A DNA stretch of 64,000 nt from assembly GCA_963735755.1 (NCBI GenBank), contig CAVTME010000005.1, forward strand, positions 263,036 through 327,035, in the 5' to 3' direction. This document shows, one piece after another, positions 1-64,000 of this stretch. The DNA is from an uncultured Bacteroidota bacterium. Lineage in GTDB: Bacteria > Bacteroidota > Bacteroidia > Bacteroidales > GCA-2748055. Within the stretch, counting starts at the first letter, position 1; each line of letters begins with the position of its first letter. Both the position numbers and the translations under genes were made by a program. The notes below the pieces were generated by a model that worked only from the letters and a program-made list of their open reading frames with translations, made no database searches and was not told the DNA's origin.

Positions 1-305
1 GTGGTAAATCCAATGGTGCCAAAAACAGCCCCAATAATCAGCGTTTTTCTCCTGCCGATTACATCAGCAAGATAACCCGAGGGGATCTCCAACACAACAA
101 TGGCGATGGAATATACAGCCTGCAGTATCATGATATCTTTCATTGAAAGTCCGTTGCTTTCATAAAAGGGAACCACAATGGGCATGTACAGCATGAACCA
201 TTTGGCTGTCTTAATCAGGTATAACCTGATGATATTTGGATGAGTGATTTTGGGCAAATCAGGAAGTGTTTGCGGCAAAACTATTAAATCCGGACCGATC
301 CCCAT
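1..305 (-). CDS. MFS transporter, N-terminal part (3' end runs off the window)
   Basis: The minus-strand frame is open from the window edge to ATG 305..303. Translation MGIGPDLIVLPQTLPDLPKITHPNIIRLYLIKTAKWFMLYMPIVVPFYESNGLSMKDIMILQAVYSIAIVVLEIPSGYLADVIGRRKTLIIGAVFG carries the MFS loop 2-3 signature G-x-L-A-D-x-x-G-R-R. It is missing from the ORF track because there is no stop inside the window. Confidence 0.6.
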   Translation of the reverse strand, partial: MGIGPDLIVLPQTLPDLPKITHPNIIRLYLIKTAKWFMLYMPIVVPFYESNGLSMKDIMILQAVYSIAIVVLEIPSGYLADVIGRRKTLIIGAVFGTIGFT

Positions 306-345
306 GAGATGTTTAAGAAAATATTTATGGAAATGGCTTTGTGCC

Positions 346-353
346 TATATTTG
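346..353 (+). promoter_or_regulatory. Bacteroidota -7 promoter box (TATATTTG)
   Basis: Matches the TAnnTTTG consensus. It lies 18 nt upstream of ATG 371, in the divergent gap between the MFS gene and the dehydratase gene. Confidence 0.3.
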
Positions 354-370
354 AGAGTAAGATATTTCAA

Positions 371-2176
371 ATGGGAATGACAGTAATTGAAAAGATTCTG
401 GCGGCTCATGCAAGCCAGTCGGAAGTTGCACCTGGGGACATCGTGGATGTGGCCATTGATGCACGTGTGGCCCGTGATTTCGGCGGTGCCAACGTTGTGA
501 AGCACATGATGGATCACCACCTGGATCTGGATGATGTGTCCAGAACCTTTTTTACCTTTGATTGCAATCCCACCGGATCGGATCAGAAATATGCCACCAA
601 TCAACAGGTATGCAGGCAATATGCAAGGCAAAGGGGAATCAGGGTATTCGATATAGATAAAGGAATTGGTACCCACGTGCTCATTGAAGAGGGTTTGGCC
701 TGGCCTGGATCAACTGCCGTTTCAACAGACTCCCATGCAAATATCCTTGGGGCAGTGGGAGCATTTGGACAGGGAATGGGTGACAAAGACATTGCAGCAA
801 GCTGGCACCGGGGAACCACCTGGTTCAAGGTGCCTCCTTCGGTAAAAATTATCCTGACAGGAAAACCCGGAACCGACATCTCGGCAAAAGATATCGCCCT
901 GAATCTTCTGGATGAATTTGGAGCCAGCTTTTTGCTTGGTTATGCCATTGAGATTGAAGGGGCAATGGTGGATGCCCTTACCCTTGATCAGCGAATTACC
1001 ATCGCATCCATGGCCACTGAAATGGGAGCCATTATCATCCTCTTCCCACCGAATAATGAGGTGCTCAGTTATTGCGAATCCAGGTCGGGGAAGAAGATCA
1101 CTCCTTTTGTGGCGGATGGTGATGCGATTTATGAGCGCGTCATCAACGTGGATGTATCTAAATTCACATCCAGGATATCACTTCCGGGGAAACCGCATGA
1201 TACTTCAGGTATACCCGAAGCGCGTGTATGGATCGACTCCGCTTTTATCGGCAGTTGCACCAACGGGCGGATTGAGGACATGAGGGCTGCAGCGCAGATC
1301 CTGAAGAACAGGGAAGTGGCCGACGGTGTTGTACTGAAGATTGTGCCTGCCACCGACAGGGTTTGGCAGCAGTGCCTTGAGGAGGGATTGATTGAGGTGT
1401 TCAAGGAAGCCGGTGCACTGGTTTCCAATGCGGGTTGTGCCGGGTGCGCTGCCGGACAAGTGGGACAGAATGGTCCTGGTGAAGTAACTGTGAGTACCGG
1501 TAACAGGAATTTCCCCGGGAAACAGGGATACGGTGATGTTTACCTGGCGTCACCTGAAGTGGTGGCAGCATCGGCCATTGCTGGTTTCATCACAACTCCT
1601 GTAAAAATCCCGGAACAAATAGAAAAGCGGGTCATAGAGCCAATTGAGAAACGCCCTGGCGTCACGGTTCAACCAGAACCTTCTTTGCAGCGTCTTGAAG
1701 AGGTATCTGGCAGGGTTTGGTTTATTCCCAGGGACAACATTGATACGGATATGATCTATCATAACCGCTACCTCTCTGTGACCGAACTATCCGAGATGGG
1801 GCAGTATACATTCGATAACCTCGAAGGATATGAAGATTTTGCCACCCGTGTGAAGGAGGGTGATGTGGTGGTAGTTGGAAAAAATTTCGGTTCCGGCAGT
1901 TCACGGCAGCAGGCTGTGGATTGTTTTGTTTCCCTGGGTGTTCAGTGTGTGATCGCAGCCTCTTTCGGGGCTATATACGAGCGGAATGCCATCAATGCAG
2001 CATTCCCAATTATGAGTTCGGACAGCTTAAGCGAATTGAATCTCGAAGACGGCGAGGAGATCTATGCGAACTTTCGCACCGGTGAGATAAAAAACATAAG
2101 CAAAGGAATCACTCTTGTTACTGCTCCATTCTCAGAAGTACAGATGGAGATTTATCAGAATAACGGATTGTTTTAA
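371..2176 (+). CDS. Aconitase-superfamily dehydratase, fused large (LeuC/HacA-type) and small (LeuD/HacB-type) subunits
   Basis: ORF 341..2176; the probable start is ATG 371 or 377 (MGMTVIEKIL). Motifs: STDSHANILG, IGSCTNGRIEDMR, NAGCAGCAAGQVG and NRNFPGKQG (Fe-S and substrate motifs of the IPM isomerase/homoaconitase large subunit). After a linker of about 30 aa there is a swivel domain of about 165 aa with GKNFGSGSSRQQA. Confidence 0.85.
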   Translation: MGMTVIEKILAAHASQSEVAPGDIVDVAIDARVARDFGGANVVKHMMDHHLDLDDVSRTFFTFDCNPTGSDQKYATNQQVCRQYARQRGIRVFDIDKGIGTHVLIEEGLAWPGSTAVSTDSHANILGAVGAFGQGMGDKDIAASWHRGTTWFKVPPSVKIILTGKPGTDISAKDIALNLLDEFGASFLLGYAIEIEGAMVDALTLDQRITIASMATEMGAIIILFPPNNEVLSYCESRSGKKITPFVADGDAIYERVINVDVSKFTSRISLPGKPHDTSGIPEARVWIDSAFIGSCTNGRIEDMRAAAQILKNREVADGVVLKIVPATDRVWQQCLEEGLIEVFKEAGALVSNAGCAGCAAGQVGQNGPGEVTVSTGNRNFPGKQGYGDVYLASPEVVAASAIAGFITTPVKIPEQIEKRVIEPIEKRPGVTVQPEPSLQRLEEVSGRVWFIPRDNIDTDMIYHNRYLSVTELSEMGQYTFDNLEGYEDFATRVKEGDVVVVGKNFGSGSSRQQAVDCFVSLGVQCVIAASFGAIYERNAINAAFPIMSSDSLSELNLEDGEEIYANFRTGEIKNISKGITLVTAPFSEVQMEIYQNNGLF

Positions 2177-2187
2177 CATTATGAACC

Positions 2188-3222
2188 ATGAGATTAATTA
2201 TCCCTGAGGGCTACAAGCCCCTCATCACTTTGAAAGAGACAGAAAAAGCCATCGAAATGATGAAGGACCATTTTGAGTCAGGCCTGGCATCTGACCTTCG
2301 GCTGAGACGTGTGACCGCCCCGCTGTTCATGCTAAAAGGAACCGGATTGAATGATGATCTTCGTGGCACGGAGATGCCCATCAGTTTCAAAATTAAGGAT
2401 ATGCGTGGTGAGGAGGCAGAAGTGGTCCAGTCCCTTGCCAAATGGAAACGGATGATGCTGAGGGATTACGATATTGAGACGGGATACGGCATCTATGCGG
2501 ACATGAATGCATTGCGTCCCGACGAGGAACTGGACAACCTCCATTCGGTCTATGTGGACCAGTGGGATTGGGAGAAAGCCATATTTCCCGAAGAGAGAAC
2601 CCTGGATATGCTGAAACACGCCGCTCAGAAAGTATGGGACAATGTGAAGAGGAGTGAATTCTTTATTCATACCTTCTATCCCAATGTGCAGCCCTCCCTT
2701 CCGGAAGAACTCACTTTTATCCATTCGGAGCAGCTCTTCGAGAAATATCCTGAGCTGAGCCCCAGGGAGCGGGAGGATAAGATCGCTGAGGAGGAGGGAG
2801 CTGTATTTATTATCGGAATCGGGGCAGATCTTCCCGATGGCAAGCCTCATGACCAGCGGGCACCGGATTATGATGACTGGAGTACTGAAACAGTGAATGG
2901 CTACCGTGGTCTGAACGGGGACATCATTGTATGGAACAGTGTGTTGCAGTGTGCAGCCGAGATCACCTCCATGGGCATCAGGGTGGATAAGGAAGAGATG
3001 ATCAGGCAACTGGAGATTACCGGGGATATGGAACGGACCGAAATGCTGTTTCACCGCAGGCTCCTGAATGACGAATTACCTTCATCCATTGGGGGAGGGA
3101 TCGGTCAGTCAAGAACAGCCATGCAATTGCTGAAAAAAGCCCATATCGGGGAGATACAGTCGGCCACATGGCCCGGCGAAATGGTGGCCCACTGCCGTAA
3201 AAGCAACATCTTCCTTATTTAA
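2188..3222 (+). CDS. asnA: Aspartate--ammonia ligase (asparagine synthetase A)
   Basis: 344 aa, intact. The layout is AsnA-family (class II aaRS-like): N-terminus LKETEKAIEMMKDHFESGLASDLRLRRVTAPLF, and C-terminus SSIGGGIGQSRTAMQLLKKAHIGEIQ. Confidence 0.85.
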   Translation: MRLIIPEGYKPLITLKETEKAIEMMKDHFESGLASDLRLRRVTAPLFMLKGTGLNDDLRGTEMPISFKIKDMRGEEAEVVQSLAKWKRMMLRDYDIETGYGIYADMNALRPDEELDNLHSVYVDQWDWEKAIFPEERTLDMLKHAAQKVWDNVKRSEFFIHTFYPNVQPSLPEELTFIHSEQLFEKYPELSPREREDKIAEEEGAVFIIGIGADLPDGKPHDQRAPDYDDWSTETVNGYRGLNGDIIVWNSVLQCAAEITSMGIRVDKEEMIRQLEITGDMERTEMLFHRRLLNDELPSSIGGGIGQSRTAMQLLKKAHIGEIQSATWPGEMVAHCRKSNIFLI

Positions 3223-3227
3223 GTGCA

Positions 3228-3297
3228 TAGTGCCCAGCACTTAGTACTCAGTACTTAGTGCCCAGTACTTAGTGCCCAGTACTTAGTACACAGTGCG
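3228..3297. repeat. Heptamer array (YAGTRCY)x10, alternating TAGTGCC and CAGTACT
   Basis: Read directly: tagtgcc cagcact tagtact cagtact tagtgcc cagtact tagtgcc cagtact tagtaca cagtgcg. It fills most of the asnA to second-dehydratase intergenic gap. Confidence 0.9.
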
Positions 3298-3322
3298 GTT
3301 TAAAAGATAAATTCCAATTGTT

Positions 3323-5095
3323 ATGTCCAGGACCTTTGTAGAGAAGATATTTGATGCGCCACAGGGAGCCATTGTGTTCAGAAAACCCGACCTGATCCTA
3401 TCCCATGATAATACATCCAGCATCCTGAAGACCTTCGGGCAGATGGGAGGCGAGAAGGTATTTGATCCCGGTCGCCTGGTGGTTGTACTGGACCACAATG
3501 CTCCACCCACCACTTCAGCCCTGGCCAACAATTACAAGGCCATTCGTGATTTTGTGATGGATCAGGGAATTCTAAAATTCCATGATGCAGGGAGTGGGAT
3601 TTGTCACCAGATTATGGCACAGCATGTAAAACCCGGAATGGTGGTGGTGGGAAGTGACAGCCATACCTGCACTGCCGGTGCATTTAATGCCATGGCGGCA
3701 GGGATTGACCGGACCGAGACGGCCGGATTGTGGCTTAGGGGCGAAACCTGGTTCCGGGTTCCCGACTCGCTGAAGATTACCCTGACCGGTAAACTGAAGC
3801 AGGGTGTGTATGCCAAGGATCTGAGTCTTTGGATTATTGGGATACTTGGATCGGCTGGAGCCAATTACCTGTCCATCGAATACCATGGAGACGGCGTTGA
3901 ATCACTGACCATCGCTGACCGTATGACCCTGGCCAACCTGGCTTCGGAGATGGGCGCTAAGAATGCAGTGTTTCCGCCCGACAGGGTGTTGGAAGCGTTC
4001 CTGGGAGAGAAATTTGAAGGTATCTGGGCTGATGAAGGCGCCGCTTATCTGCGTGAGATCACCATAGACCTTGGGGAGATTTACCCCCTTGTGGCGGCTC
4101 CCCATCATGTGGATAACATCATGGCACTGGCAGAGGTCTCCGGGTTGGAGATCCATCAGGGTGTGATCGGAACCTGCACCAATGGCCGAATAGAAGATCT
4201 GCGGGAAGCGGCTGCTGTACTTCAGGGCCAAAAGATCAAGGATGGCATTCAACTGCTGGTTATTCCCGCTTCCAGGGAGATTTACCTGCAGGCCATTGAG
4301 GAAGGCATTATTACTACTTTCCTGGAATCTGGGGCCAATATCCTGAGCTCCTCATGCGGACCGTGCCTGGGAACCGGCCAGGGAATTCCCGCAGACGACA
4401 CCCGGGTGATCTCCTCGGCAAACCGGAATTTCCTGGGCAGGATGGGGAACAAGAATGCTGAAATTTATCTGGCATCTCCCGCAGCTGTTGCATTGAGTGC
4501 TTTGCACGGCAAGATCCGGGATCCAAGAAAAATCACAGGAGCCGAGCGCTTTCCCTACAAGAAGGCACAGGTAAGCAGCATGACCATAGAAGATAACGAA
4601 TTCAGAAGGGAAAAGGGTGTTTGGGACTATGGCGACTGCGATAACCTGAATACCGACCAGATGTTCGCTGGCAACCTTACCTACAAAGTTTCCAGCTCTG
4701 AACCGGCGGGAATCATTCCCCACCTTTTCGAAGGATTTGATCAACGCTTCTCAACGGAAGTCAAGCGTGGAGACATCATCCTGGGCGGGGAGAATTTTGG
4801 CTGCGGCAGCTCACGCGAACACCCTTCAGTGGGACTTGCCCATGTGGGTGTAAGTGCTGTGATTGTCAAATCCGTCAACAGGATCTTCTATCGCTCCGCC
4901 ATCAATCAGGGCCTTCCCCTCATTGTCCATCCCGATGCGGTCGACGCTTACCATACAGGCGATCAGGTGAAGGTGGATTTTAAAGCTGGGATCATTTCCA
5001 TAGGCAAAAACAAGTACCCCTTTGAAGCCCTTCCTGACAAGCTTATGCAGATCCTGGAAAGCAAAGGTCTGGTCAATTGGATCAGGGATCAATAA
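3323..5095 (+). CDS. Aconitase-superfamily dehydratase, fused large + small subunit (paralog of 371..2176)
   Basis: 590 aa, intact. Motifs: GSDSHTCTAGAF, IGTCTNGRIEDLREAA, SSSCGPCLGTGQG, NRNFLGRMG, then a LeuD-like domain with GENFGCGSSREHP. Confidence 0.85.
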   Translation: MSRTFVEKIFDAPQGAIVFRKPDLILSHDNTSSILKTFGQMGGEKVFDPGRLVVVLDHNAPPTTSALANNYKAIRDFVMDQGILKFHDAGSGICHQIMAQHVKPGMVVVGSDSHTCTAGAFNAMAAGIDRTETAGLWLRGETWFRVPDSLKITLTGKLKQGVYAKDLSLWIIGILGSAGANYLSIEYHGDGVESLTIADRMTLANLASEMGAKNAVFPPDRVLEAFLGEKFEGIWADEGAAYLREITIDLGEIYPLVAAPHHVDNIMALAEVSGLEIHQGVIGTCTNGRIEDLREAAAVLQGQKIKDGIQLLVIPASREIYLQAIEEGIITTFLESGANILSSSCGPCLGTGQGIPADDTRVISSANRNFLGRMGNKNAEIYLASPAAVALSALHGKIRDPRKITGAERFPYKKAQVSSMTIEDNEFRREKGVWDYGDCDNLNTDQMFAGNLTYKVSSSEPAGIIPHLFEGFDQRFSTEVKRGDIILGGENFGCGSSREHPSVGLAHVGVSAVIVKSVNRIFYRSAINQGLPLIVHPDAVDAYHTGDQVKVDFKAGIISIGKNKYPFEALPDKLMQILESKGLVNWIRDQ

Positions 5096-5110
5096 ATTTT
5101 CTTTTTTTCT

Positions 5111-5118
5111 TATCTTTG
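5111..5118 (+). promoter_or_regulatory. Bacteroidota -7 promoter box (TATCTTTG) upstream of tRNA-Arg
   Basis: Matches TAnnTTTG. It lies 29 nt upstream of the tRNA 5' end at 5147. Confidence 0.35.
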
Positions 5119-5146
5119 CAGCGCAAAACCGGATTTTTGCTTTCTC

Positions 5147-5220
5147 GGTTCCGTAGCTCAGTTGGACAGAGCAACAGCCTTCTAAGCTGTGGGTCGCGCG
5201 TTCGAATCGCGTCAATCACG
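5147..5220 (+). tRNA. tRNA-Arg(TCT), canonical except for a non-pairing 3' acceptor strand
   Basis: GGTTCCG-TA-GCTC-AGTTGGACA-GAGC-A-ACAGC-CTTCTAA-GCTGT-GGGTC-GCGCG-TTCGAAT-CGCGT-CAATCAC-G. The D, anticodon (UCU) and T arms are canonical. The 3' acceptor CAATCAC pairs with only 2 of the 7 bases of GGTTCCG. Confidence 0.55.
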
Positions 5221-5275
5221 AAACTATACAGCTTCTCGTGACCGCATTCGATTAAGCTTCGCGATGAGATTCTTC

Positions 5276-5353
5276 GGTTCCGTAGACAATCAGTTGGACG
5301 AGCTCAACAGCATTCTAAGCTGTGGGTCGCGCGTTCGAATCGCGCCGGAATCA
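5276..5353 (+). tRNA. Second tRNA-Arg(TCT)-like copy: good acceptor, anticodon and T arms, aberrant D region
   Basis: GGTTCCG...ACAGC-ATTCTAA-GCTGT-GGGTC-GCGCG-TTCGAAT-CGCGC-CGGAATC-A. The acceptor stem pairs 7/7 (one G.U). The D region GACAATCAGTTGGACGAGCTC cannot form a D stem. Its 3' end runs into the first terminator hairpin. Confidence 0.4.
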
Positions 5354-5387
5354 CAAAAACACCGCCTTCGGGCGGTTTTTTTGTGAT
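5350..5387 (+). terminator. Intrinsic terminator hairpin (array copy 1)
   Basis: ATCACAAAAACACCGCC-TTCG-GGCGGTTTTTTTGTGAT. GC core with a UUCG loop and a T-run. The long A/T extension makes it potentially bidirectional. Confidence 0.7.
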
Positions 5388-5552
5388 CACGAGGGACGAA
5401 GTCCCGAGTAATCACTCAGGTAGCGATGAGAACCTTCGAACCGAGACAACGTAGTTGTCGAGCTCATAAGCATACGGAGTATGCGAATAATTGCGCCGGA
5501 ACCGAATCCACCAAAGGTGGATGAGCTCATGACTGAGCGAAGTGAAGGAATA

Positions 5553-5590
5553 ATCACAAAAACACCGCCTTCGGGCGGTTTTTTTGTGAT
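5553..5590 (+). terminator. Intrinsic terminator hairpin (array copy 2)
   Basis: Same sequence as 5350-5387, 203 nt downstream. Confidence 0.7.
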
Positions 5591-5755
5591 CACGAGGGAC
5601 GAAGTCCCGAGTAATCACTTAGGTAGCGATGAGAACCTTCGAACCGAGACAACGTAGTTGTCGAGCTCATGAGCATACGGAGTGTGCGAATAATTGCGCC
5701 GGAACCGAATCCACCAAAGGTGGATGAGCTCATGACTGAGCGAAGTGAAGGAATA

Positions 5756-5793
5756 ATCACAAAAACACCGCCTTCGGGCGGTGTTTTTGTGAT
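5756..5793 (+). terminator. Intrinsic terminator hairpin (array copy 3)
   Basis: CACCGCC-TTCG-GGCGGTG followed by TTTTTG. It lies about 30 nt beyond the stop of the convergent tail-fibre-like gene, so it may terminate both strands. Confidence 0.65.
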
Positions 5794-5821
5794 AACGAGG
5801 GACGAAGTCCCGAGAAAGCTA

Positions 5822-8113
5822 CTACTTCATACCATCTATTTGTCTTTCAAGCTCAGAAACCTTCTGAATTAGTTCCTCAATGATGGCCTTCTGCTCCCTG
5901 CTCTCTTCGGTGAGTTCCTGGATGGCTTTTATGGCCACTACGGTCGCCGGGTGGCCATCCAGTTGCAGGAGTGGATCCTCATCTCCATCCAGACTTCCGC
6001 CCCCTTTCTGGACATATTGAGGAAAAACCTCCCTGTATTCTTGAGCGATGTAATTGTAGTAGGTCTTGTCCTTAACAGATGGGTTCATTTGCATCCAGTC
6101 CTCGGTATAATTGTAGCGGACTGGTCGCAGCCTGGCAATCAGGTCACAGGCATTTTCGATATCCGCCACGTTGGTTTTGATTCTTGCATCGGAGTTGGCC
6201 AGCCATTCCCCGGGGGTTGTTTTTGATACTTCACCAGCCACTTCAAGCGCGTTATCGGTGGCCATCATTCCTACTCCCAACTGGCGGTTAATTTGTACCC
6301 GGTTATTATAGAACTCACCATATATCAGTGCATTATCTGATGTGTTGTTGTCAATATCAATATATAATATCCCATCCCTGCTTTCATCCATACCAACCTT
6401 GTTACCAATAAAGACATTATCCTTTCCATTACAATTGAAACCGGAAAGGGTGCCGATAAAGACATTTGATTCTCCTGTATTATTATTAAAACCAGACCCG
6501 TCACCTATGAACACATTATTGCTTCCTGATGCATGATCCCACCCAGCATTCTGGCCAACAAAAACGTTTGTATTGCCGCTTACATTGCTTCGCCCAGCAT
6601 TCAGACCTACAAAAACATTTCCAAACGCATCTACATTCTGCTCACCTGAATAGGCTCCAATAAAGGTGTTGGCTTCTCCATTTACATTTCTACTACCGGA
6701 TCCATGTCCTAAAAATGTATTAACGGATCCATGTTCGTTGTTTTCCCCGGTTGAATTACCAACAAACACATTGGCTGATCCTCCCGAATTCCTGAGCCCG
6801 CTTAAATTTCCAATAAAAATATTTGCCCCCGAAGTATCTGATTCATATCCCGCCATATGTCCCAAAAATATATTGGTCCCTCCCCATACATTATTTGCCC
6901 CGGCGCCTGATCCAATAAATACATTCCATGAATCTAGCGCATGCGAACCTGCTTCATTGTCCAATGTAAACATTGCTATGACCGGATAAATTATTCTTGC
7001 CTGCGAAAATTCCCATGAATAAATTGTTGAATCCATCCACATTAGATTGTCCTGCATTGGGACCAATAAATGAATTAGATCCCCCACTGGTATTCTGTTG
7101 TCCGCTTCTCTCTCCGATGAAAATATTACCATTACCTGTGCTAGTGTTTGCTCCGCTCTCGTAACCAATAAAACTGTTATGTGAGCCTGAGGTGATAGCC
7201 TCTCCCGCCCTGTGACCAATAAAATAATTCTCTCTTGTGAGATTAAAGAGACTGGTTCCCTGATCCAGCTCTCCTCCAAACGTTGATTTCGTTTTAATTG
7301 ACAGGGCACCGGAATAGGAATCTACAGGTTGATCTGAAACCATGAGGAAGTTTGCACTGTCGGGTTTAAGCTCAAAATAGTTGTCAGTAGTGCCTTTGGT
7401 CTTGCGCGAATAACCACCCACAGCAAATCCGCCTTTCTTGCCTTTGGTGTTCTCTTCATCAAAATAGAGCCGGATGCTGTCTGGCGATACATGCATGTAC
7501 TCCTGGGTGATCCCCTTGTGCTTCCGGGAATAGCCTCCCACAGCAAATCCGCCTTTTTTGCCTTTGGCTTCCTCATCCAGCACATAAATCCTGGTTCCCT
7601 CTGGGTAAACTGCAAAGACAGTCTGGCCTTCTGCATTACGCACTTCAAACAGTGCTGAATCCACAGGGTGCCCGGCCTCCTCCTGCACCGTGAATTTCCT
7701 TGTGGGACTGGAGATGTTTCCAGAATAAAGTGAATAGGGAACTGAAATCATTTGCGATGTCCCAAGGTGGTCGTAGGAACTGCCTCCTGAAGGATCCACT
7801 TCTACCTTCAGGAAATGTAGATTCTCTCCCCACAAAATGTCTTCAAATGCTCCGCTGCTTACGGAGCCTTCACCGATGACCAGGTTGGCAAGTCCCACCG
7901 CATTGGTGGTCACTGTATGGGTCTCCACATACACTTGGGATCCATTGGCTGATCCCTCAAGGATGCTCATTTGAAAAGAAACATCCTGGTTGGAGATCAC
8001 AACATGTTGTGCATTACGCACCACTGCCTGATAGTTAAACTTCTGGGGACTTGCGCACTTGTGCAAAACACAATGCTGAGAATCATTGAGATAAGAAATG
8101 CTCTTTTTTTCAT
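5822..8113 (-). pseudogene. Tail-fibre-domain protein with C-terminal peptidase S74 intramolecular-chaperone domain; two frameshifts
   Basis: Signal peptide MKKRAFLISMILSIVFCTSAQ from ATG 8113, then a frame change at the C4 run 8045-8048 into ORF 6954..8066 (PQKFNYQAVVRN...). The N-x-F-I-G-x-x-AG repeats continue across a second frame change at about 6959 into ORF 5822..7309. The C-terminus SDARIKTNV...LRPVRYNY...QLDGHPATVVAIKAIQEL plus a coiled coil is the S74 autoproteolytic chaperone domain. Confidence 0.8.
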
Positions 8114-8261
8114 TACACTTGGGTTTTAGGAGTACAAACTCAAGTTACGAAAATTGTAGCTACAATGTCAAGTATTTAGCTGACTATTAATGATTTAATA
8201 GAGCATTCATCCTTCTCGTTTGTTATTCAAGGCAGTAGCTTGACTGCTTGAGCTTGAATCC

Positions 8262-10142
8262 TCAAGGAGTGGCTTTGTCTTTTCTGTCCAGGATCTTGTC
8301 CATCTGGTCCATGAGTTCGTTCATGGCTGCAATGGTGGAGGTGAACACTTCGGTCCCGGTCATATCCACACCGGCGATTTTAAGCAGATCAATGGGATCA
8401 TCAGATCCTCCGGCACTGATGAACTCGAGGTATCTTTCCCTGGCACCCTTTTCACCGTCCAGCAATCGTTTGGCCAGCGAGATGGAAGCTGTAAATGAAG
8501 TGCTGTACTGGTACACATAGTAGTTGTAGTAGAAATGTGGGATAAAGCCCCATTCCATATGAATGTAATCATCCACGTGGCATATTCCCTGGTCGTGACC
8601 ATAATACTTCCTGACAATCTCAAGATAGAGCTCTGAAAGGTATTTGCCTGTTAAGGGAATACCCTTTTCAACGGCTTCGTGAATCTTCAACTCATATTCG
8701 GCAAACTGAGTCTGGCGGAACAGGGTTCCTTTAAATCCATTGAGCCTGTCCATCAGGAGAGAAAGCTTGATGTCATCGTCAGTGATTTCATCGATGATGT
8801 AGTCAAACAGAAGCACTTCGTTGAAAGTGGATGCAACCTCTGCCACAAAGGTTGTGTACCTGGAAGTGGGGTAGGGTTGGGTCTTGTTGGAAAAATAGCT
8901 CTGCATGGTATGCCCCAATTCATGAGCCGTGGTACTCATGTCAGAATAGAGATCATTGTAGTTCAGTAGGATATAAGGATGCCCATCATAAAAAGCGCCG
9001 TTTGAATAGGCTCCTGAACTTTTCCCCTTGGAGGGATAGACATCAATCCACCGTTCATTAAATGCTTTCTCAACGGTTGCAATATATTCTTCGCCCAGGG
9101 GAGCCAGCGCTTTGAGCAGGATTTTCTGCGCTTCTTCGAAATCGTAAGTCAGATTCACATCTTTTACCACAGGGGCATAAAGATCCAGGTACTTCAATGT
9201 ATCCAGGCCCATCATTCGCTTCTTAATACCCAGGTAGCGGTGGAAAGGTGCCCAGGTTATCGTTTACTCCCTTTACCAGCGAATGATAAACATCTGTTGG
9301 AATATTGTTGGGGTACAATGCCCTCTCCAAGTGAAGAATTATAATTGTGCGCCTTGGACATGTACACATCCCTTTTAATACCCCCGTAAAGTAGTTCTCC
9401 CAGGGTGGCCTGGAAATTCTCAAGGTTTCCAAAAAAAGCTTCAAAAACCAGTGCCCTGTCCTCCCTGTTGGCTACTGCCCTGTATTTCCCAAATCCCGGG
9501 ACTGTCCAGAATTACACTTTCTCCGGTGCTGAGGGTTACTTCCGGATTTGGCATCTCTGCATTGGTGAAGGTACTGTATACCGACGAAGGGACTCCTGAA
9601 ACCATCCCTGACAGGGCGATAATTCTTCCTTCAGCTTCATCGGGGGTGTGTTGCTGCAGGCGAAACAGGTCGCTAAGTCCCTTTTCATAGGGTTTTAATA
9701 ATGGTTCTTCCTCTATGAATTCTTCAATGACTTCCCATTCAACAGACAGAATTTCCGGATCAATAAAAGAGGCTTTGGCTCCAAAACTGGAGAAGAGCTG
9801 CTGGACCTCCTGTCTCATCCCCAGGTAATGCATGTCGCGGGTGTCCAGGTCCGAGTGCATTCCGGCATAGATACTCAGCTTGATAGCCTCTTTGGAGATT
9901 TTTGTAGTGTACTCCATTGCTTTTAGCAACTGACCTGATGATTTGGTGAGGGTCCCTTTAAAGGATTCAACTTTGTCCAGCTCTTTGATCAATTGTTCCT
10001 TGGATTCTTGCCAGGCTTCATCGCTGGAATAGATATCAGTGAGATCCCACTTGTATTTATCCTCGATCTGATCCCTTTCAACCTGGGCCGGAAGGACAAA
10101 GAATAGGGTCAACATAGAAATGCAAAAGACAAGTTGTTTCAT
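8262..10142 (-). pseudogene. pepF: Oligoendopeptidase F (M3B), signal-peptide-bearing, frameshifted into 3 pieces
   Basis: Fragments are 9441..10142 (MKQLVFCISMLTLFFVLPAQ...), 9223..9444 and 8262..9215. The last carries the zinc motif TAHELGHTMQ. One junction reads ACCTTTCCACCGC where ACCTTTCACCGC would keep the frame. Confidence 0.8.
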
Positions 10143-10191
10143 TTTAATTCTGGTTTTAGTTTATAGTAAACGGTAAAATTTCATCCCTGAC

Positions 10192-10563
10192 TCAACTTTT
10201 TTCTAATAGTGCCATGGCAATGTATTCCCACTCTTCTTCCAGGGACAAATCTGGCATATTCTTCCCGGCGCTCCGGTACCAGTAGCCCGCATTTCCCCGA
10301 TCGCCCTCTTTTCTGTGCAGGTAGGCATGGACCCAGGATCCGTCCGGATTGTTTTCTCCCTGGGCAAGGTTGTGCGCGCTGTCCCAGTCTCCTGCGGCGT
10401 CCAGCAGAAGTGCCTGGAGAAGGGGAGGGATGTCCTCCGGAACTGATCCGGTGTCTTTCATATTCAGAAAATCTTCAAATGCTATCATGCGCGAAAGTAT
10501 TTCATGAAGGTGAAATTCCTCCTTTAAAGGTAAAAAAAAAGAAGGACCTTTTCCACCCTTCAA
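10192..10563 (-). CDS. Conserved hypothetical small protein
   Basis: Intact ORF of 123 aa; the real start may be the internal MIAFEDF. Motif WVHAYLHRKEGDRGNAGYWYRSAG. I cannot name the family. Confidence 0.45.
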   Translation of the reverse strand: MKGGKGPSFFLPLKEEFHLHEILSRMIAFEDFLNMKDTGSVPEDIPPLLQALLLDAAGDWDSAHNLAQGENNPDGSWVHAYLHRKEGDRGNAGYWYRSAGKNMPDLSLEEEWEYIAMALLEKS

Positions 10564-10663
10564 ATCATAGTTTCAGGTCCACATTTCCGGGTATAAAGGA
10601 TAGTTTTGATATTCATCAGATAGTTGGTCTCCTTTTTTTATATTTACACAAAATAATACACCC

Positions 10664-11836
10664 ATGATCGATTCTTTCCAATTCTCATCATTGCCGGAAA
10701 TCCGTTTCGGGAGGGGAAAGCGAAATGATTTGGCTGAAGCAGTTAAAATGCATGGAAAAAATGTGCTGCTGCTCACCGGATCGTCATCCATTCACAATTC
10801 CGGTCATGGCGATGAGATTATGTCCGGACTGAAAGAAGCTGGCCTCAATCTGTATCATGAAGTGATAGCCCATGAACCTTCTCCTTCCCTTGTGGATGAA
10901 ATTGCTGACAGGAACAGGGCTCATGAGATTGATGTGGTTGTGGCTGTGGGTGGCGGAAGCGTCATGGACGCAGGAAAGGCAATTTCGGCTATGATTCCGG
11001 TTGAAGGCAGCATCAGGGAGTATCTGGAAGGAATTGGGAACAGGGAACATCCAGGTCATAAAATTCCTTTTATCGCCATGCCCACAACATCAGGAACGGG
11101 AAGTGAGATGACAAAAAATGCTGTGATTTCAGAAGTGGGGGATCAGGGTTTTAAAAAGTCACTTCGCCACAATAATTTTATTCCCGAGATGGCCATTATT
11201 GATCCTGAAATGATGCTCTCATGCCCGACCCGCCTTACAGCCACTGCAGGGATGGATGCCTTTACACAACTCCTTGAATCATATGTGTCAAAGCAGGCCA
11301 ATCCAATGACTGATGCCTTGGCTTTGCAGGGGCTGAAGCAGATTAAAAAATACCTTTTAAGGGCCTTCCTTGAAGGTGAGAATAACATTGAGGCCAGATC
11401 AGGAATGGCGCTGGCAGCCATGTTTTCAGGTGATTACACTTGCTCATGCCGGTTTGGGACTCGTCCATGGATTTGCATCGCCCCTGGGTGGCTATTTCCA
11501 CATCCCCACGGGGTAGTTTGTGGTTCCCTGATGGCACCGGTCTTTGCCCATACCATTGATAACCTGATTGATCAGCCTGGATAATCCGGCCCTCCAAAAA
11601 CTGGTCATTGTAAGCAAGGTTTTCGCAGATTTCAAATATAAGAAAGAGCAGAATATTTGCAGGCATTTAAGGAGAAGCTGTTTCACATCACCAGCCTTCT
11701 GGAAGTCCCGGGATTTGCTGAATTTGGTTTCACAGAAGCATCTATACCGAAAATTATTGAAAACACTTCGCATAAATCCCATCCTGTACTACTGACTCCC
11801 AAACAGATGGAAGATTCTTTAAGAAGCAGGATTTAG
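10664..11836 (+). pseudogene. Iron-containing alcohol dehydrogenase, frameshifted near the C-terminus
   Basis: ORF 10664..11584 has GGGSVMDAGKAIS and the Fe-ADH core. The authentic C-terminus (GFTEASIPKIIENTSHKSHPVLLTPKQMEDSLRSRI*) is in another frame and ends at TAG 11834-11836. Confidence 0.75.
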
Positions 11837-11880
11837 ATTGAAGTGGATTGTATCCCCCAGTGATTTCACACTTTTCGGAT

Positions 11881-12312
11881 TCAAAGCAGAAGAAGTGTTC
11901 CAGGATGTGTTTCCTTTCGGTAATCTCCAGTCCGAGAACCAGGCAATTCCTGATCAAATTCCAGTGTAAGCCATACCTCGGGATTTGTAAAAGGATTTAG
12001 CGTGGGATCATAATTGATGGTGGTTCCATCCTTATAGAATTTGATAGGGTCGTCATCATGATCCTTGATATAGACGATCAGACTGTCATAGTAGAAAGAG
12101 AAATAGTCATAACCATCCAGACAATCACAGCTTATGGAATAAAACTCATTGGTAAAACCAGGCTGGATCCAGTCACCATCTGTAAATTCTGAAGAATAGG
12201 GTAGTGCATAAATGGAAATCCCGGTATCATTGTGGATTGAGATATAGGATAATTCCTCATCCATACATCCGTAAGAAAGAACAAGTATGCCTATAAATAA
12301 GAAGCCTTTCAT
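11881..12312 (-). CDS. Hypothetical lipoprotein
   Basis: 143 aa, with lipobox-like MKGFLFIGILVLSYGC. Its ATG directly abuts the TAA of the upstream MarC gene. Confidence 0.5.
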   Translation of the reverse strand: MKGFLFIGILVLSYGCMDEELSYISIHNDTGISIYALPYSSEFTDGDWIQPGFTNEFYSISCDCLDGYDYFSFYYDSLIVYIKDHDDDPIKFYKDGTTINYDPTLNPFTNPEVWLTLEFDQELPGSRTGDYRKETHPGTLLLL

Positions 12313-12909
12313 TTACATCCCTTTAGGTACCTCAATCCCTGTATTTGACAAAAATAACTTAATGGCAATGGCCAAGCAAGATGATGCCGAAGAATTTCCT
12401 CAGAATATGTAATCCATTGGGCCCGAGTATATCTTTCAAACAAGGTTGTGAGTCGGAGGACAAGATACACAATAATCATATTCAATGAAAGTGCGATAAG
12501 AATATTTATTGAATGATACTCAGCCCGTAGTGAAAGCAAGGTGGTGATGGAACCTGCTCCGGCAATCAGGGGAAAGGCAATGGGTACGATGGGCCCCACC
12601 ACCTCCATCCGAATCATGTTTAAAGAGTTGGATCCCAAGAACCATTTCAATTCCCATCAGGAACAGTATGACAGAACCGGCAATGGCAAATGAAGAGATA
12701 TCCACACCGAAAACGCCCAGCAAAGGTTCGCCGATAAAGAGAAACAGCAACATGATCGCGTAGGCCACAAGGGTGGTCTTTCCTGGATAAAGGGCTCCGG
12801 TTTTGGTTTTGACATCCAGGATGATCGGAATGGATCCAAGAATATCAATGATGGCAAACAGCACCATGAATGCTGCCAGGATTTCCATAATGTTGAGATG
12901 CATGATCAT
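12313..12909 (-). pseudogene. MarC family (UPF0056) membrane protein, at least 2 frameshifts
   Basis: Fragments are 12520..12909 (MEILAAFMVLFAIIDILGSIPIILD) and 12309..12650. The true C-terminus KDILGPNGLHILRKFFGIILLAIAIKLFLSNTGIEVPKGM* is in a third frame and ends at TAA 12313-12315. Confidence 0.7.
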
Positions 12910-13042
12910 TCAGTTTTATTCGGCCTGCAAATATCTGATTTTTTTCAGGATAAGAATCAGAAATCAGGCAATCCTTTTACTTTTCTTTTGTTAAACATAG
13001 ACATGGCAAACCTGAACGTTACTTTTGCATGGTGTTAGCCAC

Positions 13043-13753
13043 TTAATACTTGCCATGTTTACTGTTGTTCAGAATTTTGCGTGACAAGCCATGGGCTAAC
13101 GCGTTCCGCCGGATCTGCCAGAATATGAAATATCTTTCAATGCATTCCCGTTTCTTTCCGGTTCTTTGCGTAGTGGTTCCAAGCAGCATGTCAGTCACCA
13201 ACCATTCCCGGACTGATGCTTCCAATCCTGACTGGAGCGGTTTTATACTCCTTGATCAGGGACCTGGTAAAATAGCTTACAGCGTTTTTGGATGTTCCAT
13301 ATACACTCATACCATTATGGTCCTGCCGTCACTTCCAAATCCCTCCATATTATAGATGCTCCCTGTCCCTGTTTCAGCATCCCTTCGATGGCTACCTTGA
13401 TCCCAATACAGTACCTTTAATGTTGGTTTCGATTACATTCGAAAGCGATTGTTGCGTCCAGTTCATGGAAAGGATCTCCCGGGTGATTAATGCCCGCATT
13501 GTTGATCCAGATATCCACAGGTCCGGTTTGGATGCAAAAATCCATAGCGCCTGCAGATCCTTTCATTTGCGTACGTCACAAACAATCCCGGAAACCAGCT
13601 TGCTTCCACTTTCAGAACCGAGCAGGTCAATGGCCTTATTGAGAGCCTCCGCATTGCGGGAGCTTACAACCACCCTGCATCCCGTTTCAGGAACTCCAGA
13701 GCCAGGGCTCTGCCGATCCCGCGCGAAGATCCTGTAATTACAATGTTTTTCAA
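13043..13753 (-). pseudogene. Short-chain dehydrogenase/reductase (SDR), heavily frameshifted
   Basis: KNIVITGSSRGIGRALALEF (TGxxxGIG), NNAGI, YGTSKNAV (YxxxK) and a C-terminal piece at 13043..13225 are spread over all three minus frames. Confidence 0.7.
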
Positions 13754-13766
13754 TTCGTATCAAGTT

Positions 13767-14363
13767 CTATCCTTTGGTTTTTATGGTACATCCAATGGCC
13801 TTGGTAGTGGCAGGATCTGGGTTTCTCTCCCGATCGACAGTCGGCAATGGCATCTTCCAGGTAAGTTTGCACGACAGCAGCTGCATCCATGGCATTGTCA
13901 TCGATGGCGCCAATATAAGCACTTTAAATTTTTCCCTTTTTTTTCGAGCAGAAAAATATGTGGTGTCCGGGTGGCTCCATAGGCCTTATATACTTCCTGG
14001 GTCTCATCTTTCAGATAGGGAAAGGGATACTTCTTTCTCTAGCCCGCGCTTTCATCTTTTCAAAAGTATCATCCGGAGATATTTCATCATCATTGGGATT
14101 GATGGCTACCACCGGAAAACCCTGTTCAGCATATTTTTGATGCAGTTGAATGATCCGCTGTTCATAGGCTTTTGCAAAGGGGCAGGGATTGCATGTAAAT
14201 ACAAGAATGACTCCCTTCTGATCATTGTAGTCGGATAGTGAAACCTCCGTTCCGTCCACGTTTATCAGTGTGAATTCCTCGGCCGTATCCCCTGGTTTTA
14301 AGCCTGCATGGATCATCAAAATTCCTGCAAGGGCCAGACCTGTGTTAATAGTACTTTTTTCAT
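13767..14363 (-). pseudogene. Thioredoxin-fold (redoxin/AhpC-TSA-like) protein, frameshifted
   Basis: The core is ORF 14011..14319 (VILVFTCNPCPFAKAY, a CxxC motif). The N-terminal signal MKK(S)TINTGLALAGIL is out of frame because of an A6 run (A7 would restore it). The C-terminus ...AIGCTIKTKG* is in another frame, with its stop at 13767-13769. Confidence 0.7.
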
Positions 14364-14364
14364 A

Positions 14365-14842
14365 TCAATTCATTATTTGTTTTACATGTGATCGTAATTC
14401 TTCTCTGGTGAGCTCCTGTTCCAGGAAGATCCGCTGATCTTTCTTGTAGATCAGTGTGGCGGGGATAGCCCCCGACCAGGAAGGATCTACCTGGTCAATC
14501 CAGTCATTATAGTTGAGGTCTGTCATCAGCAATACAGGTGCTGTGATCTCTTTTTCTGTCAGAAACGAGCTCCCTTTTGCTGCCTGGTTTGGAAAATCCA
14601 GGCTCACCAGAATACATTCACCGGATTTTGACGTATAGACGGTGTAACTCCTCAAAATAGCTGATCTCTTTGACACAGGGAGAACACCATGTAGCCCAGA
14701 AATTCACCACATAGGTGGTATCATTTTTCATTCCGGTTATTAGCAAAAGTTGCTCTGTGTCAATTTCAGAGTATGACTGGCCGTCTACCCGGACGGAGGT
14801 CATGATAAATAGCAGGAGTAAAACAGCAATGTTTTTCATCAT
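14365..14842 (-). pseudogene. TlpA-family thiol:disulfide oxidoreductase, one frameshift
   Basis: Fragments are 14618..14842 (signal peptide, then NFWATWCSPCVKE) and 14365..14676. Its stop TGA is 1 nt from the ATG of the next thioredoxin-fold gene. Confidence 0.75.
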
Positions 14843-14863
14843 ATATTAAACAGATAAGGACAG

Positions 14864-14903
14864 TCAATTGTTTGTTCTCTGAAGCAGTCGTTTAAACAAT
14901 TGA
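14864..14903. promoter_or_regulatory. Perfect 10-bp inverted repeat TCAATTGTTT-N20-AAACAATTGA in a divergent promoter gap
   Basis: Read directly at 14864-14873 and 14894-14903, between the TlpA start (14842, minus strand) and the start of the thioredoxin-fold gene (14952, plus strand). Confidence 0.35.
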
Positions 14904-14951
14904 TGGTTTTATTTGTAGTATTATTTTACTTTAACCTTTAACCTTTCTATT

Positions 14952-15527
14952 ATGGGATTTACATTAGATATTGGCAATCTGCACCTGACTTCAAACTTCC
15001 TGCAACAGATGGCAACACCTATTCACTATCTGATTTCAAGGAAGATTTCTGGTCATATTCTTTACCTGTAATCATTGTCCATATGTAATTGGTTCGGATG
15101 AAGTAACCAGGGCTTCGGCAGAGAAATTTGCAGAGCAAGGGAGTTAAGATTTATAGGGATTAACTCCAACAGTGCGAATACCTATCAATCAGACGATTTT
15201 CCGCATATGGTAAAACGGATGAATGAGCACAAGTTTCCCTGGATATACCTTTATGATGAGAGCCAGGAAGTGGCAAGGCCTACGGGGCCTTGCGCACACC
15301 TCATTTCTATGTGTTTGACAGTGAACGAAACTAGTTTACACAGGCAGGGCAGTAGATCAACCCAGAGATCATCCCGGATCACTGTGAATGATCTGGACAG
15401 GGCTTTGGAAGAATTTCATCGGGAAAACAGGTCTCTGTACCCGGTCACAAATCCCATTGGATGCAATGTTAAATGGGAAGGAAAGGAGCACACTGGATGC
15501 CGGCTGATGCCTGCGATCTTGGTCTGA
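14952..15527 (+). pseudogene. Thioredoxin-fold protein (paralog of 13767..14363), multiple frameshifts
   Basis: MGFTLDIGN..., [10 protein letters not shown] (CxxC) and ORF 15207..15527 ([14 protein letters not shown]...NPIGCNVKW) are spread over three frames. Confidence 0.65.
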
Positions 15528-16044
15528 TCAGGCAGAGTAGACCTTCCGGATTTGCTTTTTTCCCAGGTGGATCCTGCTTTTTACTGTTCCGATGGGAATA
15601 TCCATATGTTTGGCGATCTCTTTGTATGAGTAGCCTGATAAGAGCATTGAATGGGTTTTCATATACACCTGGGAGCAAGTTGACCATTTCCCGTAGTTCT
15701 TTCTTCAGTAGCATTTCATCAGGAAGAGATTTCCACGGTCTTCATTTGATGTCGGAGTATACATTTAATTCGTCTGTATCATAGACCAGTTGCCGGTAGT
15801 GACTGCTTCTCAGGTAGTTAATATAGGTATTCTTAAGAATGGTATAAAGCCAGGCCCTGATGTGATCATTGTTGTGCAACCGTTTCTTATTTTTCAGGGC
15901 TTTATAACTGGTTTCCTGAACAAGGTCCAGGGCATCTTCCCTGTCCTCGGTAAGTTGCAGGGCATAATAATACAGATTATCCTGCATCTGGACCAGGTCC
16001 GATGCAAAATGATCCCTGTAATCGCTATATGCATGGCCTTTCAT
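15528..16044 (-). pseudogene. ECF-type RNA polymerase sigma-70 factor, frameshifted
   Basis: Region 2 lies in ORF 15742..16044 (DLVQETSYKALKN...WLYTILKNTYINYLR). Region 4, GYSYKEIAKHMDIPIGTVKSRIHLGKKQIRKVYSA*, is in another frame with its stop at 15528-15530. Confidence 0.75.
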
Positions 16045-16145
16045 AAGGGCAATGTGATTTTCTAGTGTAATTTACCAAATAATCAGATACAGTTCAAGTG
16101 GTTATCAACATGTTTTCATTCAGCCGTCCCATCGTTTCAAGTCAA

Positions 16146-17087
16146 TTAGCGTGCCTTCTGGTAAATCTCAATATTACGTGCGATCTTTTCCACAAGGAGT
16201 TCCCGGGATTCTTTTGAGGCCCAGGCCATATGCGGAGTAATCAGGATTTTCTCCTTGTCATATAATTTCAACATGGGATTGTTAGCGTTGATGGGCTCAT
16301 GCTCCATGACATCTAATGCCAGCCGCTCCAATGAGATTGTCGTTCAGTGCCCTGGCCAGGTCCTTTTCATTAATAATACCGCCCCTTCCAAGGTTCAGCA
16401 GGATGGCACATGGCCTCATCAATTTGATCTTTTCATAGGTAATCAGATCCCTGGTCTGGTTATTCAGTGGTGCATGAATGGATACCACATCCGAGCTTTT
16501 CAGCAGATCGTCCAGATCAAACCGTTTATAACTGATGTGGTTGTTCCTTCCGGAGGTGGAATAAAATACCACATCCATACCGAATGATTCAGCAATACGT
16601 GCCACCTGCCTGCCAATGGTCCCAAGTCCGATAATTCCCATCCGCTTCCCTTTTAACTCCCAGAAAGGTTCATTGTGGTGTGTAAACGAATACTTCTTGA
16701 GTAGGCCCCGCTTTTTACATAACTGTCATAGTAATAGGGCTTGTTGACCAGGTACAGCAGCATGGTAAAGGTGAGCTGGGCTACGGAATCGGTGGAATAG
16801 CCCGCCACATTTTTCACTTCAATGCCATTGTTTCCGGCATAGTTCAGATCCACATTGTTGATTCCTGTGGCAGCCACACATATCAGTTTAAGATCAGGCA
16901 GTTGTTTCATGATATCAGCTGTCATTTTCACCTTGTTTACAATCACGATCTCTTTCCCTGTGCATCTTTCAACCACCTGGTCGGGATTGGTGGTCTCATG
17001 GATTTCGAGATTGCCCCGTTTGGAGAGCAATTTTATGTTATCCACTTTACCGATGGTTTCCGAATCGAGAAATACAATATGATCCAT
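16146..17087 (-). pseudogene. D-isomer-specific 2-hydroxyacid dehydrogenase (glycerate dehydrogenase-like), 2 frameshifts
   Basis: Fragments are 16653..17087, 16297..16641 (GIIGLGTIGRQVARIAESFGM, the NAD fold) and 16146..16331 (ITPHMAWAS). Confidence 0.8.
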
Positions 17088-17217
17088 GCTCCTGTAGAAT
17101 TATGTGAATAGTAAACGAAACTATTACTGGTAAACACTCCCCAGGATAATTTGGTTCATTGGTTAAGGATTGTTAAATGCTTTCGCAGGAAGAACAAAAT
17201 TAGATACATTTAAACAT

Positions 17218-18009
17218 ATGTATTTCAGAAGGACCATTTTATCCTGCTCATTCTTTTCTTTTGTTCATCTGCTTTGTTCAGGGGCAGGACCGATTCGGTT
17301 TTTATTCTGACCGGCACTGTTTACAATGGTTCTTACCAGTCGGTACCTGCCACCCATGTGATCAATCTGAATTCCCATGCAGGCGACGTTTCAGACAGCC
17401 TGGGTATCTTCAGATTCCTGTAGCAAAAGAATGACACATTGCTTTTCAGGAATATAGTGTATCTGGATACCATTGTTCCGGTGGCACTGATCCTTCGCAA
17501 AAGGTATATCACACTCAGAGAGGCTTATTATCCCCTGGAGGAGGTGCTTATTTTTGAATGGGGATCCACCTATGGGGATTTCAGGAAGGCAATCATTGAA
17601 ATGCCCAACCAGCAAACCTTTGGCGAATCCATGGGGCTCCCCCGTCAGGATCCCGATTACATTCCCTATGATATGAATGAATCATCGCTGAAAAGTGCTG
17701 CATTTCTTTTTACCTCTCCGGTATCCTATTTATACCACAAATACAGCAAACTGGAAAAATCAAAAAGGAAGGTGTACTGGCTTGAGAAGAACCGTGAAAA
17801 GCATGAAGTTTTTGATGCCATCATCAGTCCGGAAAGCATATCGGAGATATGCGGACTCAGCAGGTGAACCACTCATGGAATTCATGGCCTATCTGTTCCA
17901 GAGAATGGTATGTGATTTCAATGCACGGAATATAGGGTCTATTCAGAAATCCATAGCCATTGGGAGGTATTCCAGGAGCTTCAGCACCTGGAAAACAAGG
18001 GAAAAGTAG
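17218..18009 (+). pseudogene. Hypothetical secreted protein, frameshifted
   Basis: An N-terminal signal-like segment starts at ATG 17218. The body is ORF 17439..17867 and the tail is in the frame of 17695..18009. No motif recognised. Confidence 0.4.
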
Positions 18010-18047
18010 AAAGGTGAAAGTAGAAAGATCTTTTACCTTTCACCTTT
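18010..18047. terminator. Hairpin between convergent genes (AAAGGTGAAAG-N16-CTTTCACCTTT)
   Basis: An 11-bp perfect inverted repeat, read directly. A/T-rich flanks on both sides. Confidence 0.5.
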
Positions 18048-19605
18048 ATCCTCGAACAACTTTTTGTTCGTCCTTGTCCCAGAATACAGTTTTGTTTTCT
18101 CTGTAAGCCATTGTGGCCATGGCGGCTGTGATGCCCTCCTCAAAAGCCTGGTCAATATCACAGCTGGGTTGTTTTCCTTCCCTGATCGCTTCAATCCATT
18201 CAGCTATATGAAGGTGGGTGGTATCCACTCTGCGACCGTTCCTGTAGGTATAAAGCAAGCCCCTGCTGGCAAAATACTGCTCGGTAGCTGTGGCCACAGA
18301 ATCCACATTTTTCCGTCCCGGAATATAGGTGTAGATGGGTAGGTTGGGATCAATGAGTCCATTCTTAATCTGCTCTTTGTACCGGGTACTTTCTCTGCAG
18401 GCATAGATGCTCAGACTGTTGCCCATCTCCATGGAGGCATCATGGCCCATGATTACTTTGCCCCGGTCCCGGTTATTGGCCAGTGAAGCACTGTACATCA
18501 GCGTAAAGTCCAGGTGGGGATATTCCAGCACAGCATTCCAGACGTCGGGTACCTCCCTGACCTCATTTACATAGTGTTCCTTTTCTTTGAAAAAATAGAC
18601 ACCACCAGAGGAGACAGCTGATGCGGGGATTCCCATCCCCAGAATCTGGTTTACTGCATCATACTCATGGGTGAGCAGGTCGCCGGAAAGGCCGGTTCCG
18701 TAATCCCACCAGCACCTCCAGCGGAAAAATCGTTCAGGACTCCAGGAATGCTTGTTATCGCAGGGTTCCTCAAACTTTGCCCAGTCCACCGTTTTCTCAT
18801 TGGCGTCCGGATGAATGTCATACACCCAGGCACCGTTGGGGGAGTTCCGGTTGGTGCAAACCTCCACCAGGTTAATTTTGCCCAGCAGGTTTTTATCCAC
18901 TGCCTCCTTCGCCTTGATGTAGCTTTCAGTCTGCCTTCCCTGGTGTCCAAGCTGATAGGTAATCCCGCTCTCCTTCACTGCATCCCGGACAGCATAGACT
19001 TCTCCAAGGGTTCTGGTAAAACCTTTTTCACCATACACATGCTTCCCGGCCTTTGCAGCATCTATGGTCATTTGTGCATGCCAGTGGTCGGGGGCAGCAA
19101 TGATCACTGCATCAATGTCATCGGCAGCCAGCATCTCCTTGTAATTCCTGTATCGTTTCGGAGAAGGCCCCATGGTACCGCCAGTTGCTTCTCTTCCCGT
19201 GTTTGCTGCAGCAGCCACGGCCCTTTCCGCATGGGTGTCAAAGAGGTCGCAAACGCCTGTAATCTTCACGTTTAGATCCTCCTGTTGCAGGAACTCTTCA
19301 TACCTTTTATTCCTGGAATCCTTCTCTCCGGCCTCTTTCCATTCCCTGATGGTTTCAGGTTGTACAAATCCGGCTGCTTTCATCAACTGGGTTCCCCGGA
19401 TCCCATATCCGATGATTCCGATTCTGACCGCATCACCGTCATGTTTGTAAGGGTTGAATTCAAGACTTTTGTTGCTCATGCCGAGCTCCTTGGCCAGCCT
19501 GTGGCTTTTGATATGGTCCTGCCTGCGTTTTCTGAATGTTCCGTATGCCATTGCTCCAAGTACGGGAACGGTGGCAAGTCCTTTGATCAGATCCCTTCTG
19601 TTCAT
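18046..19605 (-). CDS. Gfo/Idh/MocA family oxidoreductase with Tat signal
   Basis: 519 aa, intact. Has the twin-arginine motif MNRRDLIKGLATVPVLGAMA and the Rossmann motif VRIGIIGYGIRG. Confidence 0.85.
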   Translation of the reverse strand: MNRRDLIKGLATVPVLGAMAYGTFRKRRQDHIKSHRLAKELGMSNKSLEFNPYKHDGDAVRIGIIGYGIRGTQLMKAAGFVQPETIREWKEAGEKDSRNKRYEEFLQQEDLNVKITGVCDLFDTHAERAVAAAANTGREATGGTMGPSPKRYRNYKEMLAADDIDAVIIAAPDHWHAQMTIDAAKAGKHVYGEKGFTRTLGEVYAVRDAVKESGITYQLGHQGRQTESYIKAKEAVDKNLLGKINLVEVCTNRNSPNGAWVYDIHPDANEKTVDWAKFEEPCDNKHSWSPERFFRWRCWWDYGTGLSGDLLTHEYDAVNQILGMGIPASAVSSGGVYFFKEKEHYVNEVREVPDVWNAVLEYPHLDFTLMYSASLANNRDRGKVIMGHDASMEMGNSLSIYACRESTRYKEQIKNGLIDPNLPIYTYIPGRKNVDSVATATEQYFASRGLLYTYRNGRRVDTTHLHIAEWIEAIREGKQPSCDIDQAFEEGITAAMATMAYRENKTVFWDKDEQKVVRG

Positions 19606-19630
19606 TTTATAATCTTTTACCTTTATAATT

Positions 19631-20103
19631 CTACTTCTTTAATACAAACCGGTCCAAACCGACTATTTTCCAGGTAGGAAACAAAACGATGACCCAGAGG
19701 GTAAGCAATTCCAACAGGTTCTTATTGATCCAGAGGTAACTGCCCTCACTGGGAATGGCGTATGTAACGCCGATGATCGCCGGGTGCGAGAGATAGTAAA
19801 AAGCCAGCAATACCATACCGGCTATGGAAGCAACCCGGGTAAACAGTCCCACGATCAGTCCGGCCCCCACAAGGACCAAACCCCAGACATTCAAAAATCC
19901 ATCACGTTCAATAAGGCTGCATTCCCCGCGATGGAGTGAAACATCCCTTCAAAAAGCCCTTTTGAATCCATCAGGTAGCCCAGGGAGGACCAGTCAGGAT
20001 TCAACAGTTTGGTGATTCCTTCATAGAGGAAATGCCAGCCAATGGCTACACGGAGGATCACCAGTGCCCACAGTTGCCATCCGCTTAAGTTTTTATTAGT
20101 CAT
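19631..20103 (-). pseudogene. DoxX family membrane protein, one frameshift
   Basis: Fragments 19891..20103 (LRVAIGWHFLYEGITKL) and 19631..19894 join at about 19894. Confidence 0.7.
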
Positions 20104-20210
20104 GATATGTGATGCTTGATTGTCACTTTGGTTTTCAAAAAGACGAAAATAGCAATTCCTGGTAAAGTTTCTTCCGTTCTTTTCAAAAAAGAGTCCAATG
20201 ATTTGTTCAG

Positions 20211-20910
20211 CTACCTGTTTTTCGAGTTGAGGTATTTCCCGATGATTAGCGCCATGATGATGACCAGGTACAAGCTGACCGGCCAGGGCGATAAATGTGG
20301 AAAAAGATCTGGCCAGACGGCTCCTGTCGGTGTGATATCCCCATATCCCAGGGTGGTGAGGGTTACAAAACCGAAATAGATATAACTGCTGAGTTCATCC
20401 GAGCTGCTATTCAGTTCGAGAAAACTGTTGGGAAGACAGAATCAATGATGATAAAAAGCACAGAAGCCGGTAAGGCCCATCAGCAGATAGCTGTTGATGG
20501 CGCACAGCAATGGTGGATCTGTCCACAGTTTCGTGATCCGGCTACATGGCTTACCAGGGCGATGGTAGAGAGTATAAGTGAGAATGTTACCAGCACGAAT
20601 CCAAGGGCAACAATGGACCGGGCATCCGGAAAAATAAACCCGAGAGCCATGGCAATCATAACAACAATACCCAGGAAAAACAATATCCCAAATACCTTCC
20701 TGCTGAATTCGGCTGCAAACATCCCGGAAAGAACAACAATACCAAGAACCAGCCTGATGTCAGAGTCCGCTCTTGTCTGGTAAATAAGGGCATAAGGAAG
20801 ATCATGATCACCAGGGCAACCATTAATATAACGTTGTTGCGCCAGAGATTCTTTTGACGCTCATGGGTCTGATTAATGTAGCCGATAATGGGTCTGCCGG
20901 ATTTATTCAT
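20211..20910 (-). pseudogene. Two-TM potassium channel family protein, several frameshifts
   Basis: The selectivity filter TTLGYGDITP was read in the minus frame at about 20320-20350. N-terminal pieces are 20656..20910 and 20480..20722. The stop is TAG 20211-20213. Confidence 0.7.
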
Positions 20911-21332
20911 CTTCTTCAGATTTGGTCTTTATCATTTTCTTTATTACCAGGTGGTTTTTCTCTCCCGTCCTATGATACTCAAAGGAATCAGTAAAAGCCT
21001 TGATCAGCAGAAGTCCCATGCCACCTTCATCCAGGGCTGCCGGGTCGGTCTGTATATCCGGATTGTATTCCATCGGATTGAAGGGGATGCCGTCGTCAAT
21101 CATCTCGATGATGACCACCCGGTCAATCATCGACATCCTGAAAATCGATCTGGTGCTTTGCTTCATCCTCGAAAGCAAACCTGATTGTAGTGGAGAAAAG
21201 TTCTTCAATAATCAGCAGAATCTGTTTAAATTCCGATCCAGGCCACTTCCAATGGCCGGCCAGTTCTTCCAAATCCTTCCTTATTTGAGGGATGGACTGG
21301 ATCTCATTTGCATATGTAAAAGTCTTTTCCAT
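20903..21332 (-). pseudogene. RsbW-like anti-sigma regulatory factor / HATPase_c_2 ATP-binding protein, one frameshift
   Basis: Fragments are 21123..21356 (start MEKTFTYANE at 21332) and 20903..21208 (DDGIPFNP...GGMGLLLIKAFTDSFEY). Confidence 0.6.
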
Positions 21333-21333
21333 T

Positions 21334-23742
21334 CTACTGATCCCTGATAAATTCAACCGGGTTGATCCGCGCCAGGCGTATGGTATGATAGAATACTGCG
21401 ATCCAGCTGAACAGGATCAATACGAGGGCACATACGGGGAAATATCCAGATGGGCAATATCGGTCCTGTATTTGAAATTTCTCATCCATCGTTCAATGAG
21501 GAACAATGATGCAGGAAGGAGCAGGGCGGAGGAGAGGAGCGCCAGCCACAGGTAATACAAGCAGTTCGGGAAGGATGATCTGATGAATCCTGGCCCCATT
21601 GATTTTACGAAGAGCTGCTGCTTTGACCCTTCTTTGCATGAAGAGTCCGCTGAGTGCAAACAAACCCATTCCTGCAATGATGATGGAGAGTACGCAGAAT
21701 ACCAGGAGGATCGTGATCTGGACCAATTCACTTTCATAAAGGTTCTCTATCAAGGTGGATGAATGATAGTATTCCAGGGGATATCGGGGAATAGTTCTTC
21801 CCAGACCGTTTTCAGATGTTCCATAGCCAGTCTCTTCACTTTTTCCGGGCAAAATGGAAAAGCAATACAGCCAGGTGTATTTGGGAAAGATCACCATGGG
21901 AGAGATCTCATAATCCAGTCCCGACAGGTGAAAATCCTCCACAATCCCGGTGATGGGCCCCGGCCAGATTAAGCCCGGGTAATGAAAGTGCAGACGTAAG
22001 CTCACTGCCTATCAAAGACTCAGGTTGTTCAGTTACCATTTTGGCAGCAGTTTCGTTCAGCAGGAAGAATTCTGCAGAATCCGCTGGATTATAATCGGCT
22101 GGCATGTCCGATCCATAAAGGATCTTCAGTCCGTAAAACTTGATAAAGTCCTGGTCTACAGGGAAAAGAAACAGTTGCTTGTCGGCCTCATCTGTACCAT
22201 TGATATCAAATGTATTGGCATCCATGGCCTGCCCGGTGGGTTCTTCCATGCTGGCGGTGACCATGGCAACATGAGGGCTTTCCAGCATCTTCTCCTTGAA
22301 GATTTCAAATTGATCCACAATGGGACGGTGGAGGCTGTGCAGGTGGATGGCCTCCTTTGTTGAAGCTCCCAGCTGACTGCCCATGGCGAAACGGGTTTGT
22401 TTTGTGATCATGATCAGGTTCGAAACCAGAACGAAGGTGATGATAAATTCAAGGATGATCACTGCCCGAATAAAAATGTTCTTCCCGCTTGTGTTGGGTG
22501 GAGATCCGATTTTGGTGGAAAGGTACTTGTGCTGAAGGTGCCGGTAGAGTCTTCCGGTTGAGAAGAGGGCTGTCAACACGGCGCTTGTGATGATAAGAAT
22601 GAACAGCAGGAGGATGGAGAACAGGAATATCCCCGGATCCTGGATGAGTGAACTTCCACCCAGATTCTCGACGGATGGAAGCAGCACGATGGTCAGCGTG
22701 ATCCCTGCCAGGAAGGCGATGAAACCCACGAAAAGGTTATCCACCAGGAATTGTCTGAAGAAGGTGTTTTTCCCGGCTCCCATCTGCCATTGGATCACCA
22801 GGCGTTGGATATGCAGCTGGTTCTGACTGAATGAAAGCAATGTGAAATTGAACCATGCCAGCAGGAAAACAAGCATGCCGGTGATCATCAGGATCAATAC
22901 AGTTCTGAACCGGACATTGGGCTGAATTTCCCTGGCCAGGTGGGACTTCAGGTGTATGTCAGTCACCGGTTGAAGCCGCGGATGGATGTGATCAGCATAA
23001 GATTCATCGATGTTGCTGTCCAAGAACAGCTTTATGTTATCCTCAATCTCGGTCAGGATCAGCAGTTGGTTCCAGCTTCACATAAGCCCAACCGGTACCT
23101 TTGTATTCAAGTGGATCTTCAAAGGCAGTCAGCACTGATATCTTGAGATGTGAATTATCCGGGAAATCTTCTATCACTGCTGCCACTGTATAGGTCTGGC
23201 TATTCACATCGAACTGGTGCATCAGCTCGAAGGATCTGACCCACCGGATCCTCATTCCCGAAGAACTTCCTGGCTGTGGATTCGGTGAGGATGGCCGTGT
23301 GTGCAATACCCAGGGGATTTTCAGTTTCTCCCTGAATGACCTTTATACTGTAAATTTCAAGGAATGAAGGATCACATGAATAGGCATATTGTTCATAATA
23401 GGTATCCTCGCCAATCATGAAGGCTGCCTTCCTGAATGGTGCAAGACGGCCTGACTTTTCGATGCCGGAAAGTACATCCGAGAAAATGATCTTATTCAAT
23501 GCATTGCCATGAAGAATCCTTGCTGTATGCCTGTAGAAACCATCATTGATCTCTTCAAATGTCAATCGGTAGATGCGCTCTTTTTCAGGGTAATCCCTGT
23601 CGAAAGTCAGGTGCCATGCAGACCATTGGATGGTGGATAGAAAAGTGGTGATGCCAATGGCAAGTCCGGTGATCACAAGGACTGCATAGAGCAGGTTTTT
23701 TTTAAGGCTTCGTAAGGTTAATAAGAGGTGCTTCCCGATCAT
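21334..23742 (-). pseudogene. FtsX/MacB-type ABC transporter permease, at least 4 frameshifts
   Basis: Fragments are 23200..23742 (MIGKHLLLTLRSLKKNLLYAVLVITGLAIG), 23043..23306, 21908..23023, 21493..22005 and 21417..21737. The true C-terminus ...RLARINPVEFIRDQ* ends at TAG 21334-21336, 1 nt before the next ATG. Confidence 0.75.
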
Positions 23743-23783
23743 GTCCGAATCCCTAGCTGACGGTAAATATAGCGATTCGGAAT

Positions 23784-24840
23784 TTATTTCCTATTTGAAT
23801 AATCCCTGATGTATTTCATGGCATCAACAGCTTCTCTTATAATCATATGGAAACTCATGAAACCATGAATCATTCCACTGTATTGTATATGATCCACTTC
23901 CACACCTGAATTTTCAAGTCTCTCAGCATAAAGACACGCGCCATCCCTGATGGGGTCACACTCGGCTGTGATCATCAAGTGCAGGGGCAAGATCAGGTGT
24001 CAGCTCAGCTTCCAGGGGAGAGAGGTAGGGATGTCTGTCATTGGTTTCATTGGCCATATACATGGATTTCACACTTCTCATGAATTCTTCAGTGAGCACG
24101 AAACTTCTTGCTTTACACCGACCAAAGTACTCGCGGGATGGATATGAAGTATCCACAAAGGTAACACCCGGGTAGATCAGAACCTGGTACAAAGGTTGCG
24201 GCCTTTCCTGATCCCGGCAAAGCAGTGTAAGTACAGTTGCCAGGTTACCTCCTGCACTGTCGCCCATCACACATATCCTTGCGGTGTCTGCACCAATGGT
24301 CCGACCATGATCCTGTAGCCAGCAAAGGGCAGCATAACAGTCGTTCAGACCTTCCGGGAATGGATGTTCGGGAGCCAGGCGATAGTCCACCGAAACAAAT
24401 GATCTGTCCTGTGATTTTGCCAATTTGCTTACCATGATATGGTACTCATCAACACTCCCGTAGGCAAAACCACCACCATGCAGGAAAAGGGTAACGGGTT
24501 GGTTTCCACTGAGACTCTTTTTGGTCGGGTAATATATTCTCACAGGAATGCGCTGGCCATCATATTGCAGGATGGTGTCCGCTACTTTTTTCTGATGAAT
24601 GGCAAACATGTTCTTGATCCAGTCGGCGGGCTCCTTGTATGACTCAGGTTCTTCAAAGGCTTTGTTGATCCCATTCAGGAGCGTGTAGGCCATGGGTCTC
24701 AGGTAGGTCCCTGGCTCCGGAGTTGCATATTTCTCCTTCTTGCGATCACTGGCCGGGACATATTTTTGTGGTGTTTCAGCCTGGCTGCAACTGATGACCA
24801 GCAGTGCAATCAGGATCAGGATATGAAACTTTTGTATCAC
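23784..24840 (-). pseudogene. Alpha/beta hydrolase (HSL-type esterase/lipase), one frameshift
   Basis: Fragment 23956..24840 has HGGGF and GDSAGG. Fragment 23784..23990 has the C-terminal catalytic His region (MIHGF). Confidence 0.8.
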
Positions 24841-25026
24841 ATATCTAATGTCGCAAAATTAAAGCGGATTGCCATATCCTGAAAGATGTTCTTAAAAAGC
24901 TGATGTCGTTGGTCTGGTGTTGCAGGCGGTTTACTGCCAATAAGGCATATTACATTGAAATTCAATGATATAAATTGCATATGGGCTTGACTTTTTGTAT
25001 CTTTTGGTCTTGATACCTGTGCCATC

Positions 25027-25533
25027 ATGCGCGGTCTGAAATTCCATATGCTGCATCTCCTTATTTTCGGCCTTTTTGTTTTCCGGGCGGCAGAAGGGCA
25101 GAATACAAGGTATACCCATCCCCTCTATGACATCAGCTTTGAAGCTTCAGCCAATTGGAAGCAGGTACTTCGGGAGGTGAATGGGAAGGAATACCGGTTG
25201 ACTCATCCCAATCATAACATGAGCATCTGTCTCAGCTATGTTCCTGAATGCAGGCATCCGAAACGATATTTGAAACGGATCTCAGGAGCCAAAGGGCTGA
25301 TCTCTCCAGGGGGGTACTATGATACTGTCCTCAATGACCAGGTGGCACTGATCCTGAGAGGGTGTTGTGTAAAAGGCAAGCGGCCATACCAGAATCTGTT
25401 TGTGGGTTTCCCTGTGGATGAAGGTTTATACCTGGTGGAGATCACCTGTCCGCTTGACTGTAGTTTCAGTCACCAGGAGAGGATTAAAGCAATTCTGGAA
25501 ACGGTTGTTGTGGGTGAGCCATCACATATCTGA
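25027..25533 (+). CDS. Hypothetical secreted protein
   Basis: 168 aa, intact, with the signal-like N-terminus LHLLIFGLFVFRAAEG. Confidence 0.45.
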   Translation: MRGLKFHMLHLLIFGLFVFRAAEGQNTRYTHPLYDISFEASANWKQVLREVNGKEYRLTHPNHNMSICLSYVPECRHPKRYLKRISGAKGLISPGGYYDTVLNDQVALILRGCCVKGKRPYQNLFVGFPVDEGLYLVEITCPLDCSFSHQERIKAILETVVVGEPSHI

Positions 25534-26929
25534 TACGGCAATGATCCTGCTGGCGGTTCGGAGGATCAGCATTCCCGGAGCTATCCCGGGTGTGACCAGT
25601 GAAGCTTCCAAAAGAGGAATGGTCTTCAATAGCTCATATTCGGGTCCGGCTTTGGCGATAAAAAGCTGACCCTCTTCCGAGACCATATAGATTTTGCCAT
25701 CAGATGCCACGGGGCATGCGATAAAACTTGCGGGATGAACCGTCTGATCATAGATCAGTTCGCCGCTTCGCGGGTTATAGCAGGCCAGGTTTCCGTTCCA
25801 TCTGAGTCGGTACAACAGACTGTCATAGACCAGAACTGAGGTCATGTATGCACCTCCGCGGTCATAAAACCATTGCATTCCTTCACCTGGTTCAGACTCC
25901 TTTTCTGGGATAGGCAATCTCTCCGCTTGCGCTGTTCTTCACTGCCATCAGCGGTGCATGCCGCCCGTGAGCACTGTTGAAATAGATCAGGTCTTTCCAT
26001 ACAATGGGTACAGGTACCGGGATATCTCCACCACCTGCCATTTTCCAGATCTCTTCCCCGGTTTCCAGGTCATAAGCGCCACGATGTTTGTATCCGTTGA
26101 CAGCAATTCTTGGTTTCTCTCCGTCAAAATAGATATTCGGTGTGCACCATCCCGGGATCTCATCCCTCTCCTTTCTCCAGATGGTCTTGCCAGTTGCTAT
26201 GTCAAGCACAGCCACAAAGGCAGTGTTCAGGGCATCTGCCTGGATGACCACCCTGTCATTGTAAATGATGGGTGAACTGCTGAATTCCCATTCAGCTGAT
26301 TCCACCACATTCCAGGAGGAGTTGATCAGACCAAAATCACGTTTCCAGAGCAGGGATCCTTCTTTGTCATAGCAGTAGAGCCCCTCGGATCCGAAGAATG
26401 CAAGCACATGTTTCCCATCGGTTGCCACTGTGGTATTGGCATGAGAAGATTTGGGGTGCCGCCTTACCATGGGAATACCCCGGTTGGCTTCTCTTTCCCA
26501 CAGAATTTCGCCACTATTTTTGTCCAGACAGTAAACCATCCAGACATGTTCTGACGAATCCTGAACTGGGGCAATATCACCAAACATTCCGGTTTGATAC
26601 CCCTCCTGGTCCTCCTCACTGACGGCTGTTGTAATGTATACATGATCATCCCAGATGACCGGACAGGAGAGCCCCAGACCCGGTATCTCCACATTCCACT
26701 TCACGTTATATGATGTTTGAATATCGAAACTGTCCGGCAGGCTTGTATGGTCCATGTATCCCGATGCAAAGAATCCCCTGTAAGAGGGCCACTGGGTATT
26801 GGATTCCATGGCAGCAAAGAGTGTCTCCTCAGAATATACTTGTTGCCGGGATGGATCTTCATTCTCTGGTGTGTAGAAAGACAGTAAAACTACAGTGGTG
26901 ATAGCAAATAAATAGAGCAGGTGTTTCAT
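25522..26929 (-). pseudogene. PQQ-like beta-propeller repeat protein, one frameshift
   Basis: Fragments 25892..26929 (signal peptide, then repeated W-x-blade motifs such as GKTIWRK, GEEIWKM, GEILWER) and 25522..25917. Confidence 0.65.
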
Positions 26930-26984
26930 GACAGGATGGCTTGTGTAAATCTAATGGGGAAAGATATGATTTTTAGTTCTAAAT

Positions 26985-27701
26985 TTGTCAGTGCTTATGA
27001 AATTCACACAGCCCTCGGTGGAGCTTTTTAATATCCGGATTGATGAACCCATCACTACCGCTACCGATCTGCTCCTGGCAGCTGTCTGTTTTTATGCCCT
27101 CTTCAGGATTAATAAGCAGGAAAACAGCGGCAGGATCAAAGGATATTTTAAGTACTATTTTCTCACCCTGGGGATGGGGGCATTGTGCGGTGGGCTATTT
27201 GGTCACGCTTTTTTATATAGTCTTTCCCCTCCCTGGAAATTGGTATCGTGGATTTTCACCCTGATTTCAGTGGCCATTATCGGTCATGCGCTTATTGAAT
27301 TAGCCAGGCCTCTGGTGAGGCCAGTCATCTCCCGAACGGTAGCTAGGATGAACATGGCAATCTTGATCTTTGCTCTGACCTATACCCTGATAACACTGGC
27401 ATTTTCCGCGGTCAAGTACTACACCATCTTCGGAATGGTGGTGGTTGTGGGATCGCTCAGTTTAGTGGTTTTTCAGAAAACAGGCAGCAGGGGGATGGTT
27501 AAATTAATGGTTGGCATTGCCATTGGGATATTGTCGGCTGTAGTTTTCAGCTTCGAATGGGGTTTGAGCCCATGGTTCAATCACAATGACATCAGCCACG
27601 TAATCCTGAGTTTCAGTGCTCTTTCACTCTACAAGGGGGCTGTATTGATTCTGGAAGCACCCGCCAACTTGTCTCTAGGGCTTATTCATTCACATCTTTG
27701 A
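26985..27701 (+). CDS. Hypothetical polytopic membrane protein
   Basis: 238 aa, intact, with about 7 hydrophobic segments. The start may be ATG 26997 (MKFTQPS). Confidence 0.5.
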   Translation: MSVLMKFTQPSVELFNIRIDEPITTATDLLLAAVCFYALFRINKQENSGRIKGYFKYYFLTLGMGALCGGLFGHAFLYSLSPPWKLVSWIFTLISVAIIGHALIELARPLVRPVISRTVARMNMAILIFALTYTLITLAFSAVKYYTIFGMVVVVGSLSLVVFQKTGSRGMVKLMVGIAIGILSAVVFSFEWGLSPWFNHNDISHVILSFSALSLYKGAVLILEAPANLSLGLIHSHL

Positions 27702-28449
27702 CACACCGAAATCCACCTGCCATATCAACCCAGTGCTGGGGAAGGGCGTTTCGGTTGTGGACAGAGCTACAACCCGCGCCTGAATGCCAACCGCCACCCC
27801 TGATTACTCGGAATGTTCCCCTTGCCGGCCCCGGGGGATTATCCATAGGGGATTCAGCGTAGTAGCCCGCATGGAACCAGTCACTTACCCATTCCCAGAC
27901 GTTGCCTGACATATCATACAATCCATAACCGTTCGGTTCATAAGAGCCTATGGGAACCGGCCCTTTTTCCGCTGTGGGGTCATTGTACCTGGCCTTGGCG
28001 TGGTCGGCCTTTTCGCCGAATGGAAAGTCAAGCTCCCCAAGTCCGCCACGCGCAGCATATTCCCATTCAGCTTCTGTGGGCAACCTCTTTCCTGCCCAGT
28101 CAGCGAACTCGCTGGCATCAAATTGACTTACACCTACCACAGGATGGTCGGGGAAACCGGGGCCTGATTTGTATGGGTCCATACCCCAGAATTCAGGGAA
28201 TTTGTGCCCGGTGGCCATACAGAAGTCATTATAGGCTTTATTGCTTACTTCGTGGGTATCCATATAAAAGGCGCGCAGTGTTACATGGTGGGCAGGAGAG
28301 GCGATGGCTTGCTGGTTGGCGCTGGCACCCATAAGAAAGGTCCCTTCCGGAATGAGAACCATTCCATCCGGGGGATTTTCATTCACGTTCTGGCCGTTGA
28401 GGGTGAGACAGACCAGGCCAATAATAAACGCTATTGTATACCTGTACAT
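27682..28449 (-). CDS. Formylglycine-generating enzyme family protein (SUMF1/EgtB/PvdO)
   Basis: 255 aa, intact. Has a signal peptide, GLYDMSGNVWEWVSDW and RVIRGGGWHS. Confidence 0.85.
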   Translation of the reverse strand: MYRYTIAFIIGLVCLTLNGQNVNENPPDGMVLIPEGTFLMGASANQQAIASPAHHVTLRAFYMDTHEVSNKAYNDFCMATGHKFPEFWGMDPYKSGPGFPDHPVVGVSQFDASEFADWAGKRLPTEAEWEYAARGGLGELDFPFGEKADHAKARYNDPTAEKGPVPIGSYEPNGYGLYDMSGNVWEWVSDWFHAGYYAESPMDNPPGPARGTFRVIRGGGWHSGAGCSSVHNRNALPQHWVDMAGGFRCVKDVNE

Positions 28450-28516
28450 GCTTGATGGTTTCTGAGGATTTGGACAGATAAGTTAGGAATTATTTATTTA
28501 GTTTAGCAAAAATAAT

Positions 28517-30584
28517 GTGTATCGGGCGGTAATGAGGTTGTGGTGTTTCATCCTGGTTTTATTGGTACTATGTCCTTTTACCCTGGTTGGCCAACGGTCC
28601 CATCAGGCCACAAGGCTCGATCATCCCATTGTCATCGACGGCGTCCATGAACCCGGAATATGGATTGGAGCCGATTCAGCTACAGGTTTTTTCCAGATGG
28701 AACCTCTTCCTGGAGATCCTGCCTCTGAACACACTGCCTGCTATGTGGGATTTGACCAGGAGAAGATCTATATCAGTGTTAACCTCTATCAGGAGAAGGA
28801 GGTGCTGGCCAAAGTGATGAGCAGGGACGTGCTATCCAAGGGGGATGATTGTTTTGTAATCACCTTTGATCCATACAATGACAACAGGTCGGGATACGGG
28901 TTCTGGACCAATGCCCTGGGCACCCAGACCGATTTCAGAATCAATGATGACGGTCGCAACACCGATGTAAACTGGGATGCTGAGTGGGAATCAGCCTCAA
29001 GTATCCATGACAGAGGATGGACCCTGGAGATGGCCATCCCTTTCAAAAGCCTGCAGTTCAAGCCTGGTTCAGATACCTGGGGTGTGAATTTCGGCCGGGT
29101 TATCAGGAGTAATTTTGAAACGGTCTGGTGGTCGGGTACAGTGACTGATGATTTCAGGATCTCGCAGGGAGGCAAACTGACCGGGATAAAAACTCCTGAT
29201 TCCAAGGGCAAATTAACACTTGTTTCCCTATGCCACCATCAGCTATGAAAACAATGAATTTACCGGCGTTCAGCACAAAGTTAAACCTGATGCAGGCGTG
29301 GATGTGAAGTGGCAGATGACCCCCAACATTACAGCCGACGCAACCATCAATCCCGATTTTGCTACGGTGGAAGCTGATCAGGAACGGATTAATCTTACCC
29401 GGTACGAGTTGAATTATCCTGAGAAAAGACTCTTTTTCCAGGAGGGAAATGAAATGTATTCCACCCGGATCAAGACTTTCTATTCCAGACGGATACAGGA
29501 TATTCTCTACGGCGCTAAACTGAATGGAAAGGCAGGTAAGTACAATTTTAATGCGCTTAATGTCAGGACATTGCAGTCGGATGAAGAAGGGGAGCCTCCT
29601 TCCTTTTTTACCACGGCCAGGGTGAAAAGGGATTTCCTGGAATCGTCTTCGGTGGGTATTACTGCGGTGGATCGCCGAAATGATTCCTCTTATGTGACCT
29701 CATTCAGCGGGGATTATGTACTGAACCTTGGTGATACCTGGAAACTTACCGGTCAGTTTGTGGCCAGTGTACCGGGCGACCTGCTTTCGCACAGTGCCTG
29801 GTTTATGCGCTTTGCAAAAGAGACCCATATCTACCATCTGCACCTACGGTACACCGAGCTGGGCGAGAATTTCAAGGAGAATGTAAACCAGACCGGGTAT
29901 ATTGTTGATGATGACCGCAGGGAAGTGGACAGTGATCTATCCTATGTGTGGTGGCTCAGGAACAGGTTTTTCCAGTATATCAGTGTGGAATCGAGAAATA
30001 ATATATTCTGGGCCCGCACATCAGGGGTAATGCGCAGCTGGAATGTGACAGAGGCCGTGGAGTTATACATGCAAAACCGTTTCTCGCTGGAATACATGTA
30101 TAACAATGAGTTTAAGCTGTTTGATAAGGAGTATTATAACCACAGGCACTATTTTGGATTGGGGTACAACAGGGCTGAGTGGAGCCATGCGCTGATGGCT
30201 TACTCATTCGGAAGAAATTTTGATCGTGATTTTCAACGCTTCTCATTGGGTGGAAGGATGAAGATAACAGAAAAGCTTGCGGCAGAATACAATGGGGACC
30301 TGATTCGTTTTACCCCTGATGTGGACAGCTCCTCCACCTTCATCAATGTGTTGTCTTTCAACTATAATTTTACGAAAGATTTGTGGATTAAAGTGTTTGC
30401 GCAAAACAGTACAGGGCACGGCAAAGTATACTTTTATGGTATGGCCGGATGGAGATTCAAACCCCCGTTCGGAGCACTCTACCTGATCTATTCTCATGAT
30501 CAGATGGCGGAAGTTTTGGGAGACCTGGCGAGGGCAGATGCAATCTTTCTGAAACTAACCCTGCCCATTTCAGTGATCAGGTAA
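28517..30584 (+). pseudogene. CBM9-like + DUF5916 outer-membrane-type protein, one frameshift at about 29220
   Basis: Fragment 28517..29248 holds the DOMON/CBM9-like part (DDCFVITFDPYNDNRSGYGFWTNALG). Fragment 29220..30584 holds the beta-rich DUF5916-like body. The junction lies in a TTT run. Confidence 0.7.
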
Positions 30585-30667
30585 AAATTATGCCAAGAAG
30601 CTTATGGAAGGATTAGCGGAAGTATGAGACAAATGCTTATCTTGTTGTAAACCCAAATTTTACGGTT

Positions 30668-31105
30668 ATGGAACGATCAGAACAAGCCAAAGAACTTTTT
30701 CTTTCAGGTAACAACTGTGCCCAATCAGTGTTATTGTCCTTTGCCGATGAGCAGAAGTTCAGTAAGGAACTTGCCCTGAAGATGGCAGCCGGATTCGGGG
30801 GCGGCATGGGCAAGACGCAGGAAACCTGTGGTGCTGTTACCGGGGCCATTATGGTACTGGGCATTCTGAAGGGCGAGGCAGTGAACAACAATGATGAATT
30901 GAAGTCTGAGACCTATGGGGCTGTCAAGGAACTGGTAAAGCAATTCAAAGTCTCCTTTAAAACCACAAGCTGTAGGGAAATCATCGATTGTGATTTGAAT
31001 ACTCCGGAGGGGGCAGCAAAGTTTAAGGATGAAAAGATCATGGAAAAGGTGTGTGCAGGATGTGTGGAGGAAGCGGTTCGCATTGTAGAATCAATTGCCG
31101 GGTAG
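30668..31105 (+). CDS. C_GCAxxG_C_C family protein
   Basis: 145 aa with NCAQSVL, TCGAVTGAIMVLG and CAGCVEEA. Confidence 0.8.
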   Translation: MERSEQAKELFLSGNNCAQSVLLSFADEQKFSKELALKMAAGFGGGMGKTQETCGAVTGAIMVLGILKGEAVNNNDELKSETYGAVKELVKQFKVSFKTTSCREIIDCDLNTPEGAAKFKDEKIMEKVCAGCVEEAVRIVESIAG

Positions 31106-31744
31106 ATGAATGATTGGAGGGGATTTGAGGTATTGCAGTCCAATGTTGAAAAGAGGATTGCTGAGTTTGAGTTGATACCAAAGGGGAGAAGGGAAGAACT
31201 GGCGCAGTTGGCCGAAGGAATCCATTCTGGTTTTGAGACGAAGGATCATGTGGATGTGATATTTATTTGCACTCACAATTCTCGCCGCAGTCACATGGGG
31301 CAGATCTGGGCTCAGCTTGCTTCATGGTTTTATGGTGTGGAGAATATACACTGTTATTCAGGTGGTACGGAATCCACAGCTCTTAACCCCAGGGCGGTAA
31401 AGGCGATGAAGGAAGATGGATTTCGCTTTAAAACGGTGATTCCAGGATCCAATCCGGTATATGTAATTGACTTTCCGGAAGCTCATCGAAGCGACCGCAT
31501 CTTCTCCAAGAAATATACAGATCCGCCCAATCCAACCAAAGCCTATATTGCAGTTATGACCTGCTCAGATGCAGATGAAGCCTGTCCCGTTGTACATGGA
31601 GCTTCGTCCAGGTTTTCCCTTCGCTATGATGATCCCAAGGTATTTGACGGGATGCCCAATGAGCAGGAAGGCTATCTGGATAGAAGCAGGCAGATAGCCA
31701 GGGAGATGTTCTTCCTTTTTTCATTGGTGGCATCTACCCACTGA
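31106..31744 (+). CDS. Low-molecular-weight phosphatase / ArsC-family protein
   Basis: 212 aa with the CX5R P-loop VIFICTHNSRRSHMGQ. Its ATG directly follows the TAG of the upstream gene. Confidence 0.7.
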   Translation: MNDWRGFEVLQSNVEKRIAEFELIPKGRREELAQLAEGIHSGFETKDHVDVIFICTHNSRRSHMGQIWAQLASWFYGVENIHCYSGGTESTALNPRAVKAMKEDGFRFKTVIPGSNPVYVIDFPEAHRSDRIFSKKYTDPPNPTKAYIAVMTCSDADEACPVVHGASSRFSLRYDDPKVFDGMPNEQEGYLDRSRQIAREMFFLFSLVASTH

Positions 31745-32333
31745 CAGCCTCCATGGGAATGTCTTTCGCTCCGGAAAGATCATTGAGGGCATTGATCAAC
31801 CTGATTTTCTTGAAACGGTCCAGATCCTTTTTCAGAATCCGGGCTTCCTTTAGCATGCCCTGGTCAAGCAGAGAGGCCCGCATGGTGCCTGCCAGAAGGG
31901 GGGTGTCTGGCGTGATCCAGTCCCACCCGTCCCAGAACACCACATTGGCAAAATAACTATCGGTAACACAGCCAGCTTTCACAATCAGGATATCGTCACA
32001 GGTCCCCCGCTGTTCATAGAGCGCTGTCAGTGCGGAGCGGTCAGCAAATTTATGCTCATAGGAGATGGTTTCCGATTCAAGCACCTTCAGGCTGTGAATC
32101 TCCAATGTATGGTAAGGTTCATATTCGATCCGCTCCACATCTTCTCCGTAAAGGACCCTGCATTTAAACAATCCTCTGTCCAATCCGCCGGGAATGGCAA
32201 TGACCTGTTCCAGCCTTGGGTGTTCTCCTAAACCCAGCACCTTTTCCCGGGATCGGTTGAATCTACGCTGGTGGTAGGCGAGATTCATGATCTCCCCGTT
32301 CAATAATTTAATGGTTTCAATAAATTGGGACAT
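31734..32333 (-). CDS. pabC: Aminotransferase class IV (aminodeoxychorismate lyase-like)
   Basis: 199 aa, intact. It overlaps the 3' end of pabB by 17 nt. The assignment rests on synteny and size, so the symbol is tentative. Confidence 0.6.
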   Translation of the reverse strand: MSQFIETIKLLNGEIMNLAYHQRRFNRSREKVLGLGEHPRLEQVIAIPGGLDRGLFKCRVLYGEDVERIEYEPYHTLEIHSLKVLESETISYEHKFADRSALTALYEQRGTCDDILIVKAGCVTDSYFANVVFWDGWDWITPDTPLLAGTMRASLLDQGMLKEARILKKDLDRFKKIRLINALNDLSGAKDIPMEAVSG

Positions 32334-33308
32334 AGACTTTGTTTAGCATCTCTTCATATTCGAGTTCACACCGACTCTGGAAGGTAATCCCGCCTCCGCT
32401 TTTGAAAACCATGTGATCTTCTTCCTTCTCCATATATCTGATGGCCACGGCCGAATCGAGGTTTTGTCCATCCCAGTATCCAAATACACCGGTATAGTAA
32501 CCGCGCTCATACTGTTCAGCTTCATGGATGATATCCAGTGTCTTTGTTTTGGGAGCTCCGCAGATTGATCCGGCGGGCAGGAGACGAAAGATCATCTCTC
32601 CCATCCTGTTTTCAAATCCTTCGGGCAGGTTTCCTGAGATCTCGGAACTCATCTGAAGCAATTCACCATGGTGGGTCCTACCCTGTCAATGTATTTGAAT
32701 CTTTTAACCCGGACATTTGTGGCAATGGTGCTCAGATCATTTCTGATCAGATCCACGATGGTGTTGTGCTCGGCATCCTCCTTCAGATCCGAACTAAGTT
32801 TTGCATGGGCACCGGGTATGGAGGCATCGATGGTGCCTTTCATTGGATTTGAAGTAACCGTATTCCCCTCGATCCTGATGAAGCGTTCCGGACTGAACAC
32901 CACAAGTTCATCCTTCAGGAACAGCTTAAAGGGAGCATGGCTGCGTGTGAAGATATTCTCCAGGCTGCAGTTGATATGAATCTTCGTAGGGAAGGTCAGG
33001 TTGAGCAAGAAGGAATTGCCGTAGAGGATCTGTTTGGTGACCAGGTTAAAGGCATGGCGGTATCGCTCCTTTTCAATAGGAAACTTGTTCATGGAAATGG
33101 GAGCTGAATTTGTCCCTTTCAGACGATGATTGGAAAATCCGGGCATCTCCAGATGGAATCCATGCCGGTCTGATCCGGAAGATTTAAACACGCAGTTTTG
33201 CTCACCATTAAAACTGATCAGGAAAACAAAGGGTGTCCTGTCGGAACCGTATTGGTTTATCAGGTGGATTGTATCTTCCCTGCTGTACCTGTGCCTTGTA
33301 TCTACCAT
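32317..33308 (-). pseudogene. pabB: Aminodeoxychorismate synthase component I (short form), one frameshift
   Basis: Fragment 32649..33308 has SNPMKGTIDAS and DAEHNTIVDLIRNDLS. Fragment 32317..32661 has GSICGAPKTKT and YTGVFGY. Confidence 0.75.
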
Positions 33309-33311
33309 CCC

Positions 33312-35373
33312 TTAATTGGCCTTTTGATCCCACTCCAGTGCGATCCTGGCAATGTTGGTAGCGTGGGTGTCAATGGTGCTCAGTAGGGCCAGGATCTCCA
33401 CATGTGTCTTGCTGCTTTCAATGGACTCCTTCATGCCATCCAGGATCCTTGCGTAATGCAATTTCTCAAGATCCTGGGAAAGAGAACGATACTCTTTATG
33501 CTTGGCCTTCATTCGTGCAGCTTTCTGAAGGTTGGTCTCATCAAAAACAACCAGGGCCCTTTTCAATTGCTTCTCCACTTTGCTGTGATAGGTCCTGATT
33601 TCCTCTTTTCCTTTCTCTGAAAAATCATAGCCCATGGCCACCCATTTCTCAGCCCGGTTGGCCAGGCCACCGGAAAGCACATCAGCAATTTTCTCAAATT
33701 CATTCATCGAATAGAGCATCTGGAAGGATTCGTTGACCCCCTCAGCATTAACCATCTCCCTGTTAATTTTCAGCAGATACGCTTTGATGGAATCCCTGAG
33801 AAAATTAACTTCCTGTTCATGGGTATAGACCGCATTCAAAGAGGAAGGATCTTTTTCCATGAATGGTTGTAGGATCAAGGAAAACATTGTACGCACGATC
33901 ATGCCCATGCGGATGATCTCCTGTTTGGCCAGGTTCAAGGCCAGGGCAGGTGTAGACATGAGCCCCATATCCAGGTAAAGTGTTGAAAATCCGGCAGTTT
34001 CCTGTTCCTTTGCTTTTCCCATCAACCAGTCCACCAGGCGTGCCACCTGCGGAGTGACAGGTAAAACCACCAACATCAGGACCATGTTGATAAGGGTATG
34101 GGAATTGGCGATCAGCCGGGCCAGTGAGGCATCAGGCGAAAAATCTCTGACCAAAGTCGCCCAGTCTGACTGTCCAACCTGCAAAAATCAGAACGCTGAC
34201 GAGTTTAATGATCAGGAAGGCCAGGGCCACTTTCTTTGCTTCCCGGTCCGATTTCATGCTTGAAAGCAAGGCAGTAACTGTTGTTCCTATGTTGGAACCC
34301 AGGAGCAGCGGGATGGAAGCATCCAGTGAAAGCAAGACCCTGGGAGGCAAGAACGATCATGATCCCCACAAAGGCACTGCTGGACTGGATCAGGGCGGTA
34401 AACAGGGCTCCCACCAGGATGCCGAAAACGGGATTTTCCAGCTTTAGCAAAAGGTCAATAAAGGGGGTCCATTCCCGCAAGGGGGCCATGGCATTGGACA
34501 TGATTTGCATTCCGAAGAAGAGCACTCCAAAGCCAAACAAGGAAGTTCCCACAGATTTCCATTGCTCCTTATTGGAAAAAGCCTGAAGGAAAAAACCAAT
34601 GGCAACCAGAAGCAAACTGTATTCTGTGATCTTGAAGGCGATCATTTGTGCGGTGATGGTGGTGCCGATGGCAGCACCAAGCAATACCGGGATGGTTTGC
34701 CTGAACTGGAGCAGCCGGGCATTCACAAAGCTTACCAGCATCACCGATGTGGCGCTGCTGCTCTGGATGATGGTGGTAACCAGTGTTCCCACACCTACAC
34801 CAACGATCCTGTTTCGGGTAACACTTCCCAGGATGGACCGCATCCTTTCACCTGCCGATTGCTGCATCCCTTCACTCATGGTATGCATGCCGAACAGGAA
34901 CAGCCCAAGGCCTCCCAGCAGTCCGATGAGCAACATATAGACCCAGTTCTTCTTGTTGGCACTGGCTTTGAAGATGACCTGGTTGTTGGGAAATCCTTCA
35001 CTGATTCTGCAGGATACCTGGTATCTGCCAGGTTTTGAGCCCAGGGTAAGGCTTGAACCTGCTCTTCCAGAGGAATCGGTAGTGACCAGAGTGGAGCTCA
35101 ATTGGCTGTCATCGGAACTGCCCGGTGCAGAGATCACTGTAAATGCGACCATCACTCCCGGCACCGGACTATCGTTTTCGTCACATAACCCTGACCATGA
35201 TGGAGTCCGGGAGTACGCTGTCCGCAGATCCCCGATCTGGTGCCCAGTTCGTTCCCCAGGAGTGTCAGGTGCATATTTCTCTCCTCTGGAAATTTCAGTA
35301 TGCCAGTGGAATCCTGCCCCATGCTTTGCAGAGCAAGAAAAAACAGGATGATGATGGTGATGGCCCTGTTCAT
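33312..35373 (-). pseudogene. Na/Pi cotransporter family protein with PhoU-like C-terminus and an N-terminal signal + Ig-like extension; at least 2 frameshifts
   Basis: Fragments are 35152..35526 (start MNRAITIIILFFLALQSMGQ at 35373), 34205..35164 (LGGLGLFLFGMHTMSEGMQ, IQSSSATSVM), 34132..34350 and 33312..34184. Confidence 0.75.
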
Positions 35374-35440
35374 GACCTTAAATATACAAATCAAATGCAT
35401 AGGGTTTTGTACCTTAGTTGGCAAACATAAAAACAGCTTC

Positions 35441-37007
35441 ATGAGGAAATCATGTTTAATCGGCATCCTTATACTGATGTCCCTGCTTTCAATCCATGCC
35501 CAGGAGATGGGATTGAAAGAGAGCAAGGTGTTCAGTAACCTGGGAGATTATGTGCGGCAGGCGCAATTTTCACCCTACAGGAATTATTTTGCATTTACCA
35601 TTGGTAACAATACCCTCAGGGTGTATGACCGCGACTGGGAAAAAGTTTTCGAACACCAGGGGAATCCAAAAGCAGTTGGCGGTGTTTTTGCATTTTCTCC
35701 CGATGAAAAATACCTGGCTTACGGCCGCTATAAGGGATTTAATGATATTGCGATTATCAGGTTGGAGGATTTGAAGGTGGTGCAGGTTTTGAGCCGGCAT
35801 ACGGACTACATCAACCACCTGGAATTCAGCCATGAGGGTGATTTGCTGGTCTCCTCCTCTTCCGATGAGCGTGCCATCATATGGAAGCTTGAGGATGAGA
35901 CATTTACACTGAGCCAGGTGCTTGAAGGTTTTGAGTCTTCCCTGAGCCAATCCACTTTCAGTCCGGATGACCGTTTCCTGGTTACCGGTGATTCCCGAGG
36001 ACATGTACTGATTCTTGAGCGGGGAGGGGATGATTACACCGAGTTCCAACGCTTTCAATACAGGAGGCATGGCATAGAGTCGGTTGTTTTTAATCCCACT
36101 GCCATATGAGTTTGTTACAGGATCCCTTTACGGAATTAGAAGGTATCGGCTGAATGAGAAGCAATTTGTATTGTCCGATTCACTGGAGGAGAAAGCCAGT
36201 GTGAGTTATCCCATGCAGTTTAGTCCGGATGGATTTCACCTGGCAGCTGGAAATTATCAGACGGCGGTGATTTTCCATGTGGACAGCGATTCCATTTTTC
36301 CGGAGGAGGTTGTTTACAGGCATATGGATGTTGTGTTTGGGGCAAACTTTTCTGACGATGGGCAGTTTTTTGTGACCTTCAGCGGAGATCAGAGTCTGAT
36401 CGTCTGGGAAATAGACCATATTCAGCCTTCCTCAAAATCGATCCTGGTCTCCAGGCTGGGTGCCGGGCTTACCCTGGCTCAGCGCCGGGCACTCAAACCT
36501 GCCACCGTCAACAGAATCCTGATGGGCGTACCCTATGTCCTTGTTCTGCCCAAGGATGAATTTGAGACCACCGCGGAATATGAAGCGAGAAAAGAGCAGG
36601 TAGCCGACCTATCATTGAACCTGCTTCAGAAGGAGATGGAGAAGCAGTATGAGGTAAAGAGCAGGCAGGGCCATGTAGAGATCCCGCTCCAGGGAATCGT
36701 TGGATACAACGCGGATCTTCAAATCTATAAGGTCCGGTTCATGGAGACCGAAGCCGGTGTGGCCATTCCCATTGAAGCGGCCAGGGATTTTAAAGAACAA
36801 TGGCAGCGATCCCATATCAGGGCTGAGCGTGTTCAGGTGAAAGGAGGGAAGAGTTACCGTTACAGCAACTACGAGCTCTATAATCCTTCAGATAAGAAAT
36901 ACTACCCGGTAACACCCCTGGAGAATCCATTCCATCAGGAAGAGGAGAAGGCCATGGTTCGAACCGAAATCATAAAGAGTCGAAACAGCCGGCATGGATT
37001 CAATTGA
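35441..37007 (+). pseudogene. Secreted WD40-repeat protein with an uncharacterised C-terminal domain; frameshift at about 36104
   Basis: Starts at ATG 35441 (MRKSCLIGILILMSLLSIHAQE). WD40-like blades include FSPDEKYLAYG, HTDYINHLEFSHEGDLLVSSSSDERAIIWKL, FSPDDRFLVTGDSRGHVLIL and FSDDGQFFVTFSGDQSLIVWEI. ORFs 35240..36109 and 36084..37007 join if the single A at 36104 is removed. Confidence 0.65.
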
Positions 37008-37743
37008 CGGCAAAGGAAAAACCTATGCACTGATGTTTGCATCCAATGTGTACGATTACTATTCCGACCTGGTCAATCCGGTACTGGATGCCCAGACCAT
37101 TGCCATGGAACTGGGTGAGTCCTATGGAGTAATTTCAGAGGTGGTACTGAATCCCACCCTTGCTGAGACAGCCACTGTGCTCAGGGAATATGCTTCCATG
37201 AATTATGCCCCCGAGGATAACCTGCTGGTTTTTTTTGCCGGTCATGGGGTCTATGATGAAGTATTTCGTGAAGGATATGTGATTTCGAGGGATTCAAGGA
37301 CCGACGACCTGGGAAAAACATCCTACCTGTCCCATTCCAACCTCCGGACCATGATCAACAACATCGATTGCCCGCATATCTTCCTGGTCATGGATGTCTG
37401 TTTCGGAGGCACCTTTGATCCCCACCTGACAGCCACCCACCGGGGCACTCCGGCTGTCTACGCCGATATCAGCACCAGCGAATTTGTGGAGCGGAAATTG
37501 AAATACAAAACGAGGCTCTATCTGACCTCAGGAGGAAAGGAGTATGTGCCCGATGGCAGGCCTGGATTTCATTCACCTTTTGCCAGGCGCTTCATTGAAT
37601 CGCTCAGGTATTACGGGGGCAACGATGGTGTGCTGACCACCTCGGAGATCCTTCAGTTTGTGGAGAAGGTCAATCCCCAGCCCAGGTTTGGTGAGTTTGG
37701 GGACAATGAGCCGGGCAGCGATTTTATCCTGGTGGTCAGGTAG
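36994..37743 (+). CDS. Caspase-family (peptidase C14) protein
   Basis: 249 aa with the catalytic dyad contexts LVFFAGHGV (His) and FLVMDVCFGG (Cys). The ATG overlaps the WD40 ORF stop by 14 nt. This is either a coupled separate gene or the frameshifted C-terminus of the WD40 protein. Confidence 0.75.
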   Translation: MDSIDGKGKTYALMFASNVYDYYSDLVNPVLDAQTIAMELGESYGVISEVVLNPTLAETATVLREYASMNYAPEDNLLVFFAGHGVYDEVFREGYVISRDSRTDDLGKTSYLSHSNLRTMINNIDCPHIFLVMDVCFGGTFDPHLTATHRGTPAVYADISTSEFVERKLKYKTRLYLTSGGKEYVPDGRPGFHSPFARRFIESLRYYGGNDGVLTTSEILQFVEKVNPQPRFGEFGDNEPGSDFILVVR

Positions 37744-38140
37744 CCTCTGGTCCTGTCGGAGGATCTTTCCTGGTAACCAGCGGATGTCTGGACCCATCCG
37801 GAAAGGTAAATTTACCAGAAAGTTCATTTATCTCCTCATTGAATGTCCCTTCAAATGAGGTTTCCTTAGCCTGAATGTAGAATGTCAGCTTGTTCTCCTC
37901 CACTGCGATCCTGGAGAGCGCATCATCCTGGATTTGTTCGGAACCGTTGTACATCATAATGTAGCCTGTGAATCCTGAATCATCGCTCCATTCTAATTGT
38001 ATGACTGTTTTGAAATCATCCATGAACATACCTGTCCAGTTCCCTGAATAGCTTTGCTGTCCCAGGGACTGTTGACTACCAAGAAGGATAAAAAAAGAAG
38101 CATACAGGAAAATTTTTTCTATGTGAAGTGGTGTTTTCAT
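37736..38140 (-). CDS. Hypothetical secreted protein
   Basis: The probable start MKTPLHIEKIFLYASFFILLGSQQSLGQ is at 38140 and overlaps the MotA-like stop as ATGA. Confidence 0.45.
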   Translation of the reverse strand: MKTPLHIEKIFLYASFFILLGSQQSLGQQSYSGNWTGMFMDDFKTVIQLEWSDDSGFTGYIMMYNGSEQIQDDALSRIAVEENKLTFYIQAKETSFEGTFNEEINELSGKFTFPDGSRHPLVTRKDPPTGPEAT

Positions 38141-38529
38141 GATTCCAGCTTTTTGTGATGCCATAGGTCCAGAATGAACCATAGAAGAATGGAAAGCAAA
38201 TAGATAAATATGCCATAAAGCGTAGTGTACATGGAGATTTTCAATCCGCCATATACCATTGCCGGGGAGATGTCTCCGGCGCGTTCAATGGCACCGAATG
38301 CCATCATTAATCCGATCAGTTGTCCCAGGATCCCCGTAATCATGGTAAACAGTCCTGCTGATTTCAGATAGGTAAGCCGGTGCCTGAAGTGGGTCATTTT
38401 CCGGGCTCTCCCGGAGATAATGTAAACTGCAAATGCAACGGCCATAGCCAGGAGCAGCACGAGCAATGTGGTGAGAATACCCATGAAAAGTGGGCCTCCC
38501 ACATGAAATAGATTATTCAGTGTGTCCAT
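38137..38529 (-). CDS. MotA/TolQ/ExbB proton-channel family protein (short, 130 aa)
   Basis: Three TM segments and the family motif region GLLGTV-like ITGILGQLIGLMMAF...GDISPAMVYGGLKISMYTTLYG. Confidence 0.65.
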   Translation of the reverse strand: MDTLNNLFHVGGPLFMGILTTLLVLLLAMAVAFAVYIISGRARKMTHFRHRLTYLKSAGLFTMITGILGQLIGLMMAFGAIERAGDISPAMVYGGLKISMYTTLYGIFIYLLSILLWFILDLWHHKKLES

Positions 38530-38682
38530 AATAAGATGTTTTTAAGTTTAACATTTGATAACATTACAAAGCTAGGCAGGACGGGCTATACAGCGCAAGG
38601 TCGAATCCGCTTCGAAACCTGCTTTCTGTCGATAAAGGGTGTTTTGGATCACATTTTTTGCGATATTTAGTCTGCCAAGTCA

Positions 38683-39438
38683 ATGAAAACCTACCAGCAC
38701 ATCATCTTCTGGATTGTGGTTCACGGATCACTCACCCTGCTATTCGGAAAGTGGTTTGAGGATTACATTGAAGCTTTCTATTATGTGTCCCTGCTGCTAC
38801 CGGTGGTGATTGGTACTTCCTACTTCTTTAATTACTTCCTGGTACCCCTTTATCTCTTTCAGAAAAAGTTCTTTCTATTTGGTCTCTATTCCTTTTACAT
38901 GCTCGTCGTCTCTCTCTGTCTTGAACTGGTAGCCAGCGTTGTTGCCATGTTGCTGATCATCCAGTTTGGGGTCAACCGGACCGGCCCCCTGGTTACCGAT
39001 GTCTTTACACTGGCCTTGATCCTGTATTTCATTGTGCTTTTCAAATCATTTATCCTCCTGATCAAGCACTACTTCGTAGACCAGGGAGCCATCAGCCGTC
39101 TGGAGGAGCAGCAGTCCAAACTGGAGAAGGGATTCATCACCGTACGTTCCAAGCGGAAAACATCACGCATTGAATATGATGAACTGCTTTACATAGAGAG
39201 TATGGCTGACTATATCACGATCCACCGGGATGATGGGGGAGAGGTGGTATCCAAGGAGAAAATAAGTCACATGGAGCATCGTTTGCCGGAAAGTTTTCTC
39301 AGGATTCACAGGTCTTTTATTGTGAATGCATCCAAGATCACTTCTTTTTCACGTGAAGAGGTTGTATTGGGAGAGATTGAACTGCCCGTGAGCCGGACCT
39401 ACAGGAGTGAAGTGATCAGCAAACTGAAAAAGAAATAG
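38683..39438 (+). CDS. Membrane-anchored LytTR-domain DNA-binding protein
   Basis: 251 aa with four N-terminal TM segments. The C-terminal LytTR domain reads YIESMADYITIHRDDGG...FLRIHRSFIVNASKI. Confidence 0.8.
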   Translation: MKTYQHIIFWIVVHGSLTLLFGKWFEDYIEAFYYVSLLLPVVIGTSYFFNYFLVPLYLFQKKFFLFGLYSFYMLVVSLCLELVASVVAMLLIIQFGVNRTGPLVTDVFTLALILYFIVLFKSFILLIKHYFVDQGAISRLEEQQSKLEKGFITVRSKRKTSRIEYDELLYIESMADYITIHRDDGGEVVSKEKISHMEHRLPESFLRIHRSFIVNASKITSFSREEVVLGEIELPVSRTYRSEVISKLKKK

Positions 39439-39458
39439 GATCACCCTGCTCCTCCGGT

Positions 39459-39929
39459 CTATTCATCCAGGGCCCTGGCCTCTTCCGGATTCAGTTTGGC
39501 CATCTTTATCGCCTTCTCTTTGGTCACCGTATTCATGGAAAGCAGGAGCACGCACAGGATAAACAGGACCAGCTGCTTGGCATCCTGAAGCAGGATCAGG
39601 CCGACGATGGAAAGAAGCGCTACCCCTTCGATCATGGCCCAGCGAAGGATCATGGCAGTCTGGTATTGTCCAAATTTCCGAAAAAAGGGATCCCCTGCCT
39701 TGATGACCTCCAGTTTCCTTGATGAGATCAAATAACCCAGGGGGATGGAACCCAGCATCAGCACATTCACGATGGTCAGTATATCTACCTCGCTACTAAA
39801 TCCGGGAATGGTCATCCCATTGAGGTATACGCCAATGAAAAAGAATATAAGAAGTCCCGAGTTCAAGGCATAAAAAATCAGTTTCAATGCCCGGAATGCC
39901 TGTCTTGGTTGAAGTTCCTGTCCCAGCAT
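39459..39929 (-). CDS. Hypothetical membrane protein
   Basis: 156 aa, intact, with 4 hydrophobic segments. Confidence 0.45.
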   Translation of the reverse strand: MLGQELQPRQAFRALKLIFYALNSGLLIFFFIGVYLNGMTIPGFSSEVDILTIVNVLMLGSIPLGYLISSRKLEVIKAGDPFFRKFGQYQTAMILRWAMIEGVALLSIVGLILLQDAKQLVLFILCVLLLSMNTVTKEKAIKMAKLNPEEARALDE

Positions 39930-39946
39930 AATGTTAGGTTTGCTGT

Positions 39947-41941
39947 CTACTGTATCATAACGGGATGACTCAGACGCAATGTTCCCGACTGAATCTGAAT
40001 TACATAGTAACCCGGTGTGAAATCGCCCGCAGGTATCTGGGTGGGCGTATGGGCCAAAATAAATTCATGCCTGGACTGGTGAACCAGTTGTCCTGACAGA
40101 TTAACGATGCGAATGGAAGTTGTTTCCTGAAGGTCCTCGCTAAATAAGAGGTTCACCAGGGTGTTCCCCGGTGACATATATGATCTAAGCTCCAGAGATC
40201 CGGAAATTACCCCCCTGGTGGAAGTAGGCTCCTGGTAGGTGCTCAGGTAAATGAGTTCAATACCTTCACCGGTTCCAAGGTTTCGGGAGTATTTCTTTTC
40301 CTCCGCATTGTTCCAGTGTTCATGAACACCCAAGCTTCCCATGGGGGTCCCATCGTTTTCCGGGTCATAGACCACACTATCGGGCCACCATTCACTGGAC
40401 GCCGCCTGGTGCAGGTAATCGTCCACGGCCGGATAACGGGCATAGGTATAACGGGGCGGATCGGTAGTCAGATCTTCCACCTGGAATTCCTCCTGCAGAA
40501 TGTCCAGACCCACGGAGGCAATAGCTACAGGGTCCAGGGACACGATGATAGAGGAGGTCCAGTCGTTATTGAAAGGCTCACTCTGGAACTTCAGGGGTGG
40601 ATCATGTTCATAGGACGTTCCCCAGAGGAAGTCGCCGATGAAGATCAATGTCTTTGCTCCCAGGTCCTTGTAGGCCATCAGGTCCACCATGACCCGGTAC
40701 GATTTGTACTCACCCCGCATGGGTGAATCATAACTTCCGGCCTTATGCAGACCCGGGTGGAGACGCCATGAACCATCGCCGGTATTGGAGCCAAAGTGGT
40801 TCTTGGCGAAGAAAGTTACCCCACCCCAGCGATGCCCTTTCATGGCCGGAATGTTCAGGATATAATCTGCTTCCACAAGACAATCATAAAACTTATGGTG
40901 ATCGGTTTGCATCACCGATCCCCTGTCAGAATAAAGCAGCGTATCTTCGTTGGTCACTTTCATCAATTCCCGGAGCTCCCCGTTATTTCGGGACATGTAA
41001 TGTACTTCGGGAAATTCTGCAGAAAGCTTGTCGTGCACATGTTCAAAGATTTGGGTCAATGGATCAGCCAGGTAAATGGCATCCTGCGGAACGCCGGCTT
41101 TGTAAATCAACTGACGAAGAACGGCCAGGATCACCTGGGGAGAGGTGTCCACATTGCCATAACTGCCATCATTCCTTATGGACAGGTCATTATTGGTTGT
41201 CCATGCATGCACCGCATTGACCTTGATGAAAATCTTCTCACCGTCGGCATAGCCCACATCCCCCTTGTCGTGTGTGCTGTTGAAATATTTGAAGATGGCA
41301 CTCCAGGCCTCTTCTTCTGTGTCCTCATCGCTTATCTTTAAAATGGCTTCCACAAGCAACTCATCCACCAGGTCCTGATCACAATTCTTGTCCAGGAAGT
41401 AGGCATCGCCCCATTTGTCAGGATCGCAGTTTTCGTTGGTTGCAGCAGGATTGTGGGTCCAGACCACGCGGCCGGGAATGATTCCTTTCGCTTCACCAAT
41501 GGGAACATTGGGACCCAGTGGATCTACCCACTCTTCCGTCTCTGCCAGCTCACTGGCATATGCATCTTTGTCATTGGAGGCAATGGTCAGAAGCCCTACG
41601 CCAAGTCCCACCAACAGCAGGAATCCAGCTGCCAGGTATTTACTCTGGAGAATTTTCCGGAAAGCCTTTTTAAACACCAGTGCAGATGCCAGAAGTCCGC
41701 TCAGGTAGATCAATAGTGAGGAGGCAAAAGGTATGGCCACCTTCATACAGGGGTAGGTAGCCCTCTGCGGTTTCGGAATCACGCGTATCAAGACCCAGAT
41801 CAGGGCAAGTATACTCAGAAGGGGCAAGGCCCATCTTTTTAATGCTTTAACCGGCTGTCCTGTATTGGGATTGAACTTAATCACTCTGGAGAGAATACTC
41901 ATCATGGCGCGTCTCATACTTTCCTTACTTTGGTTTCTCAA
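39947..41941 (-). CDS. DUF362-like domain protein with N-terminal TM segments and a T9SS C-terminal sorting domain
   Basis: 664 aa, intact. The C-terminus IRIVNLSGQLVHQS...PGYYVIQIQSGTLRLSHPVMIQ is a type A Por sorting domain. The N-terminus has about 3 hydrophobic helices. The central-domain call as DUF362 is from memory. Confidence 0.6.
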   Translation of the reverse strand: MRNQSKESMRRAMMSILSRVIKFNPNTGQPVKALKRWALPLLSILALIWVLIRVIPKPQRATYPCMKVAIPFASSLLIYLSGLLASALVFKKAFRKILQSKYLAAGFLLLVGLGVGLLTIASNDKDAYASELAETEEWVDPLGPNVPIGEAKGIIPGRVVWTHNPAATNENCDPDKWGDAYFLDKNCDQDLVDELLVEAILKISDEDTEEEAWSAIFKYFNSTHDKGDVGYADGEKIFIKVNAVHAWTTNNDLSIRNDGSYGNVDTSPQVILAVLRQLIYKAGVPQDAIYLADPLTQIFEHVHDKLSAEFPEVHYMSRNNGELRELMKVTNEDTLLYSDRGSVMQTDHHKFYDCLVEADYILNIPAMKGHRWGGVTFFAKNHFGSNTGDGSWRLHPGLHKAGSYDSPMRGEYKSYRVMVDLMAYKDLGAKTLIFIGDFLWGTSYEHDPPLKFQSEPFNNDWTSSIIVSLDPVAIASVGLDILQEEFQVEDLTTDPPRYTYARYPAVDDYLHQAASSEWWPDSVVYDPENDGTPMGSLGVHEHWNNAEEKKYSRNLGTGEGIELIYLSTYQEPTSTRGVISGSLELRSYMSPGNTLVNLLFSEDLQETTSIRIVNLSGQLVHQSRHEFILAHTPTQIPAGDFTPGYYVIQIQSGTLRLSHPVMIQ

Positions 41942-42119
41942 TTACTCGAATAGTCAAATGTACACATTATTCATGTCCTTCCTTCTCTTTTTAATGGGGT
42001 CAGAATGTTAAAAAACAAGATGTCTTTATGGAGGGATGGAACTGAATAATTTGCTAAATGTCAACAATATATAGGAGTTATACGTCTTATTATAGACCAA
42101 GCCAGCAACATTTATTTTC

Positions 42120-42399
42120 ATGAAAATTTTAATGTTTGCTTCTGTATTTGGCTTTCTGGCAGGATTGACTTTCGCCCAGAATAAAGTTGATATTGACAAA
42201 GAAAAGGCGGCTGTTGTTGCAGTAAATGAGGAAGAACGAGATGCTTATTTCGACCGTGACCTTGCCAGGCTTGAAGCCATCTGGATTCCAGAGCCTACTT
42301 CCAAATATGAAGCAGAAAAGAATTGTTCATCTGATAAAGGAAGATGGAGTATGGAAGATCGATCTGATTGTACAACTATCAGCTCCGGCTGAGAAATGA
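42120..42399 (+). pseudogene. SnoaL/DUF4440-like protein remnant (internal loss + frameshift)
   Basis: The N-terminus has a signal and AVVAVNEEERDAYFDRDLARLEAIW. The plausible C-terminus KQKRIVHLIKEDGVWKIDLIV... is in another frame and ends at TGA 42397-42399. The total is too short for the fold. Confidence 0.4.
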
Positions 42400-42433
42400 T
42401 TCATTGAAATATTTAATTCATGAGAACGAAATA

Positions 42434-42853
42434 ATGAAAAGAATACACACATTTTTGGGAGCCATATTATTGGCTGTATTACTTACGGCTGTTTTCACGG
42501 CATGTGATGACGATGATAATGGTGATAATAATCCAGCTACACTCAATGGATCATGGTCTACTCCGTCAGGGGATGTTAGCTTTTTTGTCAGCCAGGAATC
42601 CAAAATTGATACACTGAGGGTCACTCTTACCTTTACGGGTGATTGTTCAGGAAGTATAATCACAACCATGTACGGGGTAAATATTTCTGATAACATGTTT
42701 ACCGGAAACCTGGGAAGTTCCTGGGAAGGAAGTACGGGATCAATCAAAGGGACATTCTCTCAGGATAAGAAGACCTGCAACGGAACATATAATTATGATA
42801 ACTCCACATGCAATCCAATCAGTGAATCATGGACTGCAACACCTTCCGATTGA
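42434..42853 (+). CDS. Hypothetical lipoprotein
   Basis: MKRIHTFLGAILLAVLLTAVFTAC (lipobox), followed by an Asp-rich linker. Confidence 0.5.
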   Translation: MKRIHTFLGAILLAVLLTAVFTACDDDDNGDNNPATLNGSWSTPSGDVSFFVSQESKIDTLRVTLTFTGDCSGSIITTMYGVNISDNMFTGNLGSSWEGSTGSIKGTFSQDKKTCNGTYNYDNSTCNPISESWTATPSD

Positions 42854-42952
42854 TTTGCAGGGGGATCTATTTTATCAACTTCAGGTCTGGGGATTATGTA
42901 ACCACTCGAAAGATAATCAAGCTGTGATTTTATCCCCCCGGTTACTCCATTG

Positions 42953-43046
42953 CATCGCTATGTCGTGAGCTTGTCAGCTACGCTGCCTCGGTTATTCGCA
43001 TACTACGTATGCTCATGAGCTCGTCAGCTACGCTGCCTCGGTTCAC
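42953..43046 (-). repeat. Dispersed copy of the tRNA-derived hairpin-module repeat seen at 5.4-5.8 kb
   Basis: The reverse complement reads GAACCGAGGCAGCGTAGCTGACGAGCTCATGAGCATACGTAGTATGCGAATAACCGAGGCAGCGTAGCTGACAAGCTCACGACATAGCGATG. The array reads GAACCGAGACAACGTAGTTGTCGAGCTCATGAGCATACGGAGTGTGCGAATAA. It contains a 27-nt internal direct repeat (42967-42993 and 43017-43043). Confidence 0.8.
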
Positions 43047-43222
43047 GCTGGGGCTTCTATTAAGCCTGCTGATCCCTGCAAGTATTCAGAGTCAGTGGGA
43101 AATCGTGAATAAAGGTGGATACATTGGTCAGATAGAATTTCTAAATGATCAGGTAGGTTGTGAAAGCTTTCCCAAAAACATCATAAATTAAAACAAGAGT
43201 TAATGCTTAAATTTGGGGAACT

Positions 43223-43418
43223 ATGAAAAAGTCAAAATTCAACGAGAGTAATATCATTAGTATTCTAAAACAGCAACAAGCTGGACTACCTGTATCCGAC
43301 ATTTGTCGCGAACACGGGATAAGCCAGGCCACCTTAATTTAACAGGAAGAGCAAGTATGGCGGAATGAACGTTTCCAATCTCAAGCGCATGAAAGAGCTT
43401 GATCAGGAGACTGTTTAA
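43223..43418 (+). mobile_element. IS3-family transposase orfA remnant (HTH part only; stop + frameshift, no orfB)
   Basis: MKKSKFNESNIISILKQQQAGLPVSDICREHGISQATLI*, then in the +1 frame FNRKSKYGGMNVSNLKRMKELDQETV*. This is the typical IS3/IS911 OrfA N-terminus. Confidence 0.7.
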
Positions 43419-43462
43419 ATGGAACCGAGAAAATAAAAAACAAAACTAAACTTCAGTAAACG

Positions 43463-44803
43463 ATGAACCGGAAAGATTTAAAACGAAGAGATTTTATAAC
43501 AAAAGCTACAATCGGAACATTCGGAGCTGCAGCTTTCATATCGGCTTGTTCAACAGAGAAAAAAACAAAAACAATCAATGAGCCACCTGAGTTGCTTGAT
43601 CGGGCACCTGAGGGCAATGTTATTAAAGCCGGGTTAATTGGCTGCGGTGGACGCGGAACCGGTGCGGCTATTAATTTTTTAGAAGCTGGGCCAAACCTGG
43701 AGATTAAGGCTTTAGGAGATGTTTTTCAGGATAGGATTGATACTTGTCGAGCAAATCTGAAAGAAGAGAAAGGCGTTGAGATTGCCGATGAAAATTGCTT
43801 TTTGGGTTTTGATAGTTATCAAAAAGTGATTGAATCAGGTGTAGATGTGGTATTGCTTTGCACACCGCCTCATTTCCGTCCCTTACATGTGGAGGCGGCA
43901 ATAACTGCCCGCAAGCATGTTTTTATGGAAAAACCAGTTGCTGTCGATCCGGTAGGTGCACGCTCTGTTCTGGTTTCTTCAAAAATGGCTGAATCGCTGG
44001 GACTGTGTATGGTTAGTGGTACGGTTCGAAGAGTACAGAAAGATTATATGACCACCCAGATGAAAGTTGCTAACGGTGAAATAGGCGAAATTGTTGGCGC
44101 TAATATTATCCGAAACGGAGGTGCTTTGTGGTATAGAAAAAGAAAACCCGAATGGAACGATATGGAATACATGCTGCGAAACTGGGCAAATTTTTGCTGG
44201 CTTTCGGGGGATCATATAACGGAACAATTTATTCACGAAATTGACGTAATGAGCTGGCACATGGGTAGGCCTCCGATAAAAGCAGTTGGCTGGGGTGGCC
44301 GCCAAAGGAGGGTTACAGGCGATCAGTATGATTTTTTTAACGTGGAGTATGTATATGAAAATGGTGTAAGAACACACTGTGCAGCACGTCAGATAAATGG
44401 CTGTTCCAACGGCAAGGTGGAACGTATTGTAGGTACTAATGGAGTAGCTATAGCTTCCGGTCAAATACTTGATGTTTACGGGAATGAAGTATGGAAATAT
44501 CCGAAGCCGGAAGAAGAAGATACCCAATCGAAATGGAAGGTGACCAATCCATTTGTACAGGAACACATTAATCTTGTAACTGGGATAAGAACCGGAATCA
44601 CTGTTAACGATGCTGAAGCACAGGTGAATTCGACCTTGATGACCATAATGGGTCGAATTGCAGCCTATACCGGAAAAGATATTACCTGGGAAGAAGTGAT
44701 GAATTCAGACCTCTATTTGGGACCCAAAACATATGCATTTGGCCCGGTCCCCGGAATTCCTGAAGAAAGACCCCTGGCTGGAGAAGAAAACAGCTTGACT
44801 TAA
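43463..44803 (+). CDS. Gfo/Idh/MocA family oxidoreductase with Tat signal
   Basis: 446 aa, intact. Has the Tat motif [23 protein letters not shown] and the Rossmann motif [16 protein letters not shown]. Confidence 0.85.
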
Positions 44804-44826
44804 ATCTAACTTATAGCTTATTTGAA

Positions 44827-45525
44827 ATGAAACAATTGCTTTTTATTGCGGGATTAGTTCTATGGGCCGGAGTGATCTCAGCCCAGGAATCACTGTTCAG
44901 TTTCGGTGAAGAGCTTGGTCTGCAAAAGATGATATCAGAAGAGAATCTGGAAGGTGTACCCATTAATTGGATACAGGTAAATACCGAAGCTGAAACCTGG
45001 AAAGCAAAGGGTGATGAGTTGATTTGTTCCGGACATCCGATTGGTGTAATCCGTTCAGAGCTTAAGTACGAGAACTTTATATTACACATCGAGTGGAAAC
45101 ACATGGAACCGGGAGGGAATTCAGGGACCTTTGTTTGGAGCGACGCTAATCCAGGCGACAACCGTTTACCAAACGGGGTAGAAGTACAGATGTTGGAGCT
45201 CGATTGGGTAAACCTGAATACAAGAGATGGTAAAACACCTCCTATTGCTTATGTACATGGCGAAATATTCGGAGTTGGAGGGATAGAAACTGTGCCTGAT
45301 AATCCAAGGGGACGCCGTAGTAAATCTGTTGAAAACAGGTGTAAAGGAAGAGGGGAGTGGAACACCTACGAAGTGGTGTGTGTTGATGGAACCATTAAGC
45401 TTTCGGTAAATGGTAAATTTGTTAACGGGATAAGTAAATCAACTAAAAAGGAAGGGTTTATATGTCTTGAATCAGAGGGAGCTGAAATTCATTTCAGAAA
45501 CATTAGAATAATTCAATTGCCCTGA
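44827..45525 (+). CDS. DUF1080 domain protein (3-keto-disaccharide hydrolase family)
   Basis: 232 aa with a signal peptide. Contains W...NFILHIEWK...GGNSG and the C-terminal [16 protein letters not shown]. Confidence 0.75.
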
Positions 45526-45552
45526 AACTTCTTGGTAATTGACAGATCAGCC

Positions 45553-45654
45553 TCATTCTACCAGAAAGAATTTGATCGCCCGCGTGAATGCTGCTGTTTC
45601 CATTTTGCAGAAATAGAGCCCTGCTGATATCGTTTCGACAGTATAATTCCTTGC
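45553..45654 (-). pseudogene. Orphan remnant of a T9SS C-terminal sorting domain
   Basis: A 33-codon open stretch reads NYTVETISAGLYFCKMETAAFTRAIKFFLVE*. This matches the last two strands of a Por CTD, and no upstream body is in frame. Confidence 0.3.
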
Positions 45655-45888
45655 ATTTCAGGAAAAAATTGAAAAGCAAAGTTACACAGGTAGCCTCCAT
45701 ATAAAGTCATCCAAGAAAACCTCTTCCACTTCCCAAATCAACCTCCAATCAGCCCCATTTCCGGCACTTCTCGGCCAGGGAGGGTTAAGTTAACAGCCGG
45801 AGTAGAAAGTCCGTTGTTATGCAAATTGCTTGCAAATAACAAAAAAAGCAGCCACACCTCATTTGATGTAACTGCTTCATTCTCAGAG

Positions 45889-45962
45889 TGAACGAGAGAG
45901 GAGTCGAACCCCCAACCTCCTGATCCGTAGTCAGGTGCTCTATCCAGTTGAGCTACTCGTCC
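45889..45962 (-). tRNA. tRNA-Arg(ACG)
   Basis: The reverse complement is GGACGAG-TA-GCTC-AACTGGATA-GAGC-A-CCTGA-CTACGGA-TCAGG-AGGTT-GGGGG-TTCGACT-CCTCT-CTCGTTC-A. All four stems pair (one G.U in the acceptor). Confidence 0.9.
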
Positions 45963-46058
45963 GGTAATTGACGGCAAATTTAAACAAATCGGGCCAAATC
46001 CAAAACACTTGACCCCTATTTCGTGTTCCTTTTATATATTTATATAAAAAGTGCTGCC

Positions 46059-48863
46059 ATGAAAAAAGTCCTCCGTATCCTGGGTATTACCATAGGTGTT
46101 ATTCTCCTTCTGCTCATACTGATCCCGATCCTCTTTAAATCGAGGATTGAAAGCACGGTGAAGCAGAAGATCAATGAGAATGTGTATGCCACGGTGGACT
46201 GGTCTCGATTCAGTCTGTCGCTTTTCAGGGGTTTCCCTGACCTGAGTGTGAATCTGCACCATGTATCTGTGGTGGGAGTCGATGATTTTCAGGGGGATAC
46301 ACTGGCAGGGCTAAAGCGCTTTGAACTCAGGGTGAATCCTTTCAGTGCCATTAAAGGGAATCTGGAGGTGAAGGCCATTTTACTGGATCAGCCGCTGATC
46401 AACGGAATCGTACTGGAGGATGGCACGGCCAACTGGGATATTGCAAAAGTTTCGGAACCTGAAGAGGTTGAAGTGGAAACTGGGGAGGGACAAGGATCTT
46501 CCATGAGTGTATCGCTTCAACGATTTGCCATTCTGGATGGGCGCATTTTTTATACGGATGCTGTTATGGGTGTAGACGCCTCCCTGGAGGATTTCGATCT
46601 TGAATTATCAGGTGACCTCTCCATGGAAGAGACGGAACTACTCCTGGAGGTGGGAGTGAATAAGATCAATGCCACCCATGGAGGGATCCGCTACCTGCGG
46701 GATGGTACTTTTGGTATCGATCTGAAAGCCGCAGCCAACATGGTGGACCAGACCTATTCCATGCTTGAAAATGAGATCAGAATCAATGACCTGGCACTGG
46801 GGATCGAGGGCGTGGTGGCCATGATGGAGAATGGAGGAATGGATATGGATCTCAGGTTCTTTACCAGGGAGACCTCATTTCAGTCACTACTTTCCATGGT
46901 GCCGGCCATCTACCTGCAGGATTTTGAAGCACTCGATGCCAGTGGAACTCTTGGACTTGAAGGAACTGTCAGGGGAATCATGATGGATTCATTGCTTCCC
47001 GATGCCCAGATCTCTCTTGAAGTCTCCGACGGATATTTCAGCTATCCCGACCTTCCCAAAGATGTATCTGACGTACAGATCAGCCTGGTGGCTCATTATG
47101 ACGGGAAGGATATGGATGGATCCACAGTGGACCTGGAAAGGTTCCACCTGCTATTGGGAGGGAATCCCTTTGATGTCATGCTACATGTGGACCATCCTGT
47201 CAGCGACATGCATGTGGCTGGTTCTTTAAAAGGTATGATTGATTTTGCCTCCCTGAAAGATGTGCTACCCCTCGAAGATCTGGAGATGGAAGGCAAGCTG
47301 ACAGCCGATCTGAATCTTGATACTCGCATGTCATATATTGAGCAGGAACAGTATGAAGAGGTTGACCTGGATGGAAGTCTGCTCATTGAGGGGGTGATGG
47401 TGGAAGCTCCTGACATACCGGTGCCGGTGCATCTGCAGAGAATGGAGATGAATTTTAATCCCAGGTTTGTGGAGTTGGCCGGACTTGACCTGCAATTGGG
47501 CAGTTCAGATATACACATGACAGGGGAACTGACAAATTTTATTCCCTATGTATTTGAAGGTAAAACGGTTGCAGGTTTTCTACAGGTATCCTCAAACCTA
47601 CTTGATGCCAATGAATTGATGCCGGAAGAGGCTGAGGGTGATGCAGAAGTCGCGGATGGTGTTGAAGATTCCGGTGATACTACGGAAGTTGCCCAGGTCA
47701 AAATTCCTGAAAATATTGATTTTGCACTGGGGCTGGACATGAAGAGCGTCGTTTATGATGAAATAGCATTGGAGAATATCAGTGGGGAAATGTTGGTGCG
47801 AGGGGGAGTGGCCAACCTGAATGGCTTGCAGATGGAAGTGATTGAGGGGAGGGTGACTGCCGATGGCCAAGTGGATACGCGTGGAGCGTTCACGGAAGCA
47901 GACCTTGCACTGGACATGATCGGTGTGGATATTCCCTCCGCATATACCACCTTCGTGGCTGTGGAACGCCTGGCACCCATGGCGAAGTATTGCAAAGGCA
48001 CTGCCAATATCAGCCTGAAGTTTCATTCGCAATTGGATGCTTCATTATCCCCGGTGTATGAGTCTGTCCAGGCCGATGGCCGGATATTCACAAAAGGATT
48101 GCAGCTCTATAATACGAAATCTTTTGTCAGACTCAGTGAGCTGCTTAAGAATGAAAAATTCAGGGAAATGGCGCCGGATGATATGAACATCAAGTTCAGG
48201 GTCAGGAATGGCAGGGTCCTTGTCGATCCTTTTGATCTTGACTTTGACGACTCCAGGATTACTGTTTCAGGGTCGCATGGTATCGATATGACTATGAACT
48301 ATTTGCTGGATATGGAAATTGCAAAAAGCGACCTGGGTTCCGGTGCCAATGATGTGATCAGCGGTGTATCTGCCCTGGCTGCTGGGGCTGGATTCAAAAT
48401 TCCAGAATCAGATGTTGTGAAGATAAAGGCCAGGATCACAGGCACCTTCGATGACCCCAGCGTCTCCACCGATTTAAGCGAAAATATTCAGGCAGGCAAA
48501 GAAGCAGTGAAAGAGGTCGTAGAAGAGCGGGTAAGAGAAGAAGTGGAAAAAGTAGAAGAGCAGGTGCGCGAGGAAGCAGGGGAGAAGGCCGATGAGATTC
48601 TGAAAGAGGCTGAGGAGGAGGCTGCACGCATCATGGAAGAAGCGAGGAAGGCTGGAGAAGACCTGGTGAAGGAGGCTGAAAAACAGGGGGCAGCCCTGGT
48701 GAAGGAGGCCGGGAGCAATCCATTGAAGAAGTTTGCCGCCCAGGAGGCTGCAAAGGAACTGGTGCGCCAGGCTGAGAAGCAATCAGAGAATCTTCTGCAG
48801 GAGGCACAGGAAAAATCCGATGAAATTCTTCAGAAGGCCAGGGAAGAGGCAGAGCGGATCTGA
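46059..48863 (+). CDS. AsmA-family protein with a charged coiled-coil C-terminus
   Basis: ORF 46023..48863, with the likely start MKKVLRILGITIGVILLLLILIPILF at 46059. It has a single N-terminal TM, a long beta-rich body, and a C-terminal E/K/A-rich repeat region. Confidence 0.7.
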   Translation: MKKVLRILGITIGVILLLLILIPILFKSRIESTVKQKINENVYATVDWSRFSLSLFRGFPDLSVNLHHVSVVGVDDFQGDTLAGLKRFELRVNPFSAIKGNLEVKAILLDQPLINGIVLEDGTANWDIAKVSEPEEVEVETGEGQGSSMSVSLQRFAILDGRIFYTDAVMGVDASLEDFDLELSGDLSMEETELLLEVGVNKINATHGGIRYLRDGTFGIDLKAAANMVDQTYSMLENEIRINDLALGIEGVVAMMENGGMDMDLRFFTRETSFQSLLSMVPAIYLQDFEALDASGTLGLEGTVRGIMMDSLLPDAQISLEVSDGYFSYPDLPKDVSDVQISLVAHYDGKDMDGSTVDLERFHLLLGGNPFDVMLHVDHPVSDMHVAGSLKGMIDFASLKDVLPLEDLEMEGKLTADLNLDTRMSYIEQEQYEEVDLDGSLLIEGVMVEAPDIPVPVHLQRMEMNFNPRFVELAGLDLQLGSSDIHMTGELTNFIPYVFEGKTVAGFLQVSSNLLDANELMPEEAEGDAEVADGVEDSGDTTEVAQVKIPENIDFALGLDMKSVVYDEIALENISGEMLVRGGVANLNGLQMEVIEGRVTADGQVDTRGAFTEADLALDMIGVDIPSAYTTFVAVERLAPMAKYCKGTANISLKFHSQLDASLSPVYESVQADGRIFTKGLQLYNTKSFVRLSELLKNEKFREMAPDDMNIKFRVRNGRVLVDPFDLDFDDSRITVSGSHGIDMTMNYLLDMEIAKSDLGSGANDVISGVSALAAGAGFKIPESDVVKIKARITGTFDDPSVSTDLSENIQAGKEAVKEVVEERVREEVEKVEEQVREEAGEKADEILKEAEEEAARIMEEARKAGEDLVKEAEKQGAALVKEAGSNPLKKFAAQEAAKELVRQAEKQSENLLQEAQEKSDEILQKAREEAERI

Positions 48864-48872
48864 TCAGGGACT

Positions 48873-48905
48873 AAAAAAAAGGCCGCATCAAATGATGCAG
48901 CCTTC
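48873..48905 (-). terminator. Intrinsic terminator of rplS
   Basis: On the minus strand: AAGGCTGCATC-ATTT-GATGCGGCCTT followed by T8. Confidence 0.7.
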
Positions 48906-48927
48906 CAATCTTTTGTTTCCGGGGAAT

Positions 48928-49275
48928 TTAAAACCGCTTCTCTCTGATACGGGCTTTCTTTCCGGTCAGTTCACGGAAGTAGAAGATACGTGCCCTTCTG
49001 ACGCGTCCGTGTTTGTTGATATCCACTTTCTCGATAAACGGAGAAGCTGAAGGGAAAATTCTTTCCACACCTATATTTCCTGACATTTTCCTTACAGTGA
49101 AAGTTTCAGTGTTTCCTTTTCCGCGGCGCTGGATAACCACACCCCTGTATTGCTGGACACGCTCTTTGTTCCCCTCTTTGATCTTGTAGTGAACAGTTAT
49201 GGTATCACCTGCGCTGAACTTTGGCAGTTCAGTTTGGGAAGCATATTCCTGGTCTACAACCTTCATTAAATCCAT
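48928..49275 (-). CDS. rplS: 50S ribosomal protein L19
   Basis: 115 aa: [35 protein letters not shown]...FTVRK...GVERIFP. Confidence 0.95.
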
Positions 49276-49380
49276 GATTCTATTCTTTTGTGTATTCTAA
49301 GCCTGATTTAACAGGTCGCAAAAGTACAAATAATTTTCATAATTGACTACACGGAAATGTGATTTATTAACAATAAAATG

Positions 49381-51069
49381 TTAATGGCCGGCGTCCCCTT
49401 TGGGCATCTTCAGATTTTTACCTGCATCCTCCACGACGATTCCCTTCCATTGCTCTGAATATCCTGGCTGGTCAGGGCTCAGCGGATAGCCGTCCGGACT
49501 CCTTAGAAACACACCATTCTCCTCCTTTTTAATGTTTCCGTCGATATATTTTACAAGTAAAAACTGTCCCAGTTCTTTGTACCGTTGAACAGTATTGTTT
49601 CCTGTTTTTACAGAATAGTCTGTGATGAATTCCCTGGCCATTTCTGGATTGGCCTTGTTGAGAGCGGCAGCTGCAGCATCGATCTCCAGGACTTCTGCAA
49701 TGTATTTCTCTTCCAGCTCCGTTTGCACCTTCTTTACATCCTCCATCATCACGTTGTAGCGGAGGTAAGAGAAATTGGAAACAAAGCTAAATGCCCAGAA
49801 GGCTGATGTTTCAGAATAGGTAAGCAAATCTCCGTTCCCAACTGCGTAGGATTCCGGTACCCTGGTCATGCCACAATACATGGGGACGTAGGTGGTGGCT
49901 GCAGCATCATCAATCCCGAACCAGAGAATTCCACCAAGCCAGTCCGGTTTTTTAGGCCTGGATTCGGCTATAAAGGAGAACCCGGTTTGCTGCGTGGCAG
50001 TAGCCCGTTCATTTACATACATTTTGCCGTCATATTCCCATGTCAGGGGACGCCACCGGTAGGGGAGGCCAAACGGTCCTGCGCCGGCATCATTACTCAT
50101 GTCCAGTTCGGTTCCTTCCAGGTGGTCCCTCATGAAATTCATCAGGTCCCTGTTGGAAAGCTTGCGATTGGGTTTGATATAAAGCGGCATCCTGTTCTCC
50201 AGCTCTTCACCCTTTACGTAGCTAAAGTACTGGTCCATGTTGTCATTGATATCTTTGAAGAAGGACCATACCCTCATGTCGCAGAACCTTGCTGCACTAA
50301 AATCTACGGGTGCATAGGTATCTGAAAAACTAAAATCTTCATCGCTTCCTTCATAGTATCCTTTTTCGCGTGCGAAATCGATCACATCGGGTGCATACAG
50401 GCAATTCTCAGGATCATCCAATGGAAACTGCTGGATCCTTGCCTGGTTGGCATGACCGCTAACGTATCCATCGGGAATGCGGACAGCAACCCAGACAGCT
50501 CCTTTATATTTATTGATTGTTTTACCGCCTTTGCTAACCATCTCGGTTCCTTTCCCGATCAGTTCCAGGATCCAGACCTCGTTTGGGTCAGCGATGGAAA
50601 ACGATTCCCCGGAGCTGTAATACCCATGCTCTTTCACCAGTTCCCCCATAATGTTAACCGCTTCCCTGGCTGTGCGTGCCCGCTGAAGGGTAATGTAGAT
50701 CAGGCTGCCATAATCGATGATCCCTGTGGTGTCCCTCAATTCACTTCTTCCTCCGTAGGTGGTTTCACCGATGGCCACCTGGTGTTCATTCATATTTCCA
50801 ATCACCGAATAGGTGTGTGACAACTGGGGAATTCGCCCCAGAAGTTTATTGGTATCCCATTCGCGAACATCCATCATGGCTCCGGGGGAATAGTTGGCAG
50901 CCGGCCTGAAATACAACTCTCCATAGAGCACATGTGCATCTGCGGCATAGGTTATCATGGCCGACCCGTTCACCGAAGCTCCGGGTGTAACTAGAAAATT
51001 GGTACAGGCTTCTGTATTCCCATTCCAGATAAACAATCCCAATACCATTCCAAACAATACTCTTTTCAT
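49381..51069 (-). CDS. C69 family dipeptidase
   Basis: 562 aa. A signal peptide is followed by the mature N-terminal nucleophile context ACTNFLVTPGAS. Confidence 0.8.
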   Translation of the reverse strand: MKRVLFGMVLGLFIWNGNTEACTNFLVTPGASVNGSAMITYAADAHVLYGELYFRPAANYSPGAMMDVREWDTNKLLGRIPQLSHTYSVIGNMNEHQVAIGETTYGGRSELRDTTGIIDYGSLIYITLQRARTAREAVNIMGELVKEHGYYSSGESFSIADPNEVWILELIGKGTEMVSKGGKTINKYKGAVWVAVRIPDGYVSGHANQARIQQFPLDDPENCLYAPDVIDFAREKGYYEGSDEDFSFSDTYAPVDFSAARFCDMRVWSFFKDINDNMDQYFSYVKGEELENRMPLYIKPNRKLSNRDLMNFMRDHLEGTELDMSNDAGAGPFGLPYRWRPLTWEYDGKMYVNERATATQQTGFSFIAESRPKKPDWLGGILWFGIDDAAATTYVPMYCGMTRVPESYAVGNGDLLTYSETSAFWAFSFVSNFSYLRYNVMMEDVKKVQTELEEKYIAEVLEIDAAAAALNKANPEMAREFITDYSVKTGNNTVQRYKELGQFLLVKYIDGNIKKEENGVFLRSPDGYPLSPDQPGYSEQWKGIVVEDAGKNLKMPKGDAGH

Positions 51070-51270
51070 AACCTTTCAACTTTTTACTTTATACTTTTTC
51101 AATGCCGCTGCAAGATTCCATTTTTCTCTTAGACTACCAACAGATCCTATTGAATAACACAAAGTTGCCAATGTGAATAGGGCAGGAGTTGATAAGTGTA
51201 TTTATTTACATAATCTTTATACCCCCCTAATGCTATACATAAAGAATGCTTAAAAGTAATTAATTAGGGA

Positions 51271-51299
51271 ATAAACCCCCTGTTGAAATGGGGGTTTAT
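51271..51299. other. Perfect 10-bp hairpin ATAAACCCCC-N9-GGGGGTTTAT in an AT-rich gap
   Basis: Read directly. There is no adjacent CDS end on either strand within 200 nt. Confidence 0.5.
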
Positions 51300-51469
51300 A
51301 TGGAAATATTAGCAAAATATATCTTGGTGTCTAAATTTAACATCAATATGCTTGCAGGGTAGTAAAAGTGTATTTATCTTTGTGGCATACTATTTGATAA
51401 AGAATAGTAAATGTTTTTTCAAAGGTAATTTAGTTGGTAGTTTAGTTGGTAGTTTTAGTTAGTGTTGTA

Positions 51470-51506
51470 GAAAAGGGTGTGTCGTCAGACAACCCTTTTC
51501 TTTTTT
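51470..51506 (+). terminator. Intrinsic terminator, plus-strand polarity (GAAAAGGGTGTGTC-GTCA-GACAACCCTTTTC + T6)
   Basis: A long stem followed by TTTTTT on the plus strand. It abuts the stop of the minus-strand adh gene, but on that strand no U-run follows the stem. Confidence 0.55.
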
Positions 51507-52646
51507 CTACCAAATATATCCCAGGATCTCCTCCCTTTCAGCTTCGGAGACTGGGTAATTCAGGCCTCCTGACATGCTTTGGTTCATTAGCTCCAGGATA
51601 TCCTTTCCCGAGGCAGGTTCAATGCCTGCATCCTGGCAGCGGACCGGACTTCCCAGTGTGATGAACAACTCCTTGATTCCCCTGATGGTGGCTTCCACAT
51701 CCGGAGTGCCGAATAGGCCGGACCCAAGAAGTTCTATCCTCTCTTTGGCTCTTACACGCATGGTTCTTAACCAGCCAGGATAGATGATTGAAAGGGTAGC
51801 TCCATGGGGAGTGTCATACAGGAAAGAAAGCACATGGCCAAGCGCATGTACTCCCCAGTCGCCCGATTTCCTTCCATATATGGTTGTGTTATTCAAAGCA
51901 TTGGTTGCTGCCCACATGATCCTGGCCCTCAATTCATAATTATGAGGATCCTTTCGAAGCGCGGGACCGTATTCCATGGCTTCTTTAATGATTGAAATGA
52001 CAAACCTGTCCGAAAGAGAGGCATCTCCTTCGCCGAACCATGCCTCGAGACAGTGGGCAATAAGATCCACCGTACCATAAGCGGTGTAGTGGTCTGGTAC
52101 CGACTGTGTATACCTGGGATCAAGGAAGGAATGGACAGGGTACATGACTTCGTTGTTGAAACCGATCTTCTCCCTTGTTTTCGGATTTTGCAGAACGGAG
52201 GTAGCGTTCATTTCGGTACCGGTTGCCGCCAGTGTGAGTACAGCGATCAGCGGAAGGGAAGTAAGAGAGGCATGCTTTCCTTTCATCACATCCCAGGCAT
52301 CATACGCTCCTGACATGCAAACCGCGATAATTTTAGCAGAATCAATAACGCTCCCGCCTCCCACTGCAACCACCAGGTCTGCTCCCGATTCCCTGCCAAG
52401 TTTTGCAGCCTGCATTACATCATCCACCAGGGGATTGGGTTTGATGCCATTAAATTCGGTCACCCGGAGTCCCGCAGATTTCAGTTGTGCCAGGGTGTCC
52501 CCATAGCTTCCGTTACGTAACACGGATCCGCCGCCGTAAACCAGCAGCGCATGTTTCCCAAGGTCAGCAGCCGCGTTTCCAAGATCTTTTACAACCTCTT
52601 TTCCAAAGTGCAGTCTTGTGGGATTAAATGCAATAAAGTTTCTCAT
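51507..52646 (-). CDS. Iron-containing alcohol dehydrogenase (YqhD/butanol dehydrogenase-like)
   Basis: 379 aa, intact, with VAVGGGSVIDSAKII and a histidine-rich metal site (HALGHVLS). Confidence 0.85.
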   Translation of the reverse strand: MRNFIAFNPTRLHFGKEVVKDLGNAAADLGKHALLVYGGGSVLRNGSYGDTLAQLKSAGLRVTEFNGIKPNPLVDDVMQAAKLGRESGADLVVAVGGGSVIDSAKIIAVCMSGAYDAWDVMKGKHASLTSLPLIAVLTLAATGTEMNATSVLQNPKTREKIGFNNEVMYPVHSFLDPRYTQSVPDHYTAYGTVDLIAHCLEAWFGEGDASLSDRFVISIIKEAMEYGPALRKDPHNYELRARIMWAATNALNNTTIYGRKSGDWGVHALGHVLSFLYDTPHGATLSIIYPGWLRTMRVRAKERIELLGSGLFGTPDVEATIRGIKELFITLGSPVRCQDAGIEPASGKDILELMNQSMSGGLNYPVSEAEREEILGYIW

Positions 52647-52656
52647 GAGATAGGTT

Positions 52657-53721
52657 TTAAATTCGATGTATGTTACCTGTTGAAAGATCTGAAGCTCCGC
52701 CCGTTACGCTGGAAAGGCAGTTGATCTCCCCTTTTGTTTTCAACAGTCCAAGCAATGCAAATACCAGGGCCTCCTTATAATTAATCAGGTCAGGGGAGGG
52801 GATAACAAAGCTTGTTTTACTTCTCTGACGGATTCTCTTCATCAATGTCCCGTTTAATGTACCGCCTCCGGTAACCAGAACAGACTGCACCCCTGATCTG
52901 TTCAATACCATGGCAATCTGAACTGCTATATGCTCGGTTAAGGTGGCCAGCTTATCATTGACATCAAGAGGTGATTGATCAATTATGGGTGCATGGTATT
53001 GGGTGAACCATTCTTTTCCTAGCGATTTAGGCGGATCATTTTTAAAATATTCAAGAGCGTTTAAGCTATCAAGCAATGGAGGGTCAACTTCACCAAGACG
53101 TGCCAACCTGCCATTCTTGTCGAAATCAAGCCCTCTGAGTCCGGCGATCCGGTTCAGGGCCATGTTGACCGGAACAATATCGAAGGCCCTCCTTTTGCCT
53201 TCTTCATTGTCAAAGGATATGTTGGCGAATCCTCCCAGGTTCAGACAGGCCCCAAAATCAGCAAAAAGCAAGCGGTCACCCACAGGAACCAATGGAGCCC
53301 CCTGTCCACCCTGGGCCACGTCTTCTCTCCTGAAATCATTTACCACGGAGATTCCTGTCCTTTCGGCCATTGTCCGGCCATCACCGGCCTGGAATGTAAT
53401 TCCTTTTGAAGGATCATGCAGGATGGTGTGCCCGTGGGAAGAGATCAGGTCAGGAATGCATCCGTGTTTCTTGTGAAATTCATTGAGCAGTTTCCCAAAA
53501 TAAGAGCCAAGGTAAACATCCAGTTGGCCTATGCGCTTCATATCCCAGTCACTTGCATCTTCCAGCTGTTTCTTCACGGCCAGGGGATAGGGTATGGTTT
53601 CCGCTGTAAGAATCCGGAAATCCCATTTTCCGTTCTTCCTGGAAAACTCGCAAAATGCCAGGTCCACACCATCCAGCGATGTTCCCGACATGAGTCCCGT
53701 TACCCTGAATATTTCAGCCAT
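52657..53721 (-). CDS. anmK: Anhydro-N-acetylmuramic acid kinase
   Basis: 354 aa with GLMSGTSLDGVD at the N-terminus and GGGTLN near the C-terminus. Confidence 0.85.
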   Translation of the reverse strand: MAEIFRVTGLMSGTSLDGVDLAFCEFSRKNGKWDFRILTAETIPYPLAVKKQLEDASDWDMKRIGQLDVYLGSYFGKLLNEFHKKHGCIPDLISSHGHTILHDPSKGITFQAGDGRTMAERTGISVVNDFRREDVAQGGQGAPLVPVGDRLLFADFGACLNLGGFANISFDNEEGKRRAFDIVPVNMALNRIAGLRGLDFDKNGRLARLGEVDPPLLDSLNALEYFKNDPPKSLGKEWFTQYHAPIIDQSPLDVNDKLATLTEHIAVQIAMVLNRSGVQSVLVTGGGTLNGTLMKRIRQRSKTSFVIPSPDLINYKEALVFALLGLLKTKGEINCLSSVTGGASDLSTGNIHRI

Positions 53722-53731
53722 GGTATGTTTT

Positions 53732-55447
53732 TTACCAGGTGAATGATGTATGAAACAAATTCACATTACCCTGGTAATCTGTGATATACAATTCCAACTC
53801 ATGGGTCTGACCTTCTGCAAGGCGTCCACGATCGTAGGTATAAGTGAGAAGGTCATTTTTAGGATCGTATTCAAACAGGGCCCAGCGATTATCTATGTAC
53901 CCCTCATAGGATTTGATGTCCGAGAGATCATCTGTAATCGTAAAACTCAGTGCCTTTTTTCCGGATTGGTTTCCCGAGCCGCTTCCGTTCCGTGGCTCAA
54001 TTACAGGTGCAATGGTATCCATGGATATGGAATAACTGCCGAATGTCCTGAGACTGGCCACAAGCATTCCATTTTTATATGTACCTCCTTCTGAGACCCA
54101 TTGGTCTTTTTCTTCGTCCAACGTGACAAAAATCAGTTTGTCCCGTAATTCAGGATTGACATCAGGCGCCTTTACAGAAAGCGTATAGGGTTTGTGAAGA
54201 GGAGTTTCTGCATTATGAATATTGTATTGAGCGGACAGGGCTCCCGGGATGGGTTCAGAAACTGAAAATCTGAATCCAAGATCCTCATACAGCGCATTGG
54301 CCGGAATTTCGACCTTCACATCTTCAGCCTGGAAGAGGTTATTCTGGCTATACTTCATCTCTTCTATTTCTATTCCTGAATGGTCGGATGAAGCATGAAT
54401 GCCAGGTTTTCCTGAAAGTGTAAATTGAAGCTCGGACCTGTTTCCAGCCACATCGGTGGCGACCACCCTGACCGCATAGGTTTTCCCCTGGCTGACATCC
54501 AAAATTCCATCATTGACCAGGGGCCCGTAAATCCTGAGTTTGTCATTGGGCAGGCGATGAAGCCGGTGGACCTTTTTCCCGGAGGTCATTCGCTCACCAT
54601 AATCAGTGTGGGCATTGACATACCGTGTCTCAGCAAAGGAGAACTCATCCATTACCTGGCTAAAGGTCAGCTGTTCATTTGCATACACCTCCAGGGTATA
54701 GATACCACAGCGGTTGGAGCTTCCGTCCAGATAGTCGAACACTTCTACCCCCATTCTGATATCACCTTCAGCTTCCAGCCGGGTTCCCCAGGGCACTGTA
54801 TAGATTCCCTGATCGCGAACAAGATGATAAGACTGTTTTTTACCTGTCCCGTTCACATGTCCTTTACCGGGATCTGCTTCAAGCTGCAAGGAGATAAATT
54901 TGGGAGCCACATGGTCCTTGATATTAAATCCGTACTTAAGTGCATTGCTTGGATGCTGGTCTCCGGTGGTCCTTATTTCGAAATGCAAGTGGGGTCCGAA
55001 AGAACCTCCTGTATTTCCAGAGTAGGCGATAAAATCTCCCTTCTCGACCTGAAATTTCCCTGGTTCGAGGTAGATGTCCACCTGGTGAGCCTTTCGCTGA
55101 TACTGTACACTGTTTACATACTCAGCAATATCATCCCGGTAGCGGTCCAGGTGCCCGAAAACCGATGTGTATCCGCCAGGATGCACAAGGTAGATGGATT
55201 TGCCATACCCGTTGGCCTGCACCTTGATCCTGGAAACATAGCCTTTGTCAATGGCAAATACATGATGGCCCGTGGTTCCCTGTGTTTTAATGTCTATGCC
55301 TGAATGAAAGTGGTCGGAACGGATTTCCCCGAAGTTGCCTGAAAGGTACATGGGAATCTTCAGCGGTGGGTGAAACCCTGTGTCACTTTGTCCAAAAGAT
55401 TGAAATACAATAAAATGTATGATGATCAATAAGATATATCTGCGCAT
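53732..55447 (-). CDS. M23 family metallopeptidase
   Basis: 571 aa with a signal peptide, HSGIDI, and GPHLHFEI. Confidence 0.85.
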   Translation of the reverse strand: MRRYILLIIIHFIVFQSFGQSDTGFHPPLKIPMYLSGNFGEIRSDHFHSGIDIKTQGTTGHHVFAIDKGYVSRIKVQANGYGKSIYLVHPGGYTSVFGHLDRYRDDIAEYVNSVQYQRKAHQVDIYLEPGKFQVEKGDFIAYSGNTGGSFGPHLHFEIRTTGDQHPSNALKYGFNIKDHVAPKFISLQLEADPGKGHVNGTGKKQSYHLVRDQGIYTVPWGTRLEAEGDIRMGVEVFDYLDGSSNRCGIYTLEVYANEQLTFSQVMDEFSFAETRYVNAHTDYGERMTSGKKVHRLHRLPNDKLRIYGPLVNDGILDVSQGKTYAVRVVATDVAGNRSELQFTLSGKPGIHASSDHSGIEIEEMKYSQNNLFQAEDVKVEIPANALYEDLGFRFSVSEPIPGALSAQYNIHNAETPLHKPYTLSVKAPDVNPELRDKLIFVTLDEEKDQWVSEGGTYKNGMLVASLRTFGSYSISMDTIAPVIEPRNGSGSGNQSGKKALSFTITDDLSDIKSYEGYIDNRWALFEYDPKNDLLTYTYDRGRLAEGQTHELELYITDYQGNVNLFHTSFTW

Positions 55448-55534
55448 ATTTATCCTGCTCCATTAAAGTTTTCAAAGCTATAGTTTTAAAGCTGAATTGG
55501 AAACCTCAGTCCTTCCATATTATTAAAATAATTC

Positions 55535-55542
55535 TATATTTG
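55535..55542 (+). promoter_or_regulatory. Bacteroidota -7 promoter box (TATATTTG)
   Basis: Matches TAnnTTTG, 22 nt upstream of ATG 55564. Confidence 0.35.
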
Positions 55543-55563
55543 TAAACAATATATCTCTGTTAA

Positions 55564-55860
55564 ATGAGCGTTGAGCAGGCTGAAATACTGGAAGGGATTA
55601 AAAGCAAAATTCACGATGTGAAGATCCGGCTGCAGGAGCAGAAGGATCAGAACGTGGAATTGCAGGAGAAGAATGATGATCTTCAGCTAATGGTTCAACA
55701 AAAGCAGTCGCAGATAAAGGAATTAGAGGAGAAGAACCAGAAATTAACGCTGGTGAAAAGTATCATGGCCGATAGCGAAGATGCAAACGATGCCAGGGTA
55801 CGAATTAATAAAATTGTGCGGGAGATTGATAAGTGTATTGCTCTTTTAAACAGATCATAA
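55564..55860 (+). CDS. Hypothetical coiled-coil protein upstream of zapA
   Basis: 98 aa with a heptad-rich sequence (LQEQKDQNVELQEKNDDLQLMVQQKQSQIKELEEKNQKL). Confidence 0.5.
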   Translation: MSVEQAEILEGIKSKIHDVKIRLQEQKDQNVELQEKNDDLQLMVQQKQSQIKELEEKNQKLTLVKSIMADSEDANDARVRINKIVREIDKCIALLNRS

Positions 55861-55867
55861 GGGGATA

Positions 55868-56152
55868 ATGGAGGAACAACTTTCTATAAAAGTTCAGATA
55901 GCTGAACGGTTTTATCCCCTAAAAATAAAGCAGAAGGATGAGGAGAAGATCAGGAAGGCAGCCAAGCTGATAAATGACAAGGTCCTGCAGTACAAACAGA
56001 GATATACTGACAAGGATGCGCAGGACTTCATGGCAATGGCAGCACTTCAGTTCGTAATTAACTTATTAGATTGCGAACAACAACAAAATGTTGTATCTTT
56101 GGAAGAGGAGCTGGTTGATTTGAGTAGTGAGTTGGATGATTTACTGAAATAA
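55868..56152 (+). CDS. zapA: Cell division protein ZapA
   Basis: 94 aa. The start IKVQIAERFYPLKIKQKDEEKIRKAAKLINDKV matches the ZapA pattern (I.G..Y.L....EE..I..AA..L). Confidence 0.7.
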   Translation: MEEQLSIKVQIAERFYPLKIKQKDEEKIRKAAKLINDKVLQYKQRYTDKDAQDFMAMAALQFVINLLDCEQQQNVVSLEEELVDLSSELDDLLK

Positions 56153-56185
56153 GAGTAATAGCGTTCTTTACATATTAAGATATTG

Positions 56186-56384
56186 CCCGCATTGTTTCTT
56201 CAATTATTTTTGAAACTCAACATTTATGTAATTGGAACAAAGCTCGGGTTATAAAAAGTAGGCCAAAATTTCGGTTCGCCGGGATACTGATACGTCGGTC
56301 ATTGGAAACTTGATATAACTTGGCGGTTCCACCCATGTCGAATGGGGTTTTTTAAAATTTTGAGGAAATATGCGGGTTTTTTTT
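56186..56384 (+). ncRNA. Candidate structured ncRNA (6S-like long closing helix + U-tail) or rny 5' leader
   Basis: CCCGCAT (56186-92) pairs with ATGCGGG (56370-76). GTTTCTTCAA (56194-203) pairs with TTGAGGAAAT (56360-69). A T8 tail follows at 56377-84. Internal hairpins are ATTTCGG-TTCG-CCGGGAT (56268-85) and CCCAT-GTCGA-ATGGG + T6 (56332-53). Confidence 0.35.
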
Positions 56385-56402
56385 GTCTAAAATAAGATAC
56401 CT

Positions 56403-57977
56403 ATGGAACTGATCACACAATCATTGGTTTTACAAACACCCATGGTTCCTTATTTTTTGATCGGAGGTGCTTCATTGCTGGTAGGGTCAGGTATTGCATT
56501 TCTTCTGGTGAATGCAATCGTCAGGAAGAAAAGCAACAACCTGGTAAAAGAGGCAGAAGGAGAAGCCGAAATGATCAAACAGCAGAAGATTCTTCAGGCC
56601 AAGGAGAAATTTCTTCAGTTGAAGGAGGAACATGAAAAGATCATCAATGAGAAAAATAGTAAACTAAATCAAAGAGAGAATGAGGTAAAACAGAAGGAGT
56701 TGTCTATTTCACAAAAGCTGGAGGACGTTCAGCGAAAGAAGAATGAAGTGGATTCCATTCGTGAGAACCTCAATGTTCAACTTGAAATTGTTGAGAAGAA
56801 AAAGGAAGAGTTGGAGCGATCTCACCGGATGCAGGTGGAGCAATTGGAAGCCATCTCGGGCCTGTCAGCAGAGGAGGCAAAGTCACAACTGGTTGAATCC
56901 CTGAAGGAGGAGGCCAAAACCGAGGCCATGTCATTGATCAACGAGATTGTTGACGAGGCAAAGATGACTGCCAACAAGGAGGCCAAGAACATTGTTATCA
57001 AAACCATCCAGAGAGTGGCCAGTGAAACCGCCATTGAAAATGCGGTCACTGTTTTCCATATCGAATCGGATGAGTTGAAAGGTCGAATTATTGGCCGAGA
57101 AGGACGCAACATCAGGGCATTGGAAGCTGCCACCGGGGTAGAGGTCATTGTGGATGATACGCCCGAAGCAATTATTCTTTCGGCCTTTGACCCGGTCAGA
57201 AGAGAGGTGGCCAGGCTGTCACTTCACCAACTGGTAACCGACGGCCGGATTCATCCGGCCCGTATCGAAGAGGTTGTTTCCAAGACAAAGAAGCAGATTG
57301 AGGAGGAGATCATTGAGGTTGGCAAACGTACTGCCATTGATCTTGGAATTCATGGCTTGCACCCTGAACTCACCAGGATGGTTGGAAAGATGAAATACCG
57401 TTCCTCCTATGGTCAGAACCTTCTCCAGCATTCCAGAGAGGTCTCCAACCTATGCGCCATTATGGCCACCGAACTTGGACTGAATGCAAAACTGGCAAGA
57501 CGGGCCGGTTTACTTCATGACATTGGGAAAGTTCCGGATGATGAGCCCGAGATTCCACACGCTGTATTCGGCATGAAACTGGCTGAGAAGTTCAAGGAGA
57601 AAGCTGAAGTTTGCAATGCCATTGGATCGCACCATGATGAGGTTGAGATGACCACATTACTGGCTCCCATTGTACAGGTATGCGATGCCATTTCAGGAGC
57701 AAGGCCCGGAGCTCGCCGGGAGGTGGTTGAGTCATACATCAAGCGCTTGAAGGAGCTTGAAGCCATGGCATTGTCCTACCCGGGCGTTTTGAAAACGTAT
57801 GCCATTCAGGCAGGGCGTGAGTTAAGGGTGATTGTGGGTAGTGAGAAGGTGTCTGATAAGGATGCTGAAAGTCTTTCTTTCGATATTGCCAAGAAGATCC
57901 AGGATGAAATGACCTATCCCGGACAGGTTAAGATAACGGTCATCAGGGAAACCCGGGCCATTAGTTACGCCAAGTAA
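56403..57977 (+). CDS. rny: Ribonuclease Y
   Basis: 524 aa with an N-terminal TM, a coiled coil, a KH domain ([15 protein letters not shown]) and an HD domain (LLHDIGK). Confidence 0.95.
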
Positions 57978-59032
57978 TGAAAAGAGTACTTGTTACAGGT
58001 GCTGCTGGATTTATTGGATTTCATTTGTCAAGGAGACTCGTGGAATTGGGTTACCAGGTCACCGGACTTGATGAAATCAATGATTACTATGACCTGGGTT
58101 TAAAGTATGACAGGTTGAAGGAGTCAGGGATTTACCAGGAGAAAATCTCCTACAACCAGCTAATTATCAGTCGGACATCGCCAAATTACCAGTTCATCCA
58201 GTTGAAGTTGGAGGACAGGGATTCAATTTTTAAGTTGTTTGAAAGCAACAAATTCCAGGTGGTGGTTAACCTGGCAGCACAGGCCGGGGTCCGTTACAGT
58301 CTGACACACCCACAGGTATACATCGACAGCAACATTACCGGTTTTCTGAATATACTGGAAGCATGCCGGCACCACCCGGTGGAAAACCTGATTTATGCAA
58401 GCAGTTCCAGTGTATATGGGCTGAACAAGCTGATGCCCTTCCAGGTGAATTCCAATGTGGATCATCCGGTAAGCCTCTATGCAACCAGCAAGAAAAGCAA
58501 CGAGTTAATGGCCCATACTTACAGCCACCTGTTTGGTATACCCACCATTGGATTGCGGTTTTTTACTGTTTATGGTCCATGGGGGCGGCCCGATATGGCA
58601 CTTTTCATTTTTACAAAAGCCATCATAGAAGGGAAACCCATCCAGGTATTCAATCATGGCCATATGGAACGTGATTTTACTTTTGTAGATGATATTGTGG
58701 GCGGGATTGAGCGGATGGTACCTAAACCGCCATTGCCTGATAATCAGTGGGCCTCCTCAAAGCCTGACCCCTCGGGTTCTTCTGCTCCTTACAGAATATA
58801 CAACATCGGAAACAGCGCTCCTGTAAAGCTTACCCATTTCATCGAGTCACTGGAAAAATCCCTGGGAAAGTCCGCTGAAAAAGTGATGATGCCTATCCAG
58901 CCTGGTGATGTGGAAAAAACCTGGGCAGACGTATCGGCTTTGAAAAGGGATTACGGGTACAATCCGGATACTCCGGTTGAAGAGGGCATTCAGAAATTCG
59001 TCGACTGGTACAAATCCTATTATAGTGCCTAG
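57977..59032 (+). CDS. NAD-dependent epimerase/dehydratase (UDP-glucuronate 4-epimerase-like)
   Basis: 351 aa with VTGAAGFIGFHL and YATSKKSNE (YxxxK). Confidence 0.85.
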   Translation: MKRVLVTGAAGFIGFHLSRRLVELGYQVTGLDEINDYYDLGLKYDRLKESGIYQEKISYNQLIISRTSPNYQFIQLKLEDRDSIFKLFESNKFQVVVNLAAQAGVRYSLTHPQVYIDSNITGFLNILEACRHHPVENLIYASSSSVYGLNKLMPFQVNSNVDHPVSLYATSKKSNELMAHTYSHLFGIPTIGLRFFTVYGPWGRPDMALFIFTKAIIEGKPIQVFNHGHMERDFTFVDDIVGGIERMVPKPPLPDNQWASSKPDPSGSSAPYRIYNIGNSAPVKLTHFIESLEKSLGKSAEKVMMPIQPGDVEKTWADVSALKRDYGYNPDTPVEEGIQKFVDWYKSYYSA

Positions 59033-59071
59033 TGCCTAGTGCCTAGTGCCTAGTGCCCAGTACTCAGTTGG
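59023..59071. repeat. Heptamer array TAGTGCC x5 + CAGTACT + CAGTTGG
   Basis: Read directly. It spans the whole gap between two convergent CDSs and contains both of their stop codons. Confidence 0.9.
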
Positions 59072-59945
59072 AGGTTTTTCGCATCAGATGCTTGATTTGT
59101 TTCGCTTTTTCACCTTGACCCGAGCGGTCATAGGCATATCCCAGATTGATCAGCAAACGTTCCAGAATATCAATGTTGGAACATGGTGCAAAATAGAATT
59201 CTTTTTCTTCTATACTCAGCTGCCTGAGATAGGATTTGAGCTCCTTTAATCCCAGGACCGACCCTTTATCTGACGGATTGATATAAAACAAAATTCCGTT
59301 TGGATCTTCATGAAAATCCTGGTCATAGTAGCAAAGCACAAAATTTCTGGGCAGATTTACTCCATAGATGGGGAGGTTCAGCCGTCTGGCCAGCTCTGCA
59401 TAGATCAATCCCAGCAGCACCGGACTTCCCTTGTGGGTGTCAAGTACATGATTCACCAGGTAGAGCTGTGGCGTATGTGCTTTCTTCAGACTTTTATCGA
59501 ATTTATGAATTTCATAGAGGAAGTAATTCATTACCCTCACTTTCTCCAGGGCAGTGAGCTGATTATTAAGTTCCAGCCATATGTCCTTCCTGATCTTCTC
59601 AATCTGGCGGTCAAATGCCTCAAACTCCAGGTCAGGATACTGAAACCGGGCCACCAGGAAGGCTCCATAGAGCAATTCTTCTCCACCGGAGGACCTCCAG
59701 GAATTCAGATCAAAGGCAAGCTTGTTGAACTGGATTTGTTTGATTACCTGTTCTATGCGGACCTGTAAATCAGGCTTCAGGGTTAGTTCCCATCTCTTTT
59801 CAAGTGGGTTGACTACCTCTTCGCCGAGTTCGATGAGGCGGTTTGATACCGTGTTGAATACCTGGTTGTCAGGATCCTCCAACAGACGTATCAGGGCTTC
59901 AAGTTCTTTGCGTTCCGGTTCAGTCATTGTCCGCAAGTTTATCAA
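59064..59945 (-). CDS. Transglutaminase-like / SirB1-type family protein
   Basis: 293 aa, intact, with a TGase-like N-domain plus a TPR-like C-terminus (GSPVLLGLIYAELARRLNLPIYGVNLPRNF). Confidence 0.6.
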   Translation of the reverse strand: MINLRTMTEPERKELEALIRLLEDPDNQVFNTVSNRLIELGEEVVNPLEKRWELTLKPDLQVRIEQVIKQIQFNKLAFDLNSWRSSGGEELLYGAFLVARFQYPDLEFEAFDRQIEKIRKDIWLELNNQLTALEKVRVMNYFLYEIHKFDKSLKKAHTPQLYLVNHVLDTHKGSPVLLGLIYAELARRLNLPIYGVNLPRNFVLCYYDQDFHEDPNGILFYINPSDKGSVLGLKELKSYLRQLSIEEKEFYFAPCSNIDILERLLINLGYAYDRSGQGEKAKQIKHLMRKTSN

Positions 59946-60801
59946 GGACCATACTGATCAGGTGATCCACAAAAGGTTTATAATCCTCTAAAAAAGCTTT
60001 GGATATGCGGTTGGCTATGGCCACGCACATGGTAATGGCTTCATGACCAAGCATGGATGAAAGGGCATAAAGGGCCGAGCACTCCATTTCAAAATTATTG
60101 ATGCGCAGTCCGTTGAAAGAAAAGGTATCAATTTTAGCGATGAGTTGCTCATCAAATGGGGCGAGCCGGATGCTTCTGACCTGGGGGGCATAAAACCCAG
60201 GTGTAGAGATGGTGATACCTGATATGTGATCCTCGCCGTGAAAGCGCTTGAATAATTCCTGTGAACCCTCCACAAAGTAGGGGAAAGAAAGGCTCTCTTT
60301 CCAATCTGTATGCGCCATGAAAGCCTCGGTAAGTCCTGGAACAGTTATCTTCCTGTTATCCCTGTAGAAATGATAGAGCCCGTCAAAGCCACCCGCTACT
60401 TTTGAAATGATGGTTGCCCCGGCTGGAATGTCGGGATGCAAGGCGCCACTTGTACCCAGCCTGATCAATTGCAGGGACCTGTGTTTGGATTTAATTTTCC
60501 TTTGATCCAGATCCACATTCACCAGCGCATCCAGTTCATTGAGCACAATATCGATGTTGTCGGTGCCAATTCCGGTGGAGAGTACACTGATCCGTTTTCC
60601 TTTGTATCTTCCTGTATGGGTCACAAATTCACGGTTTTCCCTGACAATATCAATGGAATCGAAGTGAGATGAGACCTGCGCAACCCGTCCGGGATCCCCC
60701 ACCAGAATAATGGTATCTGCAATATCATCCGCCTGCAGGTGAAGGTGGTAGATGCTTCCATCCGGATTCAGAATAAGATCAGTATGTGAAATCGCGTCCA
60801 T
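59920..60801 (-). CDS. Nucleoside phosphorylase (PNP/UDP family 1)
   Basis: 293 aa, with LVGDPGRV...TGRYKGKRISVLSTGIGTDNIDIVLNEL. Confidence 0.75.
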   Translation of the reverse strand: MDAISHTDLILNPDGSIYHLHLQADDIADTIILVGDPGRVAQVSSHFDSIDIVRENREFVTHTGRYKGKRISVLSTGIGTDNIDIVLNELDALVNVDLDQRKIKSKHRSLQLIRLGTSGALHPDIPAGATIISKVAGGFDGLYHFYRDNRKITVPGLTEAFMAHTDWKESLSFPYFVEGSQELFKRFHGEDHISGITISTPGFYAPQVRSIRLAPFDEQLIAKIDTFSFNGLRINNFEMECSALYALSSMLGHEAITMCVAIANRISKAFLEDYKPFVDHLISMVLDKLADND

Positions 60802-60838
60802 ACTTATGGATTGTACTGTGTTTTCGATAAAAATAGTG

Positions 60839-60846
60839 TAATTTTG
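60839..60846 (+). promoter_or_regulatory. Bacteroidota -7 promoter box (TAATTTTG)
   Basis: Matches TAnnTTTG, 46 nt upstream of ATG 60892. Confidence 0.3.
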
Positions 60847-60891
60847 AAGCTGCTTAGAAAATATTTACTCACAATATTAAATGTTAGAGAA

Positions 60892-61704
60892 ATGAAAAGA
60901 ATTCAATATATTATCGTAAGCGTAGTGGCCGCAGTGATACTGCTTCTCATTTTTGGAAGCAAAATGTTTTTCGTGTTAAAACCAGGTGAACGTGCTGTGA
61001 TTTTTAAGCAATTCAGCGGTGGTCTTGACAAGGATAACATCTTTGTCCCGGGCTTCCATGCCATTGCCCCATGGAATGACATGATTCGCTACGATGTGAA
61101 GGAACAGAAGGCAGAGGAGACCATGGATGTGCTGGATAAGGGAGGCCTCTCCATCAATGTGGATGTTACCATCATATTCAATCCGTTTTATAACAAGATC
61201 GGTTACCTTCATGAGAACATCGGAACCAATTATGTTTCTGTCATGGTCATTCCAAATGTCAGATCAGCGGTAAGGGCTGTCACCGGCCGTTACACAGCGG
61301 AGGAAATCTATTCAACCATGAGGGGCGAAGTGGAGACCGAGATCATTGAAGCCACCCGCAAGGCTTTGGCGGATAAAGATATAGAAATGAAAGACCTGCT
61401 AATCAGAGCCATCACTTTGCCGGAAAAGATAAAGGCTGCCATTGAAAGCAAGCTGCAGCAGCAGCAAGAGGCGCTTGCCTACCAGTACAGATTGGAGCGT
61501 GAGACAAGTGAGGCAGACCGTCTCCGGATCCAGGCCCAGGGTATCGCTGACTACAATGCCATCATCAGCGCATCGCTGACCGACCGCATCCTGACCCAAA
61601 AGGGAATTGATGCAACACTGGAGCTGGCCAATTCACCCAATAGCAAGGTGATTGTCATCGGAAGCGGCGATAATGGTATGCCTCTGATCCTGGGTAACAA
61701 CTAA
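60892..61704 (+). CDS. SPFH/Band 7 (prohibitin/HflC-like) protein
   Basis: ORF 60811..61704, with the likely start MKRIQYIIVSVVAAVILLLIF. It has the SPFH core and a coiled coil QQQQEALAYQYRLERETSEADRLRIQAQGIADY. Confidence 0.8.
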   Translation: MKRIQYIIVSVVAAVILLLIFGSKMFFVLKPGERAVIFKQFSGGLDKDNIFVPGFHAIAPWNDMIRYDVKEQKAEETMDVLDKGGLSINVDVTIIFNPFYNKIGYLHENIGTNYVSVMVIPNVRSAVRAVTGRYTAEEIYSTMRGEVETEIIEATRKALADKDIEMKDLLIRAITLPEKIKAAIESKLQQQQEALAYQYRLERETSEADRLRIQAQGIADYNAIISASLTDRILTQKGIDATLELANSPNSKVIVIGSGDNGMPLILGNN

Positions 61705-61716
61705 GAACCGGACATC

Positions 61717-62175
61717 ATGTTGCAACGATCTCAGTCCCTCTTTCTGTTGGGGGTGTTTATACTTACCACATTGTTGTTGACAGGTCCCCTGGCAAAGTTC
61801 TTCACAGAAGGGGGGGAGTTGATTCTGGAGCATTCAGGTGTTCTGAATGACGAAGGGGTGAAGGTGGAGTTGGCCACATGGCCTCTGACTGTGCTTTTCT
61901 TTGTGGTTGCCCTGCTTTCATTTTTGAACATCTTTTTCTACAGGAACCGGATCAGGCAGATGCGTATTGCCACCTTTATCATATTTCTGAGTGCGGGAAT
62001 GACCGGAATGATGTTTTATTATACCTGGATTGTGAGCAAGACCCTGGATTCTTCACATACAATTTACCTGTGGAGGTTTATTATCCCGCCAGTTTGCATC
62101 ATTCTGCTCTACCTTGCATACAGAAGGATCAGAAGGGATGAGTTGCTGGTGAAAGCTTACGACCGGATCAGATGA
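61717..62175 (+). CDS. DUF4293 family membrane protein
   Basis: 152 aa, starting [17 protein letters not shown], with 4 TM segments. Confidence 0.6.
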
Positions 62176-62623
62176 TCACGATGTTCTGCCGGTTGGTAAT
62201 CTTTTCGCAGTAGTGACATTTTAGTTTCACTTCCGACTTTGATAGCACCATGAACCTGGTCGTTACCGCCTCGTTATTGGTGATGCACTTGGGATTTACG
62301 CATTTGGCAATTCCGATGATCTCATCAGGGATCTCAACCACCTTCTTTTCCACCACTTCATAGTCACGGATAATATTCAGCTTGGCACAGGGGGCCACAA
62401 GGGCAATTTTGTTGATCTCGTCATCCCGAAAAAAAACTTTTGAAAGTTTGATGATCCCCTTTTTTTCAAGTTTCTTACTTCCAAGGTTGTTTCCGATGGT
62501 GATCATGGTATCCAGTTCATCCAGCTTCAGGATAGAGACTACCTTGAACAATGCAGGGGCAGGCACATGATCGATCACTGTTCCTTCTTTGATTGCGCTG
62601 ACTGATAATTGCTTGTCTTTCAT
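62168..62623 (-). CDS. pyrI: Aspartate carbamoyltransferase regulatory subunit
   Basis: 151 aa with [14 protein letters not shown] and the C-terminal zinc cluster CVNPKCITN...CHYCEK. Confidence 0.9.
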
Positions 62624-62651
62624 ATTTTCAGACTTGTTCGTTTACGACAGA

Positions 62652-63560
62652 TTATTTGATACCAAGGATTGAAGAAAGGATGGCCATTCGCACATACACA
62701 CCATTGCGTGCCTGATCAAAATAGTAGGCATGGGGACTGGAATCCACATCCGTATGGATCTCATTTACCCTGGGGAGGGGGTGAAGGACCTTCATGGAGT
62801 CTTTGCATCCGTCAAGCATATCCCGTCTGAGGATATATGCATTTTTTACCCGCTCGTATTCAATGGGATCTGTAAATCTTTCCTGCTGAACCCTGGTCAT
62901 GTAGATGATATCTGCCTCGTCCAGGAACTCGTTCAGGTCCCTTCCTTCATAATAGCTTAAACCTTTTTCGTCCAAATATAGCTTGTAGGCCGCTGGCATC
63001 TTTAATTCATCGGGTGAGATAAAGTAGAAGGTGGTGTTGAACTCAGACATGGCCTGAAGAAGTGAATGAACTGTTCTTCCATATTTCAGGTCGCCCACCA
63101 TGAAGATCTTCAGACCTTCAAGGGTTCCCTGGGTTTTCAGGATGGAATACATATCCAGAAGGGTCTGGGTTGGGTGCTGATTTGCTCCGTCTCCTGCGTT
63201 AACAATGGGGACCGAAGATACTTCACTGGCCAACCTGGCACTGCCTTCCAGTGGATGGCGCATGACGATCAGATCCGCGTAGTTACTGACCATTTTTATG
63301 GTGTCATGGAGGGTTTCCCCTTTAGAAGCGCTGGTGGCACCTGAGTCGCTAAAGCCAACGACCCTGCCACCAAGTCCGTTTATGGCAGTTTCAAAGCTTA
63401 ATCTTGTTCTTGTTGAAGGTTCAAAGAAGAGGGTGGAGATCACATATCCGTGAAGGATATCCTGTCTTGGATTTTTCTCGAATTCTACTGCCAACTCAAG
63501 GATCCTCAGGTATTCGTCCCTGGTAAAATCAGTGATGGATACAAGATTTTTGTTCTTCAT
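62652..63560 (-). CDS. pyrB: Aspartate carbamoyltransferase catalytic subunit
   Basis: 302 aa with FFEPSTRTRLSFE, HPTQ and HPLPR. Confidence 0.95.
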   Translation of the reverse strand: MKNKNLVSITDFTRDEYLRILELAVEFEKNPRQDILHGYVISTLFFEPSTRTRLSFETAINGLGGRVVGFSDSGATSASKGETLHDTIKMVSNYADLIVMRHPLEGSARLASEVSSVPIVNAGDGANQHPTQTLLDMYSILKTQGTLEGLKIFMVGDLKYGRTVHSLLQAMSEFNTTFYFISPDELKMPAAYKLYLDEKGLSYYEGRDLNEFLDEADIIYMTRVQQERFTDPIEYERVKNAYILRRDMLDGCKDSMKVLHPLPRVNEIHTDVDSSPHAYYFDQARNGVYVRMAILSSILGIK

Positions 63561-63640
63561 AAATTGTGGTTTATTACAAATATAATACAGTGCTTATACG
63601 GGCTTTCTTATTGTTTATAACGTTTAATAACTTCCATTTT

Positions 63641-64000
63641 TCATCTTTCCGGAACATTGCACTTTTCGATCATTGAAATTCTTTCCATAAGCGCCGGCAT
63701 CTCTCTTTTCCATACACGCAGGGTCAGAGAACACTTCAGGTCAAAGCGCTGGTCTTCAAACTGCAGGTCAAAATCTTTTATCATTTTCATAACCGCATTC
63801 ATGGATGCGTATTCAAATTGTAGAATCAGCTGTTCCTCCACCTTCTTCTCTATGATCACTGCATTCTCCAGCGCAGCCGCCGCGGCTGAACGGTAGGCCT
63901 TGATCAATCCTCCCACTCCCAGCAGTGTGCCTCCGAAATACCTTACAACCACAACCAGGATCTGGGTGAGGTCCCTGGACTGGATCTGTCCGTAGATCGG
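63641..64000 (-). CDS. YigZ/IMPACT family protein, C-terminal part (5' end outside the window)
   Basis: VVVRYFGGTLLGVGGLIKAY (the UPF0029 signature), then a DUF1949-like tail. The frame is open to the window edge. Confidence 0.7.
   Translation of the reverse strand, partial: PIYGQIQSRDLTQILVVVVRYFGGTLLGVGGLIKAYRSAAAAALENAVIIEKKVEEQLILQFEYASMNAVMKMIKDFDLQFEDQRFDLKCSLTLRVWKREMPALMERISMIEKCNVPER

Follow-up and report, generated by a model that had tools for sequence, protein, structure and literature searches.

REP/REPIN sequences are short non-coding intergenic repeats in which the hairpin structure, not the stem sequence, is conserved. They are recognized in a strand-specific manner, occur in clusters and tandem groups, lie at gene 3' ends within or beside terminators, and persist for long periods in a lineage, with similar copies within one genome. 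They share all these features with a module of approximately 50 nt found in a 64-kb stretch of Bacteroidota DNA (the window, i.e., the whole stretch that was analyzed). One study (PMC6006769) describes a RAYT subclass (2.6) that is specific to Bacteroidetes and has 'atypical secondary structures'; the GAGCTCA string of the module is absent from the subclass 2.6 repeats listed there. The module differs from REP/REPIN sequences in several respects: its feet are CCGA-G.. and CAYGA-S.. (CGA/YGA forming G.A pairs) instead of GT[AG]G; it consists of two different hairpins in direct order with an invariant 10-nt linker instead of a palindrome or an inverted doublet; and it strongly prefers tRNA T-loops and acceptor ends, has a low copy density in the sequences covered, and was not seen with a RAYT gene in the loci scanned.

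Miniature IS200/IS605 elements resemble the module in lacking terminal inverted repeats and a clear target duplication, in carrying a hairpin near each end, in inserting directly 3' of a short specific sequence (NGAA here), and in being structured on the top strand only. Target-specific insertion without duplication and subterminal hairpins were observed for the module, whereas replication-linked orientation and a tnpA-bearing parent were not; the module is much smaller (~50 nt, with hairpins 4–7 nt from the ends), occurs in both orientations at a single locus, and was found with neither tnpA/tnpB nor a full-length parent. The first-pass annotation of this DNA had suggested a structured, MITE-like family. 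Covariance-model matches elsewhere bear out the family, which is not of the MITE type in the strict sense, as its ends, CCGAG.. and ..GARTAA, do not form an inverted repeat and there is no fixed target-site duplication.

Type III hammerhead ribozymes also have three helices around a junction, and tandem G.A pairs flank hairpin 2 (H2) of the module as they do hammerhead stem II; the helix order of the module (open outer helix, H1, CUCAUGA, H2, GAA, outer helix) can be compared with that of the hammerhead. However, core position G5 is C in the module, and three extra nucleotides follow GAA. A hammerhead or other self-cleaving ribozyme was rejected because the core reads CUCAUGA..GAAU as against CUGANGA..GAAA and 7–19 nt stand where a single cleavage-site nucleotide belongs; the Rfam hammerhead models gave no match up to E = 10. 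Integron attC sites, in which the inverse core sites RYYYAAC and GTTRRRY pair in a single imperfect hairpin, were rejected because the module ends are direct repeats, (G/T)AAC|C, and its two hairpins are separate. Box C/D or k-turn RNA was also rejected, since the likeness extends only to GAUGA and CUGA strings and a matching C-stem is absent. Compared with tRNA-derived SINEs, the module is only loosely a shrunken tRNA (GAGCTCA vs D-stem TAGCTCA; CGAATAATC vs T-loop CGAATC), with no tail and no duplication. The locus described below probably derives from a tRNA-Arg(UCU) gene that underwent duplication and damage and was colonized by miniature structured insertion elements, a new kind of structure-dependent, REP/MITE-like mobile repeat; we hold this reading with moderate confidence.

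Sequence and fold of the module

The conserved module comprises two hairpins in the arrangement AACCGAG-H1-CGAGCTCAYGAS-H2-SGARTAA (RNA form, CCGAG-H1-CGAGCUCAYGAS-H2-SGARUAA) and has neither terminal inverted repeats nor coding capacity. It was searched for using a covariance model (seed A1; consensus GAACCGAG-H1-CGAGCUCAYGAS-H2-SGARUAAYC). Covariation was strong in both hairpins: compensatory changes were present in all 12 hairpin pairs of H1 and H2, 88–91% of the cells were paired, and none of 500 shuffles matched the observed percentage paired or covariation score. The outer helix, which varies with the type of tRNA, also covaries (GCGA/TCGC, GGGA/TCCC, GGAGA/TCTCC, and CGGGCGGA/TCCGCCCG). 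The non-standard cells were 96 G.A/A.G and 23 G.T, as against 6 A.C and 3 C.T. Since G.A accounts for nearly all non-Watson–Crick positions, only one of the strands carries the structure. A three-helix junction is formed, on that strand only, with the stem of the recipient or with an upstream strand N..GCGA before TGAGAAC. Analysis of the full elements using RNAalifold added pairings only between invariant bases (UGAG/CUCA and UUCG/CGAG), which were rejected because they are beyond covariation testing and UUCG/CGAG clashes with the covarying closing pair of H1.

These features bear on a different explanation, namely that the module and its closing helix are a functional structured RNA, a three-way junction in the T-arm acting as a protein-binding or catalytic domain, made by co-transcription with the tRNA or terminator read-through, and that its spread is secondary. 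The strong, strand-specific covariation in H1, H2, and the outer helix, the nearly invariant junction sequences, and the tandem G.A pairs on the flanks of every hairpin, as in k-turn and hammerhead cores, all speak for such an RNA, which we consider possible. On the other hand, the loops are mostly GNA or AAA triloops closed by C-G, which we take to be a very stable type of DNA mini-hairpin, and the GNRA and UNCG tetraloops are rare within modules. Rfam searches of the window (gathering and E-value modes) and of 15 module-bearing loci (E-value mode) returned tRNA only, with no match to a ribozyme family in particular; weak matches, such as those to rsmX and STnc370, corresponded to the terminator alone. 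Full-text literature searches found no description of the motif. The module matches no described RNA or repeat family, in line with the first-pass annotation, which knew of no element with this architecture.

The tRNA-Arg(UCU) locus and its tandem array

The locus has a Bacteroidota-type −7 promoter box, TATCTTTG (5111–5118, plus strand), which also lies upstream of the tRNA in relatives; no other TAnnTTTG box occurs from 5111 to 6862. The tRNA leader contains a remnant of an inverted module, TTTGCTTTCTC|GG (5132–5146, minus strand; weak covariance-model match at 5132–5151), of which the terminal CC provides G1G2 of tRNA copy 1. Full inverted modules occupy the same leader position in eight loci (L001, L003, L006, L007, L008, L012, L096, and L114). 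Copy 1 (5147–5220, plus strand) carries the orthologous 5' flank, and its D, anticodon (UCU), and T arms and 5' acceptor strand are intact (Rfam tRNA, 49.6 bits); CAATCAC has taken the place of the original 3' acceptor strand, leaving two of seven acceptor pairs. Copy 2 (5276–5354, plus strand; Rfam tRNA, 42.4 bits) carries the orthologous 3' flank and has a correct acceptor stem (3' strand CGGAATC), anticodon arm, and T arm, with the D arm swapped for a 19-nt stretch, ACAATCAGTTGGACGAGCTCA, that resembles module H1 plus GAGCTCA. This likeness fits recombination between the two or, alternatively, an old tRNA ancestry of the module. The two copies are identical over 12 nt of the 5' end and 98% identical over the 40 nt from the anticodon to the T arm. 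The spacer between them (5221–5275, plus strand) is a mosaic that includes an inverted-module piece, AGCTTCTCGTGAC, with a weak minus-strand covariance-model match at 5250–5280, and GCGATGAGA (5261–5269), which equals the 5' motif of the element.

For comparison, the normal tRNA-Arg(ACG) of the window scored 61.7 bits in Rfam tRNA. Judged as canonical bacterial tRNAs (7-bp acceptor stem, D arm, and finder call), copy 1 falls short in its acceptor stem and copy 2 in its D arm, and ARAGORN called neither in the window. The promoter box, the acceptor mismatch of copy 1, the altered D region of copy 2, and the view that neither copy is a canonical tRNA had all been given in the first-pass annotation, and they held. 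Many neighboring genes are split, which decay or sequencing error could each explain.

A tandem array of 2.3 copies of a 203-nt unit was detected in the assembled sequence at 5349–5814 (plus strand) using Tandem Repeats Finder (period 203, 98% matches, score 897). Exactly three substitutions separate the two full units (5417 C/T, 5468 A/G, and 5481 A/G), and that at 5481 changes an A-U pair to G.U. The period and copy number, the three substitutions, the five hairpins per unit, and the twofold occurrence of AACCGA-hairpin-GAGCTCATGA in each unit were reproduced as first annotated. The unit folded much more stably than its shuffles, with z-scores of −4.7 as RNA and −6.5 as DNA.

Each unit is composed, in order, of the tRNA 3' end TCAC, the tRNA terminator, a half module, GCGA-TGAGAAC-CTTCGAA, module 1, TTGCGCCGGAA, and module 2, all on the plus strand. 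The terminator hairpin (17-bp stem, UUCG loop, and T-run) lies at 5350–5387 and is repeated at 5553–5590 and 5756–5793. The half module, CACGA-G[GGAC GAA GTCC]C-GAGTAA followed by TCAC (5388–5415; repeat 5591–5618), has a third copy at 5794–5819 that ends with CCGAGAAAGC, a truncated module start, and also occurs in seven other loci (L001, L003, L009, L012, L067, L084, and L114). GCGA, which supplies the 5' strand of the outer helix, is followed by TGAGAAC and by CTTCGAA, a remnant of the T-loop (5423–5440; repeat 5626–5643), and these precede module 1, CCGAG-ACAAC GTA GTTGT-CGAGCTCATRAG-CATAC GGA GTRTG-CGAATAA (5441–5490; repeat 5644–5693), which is inserted at the T-loop GAA|T. The tRNA 3' fragment TTGCGCCGGAA (5491–5501; repeat 5694–5704) comprises the end of the T-loop, the 3' strand of the T-stem, and the greater part of the acceptor 3' strand. 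Module 2, CCGAA-TCCACC AAA GGTGGA-TGAGCTCATGAC-TGAGCGAAGTGAAG-GAATAA (5502–5553; repeat 5705–5756), is inserted at the acceptor CGGAA|TCAC, and its H2 is a variant with internal tandem G.A pairs; orthologues are present in L008, L013, L016, L132, and L084. Against the covariance model, for which the modules gave E = 1e-15 to 1e-19, module 1 matched at 5438–5492 and 5641–5695 (72–73 bits, E about 1e-18), and module 2 at 5499–5555 and 5702–5758 (60 bits, E = 8e-15).

The first-pass annotation had regarded the whole array as tRNA-derived and each unit as having its own terminator. Derivation from the tRNA holds for the scaffold (the T-loop remnant, T(T)GCGCCGGAA, TCAC, and the copy of the tRNA terminator) and fails for the hairpin modules, which belong to an independent insertion family of ~50 nt that is also present in copies of seven further tRNA species and in the terminator loops that belong to protein genes. 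A terminator at the end of each unit would suit a functional RNA; however, as it duplicates that of the tRNA, it is no proof of separate RNA genes, and the units sit downstream of a strong terminator with no promoter box of their own in the scan of 5111–6862. The array itself may have arisen by slippage or unequal crossing-over between direct repeats, which would yield the 2.3 copies. Tandem arrays of the same construction have formed independently at other tRNAs (L013, L093/L120, L134, L144, L147, and L152).

Distribution and insertion sites in Bacteroidota

In related Bacteroidales loci (963 kb), 28 covariance-model matches were found, 25 of them less than 400 nt from the orthologous tRNA-Arg gene. 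Metagenomes yielded 108 matches in 79 contigs, adjoining genes for tRNA-Arg, Pro, Lys, Met, Cys, Ser, Val, and Tyr. The 64-kb window had five strong matches at two sites, or six modules when a degenerate one at 42937–42989, recognized by eye, is counted. The second site (42937–43044, minus strand) comprises two tandem modules closed by CCCC/GGGG (covariance-model match at 42990–43044, 76 bits), inverted and 3' of a lipoprotein gene (42368–42853, plus strand); the same tandem form was found in L063 (13336–13445) and about 18 metagenome loci. Copies within a genome were more alike than orthologous copies; for example, module 1 of the window and the 43-kb module share the H2 stem CATAC/GTATG, and the copies in L001 share GCAGC/GCTGC. 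Two scans of viral contigs gave merely chance matches within coding regions, and a phage origin was rejected.

The two defective tRNA copies and the many split neighboring genes would fit a local duplication in decay, or an artefact of assembly, without broader significance. For the modules, this is already contradicted by their conservation at the tRNA-Arg locus elsewhere, the same module being kept in the same arrangement in more than 12 other genomes and at seven other tRNA species, and by the covariance-model match (E about 1e-18), and we consider it very improbable; the earlier view that the feature is not random decay was confirmed in the same way.

Modules 1 and 2 stay at the tRNA-Arg locus in species with aconitases just 74–85% identical, and across these species the junction sequences are almost invariant and the stems change by compensation; an exact look-up of the aconitase protein found no record of it. 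Such maintenance at an orthologous locus in distant species would be expected of a functional RNA, as would the orientation of most copies: 72 of 108 are in the sense of the tRNA transcription unit, and by position some would be transcribed within tRNA operons (L123) or between the promoter and gene of tRNA-Cys (L144). The remaining orientation is difficult to reconcile with it. Modules inverted relative to transcription occur in tRNA leaders and behind protein genes, and they would give the complementary RNA, which is unable to form the G.A pairs. Opposite orientations were found less than 300 nt apart at one tRNA locus. The presence of modules in both orientations relative to transcription argues against a simple family of sense-RNA genes.

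The left flank was NGAA in 91 of the 108 unique copies, and 74 of the 108 lay in tRNA-derived sequence. Insertion takes place directly after NGAA, in the T-loop (TTCGAA|TC) and in terminator loops, at the acceptor 3' end (CGGAA|TC), and, on the other strand, at the tRNA 5' end (CGGAA|CC, module inverted). Three comparisons of empty and filled sites demonstrate precise insertion, with a junction ambiguity of 2–4 nt (AA or AACC). Compared with the leader of L084, that of L114 has two extra inverted modules of 46 nt. Within L118, units 1 and 2 are intact at GGTTCGAA|TCCAG, and units 3 and 4 have a 55-nt module exactly there. The acceptor end CGGAATCAC is empty in L010 and unit 1 of L013 and filled in L008, unit 2 of L013, and the window. 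Even a functional RNA would need a mechanism of mobility to produce these precise polymorphisms. A T-loop intron was rejected because truncation or damage to the acceptor stem is seen in the copies carrying a module, which always have an intact tRNA copy as a neighbor.

The T-loop and 3'-end positions of tRNAs are classic integrase targets. Elements that integrate into tRNA genes and free-standing GIY-YIG homing endonucleases in tRNA clusters (for example, phage T4 SegB) likewise leave a restored tRNA and, after it, direct repeats of the 3' portion, with a T-loop junction and tandem accretion. The repeated tRNA 3' ends could accordingly be attachment-site scars of tRNA-integrating elements or homing endonucleases, with the modules as arm sequences beside the crossover point. 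Each unit is indeed bracketed by direct repeats of the tRNA 3' end that begin precisely within the T-loop, the first tRNA is regenerated, and a tail-fibre-like gene lies directly downstream in the window. Equivalent units in L118, the only locus among those examined with a GIY-YIG nuclease, each carry an 81-aa GIY-YIG nuclease gene. We nevertheless regard this origin as unlikely. In contrast to such systems, the units here are geneless and 135–203 nt long, and the modules occur without any tRNA fragment in terminator loops, inserting alone as ~50-nt pieces away from tRNAs. The GIY-YIG units of L118 exist with and without the module, and the two are thus separable. No GIY-YIG gene was found in the window, no integrase was found among the 25 of 67 matched Pfam families listed, and covarying hairpins would be unexpected for protein-binding arm sites in double-stranded DNA.

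Mode of spread and biological meaning

If the module is a mobile repeat that colonized a duplicated tRNA gene, it would spread through a single-stranded intermediate whose folded top strand is recognized by an enzyme acting in trans; the nearest working model would be the hairpin-guided HUH/Y1 enzymes that serve REP/RAYT and IS200/IS605 elements. A copy landing in an essential tRNA would kill the cell, so that copies would persist only in redundant tRNA pieces or where the CC of the module restores G1G2. No transposase was found among the 25 of 67 matched Pfam families listed for 58 ORFs of the window, and a crude regular-expression scan detected no ORF with a RAYT-like HUH/Y motif in the window or in 161 loci (about 1.4 Mb). 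Clustering of ORFs around the metagenome modules revealed no recurrent neighboring enzyme; the clusters were limited to syntenic genes and to small secreted proteins of the SnoaL-like, DUF4440, and DUF4286-like types. No full-length parent element was found, and the hairpin halves were never more than ~24 nt apart and never split by a gene.

Some observations stand against a mobile repeat. The long persistence at a single locus resembles selection acting in situ, such as a functional RNA or a DNA site would experience, and a purely selfish repeat would need continual refreshing at the tRNA-Arg locus. Under the replication-strand rule of IS200/IS605, two orientations would not be expected at a single locus, the position is mostly sense with the tRNA, and the density in the DNA covered is far below that of typical REP families. 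More tentatively, and in our judgment with somewhat less probability than a functional RNA, the module might be a new self-propagating three-way-junction element of ~50 nt that homes into tRNA T-loops (GAA|UC), moves as RNA (ribozyme-like reverse insertion) or as ssDNA (hairpin-guided enzyme), and is kept for a benefit to the host, such as processing, insulation, or protection of tRNA genes.

Both tRNA-Arg(UCU) copies at this conserved locus are defective, which poses the question of how this organism decodes AGA codons. The covariance model now recognizes a widespread motif that is absent from Rfam and that leads tRNA finders to report odd tRNA pseudogenes, or to overlook them, in genomes and MAGs of Bacteroidota, and a concrete explanation is offered for tandem arrays of tRNA fragments. 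Tiny and highly structured, the element has as its target the most conserved loop in biology; identifying its enzyme or its activity as RNA could uncover a new mechanism of mobility or a new sequence- and structure-specific DNA or RNA tool.

Organization of the tRNA-Arg(UCU) locus

Upstream of the array in the window are two aconitase-family genes and asnA, with the paralogues (341-2176 and 3323-5095) on either side of asnA; a tail-fibre-like gene lies downstream. The region 5111-5819 comprises, in order, a Bacteroidota-type promoter box (TATCTTTG, 5111-5118), a tRNA-Arg(UCU) copy (copy 1, 5147-5220), a second, tRNA-like copy (copy 2, 5276-5353), and tandem units. The Rfam tRNA model matched the copies at 49.6 and 42.4 bits, respectively, and neither was called by ARAGORN, so that the check with Rfam and a tRNA finder proposed in the first-pass annotation returned two sub-normal matches and no call. 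The defects described there were reproduced: the acceptor 3' strand of copy 1 pairs at 2 of 7 positions, and the D arm of copy 2 is replaced by 19 nt. This D region (ACAATCAGTTGGACGAGCTCA) is very similar to hairpin 1 of module 1 (see below) plus GAGCTCA, and the likeness suggests module-tRNA recombination. As the orthologous 5' flank is on copy 1 and the orthologous 3' flank on copy 2, the original gene appears to have been duplicated internally, with both halves damaged.

Tandem Repeats Finder confirmed the previously noted 203-nt repeat as 2.3 copies at 5349-5814 (98% matches, score 897). The three substitutions between the full units (5417, 5468, and 5481, the last changing A-U to G.U) and every hairpin listed earlier were also recovered. 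The unit folded far more stably than its shuffles, with z = -4.7 for RNA and -6.5 for DNA. It consists of TCAC (the tRNA 3' end), the terminator of the tRNA, a one-hairpin half module (CACGAG-GGAC GAA GTCC-CGAGTAA + TCAC), GCGA-TGAGAAC-CTTCGAA, module 1, TTGCGCCGGAA, and module 2; without both modules, it is a T-loop remnant, the tRNA-Arg 3' end, and its terminator. No second TAnnTTTG box was found between the promoter box and 6862, and the units thus lack a separate promoter. A perfect 10-nt inverted repeat (GCTTTCTCGG / CCGAGAAAGC, 5139-5148 and 5810-5819) encloses the entire array; both arms are partial-module ends in opposite orientation.

Using the aconitase gene as the query, 72 syntenic loci were retrieved from Bacteroidales and Bacteroidota genomes, the closest showing 85% protein identity. 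The position of the tRNA-Arg(UCU) locus directly 3' of the second aconitase paralogue is conserved across Bacteroidales, and most relatives examined carry a single normal tRNA-Arg(UCU) there. In many relatives, the unit sequence GCGATGAGAACnGTTCGAA-CCGAG-hairpin-CGAGCTCATGAG-hairpin-CGAATAA-TCGCGCCGGAA(TCAC) follows the tRNA terminator and closes with a copy of the species' own tRNA 3' end; at L013 and L016 (L numbers denote loci fetched from related genomes or metagenome contigs), the T-stem deviates and its 3'-end copy deviates identically. The unit thus did not arise through decay peculiar to this genome, which upholds the first-pass view that it was not random decay, and the finding is real and broader than supposed there.

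Structure and covariation of the module

The recurring core, hereafter the module, is a sequence of approximately 50 nt without coding capacity, CCGAG-H1-CGAGCTCAYGAS-H2-SGARTAA, in which H1 and H2 are hairpins. In a seed of 29 copies, compensatory changes occurred at all 12 hairpin pairs and 91% of the cells were paired; none of 500 shuffles came up to the real alignment in the share of paired cells or in covariation (score 0.76 vs. 0.22), and the signal was lost when pairing partners were slid. The hairpin loops are chiefly GNA or AAA triloops with a C-G closing pair. A covariance model built from the seed identified five copies in the window (E = 1e-15 to 1e-19): four belong to the array, and the fifth lies at 42990-43044 (-). 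The proposed search for other copies yielded 28 in 963 kb of relatives' loci, 25 of them within 400 nt of a tRNA-Arg gene, and 108 in 79 metagenome contigs recovered beforehand with a flank-free DNA pattern. Covariation also held in the larger metagenome set. Non-standard cells were G.A or A.G (96), G.T (23), A.C (6), and C.T (3); being nearly all G.A/A.G, with A.C and C.T rare, they indicate that selection acts on the structure of a single strand.

No Rfam family matched the module in the window or in 15 module-bearing loci, and full-text literature searches returned no description of the motif. The helices of its junction are ordered like those of a type III hammerhead, with CUCAUGA..GAA similar to the hammerhead CUGAUGA..GAAA; a hammerhead was rejected for the C in place of G5, a long linker at the cleavage-site position, and no Rfam model match. 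Half modules (CACGARGGACGAAGTCCYGAGTAATCAC) form short tandem arrays of their own at L001 12012-12160 and L114 384-490 (periods 59 and 36 nt), in which the closing pair covaries (G-C / A-T).

Insertion sites

The metagenome modules neighbor tRNA-Arg, Pro, Lys, Met, Cys, Ser, Val, and Tyr genes called by ARAGORN. The constant pattern at these loci is a complete or incomplete extra tRNA copy with a module in its T-loop (..GGTTCGAA|module|TCC..); beyond the module come the T-stem 3' strand, acceptor 3' strand, and trailer of the adjoining intact tRNA. Among the 108 unique copies, 56 lie in a T-loop, 10 at the acceptor 3' end (CGGAA|TCAC), 8 inverted at a tRNA 5' end, where the terminal CC restores the tRNA G1G2, 6 directly 3' of another module, about 18 in CCCCC...GGGGG terminator loops downstream of small secreted-protein genes, and about 10 elsewhere. 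NGAA forms the left flank of 91 of the 108; the right flank YC was imposed by the search pattern and carries no evidential weight for this set. Both orientations relative to transcription occur.

Three clean empty/filled comparisons identify modules as precise insertions. In the tandem array of L118, the T-loop is intact in units 1-2 (GGTTCGAA|TCCAG), and in units 3-4 a 55-nt module interrupts it at the position of the bar. The leader gaaaagctgaccacgaatgttt is common to L084 and L114; it runs straight into GGTTCCG in L084 and is separated from it by two inverted 46-nt modules in L114. The acceptor end CGGAATCAC lacks a module in L010 and L013 unit 1 and contains one in L008, L013 unit 2, and the window. 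The junctions have only 2-4 nt of ambiguity (AA or AACC), and the module ends are not inverted repeats.

Together with an outer helix, the module makes up a three-helix junction. This helix is the T-stem in T-loop copies and CCCCC/GGGGG in terminator copies. In a third class, including the window, its 5' partner lies further upstream, right before the conserved TGAGAAC, and the helix covaries with tRNA type: GCGA/TCGC (Arg), GGGA/TCCC (Lys), GGAGA/TCTCC (Pro), and CGGGCGGA/TCCGCCCG (Cys). The Cys helix runs past the tRNA-derived sequence with matched changes on both sides.

The terminator-loop class (L083, L108, L109, L112, L117, L119, L127, L131, L138, L145, L153, L154, and L158) includes more than 12 near-identical modules at different loci that vary almost solely in the hairpin 1 triloop (GTG, TCG, TGA, ACG, GTA, ATG, GTC, GCG, GCA, and ACA), with hairpin 2 and all linkers invariant. 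Such clustering of changes in the loop is unexpected, as neutral decay should scatter them evenly. One-directional arrays of small secreted-protein genes (SnoaL-like, DUF4440-like, and DUF4286-like) were observed at window 42120-43044, L063 12270-13974, L086, and L117; 3' of each gene is an inverted module within a CCCCC/GGGGG+T-run terminator, followed by another conserved segment of approximately 70 nt, in a gene-cassette-like layout. The DUF4440-like ORF at window 42120-42392 is truncated.

Proposed mobility, retention, and consequences for the locus

We propose that the module is a non-autonomous mobile repeat moving via a single-stranded intermediate, the top strand of which, once folded, would be recognized by a trans-acting enzyme in the manner of REP/RAYT or IS200/IS605. 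Stems are common to copies within one genome and absent from orthologous copies in other genomes. The confinement of modules to redundant tRNA pieces would arise because insertions into a working gene are lost. REP/REPIN and IS200/IS605-derived miniature elements are the closest in their way of working; however, the module lacks the GT[AG]G foot that defines REP/REPIN, no RAYT or tnpA gene, which defines these systems, was seen for it, and its orientation is not tied to replication direction as in IS200/IS605. A Bacteroidetes RAYT subclass with "atypical" repeats has been described (PMC6006769), and the motif is not among the repeats given there for that subclass. The defining features of an attC site, MITE, or SINE are not present.

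The mobile-repeat reading has two weak points. No mobilizing enzyme was found among the Pfam families listed for the window ORFs or in a RAYT-like motif scan of the fetched loci. In addition, species whose aconitases are just 74-85% identical all retain modules 1 and 2 beside tRNA-Arg, their stems altered by compensatory changes; such long retention is also expected of a functional RNA or DNA site. A structured RNA therefore stays a serious rival to the mobile repeat.

Tandem arrays of similar build occur independently at other tRNAs (L013, L093/L120, L134, L144, L147, and L152), and slippage between direct repeats would generate them. Att-site or homing scars may account for part of the tRNA-fragment duplication. 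At L118 780-2150, four units of roughly 400 nt lie 3' of tRNA-Val(TAC). Each contains the tRNA 3' end, a terminator, a GIY-YIG nuclease ORF of 81 aa (intact in three copies), and an incomplete tRNA whose anticodon arm differs; two of the four contain the module, and the units look like a homing-endonuclease cassette accreting at a tRNA gene. The tail-fibre-like gene directly 3' of the window array (5822-8066, (-)) is split into two ORFs that overlap, 5822-7309 and 6954-8066. It encodes a Peptidase_S74 chaperone domain, shows similarity to the tail fibre and tail spike families of PHROG, and may be a remnant of a prophage formerly integrated at tRNA-Arg. In 8262-17087, several ordinary metabolic genes are broken into adjoining fragments, namely an M3 peptidase (8262-9215 and 9441-10142), an Fe-ADH (10209-10667 and 10664-11584), and a 2-hydroxyacid dehydrogenase (16300-16641 and 16656-17087), with a MarC fragment at 12523-12909; these are either true pseudogenes or assembly frameshift errors.

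The module is a small structured intergenic repeat with an unusual, well-defined target, the tRNA T-loop. Both tRNA-Arg(UCU) copies (5147-5354) appear non-functional, and no further tRNA-Arg(UCU) was called by ARAGORN within the 64 kb; should the genome have none elsewhere, the decoding of AGA codons becomes a question.

Follow-up and report, generated by a model that had tools for sequence, protein, structure and literature searches.

In the window (the whole 64,000-nt stretch that was analysed, from the draft genome of an uncultured sediment Bacteroidales), about 71 one-base frame changes interrupt 22 genes between positions 6956 and 38670. Such events occur in patches throughout the genome and disrupt indispensable single-copy genes. 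Judged from sequence comparison, the frame changes are very probably artefacts of assembly or consensus calling and not mutations of the organism. The cause was probably thin read support, and the technology probably a long-read platform with insertion-biased, context-independent errors.

Frame changes in the window

Window DNA was aligned using our own protein-to-DNA aligner with +1 and -1 steps permitted; the reference proteins were the products of intact ORFs from G017, the closest relative (contigs C127, C110, C23 and C52; 71–95% amino-acid identity). From 6956 to 38670, 20 genes showed 51 frame changes in all; the 23 genes at 39.4–64 kb showed none. The short-chain dehydrogenase (SDR) and the redoxin at 14952–15520 lack a G017 counterpart and were aligned to their orthologues in G018, a second genome of the same genus; the window total given above combines both references. 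In the left flank (0.3–5.1 kb), proteins of G018 were matched at full length, each in a single HSP, and no frame change was present. A looser run with G018 proteins gave a few apparent events outside the block, all of them in over-extended parts of reference ORFs that precede the true start codons. The features are as follows.

6956..38670, stretch holding all detected frame changes (about 71, of which 44 insert and 27 delete a single base)
12000..16100, where events are densest (33 within 4 kb, about 8 per kb); MarC, SDR, three redoxins and the ECF sigma factor lie here
5822..8113, minus strand, tail-fibre-like protein with Peptidase_S74 chaperone domain; 2 events (insertion at 6956, deletion at 8050 in a run of four)
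8265..10142, minus strand, M3 oligoendopeptidase F-like protein; 3 insertions (9246, 9331, 9500)
10664..11833, plus strand, iron-containing alcohol dehydrogenase; 4 events (11432, 11502, 11579, 11649)
11822..12312, minus strand, hypothetical 162-aa protein; 2 insertions (11876, 11934)
12316..12903, minus strand, MarC-family membrane protein; 3 insertions (12376, 12428, 12591)
12960..13747, minus strand, SDR; about 12 events in 790 nt against the 271-aa G018 orthologue, the worst case
13770..14842, minus strand, two AhpC/TSA-redoxin genes; 5 events (13770–14363) and 1 event (14368–14842)
14952..15520, plus strand, redoxin (thioredoxin fold); about 8 events in 570 nt against the G018 orthologue
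15531..16044, minus strand, ECF sigma-70 factor; 4 events
16149..17093, minus strand, D-2-hydroxyacid dehydrogenase; 2 events
17170..17999, plus strand, hypothetical 277-aa protein; 3 events and a short out-of-frame stretch around 17421
18049..19605, minus strand, Gfo/Idh/MocA oxidoreductase, 519 aa; intact, 91% identical to G017
19634..23742, minus strand, DoxX (1 event), HATPase_c_2 protein (2 events) and MacB/FtsX-type permease (21337–23742, 8 events)
23787..26929, minus strand, alpha/beta hydrolase (1 event, 23979) and PQQ-like beta-propeller protein (1 event, 25909)
26991..27671, plus strand, DUF6962 protein; intact
27691..28449, minus strand, 255-aa ORF, called FGE by the initial annotation's label only; intact
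28532..30581, plus strand, DUF5916/CBM9 protein; 1 insertion (29219)
30668..32333, C_GCAxxG protein, LMW-phosphatase-like protein and class IV aminotransferase (pabC-like); all intact
32320..35400, minus strand, chorismate-binding enzyme (pabB-like; 1 event, 32681) and Na/Pi cotransporter with PhoU domain (4 insertions)
35441..37740, plus strand, WD40 plus caspase-domain protein (766–783 aa in relatives); 2 insertions (36104, 36981)
38604..39432, plus strand, LytTR-domain protein; may carry the last event, at 38670 close to the N-terminus (weakest call)

The initial annotation had described a frameshifted block at 5822–43418 between intact flanks, with about 40 frame changes in at least 22 genes. 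The block, its intact flanks and the number of genes were all recovered, but the part that bears events is narrower and the number of changes was too low. The SDR and the thioredoxin-fold gene were heavily hit, as had been stated; both families were assigned via intact orthologues, and Pfam searches with the raw ORF fragments of these two genes gave no hits because the pieces are excessively fragmented. Junctions that it had named at 6959 (inserted C), 36104 (inserted A), 29218, 8045–8048 (run of four, lacking one base) and 14355 (run of six, lacking one base) were found again within a few bases, and the one at 9228 agreed approximately, matching the three events of the oligoendopeptidase gene. 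Among genes described as untouched, the Gfo/Idh/MocA, FGE-like, pabC-like, C_GCAxxG and LMW phosphatase genes proved to be so, the exception being the possible event in the LytTR gene.

Frameshift density, whose formal measurement had been proposed, was non-uniform in the window (50 events in 27.4 kb aligned versus 0 in 19.2 kb; P = 2.9e-12 under a uniform rate) and across contig C5. By histogram, event density climbs gradually to its maximum at 12–16 kb and then tails off, a profile that would be expected of a consensus resting on very few long reads. GC content was rejected as a cause, the error peak having 43–44% GC and the clean stretch at 42–46 kb 41–43%. Against an artefact stands the juxtaposition of 0 events in 25 kb with up to 8 per kb adjoining, which would require a strong local difference in read support or polishing.

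Patches of frame changes across the genome

The assembly comprises 23 contigs and 4.73 Mb with a marker completeness of 78.9%; 15 of 18 genomes of the same genus score 91–100%, though most are far more fragmented. Its median ORF length is 250 aa (340 aa in G018) and it carries 946 ORFs per Mb (779 in G018). A complete 23S rRNA gene lies within a 275-kb contig.

Frame changes were counted genome-wide by conservative tblastn chaining of orthologue-like genes, of which 119 of 396 were frameshifted (189 events in 452 kb). A looser genome-wide aligner run with proteins of the more distant G018 gave 493 events, with over-calls at over-extended reference N-termini; the genome figure given here is therefore the tblastn count, and the window figure is the one based on G017. 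A reciprocal control, in which ORFs of the window's genome were compared with G018 DNA, was uninformative because an ORF left open by a close pair of shifts moves the apparent error to the other side, and it was replaced by the clean stretches of the window's genome as internal control.

Error patches of ~2–87 kb were found on C5, C6 and C7, between stretches of 40–80 kb with no calls or isolated ones, and the same kind of patch was present on every well-surveyed contig. Clustering on C5 was strong (runs test, z = -7.2), and the clean stretches hold almost no calls, C5:180–222 kb having no more than isolated single ones in over 40 kb. The unevenness noted in the initial annotation is thus real, but it does not speak against sequencing error as had been argued, because the entire assembly alternates between clean and error-rich stretches.

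The genes broken in these patches include rpoB, a single-copy gene split into two frames at C11:55246–55253, secA (2–5 changes) and gyrB (1 change), and no second close copy of secA or gyrB was found in the genome. Also frame-broken are aprB, relA/spoT, leuA, leuB, gnd and the formate-THF ligase gene. Because many such patches also break rpoB, secA and gyrB, the block in the window can almost certainly be put down to sequencing or assembly error that was never corrected.

The same observations make it very unlikely that a dispensable or redundant region gathered inactivating indels under relaxed selection, which the initial annotation had put forward as the pseudogenisation of an accessory region or of a redundant segmental duplicate. 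Such an account would suit the concentration of changes in one block with intact flanks and the fact that most block genes (redoxins, SDR, hydrolases, transporters) are not obviously essential, but it is largely refuted already by the broken essential genes. Moreover, the block genes form a syntenic core conserved in G017, G018 and the other same-genus relatives sampled. Nor was a duplicate found: blastn of the block against its own genome returned the self-match only, and the best paralogues of block genes are 25–49% identical, with the one exception of a 70% identical paralogue of the tail-fibre-like gene on C18; no other frameshifted gene has a paralogue above 50% identity. Independent sequence was also sought. 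An exact look-up of the intact 519-aa Gfo/Idh/MocA protein in public sequence gave no match, and a homology search with the same protein gave a best identity of 93% on a 2.4-kb contig, too distant to be the same strain.

Lesion spectrum and rival readings

All lesions in the window are one-base steps, ~62% of them insertions, and genome-wide the step directions were 87 for +1 and 44 for -1. Insertions near a run of at least 4 amounted to 13.6%, against 20.6% of random positions, and are thus depleted there and not enriched; deletions near runs of at least 4 were marginally enriched only. The ~71 window lesions include neither a clear nonsense codon nor any large deletion or IS insertion; of three apparent in-frame stops, two arose where alignments ran past start codons on the upstream side and the third from a short out-of-frame stretch. 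Divergence from orthologues is no greater in frameshifted genes than in intact ones (amino-acid identity 0.74 versus 0.71), and the SDR carries its 12 indels without additional amino-acid divergence. Replication slippage yields homopolymer-biased indels in bacteria. The missing homopolymer bias therefore argues against pseudogenisation, as do the narrow range of lesions and the undiverged SDR.

In host-restricted, pseudogene-rich genomes such as those of Mycobacterium leprae and Sodalis, a large fraction of genes is likewise interrupted by frameshifts. There, however, essential genes are spared, nonsense codons, deletions and IS insertions are among the lesions, and the pseudogenes are dispersed, whereas here rpoB, secA and gyrB are broken, by one-base indels only, clustered in patches the size of reads. 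It is highly improbable that clustered one-base indels are real in some other way, for example as tracts of error-prone repair or recombination in a non-viable or relic sediment DNA population; were they so, the patches would mark a natural process of localised mutagenesis.

The probability is close to nil that the genes are functional as written because biological recoding (programmed ribosomal frameshifting or transcript editing) repairs their frames. Its one attraction is that the fragments read through seamlessly once single bases are added or removed, and in programmed frameshifting (prfB, dnaX, IS3-family transposases) two overlapping frames do jointly encode one protein. A programmed site occurs singly, is conserved in relatives and has a slippery sequence; here the frames of relatives are uninterrupted, and no slippery motif or shared context was found when the window junctions were compared. 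Steps of +1 and -1 are both present, as many as 12 events fall in one gene of 790 nt, and the events are limited to patches while similar genes next door need none.

Probable source of the frame changes and use of the assembly

The reading to which the evidence points is one the initial annotation had also listed, a segment of the assembly that locally had low coverage or was left unpolished. This metagenome-assembled draft is highly contiguous and was most likely assembled from long single-molecule reads. Where the consensus rested on one or a few reads, or went without polishing, residual one-base insertions and deletions would stay, and neighbouring stretches with good read support would come out clean. 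The block in the window would be one thinly supported stretch, with support lowest at ~12–16 kb and recovering gradually on both sides.

An artefact of another cause is less likely: a hybrid assembly in which accurate short-read contigs were bridged by raw long-read consensus, or failed short-read polishing, the short reads being missing or derived from a divergent co-occurring strain. The evidence set out for thin read support would serve this account equally, and the very clean stretches fit better with source sequence of two qualities than with a continuum. Against it, the window's density profile is graded and not step-like, and patches of 2–25 kb fit read lengths better than gap fills, although neither point is decisive.

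In long-read assemblies, low completeness despite contiguity, rRNA operons inside long contigs and clean sequence where support is good are seen, as here. Typical nanopore errors are homopolymer deletions. The errors in this genome differ in being strongly patchy, insertion-biased and without homopolymer preference, a profile that would fit a low-pass PacBio-type consensus or unpolished bridges better than typical nanopore data. Gene-fragmenting indels are a known problem of long-read assemblies, with one-base indels splitting genes into adjacent ORFs in the same way (PMC12007338).

The finding is mainly a quality warning. Since roughly a third of the assembly's genes are split by consensus errors, calls of pseudogenes, gene loss, odd or truncated domain architectures or 'missing' pathways from this genome need a prior check against relatives, and this applies equally to other findings in the window and its neighbourhood. 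The patch structure also marks the trustworthy stretches, which lie at about 60–146, 180–222, 237–255, 301–323 and 343–426 kb on C5 and at 0.3–5.1 and 39.4–64 kb in the window.

Frame changes in the window

ORF products of G017, the closest same-genus relative, were aligned to the window with a protein-to-DNA dynamic-programming aligner that was written for this analysis, permits 2-nt and 4-nt codon steps and was validated on a synthetic case. The syntenic DNA of G017 is 79–83% identical at the nucleotide level, and its contig C127 spans window 8.3–48.9 kb. The alignment yielded 51 one-base steps in 20 genes, all within window 6956–38670, and none in 23 genes at 39.4–64 kb. Two block genes without a counterpart in G017 were aligned to orthologues from G018, a same-genus relative compared through 1.2 Mb of DNA from its 10-contig, 100%-complete genome. 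In total the block holds about 71 events. The left flank (0.3–5.1 kb) aligned full length in single HSPs without a break; a less stringent run also called events beyond the block, but these lay upstream of true start codons and were rejected as method artefacts.

Block genes with frame changes
12960–13747, minus strand: SDR, family confirmed; ~12 steps vs the G018 orthologue
14952–15520, plus strand: redoxin, family confirmed; ~8 steps vs the G018 orthologue
35441–37740: WD40 repeats with C-terminal caspase (Peptidase_C14); two frame changes; conserved (766–783 aa, 83–86% identity to G017 and G018)

Event density is graded: counts per 2 kb are 1, 4 and 6 over window 6–12 kb, peak at 18 and 15 over 12–16 kb and continue at 5, 1, 8, 3 and 1 past 16 kb, with sparse events as far as 38.7 kb. 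This distribution rules out a uniform rate (P about 3e-12; 50 events in 27.4 kb vs 0 in 19.2 kb). The initial annotation, which proposed such a frameshift-aware alignment, had placed an unevenly frameshifted block amid intact flanks at 5822–43418 with about 40 frame changes; alignment to G017 and G018 confirms the block and its patchy distribution, within narrower bounds and with more events. The junctions read earlier at 6959, 8045–8048, 14355, 29218 and 36104 were reproduced in the G017 alignment. The block genes earlier listed as intact were likewise confirmed, and so, FGE excepted, were the gene family assignments. The junction at 9228 corresponds to three nearby events.

Directly left of the block, the intergenic segment 5276–5760 matches short repeats that occur in many dispersed copies in G017 (C123, C80 and others) and also in other relatives. 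A small island at ~41970–45840, missing from G017:C127 (33318 to 33374), adjoins tRNA-Arg(ACG) at 45888–45962, bears a Gfo/Idh/MocA gene and contains no frame changes.

Lesion type in the block

Pseudogenisation of an accessory region or of a redundant segmental duplicate was one of two explanations offered initially, the other being assembly error. The accessory reading is contradicted by gene order conserved with both G017 and G018 and by homologous segments in other same-genus genomes sampled. As to duplication, blastn of the block against the whole genome returned only the block itself, and paralogues of its genes in G000 (the window's own genome) share 25–49% identity, save one tail-fibre-like paralogue at 70%.

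When bacterial pseudogenes decay naturally, they acquire nonsense codons, additional substitutions, deletions of larger size and indels biased towards slippage sites; none of these was seen here. All window lesions are single-base (44 insertions, 27 deletions), and an independent tblastn diagonal analysis gave 87 +1 vs 44 -1 changes genome-wide. The lesions are without homopolymer association: the share found close to a run of four or more bases is 13.6% for insertions and 25.9% for deletions, vs 20.6% for random positions. No clear nonsense mutation accompanies the frame changes in the alignments, where the three in-frame stops lie upstream of real start codons (two) or in a short out-of-frame stretch (one). 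Divergence of the broken genes from their orthologues does not exceed that of intact genes.

Broken genes across the genome and their probable cause

The G000 assembly (4.73 Mb, 23 contigs, 47% G+C), in which the window occupies C5:263036–327035, has a marker completeness of 78.9%, low in spite of its high contiguity; of 18 genomes from the same genus, the majority split into hundreds of contigs, 15 reach 91–100%. Relatives found through one intact window protein are uncultured Bacteroidales/Bacteroidota MAGs, a few titles indicating marine sediment, seep or vent; an independent same-strain assembly was not found in the collections searched. For ORFs of at least 100 aa, G000 has a median of 250 aa and 946 per Mb, vs 340 aa and 779 per Mb in G018.

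When 935 ORF products of G018:C3 were searched against the whole G000 assembly (tblastn), 396 had orthologue-like matches, 119 of them split across frames (189 events in 452 kb). Patches on contig C5 lie at about 35–58, 172–179, 224–237, 274–300 (this block), 336–343 and 426–513 kb, separated by 40–80 kb stretches with zero events or isolated, mostly N-terminal calls (runs test on gene order, z = -7.2). On this contig cysD is broken, and cysN and a 1229-aa protein at 207–211 kb are intact. C6 and C7 are similarly patchy, and patches outside the window are mostly 2–25 kb long.

Among the broken genes, which were named through their intact counterparts in G018, are SecA (equivalog, 1855 bits; 2–5 frame changes), GyrB (1 frame change), AprB, RelA/SpoT, LeuA, LeuB, 6-phosphogluconate dehydrogenase, formate-THF ligase and CysD; tblastn found no second close copy of secA, gyrB or aprB in G000. 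In a profile search of the genome, rpoB (split at 55246–55253 within G000:C11:53499–57294) was recovered in two adjoining fragments, each in its own frame, beside an intact rpoC (1448 aa). Broken essential genes are incompatible with a living cell, so those events at least do not reflect the organism itself, and the window events share their character. These genes (rpoB, secA, gyrB) and the genome-wide patches favour assembly error, which is almost certainly the cause of the block.

High contiguity and a complete 23S rRNA gene (G000:C8:52423–55305) inside a 275-kb contig indicate a long-read assembly, and the patch lengths are on the scale of long reads. The errors that classically remain in PacBio-type single-molecule reads are insertion-biased, context-independent indels, as seen in G000; homopolymer deletions are instead typical of nanopore reads. 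Most simply, the consensus within patches would rest on one or very few reads; alternatively, unpolished bridges in a hybrid assembly may have left the errors. Frameshifts created by long-read error rates, which pseudogenise genes, are a documented problem (PMC12007338). The block is real as written in the sequence, yet no biological finding, and it calls for caution with every other annotation from G000.

The apr/qmo cluster outside the window

An aprB-aprA-qmoA-qmoB-qmoC cluster occurs in the genus, at G000:C5:~228.7–235.6 kb and G018:C3:866.5–873.3 kb (L012:6535–13304). AprA, AprB and QmoC score above equivalog model cut-offs; two HdrA-like proteins, scoring below every HdrA cut-off, are called QmoA/QmoB by position. 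No dsrA was found in G000, G017 or G018, and Apr/Qmo without Dsr in Bacteroidales may be a subject of interest.
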